NCBI RefSeq assembly: GCF_016127575.1
Contig: NZ_CP066019.1
Location: forward strand, 1,890,001 to 1,922,000
DNA: 32,000 nucleotides
Direction: 5' to 3'
DNA from: Cupriavidus necator
GTDB taxonomy: Bacteria; Pseudomonadota; Gammaproteobacteria; Burkholderiales; Burkholderiaceae
In this document: positions 1-32,000 of the stretch, piece after piece
Layout: each line of letters starts with the position of its first letter
Numbering within the stretch: position 1 is the stretch's first letter
Made by a program: the position numbers and the translations under genes
The notes under the pieces: generated by a model
Seen by the model: only the letters and a program-made list of their open reading frames with translations
Database searches by the model: none
Told to the model about the DNA's origin: nothing

Positions 1-131
1 GCGCGCCCTCGAGCCGGGCAGGATCTGAAAAATGTTGATGGCGACGGAATAACGACCCTGGCATGTTCGTCTGACTGGAACACAACGCATGACTGCTCCA
101 TGCATGTGATCTCAAACTGAAAGGATCGAAC

Positions 132-998
132 ATGAAACTGAACCACTCGCTGCTGGCCGCCATGGCCTCCTTCGCCGCACTGACGTTTGCACAGGCCGCC
201 ATGGCGCAGGAAAGCGCTGTCACCCGAGCTGGCCCGATCAAGAACATCGTATTGGTTCACGGTCTCTATGCCGATGGCTCTAGCTGGGAGAAAGTCATTC
301 CGCTGTTGCAGGCGCAGGGGTTGCACGTGACATCCGTGCAGAACCCGACAACATCGCTAGATGCCGATGTCGATGCGGTCAAGCGCGCCTTGGCGCAGGA
401 GGACGGCCCGACGCTGCTAGTGGCCCACTCCTACGGCGGAATGGTGATCTCGCAGGCCGGTGACGATCCAAAGGTGGCGGGCCTTGTCTATATCGCCGCA
501 CGCGCGCCGGACGCGGGCGAGGATTATCCGGCGCTGACGCGCAAGTTTCCGGCGGCGCCGGCCTCCGCTGGACTGCTATGGTCGGCCGATGGCTTTGGCA
601 AGCTGTCCATGCAAGCCTTCTTGAACGATTTCGCCGGTGACCTTCCACGGAAGGAGGCCGCGACCTACTACGCGGTGCAACAGCCGATGGGCAAGGCGAT
701 CACGATGGCCAAGACTACGGTTGCGGCATGGCGTAGCAAGCCCACGTGGTATGCCGTTTCGACCGAAGACCGCACTATCAATCCCGATCTTCAGCGATTC
801 ATGGCTAAGCGCATGGGTGCCGAAACGATTGAAATCCCTTCCAGCCATGTCTCGCTGATCTCCCGCCCCAAGCAAGTCGCAAATCTGATTCTTCAGGCGG
901 CCGGCAACCAGCAGGGTACCCGTGCGGCGCAAGCGCGGACTTTCTCGAACCATTATGCCGTGACTACCGCTCGCGACCCGTACACCGATGGTGTGTGA
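132..998 (+). CDS. secreted alpha/beta-fold hydrolase (esterase/lipase-like)
   Basis: 288-aa ORF with AAAGGA 6 nt upstream of the ATG. Sec-type signal peptide (MKLNHSLLAAMASFAALTFAQAAMA-QE). VLVHG block, nucleophile elbow AHSYGG and a late SSHVS His block match the alpha/beta hydrolase layout. Confidence 0.85.
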   Translation: MKLNHSLLAAMASFAALTFAQAAMAQESAVTRAGPIKNIVLVHGLYADGSSWEKVIPLLQAQGLHVTSVQNPTTSLDADVDAVKRALAQEDGPTLLVAHSYGGMVISQAGDDPKVAGLVYIAARAPDAGEDYPALTRKFPAAPASAGLLWSADGFGKLSMQAFLNDFAGDLPRKEAATYYAVQQPMGKAITMAKTTVAAWRSKPTWYAVSTEDRTINPDLQRFMAKRMGAETIEIPSSHVSLISRPKQVANLILQAAGNQQGTRAAQARTFSNHYAVTTARDPYTDGV

Positions 999-1130
999 CA
1001 CCGGGGAACCGCGCACGCTTCAGCCACCGGCTTTGGGCGACCGCATTGGCGGCGCCTCGATGCTCTCGCAGGAACTGGCACCGCTCCCTTACCGCTCGGT
1101 GTTCGGCTGGTCCGGCATAGCGCCACTGCG

Positions 1131-1320
1131 TATTTCGGGGCGCGTGATCAGCGATTTCGGGGGAACGTGATCACCTGTTTCGGCGGGAAGCTGATCGCTG
1201 GTTTCGGCGGAACGTGATCACTTCGGCGACGCTGCCGAAATCGGTGATCATGATCCCGAAACGAGTGATCACGTTGCCGAAACGGACGATCAAGCAGCCG
1301 AAACGGGTGATCAAGCACCG
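1131..1320. repeat. mirror-arranged array of GTGATCA / TTTCGG units (4-5 forward, 4 inverted) at the 5' side of an IS21-family fragment
   Basis: Forward GTGATCA-N4-TTTCGG units have cores at 1144, 1167, 1191 (CTGATCG) and 1214, a 23-24 bp period, plus an extra TTTCGG at 1133. The dyad centre is near 1230 (TTCGGC gacgct GCCGAA). Inverted CCGAAA-N3-GTGATCA units have cores at 1244, 1265, 1286 (ACGATCA) and 1307, an exact 21 bp period. I count nine GATC sites by hand. Confidence 0.8.
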
Positions 1321-1410
1321 TAATGAGGCCGGGCAAGGGCTGGGGGTGGGACTGCGCATGGACTAGAACGCCGGCGATACGCTGCTTCCCTTTTGCAAGG
1401 AAGCAAGCTG

Positions 1411-1520
1411 ATGCCGGCCAACCGGATGACCATGCGCAAGATCAAGGAAGTGCTTCGCCTGAAGTGGGCGTGTGGCCTTTCGCACCGGCAGATCGCTAGG
1501 GCGACGGGTGTGAGTGTTGG
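1411..1520 (+). pseudogene. istA: IS21-family transposase IstA, 5' fragment (HTH region only), truncated by IS3 insertion
   Basis: AAGGAAG lies upstream of the ATG at 1411. MPANRMTMRKIKEVLRLKWACGLSHRQIARATGVSVG matches the conserved N-terminal HTH signature of IS21-family (IS408/IS1162-like) IstA. The reading frame is broken exactly at the IS3 inverted repeat (1521). No istA continuation or istB is present downstream of 2834. Confidence 0.7.
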
Positions 1521-1549
1521 TGAACCGCCCCGGTTTTCGTGGAGGCCCC
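1521..1549. repeat. IS3 terminal inverted repeat (orfB-proximal end)
   Basis: TGAACCGCCCCGGTTTTCGTGGAGGCCCC pairs with the reverse complement of 2806-2834. The first 13 nt are identical and the rest is imperfect. Confidence 0.7.
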
Positions 1550-1559
1550 TTGGCTTGAG

Positions 1560-2460
<901 letters not shown>

Positions 2461-2464
<4 letters not shown>

Positions 2465-2784
2465 GACTTGAATCGGCGGTCGAGCTCCGCCTGGGCGAAA
2501 AACGCACTGGCCAGCTTCAGGATCTCGTTGGCCTTGCGCAGTTCGCGAACCTCGCGCTCCAAATCCTTGATGCGTTGGGCTTCTGCCGTGGTTGTGCCCG
2601 CGCGCTGGCCGCTGTCACGCTCATGCTGGCGAACCCAATTCAACAAGGTCTGCGGAGTACTGCCGATCTTTGCTGCGATCGACACCACGGCAGCCCACTG
2701 CGATTCGTGCTCGCCACGATGCTCGAACACCATGCGCACGGCGCGCTCGCGGACCTCGGGGGAAAACTTCACTGACTTCCTCAT
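2461..2784 (-). CDS. IS3-family transposase OrfA (HTH protein)
   Basis: 107 aa. It has an HTH region ([13 protein letters not shown] ... [19 protein letters not shown]) and a C-terminal leucine-zipper-like region ([25 protein letters not shown]). A T-run (GTTTTTC on the coding strand, 2497-2503) lies where the -1 frame is open and may be the slippery site (low confidence). Confidence 0.85.
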
Positions 2785-2805
2785 GGCTCCATTCTCTCAA
2801 CGATT

Positions 2806-2834
2806 GGAGCCTCCTCAAAACCCGGGGCGGTTCA
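2806..2834. repeat. IS3 terminal inverted repeat (orfA-proximal end)
   Basis: The reverse complement reads TGAACCGCCCCGGGTTTTGAGGAGGCTCC. It ends in ...TTCA, giving the TG/CA termini typical of the IS3 family. Confidence 0.7.
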
Positions 2835-2940
2835 TCTTGGACGCTCTCGCAGGTTTTATAGAATCCCAAGCATTCCATGCACAGCTCGATGGAAGTATCT
2901 TTCTGCAAGAGGACGTTTAATCAATCCAATTGGAGATGAC

Positions 2941-3702
2941 ATGAGTAATTCCCTTGAAGGAAAAGTCGCCGTGATCACGGGCGGCACAACAGGAATCGGT
3001 CTGGCAATCGCCAAGGAATTCGTTGCGGAAGGCGCTAAAGTTGTTGTGACGGCGCTTCAACAGGAGGCACTCGACGAAGCCGTCAGGGAAATCGGCCCGC
3101 GCAGCTTCGGTGCCAAGGCGGATGCTTCCAGCATTGCCGAGATGGACGCGCTGCTGAAGCGAGTCAAAGCCGATCACGGGAGATTGGATGCCGTCATCGC
3201 CAACGCCGTCGCTGACGAGCATGCGCCGCTGGGCAAGATTACAGAAGAACAGTTCGACAAGATGGTCGGCGTCAATCTCAAGGGCGTGCTCTTCACCATC
3301 CAGTCTGCGATGCCGCTGCTGGAGAGCGACGGCAGCATCATTCTTATCGGGTCGACCGCTTCAGTCGCCCCACCCGCTGGCATGAGCATCTATGGCGCGA
3401 TCAAAGCCGCATTCCACGGCATGGTCCGGTCCCTGATCCAGGATGCCAAAGACACCGGCGTCCGGATCAACATTCTGAGCCCGGGGGCAGTAGACACGCC
3501 TTCCCTGCGCAGAGCGCTTATCAAAGCGGCAGGCGCCGACATGGCGGACGCCATCGTTCAATCCATCGCGCAACGAAGCCCAGCGGGCCGCATCGGTGAT
3601 GCTCGCGAAATCGGCAAGGTCGCGGTTTTCCTCGCCAGCGATGCATCAAGCTATGTGAACGGCGTCGAGTTGTTTGTCGACGGCGGATTGAGACAAGTTT
3701 GA
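2941..3702 (+). CDS. short-chain dehydrogenase/reductase (SDR) family oxidoreductase
   Basis: GGAGA RBS. TGGTTGIG cofactor motif (VITGGTTGIGLAIA). An NAV-type block and catalytic Y-x3-K (SIYGAIKAA). 253 aa. Confidence 0.9.
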   Translation: MSNSLEGKVAVITGGTTGIGLAIAKEFVAEGAKVVVTALQQEALDEAVREIGPRSFGAKADASSIAEMDALLKRVKADHGRLDAVIANAVADEHAPLGKITEEQFDKMVGVNLKGVLFTIQSAMPLLESDGSIILIGSTASVAPPAGMSIYGAIKAAFHGMVRSLIQDAKDTGVRINILSPGAVDTPSLRRALIKAAGADMADAIVQSIAQRSPAGRIGDAREIGKVAVFLASDASSYVNGVELFVDGGLRQV

Positions 3703-3745
3703 GGCTTCCGCGCTAAGCACGGGGACCCCGCCCGCTGCCTGATCG

Positions 3746-4672
3746 CTACCGGCTTGCCTTCGCGAAGAGGCACCGGTAGCGCCCGGGGGCCATGCCTGAG
3801 GAACGCTTGAAGGCGCTGCTGAACGCGCTTTCAGATGAATAGCCCAGCGAACGGCCAAGTTCCGATATGGGCATGACGCCCTCGCGCAATTCATACTCGG
3901 CAAGGCACATGCGCAGGTTCTGCAGGTAAGTCAGGGGCGGGATGCCCGCACCAGCCTTGAAGCGAATGGCGAAGCTGGAGCGTGACATGGCAACTTCCTT
4001 CGCCAGTTGGCCAAGCTCCCATGCCCGGCCAGGCTCGCGGTGCATCAGGCGCAACGCCGGAGCGAGGCGCTCGTCGCTGAGTGCCTTGACCCATCCCGCC
4101 ACACAAGGCCCGGAAGCATCGAGATATGACCGGATGGCCTGAACACACAGCAGCTGCGCAAGCTGCCTTGTTGCCAGCGCAACCCCTGGTCGCTCAGAGA
4201 CAAGCTCCTGAACAAGTTGATTCAAGAGCCATTGCACGACCGCAGCCTCGGCCGAATTTCCGCCGATATGAAGGTATGGTGGCAACACCTCCGAGAGCAG
4301 CTTGCCACGCTCGCGGTCCAAGGCAATGTGAGCACCAACGGCGAAGAAATCTAGACCATGGCCGAGTGTCACCTTGCTTTCTAATGCACCAGAGAAAAGC
4401 TCACGGCCATCGACGGACGCTGTCTGCAAGTCGCTCGCCAGCACGAAAGCCAGGTCGGCTGGCAGCACGAACACGTCGCCTCTCGTCACCTCGCGCGGCG
4501 CGGTCATCCCTTCGATGGTCAGCCAGCAGGCACCCTTCACGACAACCATAAACTTGAGCTGCCCGGGCGGAGGGAATCGCAATGCCCACGATCCTCCCGC
4601 AGCCAGGCTCCCGACGTCGACGCACTGCGCGCTGGCCAGGGTGAGAATGTCAGTGAGTGGGTCCTCATTCAT
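3746..4672 (-). CDS. AraC family transcriptional regulator with N-terminal cupin-type sensor domain
   Basis: 308 aa. The C-terminal double HTH (LAKEVAMSRSSFAIRFKAGAGIPPLTYLQNLRM ... LGRSLGYSSESAFSSAFKRSSGMAPGRYR) is the AraC/XylS signature. The N-terminal half is beta-rich and cupin-like. Confidence 0.85.
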   Translation of the reverse strand: MNEDPLTDILTLASAQCVDVGSLAAGGSWALRFPPPGQLKFMVVVKGACWLTIEGMTAPREVTRGDVFVLPADLAFVLASDLQTASVDGRELFSGALESKVTLGHGLDFFAVGAHIALDRERGKLLSEVLPPYLHIGGNSAEAAVVQWLLNQLVQELVSERPGVALATRQLAQLLCVQAIRSYLDASGPCVAGWVKALSDERLAPALRLMHREPGRAWELGQLAKEVAMSRSSFAIRFKAGAGIPPLTYLQNLRMCLAEYELREGVMPISELGRSLGYSSESAFSSAFKRSSGMAPGRYRCLFAKASR

Positions 4673-4720
4673 GGTGCATGGGTGGCGCGGAGGCCAGCGC
4701 GGTACGGGTTTTGTTCTCAG

Positions 4721-5749
4721 CTAGATTTCGACAACGATCTTGCCGAAATGGCGACCGGCTTCCTGGTGCCGGAACGCGGCAGGCAGTGCTTCCAGGGGAA
4801 AACTGGAATCGATCACTGGGTGCACTCCAGCCGCCTCGATCGCACGGATCATCTCCAGCTGATCCGTGCGGCTGCCGACCACAACCCCCTGCAGCCGGAG
4901 TTGCCGCGCCATGATCCGCCCCGTGTCGACACGGCCGGCCGTGCCTGCGAGCAAGCCCACGAGCGCAATGCTGCCGCCGGTCCGGCAGGCCTCGATCGAC
5001 TGGTTAAGCAGGTCGGCGCCGCCGATGTCGACAATGTGATCGACGCCCCGGCCGCCCGTCCATTGCCTGGCCGCGCGCCCCCAGTCCGGCTCCGCCTTGT
5101 AGTGGATCACGTGGTCCGCCCCGAGCGCGCGAAGACGCTCCAGCTTGCCCTCGGAGGATGAGGTCGCAATCACCGCTGCCCCCCTCGTCTTGGCGAACTG
5201 CAGCGCGAACACCGACACCCCGCCCGTGCCCTGGACAAGCACCACATCGCCAGGACCGATGCCGCCACAGCATCCAAGTGCGCGCCACGCGGTCAGGCCG
5301 GCGCAGGGCAGGGTTGCGGCTGCCGCCAGCGAGAGGCCAAGCGGCACGCGCGTCAGGGCGGCCGCCGGCACCACGGCAAACTGGCGCGCGTACCCGTCGA
5401 CGTGTTCCCCGGCAACGGCGCCATGCTTCCACTGGGCGGGTGCCCCTTCGCGCCAGTGACGAAAGAACGTCCCCAGCACCAAATCGCCCACGCGCCATGC
5501 CATGGACGGATCCGCCTCACCCCCGTGTGGCGGTCCTACCTCAACAACTTCGCCCGCGCCGTCGGACAAGGGGATACGGCCCTCGGCAGTCGGCATGCGG
5601 CCCGTCACCACGAGGTAGTCGTGGAAGTTCAGCGAGCTGCCGCGCACCCGCACCAGCACCTCCCCGGGTCCCGGACGACCCGGCTCCTCATCGAATGGCA
5701 CCAGTTGATCGATGCCGGCGGGCCGTCCCAGGCGTATCGCTGTGGCCAT
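4721..5749 (-). CDS. zinc-type alcohol dehydrogenase / NADPH:quinone oxidoreductase-like (MDR superfamily)
   Basis: MATAIRLG...GEVLVRVRGSSLNFHD is a zeta-crystallin/QOR-like N-terminus. The nucleotide fold is VLVQGTGGVSVFALQFA. I chose the ATG at 5749 (AGGA upstream). An alternative ATG at 5794 overlaps the upstream ALDH stop by 1 nt (TGATG), so the start is uncertain. Confidence 0.85.
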   Translation of the reverse strand: MATAIRLGRPAGIDQLVPFDEEPGRPGPGEVLVRVRGSSLNFHDYLVVTGRMPTAEGRIPLSDGAGEVVEVGPPHGGEADPSMAWRVGDLVLGTFFRHWREGAPAQWKHGAVAGEHVDGYARQFAVVPAAALTRVPLGLSLAAAATLPCAGLTAWRALGCCGGIGPGDVVLVQGTGGVSVFALQFAKTRGAAVIATSSSEGKLERLRALGADHVIHYKAEPDWGRAARQWTGGRGVDHIVDIGGADLLNQSIEACRTGGSIALVGLLAGTAGRVDTGRIMARQLRLQGVVVGSRTDQLEMIRAIEAAGVHPVIDSSFPLEALPAAFRHQEAGRHFGKIVVEI

Positions 5750-5793
5750 GTCTATGGTCCTGTAAAGATCCCGGGCGTCCAGCCGGCTGCGCA

Positions 5794-7215
5794 TCAGGCA
5801 CGTAGCTGGATTGCCTTGTACTCAAGAAATTCTTCCAATCCGTAAATTCCGTTCTCGCGACCTTGTCCGGATTGCTTATATCCGCCGAACGGAGCCAGGG
5901 GGTTCCAGCGGCCGCCGTTGATGTCGACCTGGCCCGTGCGCAATTGCCGCGCGACACCGAGAGCACGATCATCCGTTCCGGCCCAGACAGCGCCCGACAG
6001 TCCATATATCGTGTCATTGGCGATATTCACGGCCTCGGCCTCGGAGTCATAAGGAATGATCGTAAGTACGGGGCCGAAGATCTCTTCCCGTGCAACCGTG
6101 CTCCGAGGATCCGCGACGAACACCGTGGGCCGGACGAAATACCCGTCACCGGTGCCGGCCGGGGCCTCGGGTCCACCGGTCACGAGTTCGGCGCCTTCTT
6201 CGAGGCCGAGGCGAATGTAGCTGAGCACCCGGTCCCGATGCGCTGCCGACGCCAGCGGACCCAGCTTTACGCCTTCGGCAAAGGCACTTCCTACGACAAA
6301 CGAATCGGCTGCCTGGCGCGCCAATTCGCGTGCGTGGTCCAGGCGGTCTCTAGGCACCAGCATGCGAGTCCATGCTGCACAGGTCTGGCCTGAGTTCAGA
6401 TAGCAGTGTGAAACGGTGGCTTGGACGGCCTTCGCGAGGTCGGCGTCGTCAAGCACAATCGATGCGCTCTTTCCGCCCAACTCCAGCGAGATGCGCTTGA
6501 TCGTCTCCGAGCCGATCCTGCTAACCTGCTTGCCGGCGCGCGTTGACCCGGTAAACGAGACCATGTCCACCTCTGGGTGCGCTGCCAGTGCCTCACCGAC
6601 CAACGGACCGAGACCCGTCACCAGATTGAATACTCCCGGCGGCAGGCCGGCCTCATGAATGACCTCGGCAAGAACGAAGGCATTGAGTGGAGCGATTTCA
6701 GACGGCTTCAGGACAACCGTGCACCCACTGGCAAGCGCCGGCGCGATCTTCTGCGTGATCTGGTGCAGCGGATAGTTCCAGGGCGTGATGGCGGCGACCA
6801 CCCCCACGGGTTCGCGCACAACCATTGAGTTGCCAACGCGCGCTTCATAGTCAAACTGCTGTGCCAGTCTCGCGTAGTACGCCCAGGAATTCGCGGGCGC
6901 GGCGACCTGGACCAGTGAGCAGGCCCGCAGCGGCGTACCGACCTCTGTGGCAATCAGCCGCGTCAACGCGTCACCGCGTTTCAGCAGGCCATCGGATACC
7001 TTTTGCAGGACCTTCGCACGATCGGCTGACGAGGTCTGAGACCATCCGGGGAAAGCCGCACGCGCTGCACTGACGGCCGCATTCACGTCCGCCTCGGAGC
7101 CGGCAGGGATGGTGGCAAAGAGGTCGCCCGTGTTCGAGTCTGTCACCTGCAGTGTCCCGGCAGAGGACGGCGTCAGCCAATGTCCTCCAATATAGAGAGT
7201 GGTGCGTTCGATCAT
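5794..7215 (-). CDS. NAD(P)+-dependent aldehyde dehydrogenase
   Basis: 473 aa. ALDH hallmarks are present: ITPWNYPL, FTGSTRAG, ELGGKS, catalytic Cys in SGQTCAA, and EEIFGPV. Confidence 0.9.
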   Translation of the reverse strand: MIERTTLYIGGHWLTPSSAGTLQVTDSNTGDLFATIPAGSEADVNAAVSAARAAFPGWSQTSSADRAKVLQKVSDGLLKRGDALTRLIATEVGTPLRACSLVQVAAPANSWAYYARLAQQFDYEARVGNSMVVREPVGVVAAITPWNYPLHQITQKIAPALASGCTVVLKPSEIAPLNAFVLAEVIHEAGLPPGVFNLVTGLGPLVGEALAAHPEVDMVSFTGSTRAGKQVSRIGSETIKRISLELGGKSASIVLDDADLAKAVQATVSHCYLNSGQTCAAWTRMLVPRDRLDHARELARQAADSFVVGSAFAEGVKLGPLASAAHRDRVLSYIRLGLEEGAELVTGGPEAPAGTGDGYFVRPTVFVADPRSTVAREEIFGPVLTIIPYDSEAEAVNIANDTIYGLSGAVWAGTDDRALGVARQLRTGQVDINGGRWNPLAPFGGYKQSGQGRENGIYGLEEFLEYKAIQLRA

Positions 7216-7233
7216 GTAACAGTCTCACGTCGC

Positions 7234-8838
7234 TCAATCAGCATGCGGAAGATCCGACCCCGCCTGCCGCCACTGAGCCAGGACTTCTCGCTTGGCGACC
7301 TTGCCGGCAGCATTCGTTGGCAGTGCCTCGGCGCGCAGCCACCAGCGGGAGGGCACTTCATGCCGCCCGAGCAGCGCGGCAGCATGGGCGCGCAGGCGCT
7401 CAGGCGTAACGGTGGTACCCGGCCTTAAGACAACAACGGCGCCGACTTCCTCGCCAAGGTCGGCGTGCGGCAGTGGCACGACCGCTGCTTCGACCACATC
7501 GCCGTGTTGAAGCAGACATTGCTCGACTTGCGCGCATGCGATGTTCTCCCCTGCACGGATGATGATGTCTTTGGAACGGCCAACCAGGTACAGGTAGCCC
7601 TCGGCATCGAGCCAGCCGCGGTCGCCCGTGGCAAACCATCCGTCCGGACCGGTCATCGGCTCAGGGTTGCGAAGGTAGCCCCGGGTCATCGTGGCGGTGC
7701 GCACCATGATCTCCCCTACCCCCGCGTCGTCAGGGGCGTCGATCCTCACCTCGGCCAGGGGTAGCAGCCTGCCAACACACCCTTTGGGCCGGCCTTCGAT
7801 CTCTGCGCTCGATCCTGCCGCCAGGACACCGCCAGCCTCCGTCATCCCATACAGGCTGCCCACCCGCTTTTGCATGGACGGGAACGCCTTCTGGATCCTG
7901 GCGCGAAGATCGTCGGACAGAGCCGCGCCACCCATCGGGATCGACCTCAGGCTGGTGGTATCGAAGTTGCCGAACAGTTCGTGCTCCACCACGCGCGAAA
8001 CCATCGTGGGCACACTGCCCCAGACGCGCACCCTTTCCTGCTCGATGAGCCTCAGCACCGTCACCGGATCGAAGCGTCCCTCCAGCATCACCAGGGTCCC
8101 GCCGGTCAGCAGGGTGGTCGTGGCGATCTGGATGCCTCCCATGTGGAACAGCGGCATGGTCAGCAGGCTGATGGTCCCCGACGCCTCGGGCGCGAGTTCG
8201 TCAGGCAGGCGCCCGGTCAGGACCAGAAGATTCTGGATATTGGCGATGAATGACCGGTGCGAGATCACCACCGCCTTGGCATCGCCCGTGGTGCCGGAGC
8301 TGAACATGATAACGGCGGTCTCGTCCTCCATGTCAGGCGCAGGCTCCGGGCATGGAAACGCCGCAGTCGTGTTGCGCAAGGCCGCGCCAATCTCATCGAA
8401 GGAAGTGGTCAACCACGGCCCCCGGGGCGACGCCGTCGCCCTGTCCGTAATGAGCAGCGTCGGTTCAGCCAGCTCCGCGCAAGCTTGCGCCTGTGCATTG
8501 CCCCACATTGCATTACCAAGGACTGTCACGCCGCCAAGACATTGCACCGCCCAGAACACAAGCAGCCACTCCAGGCTGTTATGGCCCAGCAACATCACGC
8601 TCGTCCTGCGGCCAATCCCCTGCGCGGCCAGGAAGCCGGCGACGCGCCGTACGGCGCATTCGAATTCCCGGGTGCTCAGGCGCAGTTCACCTTGCACAAT
8701 GAACGGACGGTCTGCCCAGCGGCGCGCGTCGAGCAGAAACTCGGCCAGTGACGTCGGACGATATGTATAGACCAGTGTTGAGTAGTTCTCAACTCTTGCT
8801 CTCGCGACCTCGCGAGACCAGCGTCGTGGGGTGATCAT
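7234..8838 (-). CDS. AMP-dependent acyl-CoA synthetase/ligase (ANL superfamily)
   Basis: Motifs found: FSSGTTGDAKAV (AMP-binding P-loop), YGMTEAGG, GDRGWLDAEGYLYLVGRSKDIIIRAGENI, and a C-terminal GKVAKRE lysine. The track ORF extends to 8967, but its first 43 codons are Arg/Pro/Trp-rich. The ATG at 8838 was chosen, and the start is uncertain. Confidence 0.85.
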   Translation of the reverse strand: MITPRRWSREVARARVENYSTLVYTYRPTSLAEFLLDARRWADRPFIVQGELRLSTREFECAVRRVAGFLAAQGIGRRTSVMLLGHNSLEWLLVFWAVQCLGGVTVLGNAMWGNAQAQACAELAEPTLLITDRATASPRGPWLTTSFDEIGAALRNTTAAFPCPEPAPDMEDETAVIMFSSGTTGDAKAVVISHRSFIANIQNLLVLTGRLPDELAPEASGTISLLTMPLFHMGGIQIATTTLLTGGTLVMLEGRFDPVTVLRLIEQERVRVWGSVPTMVSRVVEHELFGNFDTTSLRSIPMGGAALSDDLRARIQKAFPSMQKRVGSLYGMTEAGGVLAAGSSAEIEGRPKGCVGRLLPLAEVRIDAPDDAGVGEIMVRTATMTRGYLRNPEPMTGPDGWFATGDRGWLDAEGYLYLVGRSKDIIIRAGENIACAQVEQCLLQHGDVVEAAVVPLPHADLGEEVGAVVVLRPGTTVTPERLRAHAAALLGRHEVPSRWWLRAEALPTNAAGKVAKREVLAQWRQAGSDLPHAD

Positions 8839-8887
8839 AGGAGTGGTACCAATGCAGACGACTACGTTGACGGGAGTCCAGCCACCA

Positions 8888-8912
8888 GGCCTCGACATCC
8901 GGGGTCGAGGCC
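8888..8912. terminator. GC-rich hairpin between lysR-type gene and acyl-CoA synthetase gene
   Basis: GGCCTCGAC-atccggg-GTCGAGGCC is a 9-bp perfect stem. There is no U-tract on either strand, so terminator function is speculative. Confidence 0.25.
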
Positions 8913-9099
8913 ATGGCCCCACGCGGTACCGACCATTGACCGGGATACCCCGATGCTGATCGCACATCGCATGGGTAGTAGTAGACCCCGTGCGCTGGCG
9001 GCGATCAACACAGCGGAGCGAACAAGAGTACTTCGCCAGGCGAGAGATGCAGCGCGTACCGGATTGGGCGACGTGATTTCGCCGACCGGGAATCGCGCC

Positions 9100-10068
9100 C
9101 TACAGACGTTGCGCGCGCCTGCCTGCCAGCGCCTGCGCGGCTTCGTCCAGGCGCGGCTGGCTCACGGTCATGCCACTCCAGCCCACGGGAAGTACGCGGG
9201 ACAGGAACTCGACGAACGCCTTCACTTTGGCGTTCCGGCCCTGTGCTGGCGGGTAGACCGCGTACAGGGTCTGCCCGCGCGCGACGTACCCGGTCAGGAC
9301 CTGTTCAAGGCGCCCGACTCTGACGTCAACATCGAACAGGATCGATGGGCCCTGGCCCAGCCCCAACCCGGCAAGAACCGCTTCCCGGTAGTTGTCGCTG
9401 TTGTCGAACGCCAGGTTGCCTTTCACGGGCGCCAGGCGTTCTCCCTCCGGCGTCTGAAAGAGCCACGAGCGCCCGCCATGAAAGAGGTCCGCAGTCAGGC
9501 AGTTGTGCGATGCCAGGTCCTCGATGCGTTCGGGTCGGCCGTAGCGGTCAAGATACTCCGGCGTCGCGCAGGTGACGCGCAGGTTCCGTGTCAGCGGGCG
9601 CGCGACGAGCCGCGAGTCGGGCAAATCGCCGCCCCAGACGGCAATGTCCAGGCCGCGTCCGATCAGGTCGTGCTGCAAGCCGTCGGCTTGCGTGATCTTG
9701 AGATTGATTCCCGGATACTGCTCAACGAACTCACTGAGGCGTGGCACCACGTGCAGCCGCGCCACGATCAGCGGCAGCTGGACATGCAGCCGGCCGACCG
9801 GATCATCGCAGGCGCGTTCCAGCTCCTGTTCCGCCTCCTCCATGGAGGAAAGGATTTCGCGGCAGCGCACAAAATACGCCTCGCCCGCCGGCGTCAAAGC
9901 AAGCTTTCGGGTATTGCGCACGAGCAGCGGCACGCGCAATTCCTGCTCCAGGCTTGCGATCCGCCGGGTCAGAATGGACGCCGTCACGCCGAGCTGGCGA
10001 GCGGCCGCCGAGAAGCCTCCCCTTTGCGCAACGGCGACGAAGGATTGAATAGCCGCGAACTTATCCAC
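9100..10068 (-). CDS. LysR family transcriptional regulator
   Basis: GTG start with AGGAG upstream. The N-terminal wHTH is FVAVAQRGGFSAAARQLGVTASILTRRIASLEQELRVPLLVRNTRKLALTPAG. 322 aa with a LysR substrate-binding type C-terminus. Confidence 0.9.
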   Translation of the reverse strand: MDKFAAIQSFVAVAQRGGFSAAARQLGVTASILTRRIASLEQELRVPLLVRNTRKLALTPAGEAYFVRCREILSSMEEAEQELERACDDPVGRLHVQLPLIVARLHVVPRLSEFVEQYPGINLKITQADGLQHDLIGRGLDIAVWGGDLPDSRLVARPLTRNLRVTCATPEYLDRYGRPERIEDLASHNCLTADLFHGGRSWLFQTPEGERLAPVKGNLAFDNSDNYREAVLAGLGLGQGPSILFDVDVRVGRLEQVLTGYVARGQTLYAVYPPAQGRNAKVKAFVEFLSRVLPVGWSGMTVSQPRLDEAAQALAGRRAQRL

Positions 10069-10126
10069 TAACCTTTGCTCCTGCGCCCACTACTGCACTG
10101 CACTGCGCGCACGACATCCAGGCCAA

Positions 10127-10924
10127 TCAGCTTCCCTTGAATTGCGGCGCGCGCCGCTCGGCGAATGCCTTGCAACCTTCGACAAAGTCCTCGCTCGCGA
10201 AGCAGGCAGCAATAGATTCGTCCCAACGCTCAGTATTCCAGTCCGCGGATGACCTGTCCAGATCACGGTCTATCAGCTTGATTGCCCGGACAGTCAGGGG
10301 TGCTGCGGCGGCAATGGCGGCGGCCACGCTCCTGGCTTCCGCAGCCAGGTCCCCATCGGGCACGACCGTATTGACAAGTCCAATGCGCAGCGCTTCCGAA
10401 GCAGAGAACTGGCGTCCGGTCAGGAGGATTTCCTTCATGAACGCCGGCCCGACGAGCGAACGGATCTTCGCCATACTGTCACCCGGATAGCCAACTCCCA
10501 GCTTTACAGCAGGAATGCCAAACCGCGCCGTTTCCGATGCGATCCGAAGATCGCAACAACTCGCCAGCGCCAGTCCCCCGCCGAGGCAGTAGCCACGGAT
10601 CACGGCCACGGTCGGCTTGGCACAGTCCCAGACTGCCCGGTAAGCCTGCAGCGCACTGCGCTCGACCGTGCGCACGGCATCGGCCTGCGACAAGCGGCTG
10701 TTGAACTCGGCGATGTCGGCGCCGGACATGAAGTCGCGTCCGCCGTCGCCCTCGATCAGAATGACCCGGATATCCGGGTCACCAGCGAGCGAATCCAGGG
10801 CCGGCGCCACGTCGCGCCACATCGAGTCCGTGCCTGCGTTGCGACGGGCGATATTGCTGAACACAATCCGCCCCGTCGCACCGTCGCGCTCGAGAATCAG
10901 GTGTCCCCTGCTGTTCTCCATCAT
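10127..10924 (-). CDS. crotonase-fold protein (enoyl-CoA hydratase/isomerase family), both canonical catalytic Glu positions appear substituted
   Basis: 265 aa. Oxyanion and core blocks are FMSGADI and IRGYCLGGGLALASCCDLRIASETARFGIPAVKLGVG. In a hand alignment to GGG-x-E-L and F-G-x-P-E, both Glu positions are Ala. Confidence 0.85.
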   Translation of the reverse strand: MMENSRGHLILERDGATGRIVFSNIARRNAGTDSMWRDVAPALDSLAGDPDIRVILIEGDGGRDFMSGADIAEFNSRLSQADAVRTVERSALQAYRAVWDCAKPTVAVIRGYCLGGGLALASCCDLRIASETARFGIPAVKLGVGYPGDSMAKIRSLVGPAFMKEILLTGRQFSASEALRIGLVNTVVPDGDLAAEARSVAAAIAAAAPLTVRAIKLIDRDLDRSSADWNTERWDESIAACFASEDFVEGCKAFAERRAPQFKGS

Positions 10925-10982
10925 ATGGTCCGGTTTTCGTTACAAAGCGCCAGTCGCGCCAGGTATCCGCATCAAGGCCGGG

Positions 10983-11186
10983 TCATTGCTCGTCGTCCTC
11001 GACCTCGATGGCGAACTCAGGGCAGTTTGCCCAGGCAAGCAGCACCTCCTCCTTCAGGGCCGGCGGCACATCGCCACTTCCCCTGACGCGCGCATAGCCG
11101 TCCTCCCCAACGATGAACAGTTCCGGCGCCGCCCGGATGCAGTTCTGATGCCCTTTGCATCGTGCCGATTCAATTCGAATTTTCAT
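10983..11186 (-). CDS. small [3Fe-4S]-type ferredoxin (P450-associated type)
   Basis: 67 aa from the ATG at 11186, with a GGAG RBS 6 nt upstream. The cluster motif is C-K-G-H-Q-N-C ... C-P (CxxHxxC(x)nCP). The track ORF start at 11234 would overlap the upstream gene and lacks an RBS. Confidence 0.8.
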   Translation of the reverse strand: MKIRIESARCKGHQNCIRAAPELFIVGEDGYARVRGSGDVPPALKEEVLLAWANCPEFAIEVEDDEQ

Positions 11187-11230
11187 GCTCACTCCGTAGT
11201 CTGTGGTCAGGTTGGCGCGCTCGCCCACGA

Positions 11231-12424
11231 TCACACCACGTGACGCTCGCGCAGGTCCGAGATCTGTTCCGCGCTATATCCCAGTTCCATCAACACCGCT
11301 TCGGTATGCTCGCCTCGCCCGGGCGTTGCCGTGCGCATCTGGCTTGGCGTGCGCGACAACGTGTACGGCTGCGCCACGACCTTTATCTCCTGAAGCTCCG
11401 GATGCCGCAGGGATATGGCCATGCCCAGATGCTGCGTTTGCCGGTCCTCGAATACCTCGTCCATCCGGTAAATGGGGCCACAGGCAACGCTCGCCTGCTC
11501 GAAGGCCCGGATCCATTCGGAACTTGTCTTGCGCCTCGTGTATTGCGCAAGCTCGCCTTTCAACGCCTCCCGGTTCTTTGTGCGCAGTTCGTTGCTGGCA
11601 TACTCGACCCGCCCGAGCAGCTCCGGCGCCCCGATCGCATTGCACAAGCGCCGCCACATCTCCTCGCCTGCCGTGGCAATGTTGATATGGCCATCGGCGG
11701 TCGGGAACACGCCGGTTGGCGTCGCAGTGGGATGATCGTTGCCTGCCGGTTCCGGCACCTCGCCGTCCATCAGCCATCGTGCCGCCTGGTAGTCGGTCAG
11801 CGCGATCATGCCCTGCAACAGGGAGGTCTGCACCCATTGCCCACGGCCCGACACTTCACGCTCGAGCAGGGCCGTCATGATGCCGAGCGCCGCGTACAGG
11901 CCGACACCGGTATCCGCCAGCGAGATCCCGGTCCGCAACGGCGGTTGCCCCTTTTCGCCGGTGATCGCCATCAGCCCGCCCATGCCCTGCACAATCTGGT
12001 CGTAGCCTGGCCGGTCGGCATACGGGCCGTCCTGCCCGAAGCCCGAGATGCTGGCGTAGACGAGCCCGGGATTGCTGCGCTGCAAGGTTTCATAGTCCAC
12101 CCCAAGCCGGGTCTTCACGCCTGGCCGGAAATTCTCCACCAGCACGTCAGCGGCCTCGACCAGCCGCTGGAGGATCCGCACGCCTTCCGGATCCTTGAGG
12201 TTGAGCGTGATGCTGCGCTTGTTGCGATGCAGGTTCTGGAAATCCGAGCCGAGGCGGTCCCCGATCCAGCCGTCGCTGACGTCAAGCGCCTGCGGGCTTT
12301 CAATCTTGATGACATCCGCTCCCCAGTCCGCCAGCTGCCGTACCGCCGTCGGGCCCGCTCGCAGGCGGGTGAGGTCGAGTACACGAAAACGCTCGAGCGG
12401 GCCCTGCCGATTGGAGGCACTCAT
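11231..12424 (-). CDS. family III CoA-transferase (CaiB/BaiF family)
   Basis: 397 aa. FRVLDLTRLRAGPTAVRQLADWGADVIKIE is the family N-terminal signature, followed by ENFRPGV and a GxxGP-type block. The ATGA start/stop overlap with the upstream crotonase gene (12421-12424) suggests translational coupling. Confidence 0.9.
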   Translation of the reverse strand: MSASNRQGPLERFRVLDLTRLRAGPTAVRQLADWGADVIKIESPQALDVSDGWIGDRLGSDFQNLHRNKRSITLNLKDPEGVRILQRLVEAADVLVENFRPGVKTRLGVDYETLQRSNPGLVYASISGFGQDGPYADRPGYDQIVQGMGGLMAITGEKGQPPLRTGISLADTGVGLYAALGIMTALLEREVSGRGQWVQTSLLQGMIALTDYQAARWLMDGEVPEPAGNDHPTATPTGVFPTADGHINIATAGEEMWRRLCNAIGAPELLGRVEYASNELRTKNREALKGELAQYTRRKTSSEWIRAFEQASVACGPIYRMDEVFEDRQTQHLGMAISLRHPELQEIKVVAQPYTLSRTPSQMRTATPGRGEHTEAVLMELGYSAEQISDLRERHVV

Positions 12425-13281
12425 GACGCGGTACTCCCCATGGCCGTGCCGGGCAGCGGGCTGAAGGCCGGCGGCCGCTTGTCCTTCATGGCCCGCATGG
12501 CTTCACTGAAATCCGGCTGTTTCATCAACTGCCCCATCAGTTCCCGGGAATCCTCGATCGCGGCGCCCGCGTCGTGCCGCATGAGGTCGGCGTAGAGTTG
12601 ACGCTTGGCCGTTTTCACGGCCACCGGCGATGTCGAGTCCGCCAGGCCGCGCGCGATCCGGAGAACTTCCTCCTCAAGGGTTTCACGCGGCATCACGCCG
12701 TTGAGGAACCCCATGGCGCGCGCCTCTTCCGCCAGGAACACGCGCCCTGACAGCAGAATGTCGGCACTGTGGGTCAGGCCCACGATACGCGGCATGATCC
12801 AGGACAGCCCGAATTCGGCAGGCAGCCCTAGCCGTGGCGTTGAGGTCGTGAGCTTGGCGCCTGCCGCGGCATAGCGAAGGTCGCAGTAAGCGGCCAGCGC
12901 GACGGCGATGCCGGCGCAGGCCCCGTTGATGGCGGCAATGACGGGCTTTTGCAGGCCCCAATGCCAGATCAGCTCGTGCTCGTACTCCGGGCGTACGCCG
13001 TGACCCGGCGTTGCCATCACGTCATTCCTGAAGCTTTCGAGATAGTCCTGATCGGACTCACGGTAATGGTCCAGCGCCTTCGTGTCAGCGCCGACGCAAA
13101 ACTGCTGGCCGGCGCCGGTGACAACAATCACACGCACGCGCGGGTCGTCGTCCAGGCATGACATCAGCCAACGATACTCGGCATTCATGCGCGTAGTCCA
13201 GGAATTTCCGCGCCCGGGGCGGCTGAGCCGAACCAGGCCGACGCCGTTGTCGACGCTCAGTTGGGTGACATGCAGTTCCAC
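12421..13281 (-). CDS. crotonase-fold protein (enoyl-CoA hydratase/isomerase family)
   Basis: GTG start preceded by AAGGAG. The crotonase core is FCVGADTK and AAINGACAGIAVALAAYCDLRYAA...LGLPAEFGLSW. The first catalytic Glu position appears to be Ala in a hand alignment. Confidence 0.85.
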   Translation of the reverse strand: MELHVTQLSVDNGVGLVRLSRPGRGNSWTTRMNAEYRWLMSCLDDDPRVRVIVVTGAGQQFCVGADTKALDHYRESDQDYLESFRNDVMATPGHGVRPEYEHELIWHWGLQKPVIAAINGACAGIAVALAAYCDLRYAAAGAKLTTSTPRLGLPAEFGLSWIMPRIVGLTHSADILLSGRVFLAEEARAMGFLNGVMPRETLEEEVLRIARGLADSTSPVAVKTAKRQLYADLMRHDAGAAIEDSRELMGQLMKQPDFSEAMRAMKDKRPPAFSPLPGTAMGSTAS

Positions 13282-13351
13282 GCCGTCTCCTTATCAGGGT
13301 GATGGGCATTGACGCGCAGGTGGGCAGCGTCGTTGCCGGCCGGGCCTCGCC

Positions 13352-14212
13352 TCAGTCGGCATCCCGATGGTTCATGTCGCGCAGCTTGAAAGTCGCGGTT
13401 GTGCCAGACTCCCTGCGCTCGCGCAGGAAGTTGAACTCGTCGCTCTCGAACCTCAGGTTCGTACCGAGCGTGTGGCCGACAAAGCCACGTGTGAACTGGG
13501 CCGCGCAGCCCAGGCTTTCCAGCGCCATCTGGTGCATGGCCTTGCCCGTCACCAGGGCGTCGCGCGGGTGCTTGGCGATACGTCCGGCCCAGTTCTCAAC
13601 GGTAGTCTCCAGTTCAGCCAACGGCACCGCGCGATTGACCAGACCGAGCCGGCAAGCCTCGCTGCCATTGAAGCGCTCGCCCAGTAGCATGAGTTCCCGG
13701 GCAACCTTGGCGCCATACATCAGGATCTGCGAGTTCATGTGCCAGGTATTGCCGGCGAGACCAAAGCGCTGTTCCGCATGGCTGAAGCAGGCATCGTCCG
13801 CGGCAATCGCCAGATCCACCAGCTCCACCAGGTAGATGCCCACGCCGGTGCAATGGCCATGGACCTGTGCGATAACCGGCTTGGCCGAATTCTGGAACGC
13901 CATGTAGCTCATGCCCAGGCGTCGGTCCCGCTGCAAGCGCGTTCTTTGGTTGGGGCGCCGCGGCTTGCCGCCGTCCGGGGTTAGCTCCAGCCCGTACGAC
14001 TTGACGGCATCGTTGTAGTCGTGGCCTGCGCAGAATGAGGGCCCGTTCCCCTTCAGGATGATGACTTTGATGTCATCGTCGTACTCGGCATCCCGCAGGG
14101 CGGCAACCAGGTCGTCCATCTCATCGAAGCGCAGGGCATTGTGCTTCTCCGGCCGGTTCAGGATCAGTCGCGCCACCGGGCCGTCCTTTTCCAGGATCAC
14201 TGTGCTGTTCAA
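13352..14212 (-). CDS. crotonase-fold protein (enoyl-CoA hydratase/isomerase family) with internal insertion
   Basis: LILNRPEKHNAL, FCAGHD and HGHCTGVGIYLVELVDLAIAADDACFSHAEQRFGLAG. I chose the TTG at 14212 because AAGGAG sits 6 nt upstream. An alternative ATG lies at 14245. The track start at 14332 overlaps the P450 gene. Confidence 0.8.
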   Translation of the reverse strand: MNSTVILEKDGPVARLILNRPEKHNALRFDEMDDLVAALRDAEYDDDIKVIILKGNGPSFCAGHDYNDAVKSYGLELTPDGGKPRRPNQRTRLQRDRRLGMSYMAFQNSAKPVIAQVHGHCTGVGIYLVELVDLAIAADDACFSHAEQRFGLAGNTWHMNSQILMYGAKVARELMLLGERFNGSEACRLGLVNRAVPLAELETTVENWAGRIAKHPRDALVTGKAMHQMALESLGCAAQFTRGFVGHTLGTNLRFESDEFNFLRERRESGTTATFKLRDMNHRDAD

Positions 14213-14252
14213 CGTCGTCTCCTTGTTCTGTATCCGCTGGGGCATCCAGGCG

Positions 14253-15449
14253 TCAAACCACCCGGATACGCACGTTCTCAGGACCACGGGCATTGCCCGC
14301 AGACCACTTGACCGCGCCGGATATGCGCTCAAAATTCGGAATCGCCTTGAGCCATTCCTCGATGGCGACGCGCATTTCCATGCGGGCGAGGTGGGACCCG
14401 AGGCATCGGTGCACGCCCACCCCGAAGGTCAGGTGTCGGTTACGCTTGCGATCAAGCTGCACTTCGTCTGGGTTCTCGAATACCGCCGGGTCGCGATTGG
14501 CCGCCGGATAAGCCAGAATCACCCGCTCGCCAGCACCGATGCAGCGCCCCTTCAACTCCACTTCCTCGGTGGTGACGCGCGCGATAGACAGCGGCGCATA
14601 GAAGCGAAGCAACTCCTCCACCGCAGTCGTCCTCAACAGGCCTGGCTCGTTGATCAGCGTCGCCCGGTCGGCAGGGTGATCAGCCAGATGGTTCAGGCTG
14701 GCGTTGAGAGCGTTCCACGTGGTATCGGCGCCCGCAAGGACGGCCAGCAGCAGACTACCGATACGGTGCTTGCGCGAGATCGGCTTGCCGTCGATGGTGG
14801 CCAGTGCGATATGGCTGACGAGGTCTTCGCCCGGGTCCTGCTCCCGCTCTTTGAGCAATTGCTCAAGATCCGCGAAGGCTTCATCGAACGCCGCCTTGCG
14901 CAACTCCTGGTCGAAGGGCCCGTACTTCAGGACCCGGATGGCCCAGTCCATGAAGCGCTCCTGACGGTCGTCGGGTACGTCGAGGAAGCGTGTCAGCAAT
15001 GACAAGACGAAGGGCTTGGAGTAGTCCTCGCCAAGGTCCGCTTCGCCTTTGACGGCGACCCGTCGCGCCAGGTCGCGCGCGAGACTCTGTGCGTACGGCT
15101 CGATGGCTGCAACTCGCGCCGGCGTGAAGTAGGGCTCGAGCAGGTCACGGTGGATCTTGTGATCCGGCGGGTCGCTGGTCAGCGGTGGCAGCACCAGGCC
15201 CGAACCCTGCGGCGGCACTTCGCCCGCAATTTCCGCGGCCCGCGATGAGAACACTGCGGGATTCTGGGCGACATGGTGGATATCGTCGTATGTTGTCGGC
15301 AGCCAGGAGCCGCCCCACTTTTCGCTATGCGCCACCGGACAGCCGCTGGAACGGATGTCGCGCCACAGGGCATGCGCCTCCTGTACATAGTGGTCGGAGA
15401 GAAGGTCATAGCCGTCATGGAGCAGTGCGTGCTGGTTGGTGTCGGTCAC
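14253..15449 (-). CDS. cytochrome P450 monooxygenase (class I, soluble bacterial type)
   Basis: GTG start with AGGAG 7 nt upstream. I-helix AGADTTW, K-helix EELLRF (ExxR), and heme-thiolate loop FGVGVHRCLGSHLA. 398 aa. Confidence 0.92.
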   Translation of the reverse strand: MTDTNQHALLHDGYDLLSDHYVQEAHALWRDIRSSGCPVAHSEKWGGSWLPTTYDDIHHVAQNPAVFSSRAAEIAGEVPPQGSGLVLPPLTSDPPDHKIHRDLLEPYFTPARVAAIEPYAQSLARDLARRVAVKGEADLGEDYSKPFVLSLLTRFLDVPDDRQERFMDWAIRVLKYGPFDQELRKAAFDEAFADLEQLLKEREQDPGEDLVSHIALATIDGKPISRKHRIGSLLLAVLAGADTTWNALNASLNHLADHPADRATLINEPGLLRTTAVEELLRFYAPLSIARVTTEEVELKGRCIGAGERVILAYPAANRDPAVFENPDEVQLDRKRNRHLTFGVGVHRCLGSHLARMEMRVAIEEWLKAIPNFERISGAVKWSAGNARGPENVRIRVV

Positions 15450-15469
15450 TTGGGATCTCCTGGAAAATG

Positions 15470-16621
15470 TCAGTACGTTTCAACGTGATAGCGTCCGCTG
15501 GCTAACAGGCGTTCCCGGACCATTGGCCATGCGGATGCGCCGTCGCCGCGAAGGACACCCGCGAAGGCATCCTCCACGCCGGCTTCCATGCCTTTGCGGC
15601 CACACAGGAACACGTGCGTGAGTTCGTCCTGTAGAAGCGTCCTGATTCGCTTGCCGGCGGCCCGGATGCCGTCCTGCACATATATGCGGGGCGCGTCCGG
15701 TTGACGCGAGAAGCAGAAGTAGTGGTCGACAAAACCCTCCGGCAACCCGTCTTCCTCACCGCAGTAAGGCAGCTCCACGGGACGACGGCCGCCGAAGAAC
15801 AGCATCAGGCTGCCTGTGGCGCCGCGCATGCTGCGCAGGCGGTGCTGGATGAAGCCCCGAAAAGGCGCGACGCCTGTGCCAGTGCAGACCATGATCAGGT
15901 TGGCGGACGCTTCCATGGGCATCAGGAACGTATCGCCCAGCGGGCCGACGACCCGCACCGTTTCACCTGGGACCAGGCCGCACAGATAGTTCGAACACAG
16001 GCCGCCCGGCTTGCGCCGCACCGTCAGTGCGACAGTGCTGGTGCCCCGCCGCTCGCCCGTTCTTGCGCTGGCGACCGAGTACAGTCGCTCGATATGCGGG
16101 CGCCCATTGGCATCGAGGCCGGGCGGCAGGATGCCAATGCTCTGACCCTCCAGGATGGGCATCGCCTGGTTGCCGAAATCCAGCACGATGTGCCAGACAT
16201 CATCGTCAGCGTCGAGTGCCGTGGCCCGCTCGCGCAATGTCACCGTCGCGACGGCTGGTGCAGCGCGGCTGTACAGGTGCAGTGCCGGCGCACTCGCCGA
16301 CGCGGGCGCCCGCACTAGGACAGGACTCTCGTTGGCATCGGTCTCGGTGCCCGCTTGCATCGGCGTTGGCAGATCCTGCCACGAAAGTTGCTGCGCAAGC
16401 GTGTACGGCTGCTGCACCGGGTACCAGTGATTGATCGCGCCCGTTGGGCACGGGGGGAGACACGCACGGCAATGGTTGCAGCGCTCGACGTCGACCACGT
16501 AGTTGTTGTGGTCGTGTGTGATCGCGCCAACCGGGCAGGACTCCTCGCAGCTGTTACAGCGTATGCAAATGGCCGGATCAATCAGGTGCTGCGTGATCGA
16601 TGTTGACGTGGGAAGCGTCAT
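15470..16621 (-). CDS. fusion of a 2x[4Fe-4S] ferredoxin domain to a ferredoxin-NADP+ reductase (BoxA-like architecture); probable P450 reductase
   Basis: ATG at 16621 with AGGAG 5 nt upstream. There are two CxxCxxCxxxCP motifs (CIRCNSCEESCP, CNHCRACLPPCP). They are followed by FNR motifs: RLYSVAS (FAD), MVCTGTGVAPFRGF (NADPH) and LCGRKGME. The first 38 codons of the track ORF were rejected. Confidence 0.88.
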   Translation of the reverse strand: MTLPTSTSITQHLIDPAICIRCNSCEESCPVGAITHDHNNYVVDVERCNHCRACLPPCPTGAINHWYPVQQPYTLAQQLSWQDLPTPMQAGTETDANESPVLVRAPASASAPALHLYSRAAPAVATVTLRERATALDADDDVWHIVLDFGNQAMPILEGQSIGILPPGLDANGRPHIERLYSVASARTGERRGTSTVALTVRRKPGGLCSNYLCGLVPGETVRVVGPLGDTFLMPMEASANLIMVCTGTGVAPFRGFIQHRLRSMRGATGSLMLFFGGRRPVELPYCGEEDGLPEGFVDHYFCFSRQPDAPRIYVQDGIRAAGKRIRTLLQDELTHVFLCGRKGMEAGVEDAFAGVLRGDGASAWPMVRERLLASGRYHVETY

Positions 16622-16676
16622 GGTTGCTCCTGTTCGTTGGCGGCGCCTGCGCGGCGAGTAGGCATCGCGCGTGACC

Positions 16677-17783
16677 TCATGGGCGCACGATGGCCCGACC
16701 GCCCGCCTCCGTGGCGCAATGCGCCATGGCCTCATTGACCTGGTCCAGCGAATAGATGACTGACGCGAGGTTGTCCAGTTGCAGCTTGCCCGCCCCGTGG
16801 AGGTCTACCAGCCGCGCAATGTCGCGGCGCACGTGAGCGGAACCATAGAGGGAGCCGCGGATGGTCTTCTCTGTGAGCACCAGCCCGCCGAACGCGGAGA
16901 TGTTCACCACCACGTCCTTACCCGGCGCACTGACAATGACGGCACGGCCGCCTCGTCGGGTCATCCGTATGGCGTCATCGATGGATTGCTGGCGCCCGGC
17001 GACTTCCAGCGCGACCTCGACGCCGCGCCCACCGGTGAGCGCGCGTACCTTTTCCACCAGTCCGGTCCCGGGCTGCAGCTGATGGGTCGCACCCAGCGAC
17101 CGCGCCAGCTCCAGGCGATCCGTACGGGGATCGATTGCGATGATCATGCTGGCACCGCTGGTACGCGCGCCCTGGATCGCATGCAGGCCGACACCGCCGC
17201 AACCGAGGATGGCCACCGCTTCGCCGACTTCGACCCGGGCCGTGTTGACCGCTGCGCCCCAGCCCGTCATGACCCCGCAGCCGAGCAATGCCGCCTGCTC
17301 CAGCGGCAGAGAGTCCGGGATGGGAACGACCGATGTAGCCGGTACGACAACCCGCTGTGCAAGCGTTCCCAGACCGGCCATCTGGAACACCGGTGCGCCA
17401 TTCCATGTAAATCGCGTCGTGCCATCTGCCATGGTGCCCTGCAGCATCGATGGCTGCCCCGACTCGCACAACACCGGCTGGCCGTGGTTGCAATAGAAGC
17501 AGTTGCCACACTGGGCCAGCAGGCTGAGCACCACGCGGTCGCCGAGCGCCAGGCCCGACACCTGAGATCCCAGGCCCACGACGACACCCGCGCTTTCGTG
17601 CCCCAGTATCACTGGCAGCGGTGTCGGCAGCACTGCTTGGTACACCGACAGGTCCGAATGGCACACGCCTGTCGCGGCAATCTCCACCATCACTTCGTTA
17701 TCGTGCGGTTCATCCAGGTCCAGCAACTCCACCTGGAGTTCGCGGGCCTTCACCATCACGGCAGCCTGCACCTTTGTTCGCAT
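16677..17783 (-). CDS. zinc-dependent alcohol dehydrogenase (MDR family)
   Basis: AGAGG RBS. Catalytic zinc GVCHSDL and GHESAGVV, structural zinc CGNCFYCNHGQPVLC, and Rossmann fold ILGCGGVGL. 368 aa. It is the first gene of the minus-strand arm. Confidence 0.9.
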   Translation of the reverse strand: MRTKVQAAVMVKARELQVELLDLDEPHDNEVMVEIAATGVCHSDLSVYQAVLPTPLPVILGHESAGVVVGLGSQVSGLALGDRVVLSLLAQCGNCFYCNHGQPVLCESGQPSMLQGTMADGTTRFTWNGAPVFQMAGLGTLAQRVVVPATSVVPIPDSLPLEQAALLGCGVMTGWGAAVNTARVEVGEAVAILGCGGVGLHAIQGARTSGASMIIAIDPRTDRLELARSLGATHQLQPGTGLVEKVRALTGGRGVEVALEVAGRQQSIDDAIRMTRRGGRAVIVSAPGKDVVVNISAFGGLVLTEKTIRGSLYGSAHVRRDIARLVDLHGAGKLQLDNLASVIYSLDQVNEAMAHCATEAGGRAIVRP

Positions 17784-18147
17784 CGCGTCGCCTCTTGTTT
17801 CCGGTCTTCAGTCGCTTGAAGTTTAGAGGCGGACGTCCGGGCGCATTGCGCCGTTTCACGAAGTTCTTACTTGCTCAATTCGAGCAATTCCTGCCCTCTT
17901 TGCATCACCAGTCCAGGCGCGCCTCGTACTGCTGCACTGCGTCAGCACGACCCTCGATCGCCGATCCATTCGGCATGCGCTGGCGCTGCATATCGCGTTT
18001 TGCGAAGTTCTCATCTTCACCGGTTCCTGTTGGTCCGGCACTGCGCCGTTCCTACACTTCCGACACGTGACCAGGGACGGCATGGTCCCCGCAATCTGCA
18101 AGGCCGTGCCACATGAACAAACCACTAAACCGGAACGCCAATCCACT
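17784..18147. promoter_or_regulatory. divergent control region between the ADH-P450 arm and the BVMO arm, with candidate operator repeats
   Basis: 364 bp non-coding. A 15-nt direct repeat, GTTTCACGAAGTTCT (17853-17867) and GTTTTGCGAAGTTCT (17997-18011), matches at 13/15. A palindrome TTGCTC-aattc-GAGCAA lies at 17871-17887. Promoter hexamers could not be assigned with confidence. Confidence 0.4.
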
Positions 18148-20217
18148 ATGTATATTGAACCTTCCAACGCAGCCATCCCATCCGCAGCCGGGACCAACCC
18201 GCTTGCAGCCAGGAGCGAACTCCGAGATGTCTTCACAAACATTGCGCGTCAACGCCAGATCGCGGAATCTGACCTTCGCAAATACCTTGCAGACGTAGAC
18301 CCGGCGCTGCTGCTAGCGTCGCTCGTGCACATCACGCGCGACCCATCGCTGCTCAGCCGCTACGCGCCTGAACTGAAGATGCCGGACAAGGGCGATCTCA
18401 TGCCTGGCGTGAAGGTCGTCGAAACGCTGAAGGGCTTCGCCCAGGTCGCCACCATCCCAGGGGCTATCCGGCAAGAGATGATCGAGCTGACGGTTGCCGC
18501 GCTGGACAAGCCCGCCTCCGAACAGACCGAATACCTGTCGGGCTACGATCTGGCGCCCGATCTGTTTCTCAAGATGGCAGCGATGGTCACCGGCGAGCCG
18601 ATCGATGCCGAGTTTGGCGACATGCTGCTCGAACAGGCAGGCTTTGTGCGCAACCAGCCCGTGCTGCCGCAGCGCGGCCGCCCGACCGAGCGTATCGAAC
18701 TGGCCATCATCGGTGCCGGCATGAGTGGCATCGCGGCCGCCATCCAGGCGAAGGACCGCGGCTTCCGCTACCGCATCTTCGATAGCAACAACAAGGTCGG
18801 TGGCGTATGGGCGGCGAACGACTACCCGGGCGTCGCGGTCGATACACCCGCCACGTATTACTCGCTGTCGTACGAACTCAATCCATCGTGGAGCAACTAT
18901 TACCCGGTGGGCTCCGAGTACCTGCGCTATCTCGAAGGCATCGTCGAGAAGCACAACATCAGTGAGTTCATCGAGCTCGAGAGCGAAATCCTGAAGATCC
19001 AGTGGATCGAAGAGGACCAGGAGTGGGAACTGATGGTGGTCAAGAAGGGGCGCGAGGCATCTCGGGTGCGCGCCACAGCAGTCATGTCATGCCTCGGCCA
19101 CCTCAACCGCCCGAACTATCCCGACCTGCAAGGCCGCGAGACGTTCAAGGGCGTATCGATTCACGCCAACCGCTGGAAGCATGACGTCGATCTGCGCGGC
19201 AAGCGCGTCGGCATCATCGGCACCGGAGCGACCGGCGTGCAGGTGATCGGCAAGATCTCGCAGGAAGTGGACCACCTCACCGTCTTTATGCGCCAGCCGA
19301 TGTGGATCATTCCCAACCAGGCGGGAGACGGGGATATTCCGCAAAGCAAGCGCTGGGCGCGCCAGTACCTGCCGTACTTCCTCCACTGGGACAGGCTGAA
19401 GTCTTACTGGACCTATAGCGACAAGGTCGGATATCCGATCGTTCGCGCAGACCCAGAATGGGCGAAGACGCACGTCTCCATCTCTCCAGCCAACGACCGC
19501 CTGATGCAGTTCTGCATCAACTACATCAACTCGTGTTTTGGCGAGGGAAGCGAACTGGCCCGGAAGCTGACGCCGGACTACGCACCGCTGGGCAAGCGAA
19601 GCGTGCGCGACCCGTATGACTTTGCCCCCGGTGGCTTCTACTACGCCCTGTCGCAGCCGAACGTGGCCCTCGAGACCAGCAAGCTGGCGCGTGTGGTGCC
19701 GGACGGCATCCTGACCGTGGACGGCAAGCTGATCGAGCTCGACGTCATCATCTACGCGACCGGGCTGACCCTCGACTGGCTGTCGCCGATCGAGGTGGCG
19801 GGACGCAACGGGGTACGGCTATCCGACGTCTGGCGCGACAACAATCCGTCCTCCTACCTGGGCGGGATGGTGCCGAAGTTCCCCAATCTCTTCATCAACT
19901 CTGGCCCGCATACCGGGGCTGGGCATGCTGGCGGGCACAACTTCATGGCGGAGGTCGTCAACCACTACGCGATGGAATGCCTGCAGTTACTGGTCGAGGA
20001 GGATGCCCGCTCGCTGGAGGTGACCCAGGAAGCGTTTGATGAACACAACCGCAAGCTCGACGAGAAGATGGCGGGGGCGATCTGGGCCTGGGAGCGGCGC
20101 GCCCACACCTATTACACCAACCAGAAGGGGCGGCCCATCCTCCCGACGCCATGGCGCCATGTGGACTTCTGGCGCATGACCCGCGAGCCCATGAAGGAAG
20201 CCTTCATCCTGCGCTGA
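18148..20217 (+). CDS. Baeyer-Villiger type flavin monooxygenase with long N-terminal extension
   Basis: FAD fold IIGAGMSGIAAA starts at 18712. Also present: GGVWAANDYPGVAVDTP, the BVMO fingerprint FKGVSIHANRW (FxGxxxHxxxW, 19144-19176), and NADPH fold IIGTGATGVQV. The start is uncertain: ATG 18148 was chosen, and the track uses GTG 18067. Confidence 0.88.
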   Translation: MYIEPSNAAIPSAAGTNPLAARSELRDVFTNIARQRQIAESDLRKYLADVDPALLLASLVHITRDPSLLSRYAPELKMPDKGDLMPGVKVVETLKGFAQVATIPGAIRQEMIELTVAALDKPASEQTEYLSGYDLAPDLFLKMAAMVTGEPIDAEFGDMLLEQAGFVRNQPVLPQRGRPTERIELAIIGAGMSGIAAAIQAKDRGFRYRIFDSNNKVGGVWAANDYPGVAVDTPATYYSLSYELNPSWSNYYPVGSEYLRYLEGIVEKHNISEFIELESEILKIQWIEEDQEWELMVVKKGREASRVRATAVMSCLGHLNRPNYPDLQGRETFKGVSIHANRWKHDVDLRGKRVGIIGTGATGVQVIGKISQEVDHLTVFMRQPMWIIPNQAGDGDIPQSKRWARQYLPYFLHWDRLKSYWTYSDKVGYPIVRADPEWAKTHVSISPANDRLMQFCINYINSCFGEGSELARKLTPDYAPLGKRSVRDPYDFAPGGFYYALSQPNVALETSKLARVVPDGILTVDGKLIELDVIIYATGLTLDWLSPIEVAGRNGVRLSDVWRDNNPSSYLGGMVPKFPNLFINSGPHTGAGHAGGHNFMAEVVNHYAMECLQLLVEEDARSLEVTQEAFDEHNRKLDEKMAGAIWAWERRAHTYYTNQKGRPILPTPWRHVDFWRMTREPMKEAFILR

Positions 20218-20313
20218 TGCAATGCCGTCGGCGCCCCGCCGCCCGGATGCTTGCCGGCAGGCAGCCCTCCGGCGCGGGGCTATGAACCAGTCAAGGTAAC
20301 GGGAACTTAGAGC

Positions 20314-21150
20314 ATGAACCGCGGTTTGATACTTGGGGGCGGTGGCGTCCTCGGCCTCGCCTGGGAGATTGGCGTGCTCCACGGGCTTGCGTCCGGCGGC
20401 ATCGACCTGCTCGGCGCAAGCGAAGTCATCGGGACATCGGCCGGCGCATTTGCCGGCTGCGCACTCCTTGACCCGAGGGGCATTGCGTGGGCGTACGCGC
20501 GGCAGGTTGCTGCGAGCGTACAAGAGGTGCCGGTCGCCTCGTCCTCTGATGTCATCCAGACCCTGTCCGTATTGCTGACGGAATGCGCCGGCGACGCGGC
20601 GCGCGCCGGACGGCGCATCGGCGAGTTTGCGCTGGCGGCCTCATCCATTGAGGTCCGCCGGCGCCTGGCTGTCGTGCGCGACCGGCTCGACCGCGATGAC
20701 TGGCCGTCCGACCGGCTGATGCTCACCGCCATCGACGTGGACAGCGGCGAGCTGCACCTGCTTACCAGCGACTCGGGCATCGACCTGGTGCACGCTGCCG
20801 CTGCCAGCGGTGCGGCGCCGGGCATCTGGCCCGTGATCTCGGCCGGCGGCAAACGCTGGGTGGACGGCGGCAGCGTATCGGTGACCAATGCACACCTCGC
20901 ACGGAGATTCGGCCAATGCATCGTCATCTCGCCCCGGCCGGGCAACCTAACCGGCGTCACGGTGCAGTCCGAGATCGACGCCTGCGGCAAGCGCGACGAC
21001 GCCGTGCTCATTGTTCCTGACGCGAGCAGCGAAGCCGCGATCGGCCAGAACAACTTCGACCCCAGCCGGCGCCAGGTGGCCGCCGAGGCAGGGAGACGGC
21101 AGGGTAAGCAACTCGTCCGTGAAATGCCGGACGCATGGCGGGTGTGCTGA
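20314..21150 (+). CDS. patatin-like serine hydrolase (phospholipase/esterase fold)
   Basis: 278 aa. Gly-rich oxyanion block LILGGGGVLGLAWEIG, nucleophile GTSAGA (Ser codon 20437-20439), and catalytic Asp in WVDGGS (Asp codon 20863-20865). Confidence 0.85.
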   Translation: MNRGLILGGGGVLGLAWEIGVLHGLASGGIDLLGASEVIGTSAGAFAGCALLDPRGIAWAYARQVAASVQEVPVASSSDVIQTLSVLLTECAGDAARAGRRIGEFALAASSIEVRRRLAVVRDRLDRDDWPSDRLMLTAIDVDSGELHLLTSDSGIDLVHAAAASGAAPGIWPVISAGGKRWVDGGSVSVTNAHLARRFGQCIVISPRPGNLTGVTVQSEIDACGKRDDAVLIVPDASSEAAIGQNNFDPSRRQVAAEAGRRQGKQLVREMPDAWRVC

Positions 21151-21223
21151 TGTAGGGAACCCGACGGCGGCGGGCGTCTTTCACGCAACACCGCCTGGGT
21201 GTACAGAAACTTCGGGGAACAAT

Positions 21224-22477
21224 ATGACAACCGAAAACGGGGACAAGGCACCCGGCCCGTGCGCAGGATTGCGCGTGCTGGAATTCGCAACCATGGTTGC
21301 CGGGCCGTTCGCCGGCCAGATGCTGGCCGATCTCGGGGCCGAGGTCATCAAGATCGAGCCCATCAGTGGCGATCCCATGCGCAAGGGGCACCCCCAGCAC
21401 CAGGGGGTCGCGGCTGGATTCGCGCTGTTCAACGGTGGCAAGCGAAGCATGTGCATCGACCTCAAGTCCCCTTCGGGACAAGCGCTGGCGCGCGAGCTGG
21501 CGTTGACTGCCGATGTGCTGATTGAGAACTTCCGCCCGGGCGTGATGGACGGATTCAGGCTCGGGCATGAGACCCTTTGCCAGGCCAATGCAAGGCTCAT
21601 CTATGCGTCAATCAATGGCTTCGGCGTCGATGGACCGTATGCCGCACGGCCCGCATACGATCATGTCGTGCAGGCGCTGAGCGGGACCATGCCGGGCATC
21701 GGCAGCCAGGACCAGCCCGAGCCCGTCCGCAATTCGGTCGTCGACAAGATTACCGCTGCCACCGCCGCACAAGCAATTCTGGCCGCGCTCGTCCACCGCG
21801 AGCGCAACGGCGGCAAGGGCCAGCGGGTCTGCGTGTCGCTGCTGGACGCCTACGCCGCCTTCATGCTGCCGGATCTGATGGTGAACCACTACTTCCAGAC
21901 GCCAAGTATCGGTGCGCGCGCCCTGCCCAACACCTACTTCCCAATCCGGACGTCGGACGGCCACGTCATGGGCCATATCTTCACCGACGAGCAGTTCAGG
22001 AATCTCTGCCGGATGTTTGACCGCCTGGACCTGATCGACGATCCCCGCTTCGCTGGTGTGAAGGAGCGCCGCGATCACTGTGAGGCGATGTGGGATGAAA
22101 TCCGGCACAGCGCGCGGCGGCTCGACACGGCCACCGTCGAGCAGCTTGCCGAGAAGCACAGCGTCCCGCTTGGGCGCGTCAACGACCTGGCCGGGTTCTT
22201 CGCCGATCCGCAGGTCCGGCACAACGGCACGTACTCGGACGATGACGATCCATTGCTCGGAAGAGTGCGTCAGCTTCGGTCCCCGATCCGCCTGGCGCTG
22301 ACGCCAGCGGCCAGCCGCCGCCGGCCGCCCCTGCTCGGGGAGGACACCAGCGCACTCCTCGCGGGCCTGGGCAAGACGGCAACGCAGATCAACCAGGCCT
22401 TTGCAAGCCGGGTGGTCGCCGGCCGCATGGACGAGGCGGATGCCGCAGGCAAGTCCGCGGTGGGAGCACAAGCATGA
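21224..22477 (+). CDS. family III CoA-transferase (CaiB/BaiF family)
   Basis: ATG at 21224 with GGGGAA upstream. GLRVLEFATMVAGPFAGQMLADLGAEVIKIE and ENFRPGV. The track start at 21011 overlaps the patatin gene and is Arg/Ala-rich. The stop overlaps the next start (ATGA at 22474-22477). Confidence 0.88.
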   Translation: MTTENGDKAPGPCAGLRVLEFATMVAGPFAGQMLADLGAEVIKIEPISGDPMRKGHPQHQGVAAGFALFNGGKRSMCIDLKSPSGQALARELALTADVLIENFRPGVMDGFRLGHETLCQANARLIYASINGFGVDGPYAARPAYDHVVQALSGTMPGIGSQDQPEPVRNSVVDKITAATAAQAILAALVHRERNGGKGQRVCVSLLDAYAAFMLPDLMVNHYFQTPSIGARALPNTYFPIRTSDGHVMGHIFTDEQFRNLCRMFDRLDLIDDPRFAGVKERRDHCEAMWDEIRHSARRLDTATVEQLAEKHSVPLGRVNDLAGFFADPQVRHNGTYSDDDDPLLGRVRQLRSPIRLALTPAASRRRPPLLGEDTSALLAGLGKTATQINQAFASRVVAGRMDEADAAGKSAVGAQA

Positions 22478-23610
22478 GCGGTCCATTGAAAGGCGTCAGG
22501 ATCATCGAGTTCGGCGCAATCGGGCCGGCGCCATTCGCCTGCATGATGCTGGCCGACAACGGCGCGGACGTCATCCGCGTGGCGCGGCATGTACCGGCCT
22601 GGCGGCAAGGCATCATGGATGCGAGCAAGGACGTTCTGGCACGCTCGCGCCGCGTCGTGCACCTTGACCTCAAGACGCCCGAAGGTGTGCGCGAGGCCCG
22701 CGCGCTCGCACGCGACGCGGACGGCATTGTCGAGGGCTACCGCCCGGGCGTCATGGAAAGACTCGGGCTTGGCCCTGAGGTCTTGCTGGCTGACAACCCG
22801 CGGCTGGTGTACGGGCGCATGACCGGATGGGGCCAGGACGGGCCCCTCGCACAGCGCGCCGGGCACGACATCAACTACATCGCGCTGGCCGGTGCATTGC
22901 ACGCCTTCGGGCGCGAGGGCGGCAAGCCAACGCCACCCGCCAACCTGGTCGCAGACTTTGGCGGCGGCGGCATGTTGCTTGCGTTCGGCATGGTCAGCGC
23001 CATCCTGCATGCACGCGCCACGGGGGAAGGTCAGGTGGTGGACTGCGCCATGCTCGACGGCACCGCGTTGCTGATGAGCATGATGTGGTCGCTGCGTTCC
23101 GCCGGTGTGTGGCGCGACGAGCGCGGTGTCAATCTGCTCGACACCGGCACGCATTTCTACGAGACGTATGAGACCAGCGATGGCAAGTACATCGCGATCG
23201 GCGCGGTTGAGCCCGAGTTCTATGCGCTGCTGCGGGAAAGGCTAGGTCTGGCCGACGACCCGGACTTCGACCGCCAGCGGGACCCGAAAGCCTGGCCGGA
23301 TCTCAAAGCCAGGCTTTCCACGATCTTCAAGACCCGCAGCCGCGACGAATGGTGCCGCATCTTCGACCCCACCGATGCCTGTGTCACCCCGGTCCTTTCG
23401 ATGAGCGAGGCGCCCGATCACCCGCACGCCCGCGCGCGCGGGGTATTCACGACCATCGATGGTGTCGTGCAGCCCAGCCCGGCTCCGCGCTACTCGCGCA
23501 CCGTGAACGATGCACCCAGGATGCTTCGCCCTCAACAGGACGATCGCGATGCGATCCGCCCCGGGCGTCGCACCGCACTGTGCGCAAGCGAACCGGCAAC
23601 CGATAGCTGA
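22474..23610 (+). CDS. alpha-methylacyl-CoA racemase-like family III CoA-transferase
   Basis: MSGPLKGVRIIEFGAIGPAPFACMMLADNGADVIRV, GYRPGVMERLGLGPE, MTGWGQDGP, GHDINYIALAG and PAPRYSRT. These blocks resemble the racemase (MCR/AMACR) branch of the family. The branch assignment is from recall, not an alignment. Confidence 0.8.
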   Translation: MSGPLKGVRIIEFGAIGPAPFACMMLADNGADVIRVARHVPAWRQGIMDASKDVLARSRRVVHLDLKTPEGVREARALARDADGIVEGYRPGVMERLGLGPEVLLADNPRLVYGRMTGWGQDGPLAQRAGHDINYIALAGALHAFGREGGKPTPPANLVADFGGGGMLLAFGMVSAILHARATGEGQVVDCAMLDGTALLMSMMWSLRSAGVWRDERGVNLLDTGTHFYETYETSDGKYIAIGAVEPEFYALLRERLGLADDPDFDRQRDPKAWPDLKARLSTIFKTRSRDEWCRIFDPTDACVTPVLSMSEAPDHPHARARGVFTTIDGVVQPSPAPRYSRTVNDAPRMLRPQQDDRDAIRPGRRTALCASEPATDS

Positions 23611-23622
23611 GGGGTAAGCGAA

Positions 23623-24522
23623 ATGAGCAGAATTGCATTCATTGGTCTTGGCAATATGGGCATGCCCATGGCCCTGAACCTTGTACGTGCGGGCCACGAC
23701 GTGCAGGGATTCGATATCTCGGAAGCCGCACTGGCCGGCTTCGCCGGACAGGGGGGGCAATCGCAGCGCAGCGTGGCAGCGGCTGTCGATGGCGCATCGA
23801 TCGTCATTTCCATCGTGAGAAATGCCGATGACGTGAAGAACCTGTACTGCACCGCAGGCGGTGTCCTGGACGTCGCCGCGCCGGGAGCCCTGCTGATCGA
23901 GAGCTCAACCATCGGACCCGCCGCCGCGCGTGCTGTCGCCGCGGAAGCGGCGCAAGCCGGCTTTGCGATGTTGGATGCTCCCGTGGCCGGCGGCCAGGCT
24001 GGCGCCCGCGAAGCGCGGCTGACATTCATGGTCGGCGGCGCGCGCACGGCCTTCGACCGCGCTGAGCCAGTCCTGCGCCAGATGGGCGCCAGAATCTTTT
24101 ATGCCGGGGCCAGCGGCAATGGCCAGATTGCCAAGCTGTGCAACAACCTGATCGCCTGCGTCAGCAGCGCGGTCGTCTCGGAAGCCTTCATCCTGGGCAG
24201 CAAGCTCGGCATGGACTATCAGACGATGTACGACATCATCACACAGTCTACCGGCCAGTGCTGGACCCTCTCGCACAACTGCCCGGTGCCGGGCCCCGTG
24301 CCGTCTTCGCCCGCCAGTCGCGATTATGTCCCTGGATTTGCGGCGGATCTGATGCTCAAGGACCTCTCCCTCGTCGCGTCTGCCGCCAGTGAGGTTGGCG
24401 CCGCGACACCGTTTGGCGCCAGGGCCATCCAGCTGTACCGGCAGCTAAGCGAATCTGGCCTTGGCGCCCGCGATTGGACCGTAGTTGCCAGGTTGATCGA
24501 AAACAGCGCTTCTCTCAATTAA
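23623..24522 (+). CDS. mmsB: 3-hydroxyisobutyrate dehydrogenase
   Basis: IAFIGLGNMGMPMALNL (Rossmann fold), ESSTI, LDAPVAGGQAGAREARLTFMVGG, catalytic Lys block GQIAKLCNNL, and the MmsB-like stretch CPVPGPVPSSPASRDYVPGF. 299 aa. Confidence 0.8.
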   Translation: MSRIAFIGLGNMGMPMALNLVRAGHDVQGFDISEAALAGFAGQGGQSQRSVAAAVDGASIVISIVRNADDVKNLYCTAGGVLDVAAPGALLIESSTIGPAAARAVAAEAAQAGFAMLDAPVAGGQAGAREARLTFMVGGARTAFDRAEPVLRQMGARIFYAGASGNGQIAKLCNNLIACVSSAVVSEAFILGSKLGMDYQTMYDIITQSTGQCWTLSHNCPVPGPVPSSPASRDYVPGFAADLMLKDLSLVASAASEVGAATPFGARAIQLYRQLSESGLGARDWTVVARLIENSASLN

Positions 24523-24546
24523 TGCTGCATAGCCCAGGAGACCTCT

Positions 24547-26046
24547 GTGTCAGCTAACCCCCTCCATCCCAATCTCAACGCGGAAGATCTGGCCCTGGCC
24601 CTGAGTGGGCACAATTTCATCGACGGCGAGCTTGCGCCCACACGCTCGGGCAGGACGTTCGCCGTGATCAATCCCGCCACCGGCCGCAAGATCGCGGATG
24701 CGCCCTTCAGCGTTGCCGATGACGTGGATCTCGCCGTCCATGCCGCGCAGCGCGCCCAGCGCGAATGGGCCGATACACCGGCGCGCAGGCGCGGCGCCCT
24801 GGTCATTGAATGTGCCCGGCTGCTGGCCTCGCACGTCGAGGAGCTGGCACGGCTTGTGACACTCGAGACCGGCAAGGCGATTCGGACCGAAAGCCGTCCC
24901 GAAGCGGAAGGTATCGCCGACATGCTGCAGTACTACGGCGGCCTGGCCCCGGAGCTGAAGGGCGAGACCGTGCCCCACCGGCCGGATGTCCTGACGCTCA
25001 CCGTGCGGGAACCGCTCGGCGTCGTTGGCGCGATTTTGCCCTGGAACGCGCCAATGTACATCCTGGCGATGAAAATCGGACCCTCGCTCGTGGCCGGTAA
25101 CACTGTCGTGGTGAAATCTGCCGAGGAAGCACCCCTGGCAGTGTTGCGCGTGTGCCAGATCCTGAGCCAGGTGCTGCCCAAGGGTGTCCTCAACGTGGTT
25201 GCCGGCTATGGCCCTGAATGCGGCGCGCCGCTGGTCGCGCATCCCGGTGTGCACAAGGTCACTTTCACCGGCTCCGTGGAAACAGGCAAGATCATCTACA
25301 AGACAGCGGCCGACAAGCTGATCCCCGTCACGCTCGAGCTTGGCGGCAAGAGCCCGATGATCGTCATGCCCGACGCTGACCTGGATCAGGCTGCCGCCGG
25401 CGCGGTGGCCGGCATGCGGTTCACCCGCCAGGGCCAGAGCTGCTCGGCCTCCAGCCGGATGATCGTGCACGAGTCGGTGCATGACGCATTTGTCGGCAAG
25501 GTGAAGGCGCTGGTCGATGCCATGAAGATTGGCGATCCGATGGACGAGGCCACGGACATCGGCACTATCATCTCGCCAGCCCAGTACGACAAGGTGTGCG
25601 GATACATCGAAGCGGGACGATCCCTGCCCGGCACAACCGCGGTGGAATGCTCGACATTGCCAGCAGACCTGGCGCTGGGAGCCGGACTGTTCATCCGCCC
25701 TGTGATGTTCACCGGCCTGACCAATGATAGTAAGCTGGCGCGCGAAGAGATCTTCGGTCCGGTCGTCTGCGTCATGAAATTCTCGAGCTACAGGGACGCG
25801 TTGGCGATGGCCAACGACACAGACTACGGCTTGACGGCGTCAGTCTGGACCCGGGATCTGAAGACGGCGATGGATGCCAGCCTGAGGCTTCAGGCCGGCT
25901 TCGTCCAGGTAAACCAGAATCTCGTAGCCCAGCCTGGCCTCTCGTATGGCGGCTACAAGAATTCCGGCTTGGGCAAGGAGGCATCGCTTGAGGCAATGCT
26001 GGACCACTTCACACAGATGAAGACCATCCTCGTGAATCTCGCATAG
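24547..26046 (+). CDS. NAD(P)+-dependent aldehyde dehydrogenase
   Basis: GTG start with AGGAG 6 nt upstream. ILPWNAPM, FTGSVETGK, ELGGKSP, catalytic Cys in QGQSCSA, and EEIFGPV. 499 aa. Confidence 0.88.
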   Translation: MSANPLHPNLNAEDLALALSGHNFIDGELAPTRSGRTFAVINPATGRKIADAPFSVADDVDLAVHAAQRAQREWADTPARRRGALVIECARLLASHVEELARLVTLETGKAIRTESRPEAEGIADMLQYYGGLAPELKGETVPHRPDVLTLTVREPLGVVGAILPWNAPMYILAMKIGPSLVAGNTVVVKSAEEAPLAVLRVCQILSQVLPKGVLNVVAGYGPECGAPLVAHPGVHKVTFTGSVETGKIIYKTAADKLIPVTLELGGKSPMIVMPDADLDQAAAGAVAGMRFTRQGQSCSASSRMIVHESVHDAFVGKVKALVDAMKIGDPMDEATDIGTIISPAQYDKVCGYIEAGRSLPGTTAVECSTLPADLALGAGLFIRPVMFTGLTNDSKLAREEIFGPVVCVMKFSSYRDALAMANDTDYGLTASVWTRDLKTAMDASLRLQAGFVQVNQNLVAQPGLSYGGYKNSGLGKEASLEAMLDHFTQMKTILVNLA

Positions 26047-26050
26047 CACC

Positions 26051-26071
26051 AGCGGCGCCGCAGGCGCCGCT
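26051..26071 (+). terminator. short GC hairpin between ALDH and Bug gene (attenuator/terminator candidate)
   Basis: AGCGGCGCC-gca-GGCGCCGCT is a perfect 9-bp stem 5 nt after the ALDH stop. No U-tract follows, so it may only be a stabiliser or partial terminator. Confidence 0.3.
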
Positions 26072-26104
26072 CTGCCTCAGAAAATCATTAAGGAGACACC
26101 GGTC

Positions 26105-27058
26105 ATGAAAAATTCGATCGCGCTGCTGTTCTGTGCATTGGTCACCACAGTCTCGATGCCGTCTCACGCCAATGACAGCACGACGCCCCGTCGCCTCATC
26201 GTTCCCTATACCGCGGGCGGAGGCAGCGACACGCTTTCCAGGGCAATCGGCCAGAAGCTTTCTCAGGTACTGGGCGAACCTGTTGTCGTTGAAAACCGGC
26301 CCGGGGCAAACGGCTACATTGCCGCTGGCGTTGTCGCCAAGAGCCCACCAGACGGCCGTACCTTGCTTGTCGGCGGCAATGCGCTGATTATCGGGCCGAT
26401 GTTGTACTCATCGCACAAGCTTAATGCGTTGAAGGATTTCACTCCTATTTCCAGTCTGGTCAGAGTGACTCTTGTACTGGTCAGTAGTCCGGGCCTTCCG
26501 GCCAACAATGGCCGAGAATTTGTCCAGATGGCGCGAAAAGAGAAAGGCCTGAGCTACGCCTCGCCGTCGCCGGGCATCATGTTTGCGACCGAGCAAATCA
26601 AGGCGCTGGCCGGTTTCGACCTGATGCGCGTGTCGTACCGTGGCGCACCGGAAGGCTTTATCGATGTGACTTCTGGAAGGGTATCCGTGATGTTTGACAG
26701 CGTTGCCGCGGAGCTGCCAAACATCAGATCGGGTCGCGCCAAGGCTCTTTTGGTTACCGGCGAAAACCGCCACCCTCTCCTTCCGGACGTACCGACGCTT
26801 GCTGAATCTGGCATCCCAGGCTACGTAGAGGACAACTATATCGGCATACTTGGTCCGGCCGGCATGGATCCGCACGTCGTCGATACACTGAACGCCGCAT
26901 TGCTCAAGGTCCTCCGAGACCCTGAATTCAAGGCCTTTGCAGAAAGGCTGGGATTTCTCCCTTCACCTGCATCTCCCAAGGCCTTCCGGGATATGCTCGG
27001 CGCGACCACAACGCGGTACCAACAGATTGCCAATCAGCTCGACCTCAAGCCGGAATAG
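26105..27058 (+). CDS. Bug family (TctC-like) periplasmic substrate-binding protein of a tripartite tricarboxylate-type transporter
   Basis: AAGGAGA RBS and a signal peptide (MKNSIALLFCALVTTVSMPSHA). VVENRPGANGYIAA is the Bug-family signature. 317 aa. No TctA/TctB membrane genes are in the window. Confidence 0.9.
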   Translation: MKNSIALLFCALVTTVSMPSHANDSTTPRRLIVPYTAGGGSDTLSRAIGQKLSQVLGEPVVVENRPGANGYIAAGVVAKSPPDGRTLLVGGNALIIGPMLYSSHKLNALKDFTPISSLVRVTLVLVSSPGLPANNGREFVQMARKEKGLSYASPSPGIMFATEQIKALAGFDLMRVSYRGAPEGFIDVTSGRVSVMFDSVAAELPNIRSGRAKALLVTGENRHPLLPDVPTLAESGIPGYVEDNYIGILGPAGMDPHVVDTLNAALLKVLRDPEFKAFAERLGFLPSPASPKAFRDMLGATTTRYQQIANQLDLKPE

Positions 27059-27116
27059 AGAAGCCACATGCATTGGTGCGAATAGCCTGACGTGTCTGTC
27101 CCCGGGCACATCGGCT

Positions 27117-27150
27117 CGGGGCCGCGCTGGGCGCAAGCCGTGCGGCCCCG
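27117..27150. terminator. GC-rich hairpin in convergent intergenic region
   Basis: CGGGGCCGC-N16-GCGGCCCCG lies between the convergent stops at 27058 (+) and 27205 (-). There is no clear U-tract. Confidence 0.35.
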
Positions 27151-27204
27151 AAATCGAGCAGCATTTCGACGGTCGCCAGACAGTTCCAGGGGGATCGGTG
27201 GCGT

Positions 27205-28380
27205 TTAGTCCACGAGGAAACGTTCGCACAGCAGGGCCCAATACGCCGCACCGACAGCAATGTTCCCATCATTGAAGTCGTAGCCGGGATTGTGGACCGA
27301 GCAGCCTCCGGCCTTTCCGCCTTCGCCGTTTCCAAGCCACAGGTAGCAGCCAGGCACGGCATCCAGCATGAAGGCAAAGTCCTCACTGGCGGCAATGGGC
27401 GACGCCTGGCAGTTGACGTGGCTCGCGCCCAGCAAGTCCAGGGCGACCTGGCTTGCGAACGCCGTTTCGGCCGGCGTATTCACCAGGACTGGATACCCGC
27501 GCTGATAATCGACCTGCGCCGTGACGCCATAACTCTGCGCCTGCGCGGATACCAGGTCCCTGACACGCTGCTCGATCCGCTCTCGCACATCGCGGTCCAG
27601 TGCGCGGACACTCAGCCTGAGCACGGCGTGCGAGGGAATGATATTGGAGACGGTACCGGCCTGGAACGCGCCCACGGTAATGACCGCCGCTTGCAGCGGA
27701 TCGACATTGCGCGCCACGATAGTCTGCAAGGCCATCACGATGGAGGCGCCGGCCACGACAGGGTCGGCCGCGTGGTGCGGGATCGCCGCATGGCCGCCGA
27801 CGCCTTCCAGCGTGATGGTGACGTTGTCGGCCGAAGCCTGCGCCGCGCCCTCGCGCAACAGCAGACGGCCCGATGCGGTGCCCGGTACGTTGTGCATGGC
27901 GAAGACGGCATCGCAAGGGTACTTCCTGAACAGTCCGTCCTCCATCATCTTCTTTGCACCGCCCAACCCCTCCTCTGCCGGCTGGAAGATAAGGTTCAGG
28001 GTTCCGCTGAAGTCGCCGCGCCGGGCGAGGTACTTTGCTGCGCAAAGCAGCATGGTGGTATGCCCGTCATGCCCGCAGGCGTGCATCACGCCGGGATGGC
28101 AGCTGGCATAGGGGAGCCCTGTGGCCTCCTCCATCGGCAGGGCATCCATGTCGGCGCGAATGCCAAGGCTGCGGTTGCCCGTACCGCGTCGCAGCCGGCC
28201 GACGACCCCCGTTGTCCCCAGCCCGCGCTCGACCTCATAGCCCCATTCGGCGAGCAGGCTGGCCACCATGTCGCTGGTGCGGTGTTCCTCGAAGCCGAGC
28301 TCCGGATGCCGGTGCAGGTCACGGCGAACTGCTACGAACTCTTCGGCGCTGTCCCGCAGCGCGGCCAGGATGGGATGCAT
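27205..28380 (-). CDS. M20D-family amidohydrolase (hippurate hydrolase / N-acyl-amino-acid amidohydrolase-like)
   Basis: ATG at 28380 with AAGGA upstream. RRDLHRHPELGFEEHRTS, the metal-binding block MHACGHDGHTTMLL, and FQPAEEGLGGA. The track ORF's 56-codon N-terminal extension overlaps the upstream gene and was rejected. Confidence 0.88.
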   Translation of the reverse strand: MHPILAALRDSAEEFVAVRRDLHRHPELGFEEHRTSDMVASLLAEWGYEVERGLGTTGVVGRLRRGTGNRSLGIRADMDALPMEEATGLPYASCHPGVMHACGHDGHTTMLLCAAKYLARRGDFSGTLNLIFQPAEEGLGGAKKMMEDGLFRKYPCDAVFAMHNVPGTASGRLLLREGAAQASADNVTITLEGVGGHAAIPHHAADPVVAGASIVMALQTIVARNVDPLQAAVITVGAFQAGTVSNIIPSHAVLRLSVRALDRDVRERIEQRVRDLVSAQAQSYGVTAQVDYQRGYPVLVNTPAETAFASQVALDLLGASHVNCQASPIAASEDFAFMLDAVPGCYLWLGNGEGGKAGGCSVHNPGYDFNDGNIAVGAAYWALLCERFLVD

Positions 28381-28387
28381 GTCGTCC

Positions 28388-29386
28388 TTATTGCGGCTGC
28401 AAGCCGATGGCACGGGCAATGCCGCGGTATTGTTCGATGCTCTGCTGATAGGCCTTCTGACTTTCGGCAAGCGACACCGGCTTGGACGCAGGCAGGTTCG
28501 CGGCATCCAGGCTTGCGCGCACCGAGGGGTCGGCCAGCGTATGCACAATCGCGTTGTGCACCGCCTGCACGACAGGCTCGGCAGTGTCCTTCTTCACGAA
28601 GATGCCAGCCCAGGTTGAATAGTTGAAGCCTCGCAGCGCCTTGCTCTCATTGACGCTGGGGACCGACTTCACTGCCTCCACTCGCGTAGGCGACAGTACG
28701 GCCAGCATCCGGACCTGGCCGGTGCGCATGCGTTCGATGTCAGGCTTGCCAAATGGCGAGATGAAGATATCGACGATTCCGCCAACGAGGTCCTGGATCA
28801 CGGGCGCGCCGCCCTTGTAAGGGACGTGAGTCATCGGCGCTCCGATGGTTTGGGACATGTGCGCCCCCAGGAGGTGATAGAGCGAGCCGATGCCGACGCT
28901 GGCGTACGTCAGTGGTTTGCCGGCCTTGGCTGCCTGCGCGGCATAGGCGGCGAGTTCGTCGACATCCTTTACCGGCAGATCCCTGCGCACCAGGATGGCA
29001 AGATCGACAGTGCCGACCATATGCACCAGCCTGAAATCTTCGCTCCTGAATTTGATTGCGGCATTGGCCAGCGGCGTAGTGATGAGCTCGCCGGGCCCTG
29101 CCTGCAATAGCAGGTGGCCGTCGGCCGGTGCATGAAGGACCTTCTGCGCGGCAATCGCGCCACCAGCTCCCCCGAGGTTCTCGACGATGACTGGCTGCCC
29201 GAACTGCCGGGCCAGGGACCCGTTCAGGTTCCGGGCAACAACGTCGGAGAGGCCGCCCGCCGGGAACGGCACCATCAGCGTTACCGGCCGGTCAGGAAAG
29301 CCGTGTGCCGGCGCCAGCCCTGCAAAAAGCAGTGCTGCAACCAGGCCGCCGAGCCAACGGCGGCCAATGTTCTTGAATCGGGTCAT
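28388..29386 (-). CDS. Bug family (TctC-like) periplasmic substrate-binding protein
   Basis: ATG at 29386 with GAGGAG upstream. Signal peptide MTRFKNIGRRWLGGLVAALLFAGLAPAHG. Signature VIVENLGGAGGAIAA. Confidence 0.9.
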   Translation of the reverse strand: MTRFKNIGRRWLGGLVAALLFAGLAPAHGFPDRPVTLMVPFPAGGLSDVVARNLNGSLARQFGQPVIVENLGGAGGAIAAQKVLHAPADGHLLLQAGPGELITTPLANAAIKFRSEDFRLVHMVGTVDLAILVRRDLPVKDVDELAAYAAQAAKAGKPLTYASVGIGSLYHLLGAHMSQTIGAPMTHVPYKGGAPVIQDLVGGIVDIFISPFGKPDIERMRTGQVRMLAVLSPTRVEAVKSVPSVNESKALRGFNYSTWAGIFVKKDTAEPVVQAVHNAIVHTLADPSVRASLDAANLPASKPVSLAESQKAYQQSIEQYRGIARAIGLQPQ

Positions 29387-29441
29387 GGCGGTCTCCTCAA
29401 TGCGTGTTCTTGTGGAATCGGATCGTAAAGCGCCGTCCGGC

Positions 29442-29456
29442 ATGCGTCCAATGCAT
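29442..29456. promoter_or_regulatory. candidate LysR-type T-N11-A box in divergent promoter
   Basis: ATGC-gtccaat-GCAT dyad (TGC-N7-GCA, i.e. T-N11-A), 45 bp upstream of the lysR-type ATG (29501) and 56 bp upstream of the divergent Bug gene. AT-rich sequence follows. Confidence 0.4.
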
Positions 29457-29500
29457 TATCGGTCTAAAATTTATTCAAAAATCTCATCTATAAGTGCGCA

Positions 29501-30412
29501 ATGCATCTCAAACATCTCAAGCATCTGCTGATGGTGGCGGATATGGCGTCCTTCAGCCAGGCGGCACAACGCCTGCACCTGACCCAGTCCGCGCTGAGCC
29601 GGAGCATCCAGACGTTGGAGGACGAACTGGGAGGCCGCCTGATCGACCGGCACGGCAAGCGCAATGTGCTGACCCCATTGGGGGAGCTGACTGCAAACCG
29701 GGCCCGGCGCATCGTGTTCGAGGAAGCGGAACTGCACCGCAGCGTCGAACTGTTCCACCACCACCACCTGGGTGCCATCCGCGTCGGGCTGGGCGCGGGG
29801 CCGGGCGCAGTGCTGGCGACGCCGTTTCTCCGATACATGGCCAGGCACCATCCCGGCATACAGGTCAGCGTGTCGCTTGGTACTTCCGATGCGCTGATGA
29901 TCCAGCTGCGTCAGCGATCGCTTGATGCAGTCATCGTGGAGGTGAGCAGCGTGGCGCCAGCAACGGACCTTCGCCACGAACTGCTGAACGCGTTGCAGGG
30001 CCGCTTTATCTGCCGCACAGGACATCCGCTTGTGCAACAGGCTGCCGGCGGAGACGCCGTATCGTTTGACGATGTCATGCGTTATCCGCTGGCTTCCGCC
30101 CCGCTCAGCACGGAAGTCGCGCGCAACCTGGTGAAGCGCTTCGGTCCACGCGCGGATCCGGAGCATTGCCTTAGCCTCAGGTGCGAGAATGTCCGGAGCC
30201 TGGTCGAAGCTGTGCTGGATTCCGACGCGATACTGTTCAGCATCGTCGCCGCAGTGCGTGCGGAGATTGCCGCAGGAAAACTATGCGAACTGGTCACGAC
30301 CCCAGCGGTCGATGATGGCCCCCGCTATGCCTCTTTCACCCTGGCGGGGCGGACCGAGGCGCCCAGCATGGAAATATTCCGGAAATTCACGGACGAGCAT
30401 TTGCGTGACTAG
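29501..30412 (+). CDS. LysR family transcriptional regulator
   Basis: HLKHLLMVADMASFSQAAQRLHLTQSALSRSIQTLEDELGGRLIDRHGKRNVLTPLG is the wHTH signature. 303 aa. It is divergent from the Bug-amidohydrolase pair. Confidence 0.9.
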   Translation: MHLKHLKHLLMVADMASFSQAAQRLHLTQSALSRSIQTLEDELGGRLIDRHGKRNVLTPLGELTANRARRIVFEEAELHRSVELFHHHHLGAIRVGLGAGPGAVLATPFLRYMARHHPGIQVSVSLGTSDALMIQLRQRSLDAVIVEVSSVAPATDLRHELLNALQGRFICRTGHPLVQQAAGGDAVSFDDVMRYPLASAPLSTEVARNLVKRFGPRADPEHCLSLRCENVRSLVEAVLDSDAILFSIVAAVRAEIAAGKLCELVTTPAVDDGPRYASFTLAGRTEAPSMEIFRKFTDEHLRD

Positions 30413-30584
30413 CCGCCAGGCGAGCTGTTCCCGATCGGCAGCGTTATGCTTGAATCCATTCAGGGCAATGATGTGCCTTGTCGATGCACAATAAGAGTTC
30501 CTTGGATCACCCAACCTCCACTCCGAGACCGGTACCGGAGCCGTCCCGTGAGTTCCCGTTCCTTATTCAAAAGCGGATGCCGGT

Positions 30585-31388
30585 ATGCCAAGGCCCCAGA
30601 TCCTGACCTATGTCGACGCCGGCGCTTCCGACTGGACCGCATGCCTGATGCGGACCATCGGGCACCAACTCCACGCCAGCACCTACGAGAACCGTGCGGT
30701 GATGGCAGACGACATCCGGCACGACGCCACGCTGTTCGATGGGGCGGTGCTGTTTGTCTTGCCGGGAGGCGCCGACCTTCCCTACTGTGCAATGCTGAAC
30801 GGTGCCCCGAACGCGCGCATCCGGCGTTTCGTCGAACAGGGCGGCGTCTACCTCGGGATTTGCGCGGGCGCTTACTACGCATGTCGGGAACTGGCGTTTC
30901 ACGCCGGCACCAGGGGCGCAATCTGCGGCCCGCGCGAGCTGTGCTTTGTCGACGCCGTGGCAGTGGGCTCGCTGCCAGAACTGACTGACGGCATGCTGTA
31001 TGACGGCACGCCGCGTACCACGGCCGCGGTGAAACTGCGCACCACGGACAGCCTGACCGATGTCCCGATGTCGCTATACACCCACTACCATGGCGGCTGC
31101 CGCTTTGACTTCGGCGACGCTCCCGGCGCTGACACGCAGGTCCTGGCCGTCTATGCGGATATCGATGGCACGCCGCCGGCCATCGTCAGTTCACGGGTTG
31201 GCAAGGGCCGCGCGGTGCTCGCCGGCGTCCACCTTGAGATCTCCGAGCGGGAGTGCAAGGATGCGCTGCGCGGACACAGCGATATGCGTGAACACCTCCA
31301 TGTCTGCGACCGGCTGGCGGAGACCGGCGATACACGCCTGGCGGTGTTTCGCCGGTTGCTGGCGCACGCGGGGCTGGTGCTGAACTGA
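30585..31388 (+). CDS. stand-alone BPL_N domain protein (biotin-protein ligase N-terminal domain, class I glutamine-amidotransferase-like fold)
   Basis: 267 aa. Blocks VLPGGADLPY, GGVYLGICAGAYYA, PRELCF, AAVKL, YHGGCRF and VGKGRAVLAGVHLE line up with the conserved blocks of the N-terminal domain of eukaryotic-type biotin protein ligases (PF09825), as I recall them. No BirA catalytic domain is attached. Confidence 0.75.
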   Translation: MPRPQILTYVDAGASDWTACLMRTIGHQLHASTYENRAVMADDIRHDATLFDGAVLFVLPGGADLPYCAMLNGAPNARIRRFVEQGGVYLGICAGAYYACRELAFHAGTRGAICGPRELCFVDAVAVGSLPELTDGMLYDGTPRTTAAVKLRTTDSLTDVPMSLYTHYHGGCRFDFGDAPGADTQVLAVYADIDGTPPAIVSSRVGKGRAVLAGVHLEISERECKDALRGHSDMREHLHVCDRLAETGDTRLAVFRRLLAHAGLVLN

Positions 31389-31427
31389 GCGGCGCGCCCT
31401 ACCCTTTGGCCGGCATTCTTAGTGAAT

Positions 31428-32000
31428 TCACACAATGTTGACCAGCCGCGTCCCCGCCGTCAGGAACGTGCCTGCGGCCGCCTGCCACGTTACGCGGCCG
31501 CCGCGATGAGCATGGACTTGCATCTCCATCTTCATGGCTTCCATCACGGCGATCAGATCGCCTTCCTTGACCTCGTCGCCAACTGCGACCTTCCAGGTCT
31601 GCACGGTGCCGGCGATCGGGGATGGCAGGTCGGCCGGGTCAGTAGCGGCGGCCTGGGCCGGCGCCGCGGCGCTGCCTTGCCCGGGCGCGTCGGCGAGGCC
31701 GCGCAGCAGCTGCGCCGGCAGCCCCAGCACCATGCGGCGGCCGTCGATCTCGATGGCGGTGCGCAACAGGCTGGCATCGTGCCGGGGCTCGGCACGGGTG
31801 GCCGCTGCCAGCGGTTCGGCGAAGTCGGACTCGATCCAGCGCGTGTGGACCCTGAAGCCATCCGCGCCGAGGAAATCTGCGTGGTCGATCACCGCACGGT
31901 GGAACGGCAGCACCGACGCCACACCCTCGATACGGAACTCGCGCAGCGCACGGCGTGCGCGCGCCAGCGCCTGTTCGCGCGTGGCACCGGTCACGATGAG
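31428..32000 (-). CDS. biotin-dependent carboxylase alpha subunit, 3' part (biotin carboxylase C-terminal region fused to BCCP/biotinyl domain); 5' end outside window
   Basis: The frame is open to the window edge. The biotin-carboxylase C-terminal block is EFRIEGVASVLPFHRAVI. An Ala/Pro-rich linker follows, then a biotinyl domain with the attachment motif VMEAMKMEMQV. Confidence 0.85.
   Translation of the reverse strand, partial: LIVTGATREQALARARRALREFRIEGVASVLPFHRAVIDHADFLGADGFRVHTRWIESDFAEPLAAATRAEPRHDASLLRTAIEIDGRRMVLGLPAQLLRGLADAPGQGSAAAPAQAAATDPADLPSPIAGTVQTWKVAVGDEVKEGDLIAVMEAMKMEMQVHAHRGGRVTWQAAAGTFLTAGTRLVNIV

Follow-up and report, generated by a model that had tools for sequence, protein, structure and literature searches.

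A 22-kb gene cluster on chromosome 2 of Cupriavidus necator H16, a possible uncharacterised breakdown pathway joining two older gene modules

Does the 22-kb gene cluster on Cupriavidus necator H16 chromosome 2, which combines a cytochrome P450 with a Baeyer-Villiger monooxygenase (BVMO), encode one breakdown pathway, and for what substrate? We analyzed it within a window of 32,000 nucleotides (contig NZ_CP066019.1, positions 1,890,001 to 1,922,000), whose numbering is used throughout. Homologue, structure and literature searches yielded no characterised counterpart, and a preliminary description made from the sequence alone had known of none either; the literature search also found no expression, genetic or biochemical data on any gene of the block. 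Pfam and NCBIfam scans confirmed the gene content listed in that description, as well as the absence from the block of a ring-cleavage dioxygenase, a thiolase and an acyl-CoA dehydrogenase. The listing had, however, missed a small ferredoxin gene, and a LysR-family gene lies inside the left arm.

Table 1. Features of the block and its flank, in window coordinates.
Feature	Position	Strand	Basis and remarks
AraC-family regulator (Cupin_6 + HTH_18)	3746..4672	-	Pfam; flanks the block
MDR-superfamily (quinone-oxidoreductase-like) dehydrogenase/reductase	4721..5794	-	Pfam/NCBIfam
NAD-dependent aldehyde dehydrogenase ALDH1	5794..7215	-	PF00171, 524 bits
Acyl-CoA synthetase (ACS, AMP-binding)	7234..8838 or 8967	-	534 aa from 8838, 577 aa from 8967
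LysR-family regulator	9100..10068	-	Pfam
Crotonase-fold ECH3	10127..10924	-	Lacks both hydratase glutamates; PRK06127, 297 bits vs cut-off 291
Small ferredoxin, 66-81 aa (Fer4_13/Fer4_15)	10983..11228	-	Gene calls and sequence; motif CKGHQNC...CP
Family III (CaiB-type) CoA-transferase CaiB1	11231..12424	-	PF02515, 412 bits
Crotonase-fold ECH2	12421..13281	-	Lacks both hydratase glutamates
Crotonase-fold ECH1	13352..14245	-	First hydratase glutamate replaced by Tyr; second kept
Cytochrome P450 (CAJ96525)	14253..15449	-	Motifs FGVGVHRCLG, EELLR, AGADTT
2x[4Fe-4S] ferredoxin domain + plant-type FNR fusion (BoxA architecture)	15470..16621	-	Pfam
Zn-dependent alcohol dehydrogenase (ADH)	16677..17783	-	Pfam/NCBIfam; first gene of left arm
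Divergent control region, 364 bp	17784..18147	.	Between left and right arms
Long-form type I BVMO, 689 aa	18148..20217	+	~180-aa N-terminal extension
Patatin-like serine hydrolase	20314..21150	+	GGGG, GTSAG, DGG motifs
Family III CoA-transferase CaiB2	21224..22477	+	Pfam/NCBIfam
Alpha-methylacyl-CoA racemase	22474..23610	+	E = 1e-114 to M. tuberculosis MCR (1x74)
3-Hydroxyisobutyrate-type beta-hydroxyacid dehydrogenase (HIBADH)	23623..24522	+	TIGR01692, 322 bits, above cut-off 291.6
Aldehyde dehydrogenase ALDH2	24547..26046	+	Pfam/NCBIfam
TctC/Bug periplasmic solute receptor	26105..27058	+	PF03401

In Cupriavidus sp. KK10, positions 4245 to 27094 are conserved as a single unit with 87% nucleotide identity and sharp ends, an independent measure that agrees with the limits drawn in the preliminary description. 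The block is also carried by a metagenome contig (its P450 is 86% identical), and on a second metagenome contig a BVMO with 80% identity is divergent from an ADH-P450-ECH-ECH-CaiB-ferredoxin series. Between H16 and KK10, no protein of the block is better conserved than the LysR-family one (96% identity), which is likely the block's dedicated regulator. The AraC-family regulator is probably outside the block core; at its position KK10 has just a remnant of ~170 aa with 45% identity.

The two arms diverge from a shared control region, as had been proposed. This region contains a 16-nt direct repeat, CGTTTYRCGAAGTTCT, with one copy on each promoter side (17852-17867 and 17996-18011), and a palindrome, TTGCTCAATTCGAGCAA, at 17871-17887. 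KK10 keeps both flanks of the region, including both 16-nt boxes; the middle is not conserved. The three start/stop overlaps from which tight operons had been deduced are real (TGATG at 5794, ATGA at 12421-12424 and at 22474-22477), but the left arm is not one operon and comprises at least two transcription units, because the LysR gene and then a 261-bp gap precede the ligase gene. The MDR start that gives the overlap at 5794 is disputed among annotations: the product has 342 aa, the length given by an alternative start at 5749, in the H16 GenBank annotation (L002) and the public call L001, and 357 aa in L003.

Compared across genomes, the cluster is a mosaic confined to Cupriavidus and close relatives and built of modules that are separate elsewhere, rather than one ancient pathway. 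Judging from recurring neighbors, module A consists of the P450, two crotonases, a CoA-transferase, a CoA ligase, a ferredoxin and sometimes an ADH. Its partners were counted at 24 loci outside Cupriavidus with a P450 at least 47% identical. An AMP-ligase is present in 22 of these and CaiB in 18, and a PaaX-type regulator stands next to the P450 orthologue in 20. Orthologues of ECH1 (67–72% identity) directly adjoin the P450 in 14 loci, ECH2 orthologues (54–65%) occur in 11, ferredoxin homologues and orthologues of the block's acyl-CoA synthetase (50–57%) adjoin it in 12 each, and ADH orthologues (56–58%) are found in seven. At 23 control loci whose P450 is more distant (38–45%), ferredoxin was the sole recurring partner. 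The P450-reductase-ferredoxin order is found again in Variovorax (L006), and TctC homologues adjoin P450 orthologues in L006 and L007. PaaX-type regulators that have been characterised sense CoA thioesters; in the Cupriavidus block, LysR stands in place of PaaX. None of the 24 loci holds a BVMO.

Module B, again as suggested by conserved linkage, consists of the BVMO, the patatin esterase, a CoA-transferase and the alpha-methylacyl-CoA racemase. A patatin is present in all four loci with a BVMO at least 55% identical and in none of the 78 with a BVMO below 55%; it adjoins the BVMO in L008, L009, L010 and L011, and the two are fused in a 944-aa protein, P0251. In Paraburkholderia the four genes form a unit (BVMO 73%, patatin 64%, CaiB2 62% and racemase 75% identity), and the racemase orthologue in L008 is 75% identical. 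In L010, L173 and L174 a CaiB gene immediately precedes the BVMO gene. BVMO-patatin pairs are found next to unrelated P450s in Sphingomonas and Frankia, and AtuA genes lie near a BVMO with 69% identity, a hint of an isoprenoid substrate. The partners of both modules are mixed in the far-left operon of the block: its ACS is the orthologue of the module A ligase, homologues of ALDH1 (~50% identity) adjoin mycobacterial BVMO homologues in 15 loci, and L010, L173 and L091 have homologues of the MDR protein (41–43%) near BVMO homologues. Outside Cupriavidus-like genomes, modules A and B were never seen together, the 24 loci with a P450 orthologue all lacking a BVMO.

Our preferred reading, for which we judge the chances to be even, is that the block is a catabolic island of two older modules that probably forms one pathway for a carboxylic or keto acid that is methyl-branched and possibly isoprenoid-like. 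A possible but doubtful alternative is that two or three independent operons (P450/CoA, BVMO/esterase/racemase and ACS-ALDH-MDR), each with its own substrate, lie side by side and are co-inherited. This would account for the separate occurrence of the modules in Paraburkholderia, Variovorax, Pandoraea, Sphingomonas and actinobacteria, for the two regulators and the gap before the ligase gene, and for the repeated box, which is not present upstream of the ACS operon. It fits poorly with the sharp-bounded inheritance of the block in KK10 and a second metagenomic lineage, the renewed pairing of the P450 arm with the 80%-identical BVMO, the independent origin of P450-BVMO-patatin sets with unrelated P450s, the interleaving of both modules' partners in the far-left operon and the conserved box common to both promoter sides. 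Internal breaks in the left arm and the extra regulators (LysR, AraC) were counted against a single pathway. Furthermore, Cupriavidus genomes carry very many CaiB, ECH and Bug paralogues, and some adjacency could therefore be incidental.

No closely related characterised enzyme pins down the substrate, and the best structural matches of the P450 and the BVMO reach just ~1e-50 to 1e-58; those nearest the P450 are ancestral CYP125, P450cin and CYP143, at just ~1e-50. The small ferredoxin, whose probable start is the ATG at 11185, is the predicted proximal electron donor of the P450. The ferredoxin-FNR fusion scores 430 bits against the BoxA model TIGR03224 (cut-off 459), and its FNR domain matches solved FNRs at 1e-48. 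It is a candidate P450 reductase because its gene lies between those of the P450 and the ADH, and in Variovorax between P450 and ferredoxin. The nearest solved structure of CaiB1 is succinate-hydroxymethylglutarate CoA-transferase (E = 1e-76). The three crotonases are atypical, as first described: the hydratase Glu-Glu pair is intact in none of them, and their chemistry is probably that of an isomerase, lyase, decarboxylase or retro-Claisen enzyme and not simple hydration.

Some of these similarities recall the degradation of a sterol or bile-acid side chain by CYP125, FadD19/CasG, Mcr and EchA19, and a steroid-like side chain had been among the substrates first suggested. The ligase has the steroid-24-oyl-CoA synthetase CasG as its best NCBIfam match, the crotonases match EchA19, ancestral CYP125 is the top structural match of the P450, and the racemase is, by eye, roughly half identical to M. 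tuberculosis Mcr. However, all of these similarities except that of the racemase are well below family cut-offs (369 bits vs 750 for CasG, 193 vs 400 for EchA19 in NCBIfam), CYP125 ties with P450cin and CYP143, and genes for an acyl-CoA dehydrogenase, a thiolase, an aldolase or steroid ring degradation are missing from the block. We consider such a substrate very unlikely.

On the right arm, the BVMO carries the motifs GGVWAANDYPGVAVD and FKGVSIHANRW and has OTEMO among its structural matches (8e-46). The patatin-like hydrolase would be the esterase for its product. The call of an AMACR-like protein proved strong, since in addition to its close match to MCR the enzyme conserves His126, Asp127 and Asp156, with the catalytic His and Asp kept. 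A valine-type tail of mmsB plus an aldehyde dehydrogenase was half supported: the HIBADH is above its family cut-off, but ALDH2 is not a CoA-acylating methylmalonate-semialdehyde-type enzyme (MMSDH), a candidate assignment that was rejected at 256 bits against a cut-off of 448.5. TctC/Bug members characterised so far bind carboxylates.

Family membership, catalytic residues and gene order, and that the modules are conserved yet separable, are directly observed. How the two arms cooperate, in what sequence their steps follow and on which substrate they act we infer as follows, under the reading of one pathway through both modules. The TctC receptor would help an acid to enter, and the CoA ligase of module A (with ADH, reductase, P450, ECH1, ECH2, CaiB1, ferredoxin and ECH3) would convert it to its CoA ester. 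The P450 would hydroxylate an unactivated carbon, using NAD(P)H electrons relayed first by the BoxA-type FNR/2x[4Fe-4S] protein and then by the small ferredoxin, and the ADH would oxidise the alcohol to a carbonyl. The BVMO would insert oxygen beside a ketone and the patatin-type hydrolase would cleave the ester. CaiB2 may re-activate the acid fragment, whose 2-methyl center the racemase would invert so that host beta-oxidation can go on, while HIBADH with ALDH2, and MDR with ALDH1, may oxidise the alcohol fragment to an acid. Because no acyl-CoA dehydrogenase or thiolase is present, the route beyond the racemase would need unlinked host genes. The same logic of hydroxylation, oxidation, oxygen insertion and hydrolysis towards a 2-methyl-branched acyl-CoA had been put forward earlier, and it fits the linkage and fusion of BVMO and patatin and their P450 neighbors.

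The branched alkane also suggested at that stage is not supported. Because a CoA ligase, CoA-transferases, PaaX-type regulators and TctC or MFS uptake proteins accompany the P450 module, the comparison suggests as substrate a carboxylic acid or the corresponding CoA ester, and the acid is probably methyl-branched. Aryl-alkanoic acids (2-arylpropionates, phenylalkanoates) are an unlikely form of such a substrate; in that case the acid would be activated with CoA, the P450 would oxidise its side chain or a substituent, 2-arylpropionyl-CoA would be racemised, and a HAPMO-like BVMO together with an esterase would act on an aryl ketone. The PaaX-type regulators beside most P450 orthologues are consistent with this, as in characterised cases they sense phenylacetyl-CoA; 2-arylpropionyl-CoA epimerase is another name of the nearest solved racemase, and relatives of the BVMO are labelled 4-hydroxyacetophenone monooxygenase in public annotations. 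These labels are automatic, however, the Cupriavidus block has LysR and not PaaX, no ring-hydroxylating or ring-cleaving oxygenase lies within it, and the HIBADH and ALDHs point to aliphatic hydroxy-acid fragments. Already disfavoured, and highly improbable in our view, is a secondary-metabolite tailoring cassette with P450 and BVMO as in pentalenolactone biosynthesis: the NCBIfam matches that suggest it are weak (BVMO to PtlE, 137 bits vs cut-off 1100; P450 to pentalenolactone synthase, 107 vs 700), neither the block nor its surroundings encode a terpene synthase, PKS or NRPS, and CoA-thioester catabolic families and an uptake receptor dominate its content.

Parts of the block resemble known systems. 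The ferredoxin-FNR fusion shares with BoxA, the benzoyl-CoA oxygenase reductase, an N-terminal 2x[4Fe-4S] domain and an FNR-like FAD/NAD(P)H domain, and its score is close to but below the equivalog cut-off; it has no BoxB or BoxC gene nearby, its neighbors being the P450 and the ADH. Actinobacterial cholesterol side-chain activation likewise brings a P450, an acyl-CoA ligase and crotonases together with an alpha-methylacyl-CoA racemase, and the block's racemase is closely homologous to M. tuberculosis Mcr. In contrast, the block scores well below the cut-offs for CasG and EchA19, lacks acyl-CoA dehydrogenases, aldolase, thiolase and KstR-type regulation, and has a BVMO/esterase arm.

The camphor (cam) pathway of Pseudomonas putida comprises P450cam and its redox partners, an alcohol dehydrogenase, BVMOs, a CoA synthetase and OTEMO, which acts on a CoA ester. 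Both loci thus place an ADH and a BVMO alongside a P450 that has its own redox partners, and in both the BVMO step is tied to CoA thioesters, with OTEMO among the structural matches. The redox chain differs, being putidaredoxin and its reductase in cam and the BoxA-type FNR/2x[4Fe-4S] protein with a 3Fe-4S-type ferredoxin in the block. The P450 is also distant from the solved terpene P450s P450cin (CYP176) and P450terp (CYP108) (~1e-43 to 1e-50), and crotonases, racemase and patatin are present in the block.

Subterminal ketone oxidation by a BVMO and an esterase is known from Gordonia sp. TY-5 (acmAB), Pseudomonas veronii (mekAB) and Pseudomonas fluorescens ACB (hap), the last with HAPMO and an aryl-acetate esterase. 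Compared by description, it relies on the same succession of enzymes, from hydroxylase and alcohol dehydrogenase to type I BVMO and ester hydrolase, before the released alcohol is oxidised, and the BVMO of the block is, like HAPMO, of the long, N-terminally extended type. Where those systems use an alpha/beta-hydrolase esterase, however, the block has a patatin-like one, and genes for family III CoA-transferases and a 2-methylacyl-CoA racemase are in tight linkage with that of its BVMO.

Scanning each long ORF of the window against Pfam and NCBIfam bore out the gene inventory of the preliminary description. Each gene it listed was confirmed, although it had missed the ferredoxin gene and left the LysR gene unmentioned. 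That the block holds no thiolase, acyl-CoA dehydrogenase or ring-cleavage enzyme also held up in the family scans. By exact-protein look-up, the window lies on chromosome 2 of C. necator H16 (AM260480.1, ~1.968-1.990 Mb, reversed), where the products span CAJ96515-CAJ96534, with CAJ96525 as the P450.

Genes of the catabolic block and the adjoining AraC gene (window positions)
Gene	Position	Strand	Basis
AraC	3746-4672	-	Pfam/NCBIfam
MDR	4721-5794	-	Pfam/NCBIfam
ALDH1 (aldehyde dehydrogenase)	5794-7215	-	Pfam/NCBIfam
Acyl-CoA synthetase (CoA ligase)	7234-8838 (or 8967)	-	Pfam/NCBIfam
LysR	9100-10068	-	Pfam/NCBIfam
ECH3 (crotonase)	10127-10924	-	Pfam/NCBIfam
Small ferredoxin	10983-11228	-	
CaiB1 (CoA-transferase)	11231-12424	-	Pfam/NCBIfam
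ECH2 (crotonase)	12421-13281	-	Pfam/NCBIfam
ECH1 (crotonase)	13352-14245	-	Pfam/NCBIfam
P450	14253-15449	-	Pfam/NCBIfam
Reductase (2x[4Fe-4S]-FNR fusion)	15470-16621	-	Pfam/NCBIfam
Zn-ADH	16677-17783	-	Pfam/NCBIfam
BVMO (Baeyer-Villiger monooxygenase)	18148-20217	+	Pfam/NCBIfam
Patatin	20314-21150	+	Pfam/NCBIfam
CaiB2 (CoA-transferase)	21224-22477	+	Pfam/NCBIfam
AMACR (racemase)	22474-23610	+	Pfam/NCBIfam
HIBADH (3-hydroxyisobutyrate-type dehydrogenase)	23623-24522	+	Pfam/NCBIfam
ALDH2 (aldehyde dehydrogenase)	24547-26046	+	Pfam/NCBIfam
TctC	26105-27058	+	Pfam/NCBIfam

The three start/stop overlaps described earlier are present in the sequence. Because start codon calls disagree, however, the one at 5794 is real only with the longer of the public MDR calls (4721-5794; 357 versus 342 aa). 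Public gene calls likewise differ on the starts of the ligase (7234-8967; 577 versus 534 aa), the BVMO (18067-20217; 711 versus 689 aa) and ECH1 (13352-14332; 313, 297 or 286 aa). The left arm comprises at least two transcription units, given the LysR gene and a 261-bp gap ahead of the ligase gene. Two further ORFs, 8953-10071(+) and 17856-18242(-), were taken as spurious, since neither matches a known family and both overlap features with stronger support. Base composition revealed no anomaly that sets the block apart.

The block behaves as a unit within Cupriavidus. In Cupriavidus sp. KK10, whose record carries no annotation and which was the sole syntenic match in a plasmid-database search, the whole block is found on a 1.67-Mb replicon and is 87% identical at the nucleotide level. 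Alignment spans window positions 4245-27094, almost exactly the cluster limits proposed beforehand. KK10 keeps each of the 19 genes in the MDR-TctC stretch at 83-97% protein identity, with LysR among the best conserved proteins between H16 and KK10 (96%). A metagenome contig with an 86%-identical P450 has a gene order identical to that of the block.

The left edge of synteny (4245) falls within the AraC gene, of which KK10 retains a 170-aa remnant (4377-4904 of the KK10 locus, 45% identity). An IS3-family insertion sequence lies at 1560-2784(-), 1.4 kb to the left of the block, with an rve integrase ORF (1560-2279), a likely orfA (2461-2784) and an ALIL frameshift pseudoknot at 2390-2506 (RF01497, 115 bits). 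A 239-aa rve ORF, equal in length to that of the window, is also found at the end of a Variovorax locus, ~5 kb upstream of its P450. The right flank (27205-31994), outside the conserved block, encodes an M20 peptidase(-), a second TctC(-), a LysR(+), a BPL_N-domain protein(+) and, cut by the window edge, the C terminus of a biotin carboxylase/BCCP protein.

The P450 carries the three motifs by which we recognized the superfamily, namely the FxxGxHxCxG heme-thiolate loop (FGVGVHRCLG), the ExxR motif (EELLR) and the I-helix acid-alcohol pair (AGADTT), and scores 89 bits against PF00067 (cut-off 22.8). Under the CYP naming convention a named family calls for >40% identity to its members. Placement in CYP125, CYP176/P450cin, CYP108 or CYP143 was rejected, as even the top-scoring solved relatives reach no more than 150-179 bits (E ~1e-43 to 1e-51), a level that several families share, and every homologue at 50-59% identity is unnamed. 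The neighboring reductase has the architecture of BoxA, the benzoyl-CoA 2,3-epoxidase reductase (2x[4Fe-4S]-FNR), and its TIGR03224 score of 429.9 bits lies just below the cut-off of 459.2. Assignment as BoxA, which calls for a score above this cut-off and a linked boxB, was not adopted given the sub-cut-off score and the lack of a BoxB-like gene in the window. The small ferredoxin carries a CxxHxxC...CP motif, typical of P450-associated 3Fe-4S ferredoxins.

The opposite arm encodes a long-form type I BVMO that has an N-terminal extension of ~180 aa and finds its nearest structures among cyclohexanone monooxygenases (1e-55). This BVMO possesses the two Rossmann GxGxxG motifs of the type (GAGMSG and GTGATG) and the second signature, [A/G]GxWxxxx[F/Y]P[G/M]xxxD, as GGVWAANDYPGVAVD. 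The fingerprint FxGxxxHxxxW[P/D] is present as FKGVSIHANRW, but the next residue is K instead of P or D. The patatin-like serine hydrolase (PF01734, 62 bits versus a cut-off of 27.7) retains the oxyanion Gly-rich loop (GGGG), the GxSxG nucleophile (GTSAG) and the DG[A/G] aspartate (DGG) of the Ser-Asp dyad, and is a putative esterase for the BVMO product. A single 944-aa ORF at 10001-12835 of locus L091 fuses a BVMO (46% identical to that of the window) to a patatin domain (41%); this contig is probably fungal, as it also bears Fungal_trans and Sugar_tr genes.

The 378-aa 'CaiB' protein downstream of CaiB2 aligns with M. tuberculosis MCR (1x74) over residues 1-350 (E = 1e-114). MCR/AMACR enzymes combine a family III CoA-transferase fold with two catalytic residues, His126 and Asp156 in M. 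tuberculosis numbering. His126, Asp127 and Asp156 of 1x74 are all conserved here, in the segments AGHDINYI and LVADFGGG, and on these residues we assign the protein as a true alpha-methylacyl-CoA racemase. PF00378 confirmed the crotonase fold of ECH1-3. The canonical enoyl-CoA hydratase pair, Glu144 and Glu164 in rat numbering, was sought by alignment to a fragment of the rat enzyme that covers the active site; relative to that fragment, the two positions are Tyr/Glu in ECH1, Ala/Thr in ECH2 and Ala/Ala in ECH3. Canonical enoyl-CoA hydratase was therefore rejected for all three, and the word 'atypical' used for them previously is justified on this alignment.

A valine-type tail had also been proposed for the right arm, and half of it stands. 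HIBADH scores above the TIGR01692 equivalog cut-off (322.1 versus 291.6 bits), and on this family score its specificity for 3-hydroxyisobutyrate is putative. ALDH2 falls well short of TIGR01722, the CoA-acylating methylmalonate-semialdehyde dehydrogenase (256.4 versus 448.5 bits), and best matches betaine-aldehyde-type and other generic ALDHs. The ligase scores 369 against the steroid-24-oyl-CoA synthetase CasG (cut-off 750), and ECH3 and ECH2 score 193 and 145 against EchA19 (cut-off 400), so neither assignment was adopted.

Outside Cupriavidus, the block breaks up into separate modules. We compared 24 loci with P450 identity of 47% or higher and no less than 5 kb of flanking sequence, including contigs of Pandoraea, Paraburkholderia, Variovorax and Pseudonocardia as well as many soil metagenome contigs. 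The P450 is accompanied by an AMP-ligase in 22 of the 24 (at least 50% identical to that of the window in 12), a PaaX-type regulator in 20, a CaiB-type transferase in 18, an ECH1 orthologue (at least 60% identical) in 14, a small ferredoxin in 12, an ECH2 orthologue in 11 and an ADH orthologue in 7. Neither a BVMO nor a patatin is a neighbor in any of these loci (0/24 for each). In a control set of 23 loci with a more distant P450 (38-45% identical), the ferredoxin alone recurs. ECH1 orthologues, at 67-72% identity, are more conserved than the P450 itself, and TctC or MFS genes also accompany P450 orthologues. The ECH1-P450-CaiB-PaaX set looks like a widespread orphan CoA-dependent P450 pathway. 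Nine metagenome or actinobacterial loci with this conserved set also contain ECH2, ferredoxin and CoA ligase genes, sometimes ADH, ALDH or AMACR, and often two to three ligases and two PaaX copies per locus.

The BVMO module is likewise found by itself. In Paraburkholderia sp. RL17, BVMO (73% identity), patatin (64%), CaiB2 (62%) and AMACR (75%) form a unit of four genes under a TetR regulator and without a P450. Among the matches listed for BVMO-anchored genome loci, a patatin adjoins the BVMO in 4/4 with BVMO identity of 55% or higher and in 0/78 with lower identity. The matches listed in the BVMO profile genome scan are mostly mycobacterial paralogues of 42-44% identity and include no Cupriavidus genome. 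Such separable modules, together with the multiple regulators of the block, favor the strongest rival reading, in which independent operons lie merely side by side and form no single pathway. Against it, the block is inherited as one and combinations of the modules recur: in a second metagenomic lineage, an 80%-identical BVMO is divergent from ADH-P450-ECH-ECH-CaiB-ferredoxin. In Sphingomonas sp. Y57 the genes run TonB receptor, GMC oxidoreductase, acyl-CoA dehydrogenase, CaiB, BVMO (74%), patatin, amidohydrolase and an unrelated P450, while Frankia has a BVMO, a patatin and an unrelated P450. Since these P450s are unrelated, the P450-BVMO-esterase theme was assembled more than once.

Partner genes are also interleaved, which again speaks against mere adjacency. 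In the far-left operon, the ligase is the orthologue of the P450 module ligase, relatives of ALDH1 (~50% identity) lie beside mycobacterial BVMO homologues in 15 loci, and relatives of MDR (41-43% identity) lie beside BVMOs in loci L010, L173 and L091. The recurring neighborhoods and interleaved partners are evidence that the modules of the block are probably joined for functional reasons rather than by accident. In the 15 mycobacterial loci, the BVMO is 42-44% identical and the ALDH1-like gene lies within 10 kb of it; in the one inspected for gene order (L021), an ACS-ADH-ALDH operon and the BVMO are arranged divergently. Three loci have a CaiB directly upstream of the BVMO, an arrangement suggesting that what the BVMO consumes or releases is handled in CoA-ester form. 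One of these, L173, has MFS, acyl-CoA dehydrogenase and hydratase genes after its 69%-identical BVMO, and AtuA with an AtuA-ferredoxin (acyclic terpene utilization; 16558-18236) 4.5 kb away. AtuA near this BVMO is a weak pointer to isoprenoid-type substrates.

The divergent region between the arms offers a further argument against independent operons in the form of a shared promoter box. The 16-nt box CGTTTYRCGAAGTTCT occurs at 17852-17867 and 17996-18011, in the same orientation and 144 bp apart, and a perfect palindrome, TTGCTCAATTCGAGCAA, lies at 17871-17887. Between H16 and KK10 both promoter-proximal flanks are conserved, each with one copy of the box, whereas the center has diverged; both boxes and the palindrome are conserved in KK10. 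We consider the boxes and the palindrome candidate operator sites. Consensus promoter and terminator scans gave nothing above shuffled expectation.

If the arms do form a single pathway, a carboxylate would be taken up with the aid of the TctC receptor, and the ligase or a CaiB transferase would convert it to its CoA ester. An unactivated carbon would be hydroxylated by the P450, to which electrons from NAD(P)H would flow via the FNR/2x[4Fe-4S] protein and the ferredoxin; ADH would form the carbonyl, the BVMO would insert oxygen and the patatin hydrolase would cleave the resulting ester. HIBADH and ALDH2, and MDR and ALDH1, may oxidize the alcohol fragment, while CaiB2 and the racemase may bring a 2-methylacyl-CoA into a form that host beta-oxidation accepts; chemistry other than hydration would fall to the glutamate-less crotonases. 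Because the P450 module is tied to a ligase, PaaX-type regulators and uptake proteins, an acid is favored over the alkanes that had been among the candidate substrates. Steroid side-chain, valine-catabolism and biosynthetic readings fail curated score cut-offs, and these, along with an aryl-alkanoate reading, were set aside for sub-cut-off matches or the absence of required genes.

A bolder reading, which we think unlikely to be right, is that the P450 orthologues mark a widespread pathway of Actinobacteria and Burkholderiales, undescribed in the searchable literature, in which the P450 acts on an acyl-CoA thioester rather than a free acid or hydrocarbon. For methyl-branched acids, on which normal beta-oxidation stalls, the P450, ADH and the glutamate-less crotonases would together stand in for acyl-CoA dehydrogenase, hydratase and thiolase. 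The electron source would be a BoxA-type reductase, a kind that the searchable literature does not describe in partnership with a P450, and the BVMO/patatin pair would be a Cupriavidus extension with the BVMO also acting on CoA esters.

Bioplastics production and gas fermentation both rely on C. necator H16 as a major chassis, yet the block has no main-text mention in the searchable open literature. Should the pathway model hold, the block would add a route for oxidizing branched or recalcitrant acids and ketones, relevant to feedstocks derived from terpenoids or oxidized plastics, and a P450 redox chain that is complete in itself and functions in a Gram-negative host. The block also points to a widespread soil-bacterial set of P450, crotonase, CoA-transferase, CoA ligase and PaaX-type regulator.

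In the searchable literature, no paper was found for locus tags H16_B172x to H16_B176x, and C. necator P450 and BVMO together returned solely plastic-degradation reviews without gene-level data. Nor did that literature hold a description of BVMO-patatin pairs, PaaX-linked P450 clusters or BoxA-type reductases as P450 partners, or a characterized counterpart for a P450 with racemase and crotonase or for ibuprofen with P450 and racemase. The earlier impression that no characterized cluster has such a composition thus agrees with this literature, and even the closest P450 and BVMO structures so far solved are remote relatives. Every enzyme family is already known, as is the hydroxylase-ADH-BVMO-esterase logic; the gene combination, its CoA-centered context and the redox chain are new.
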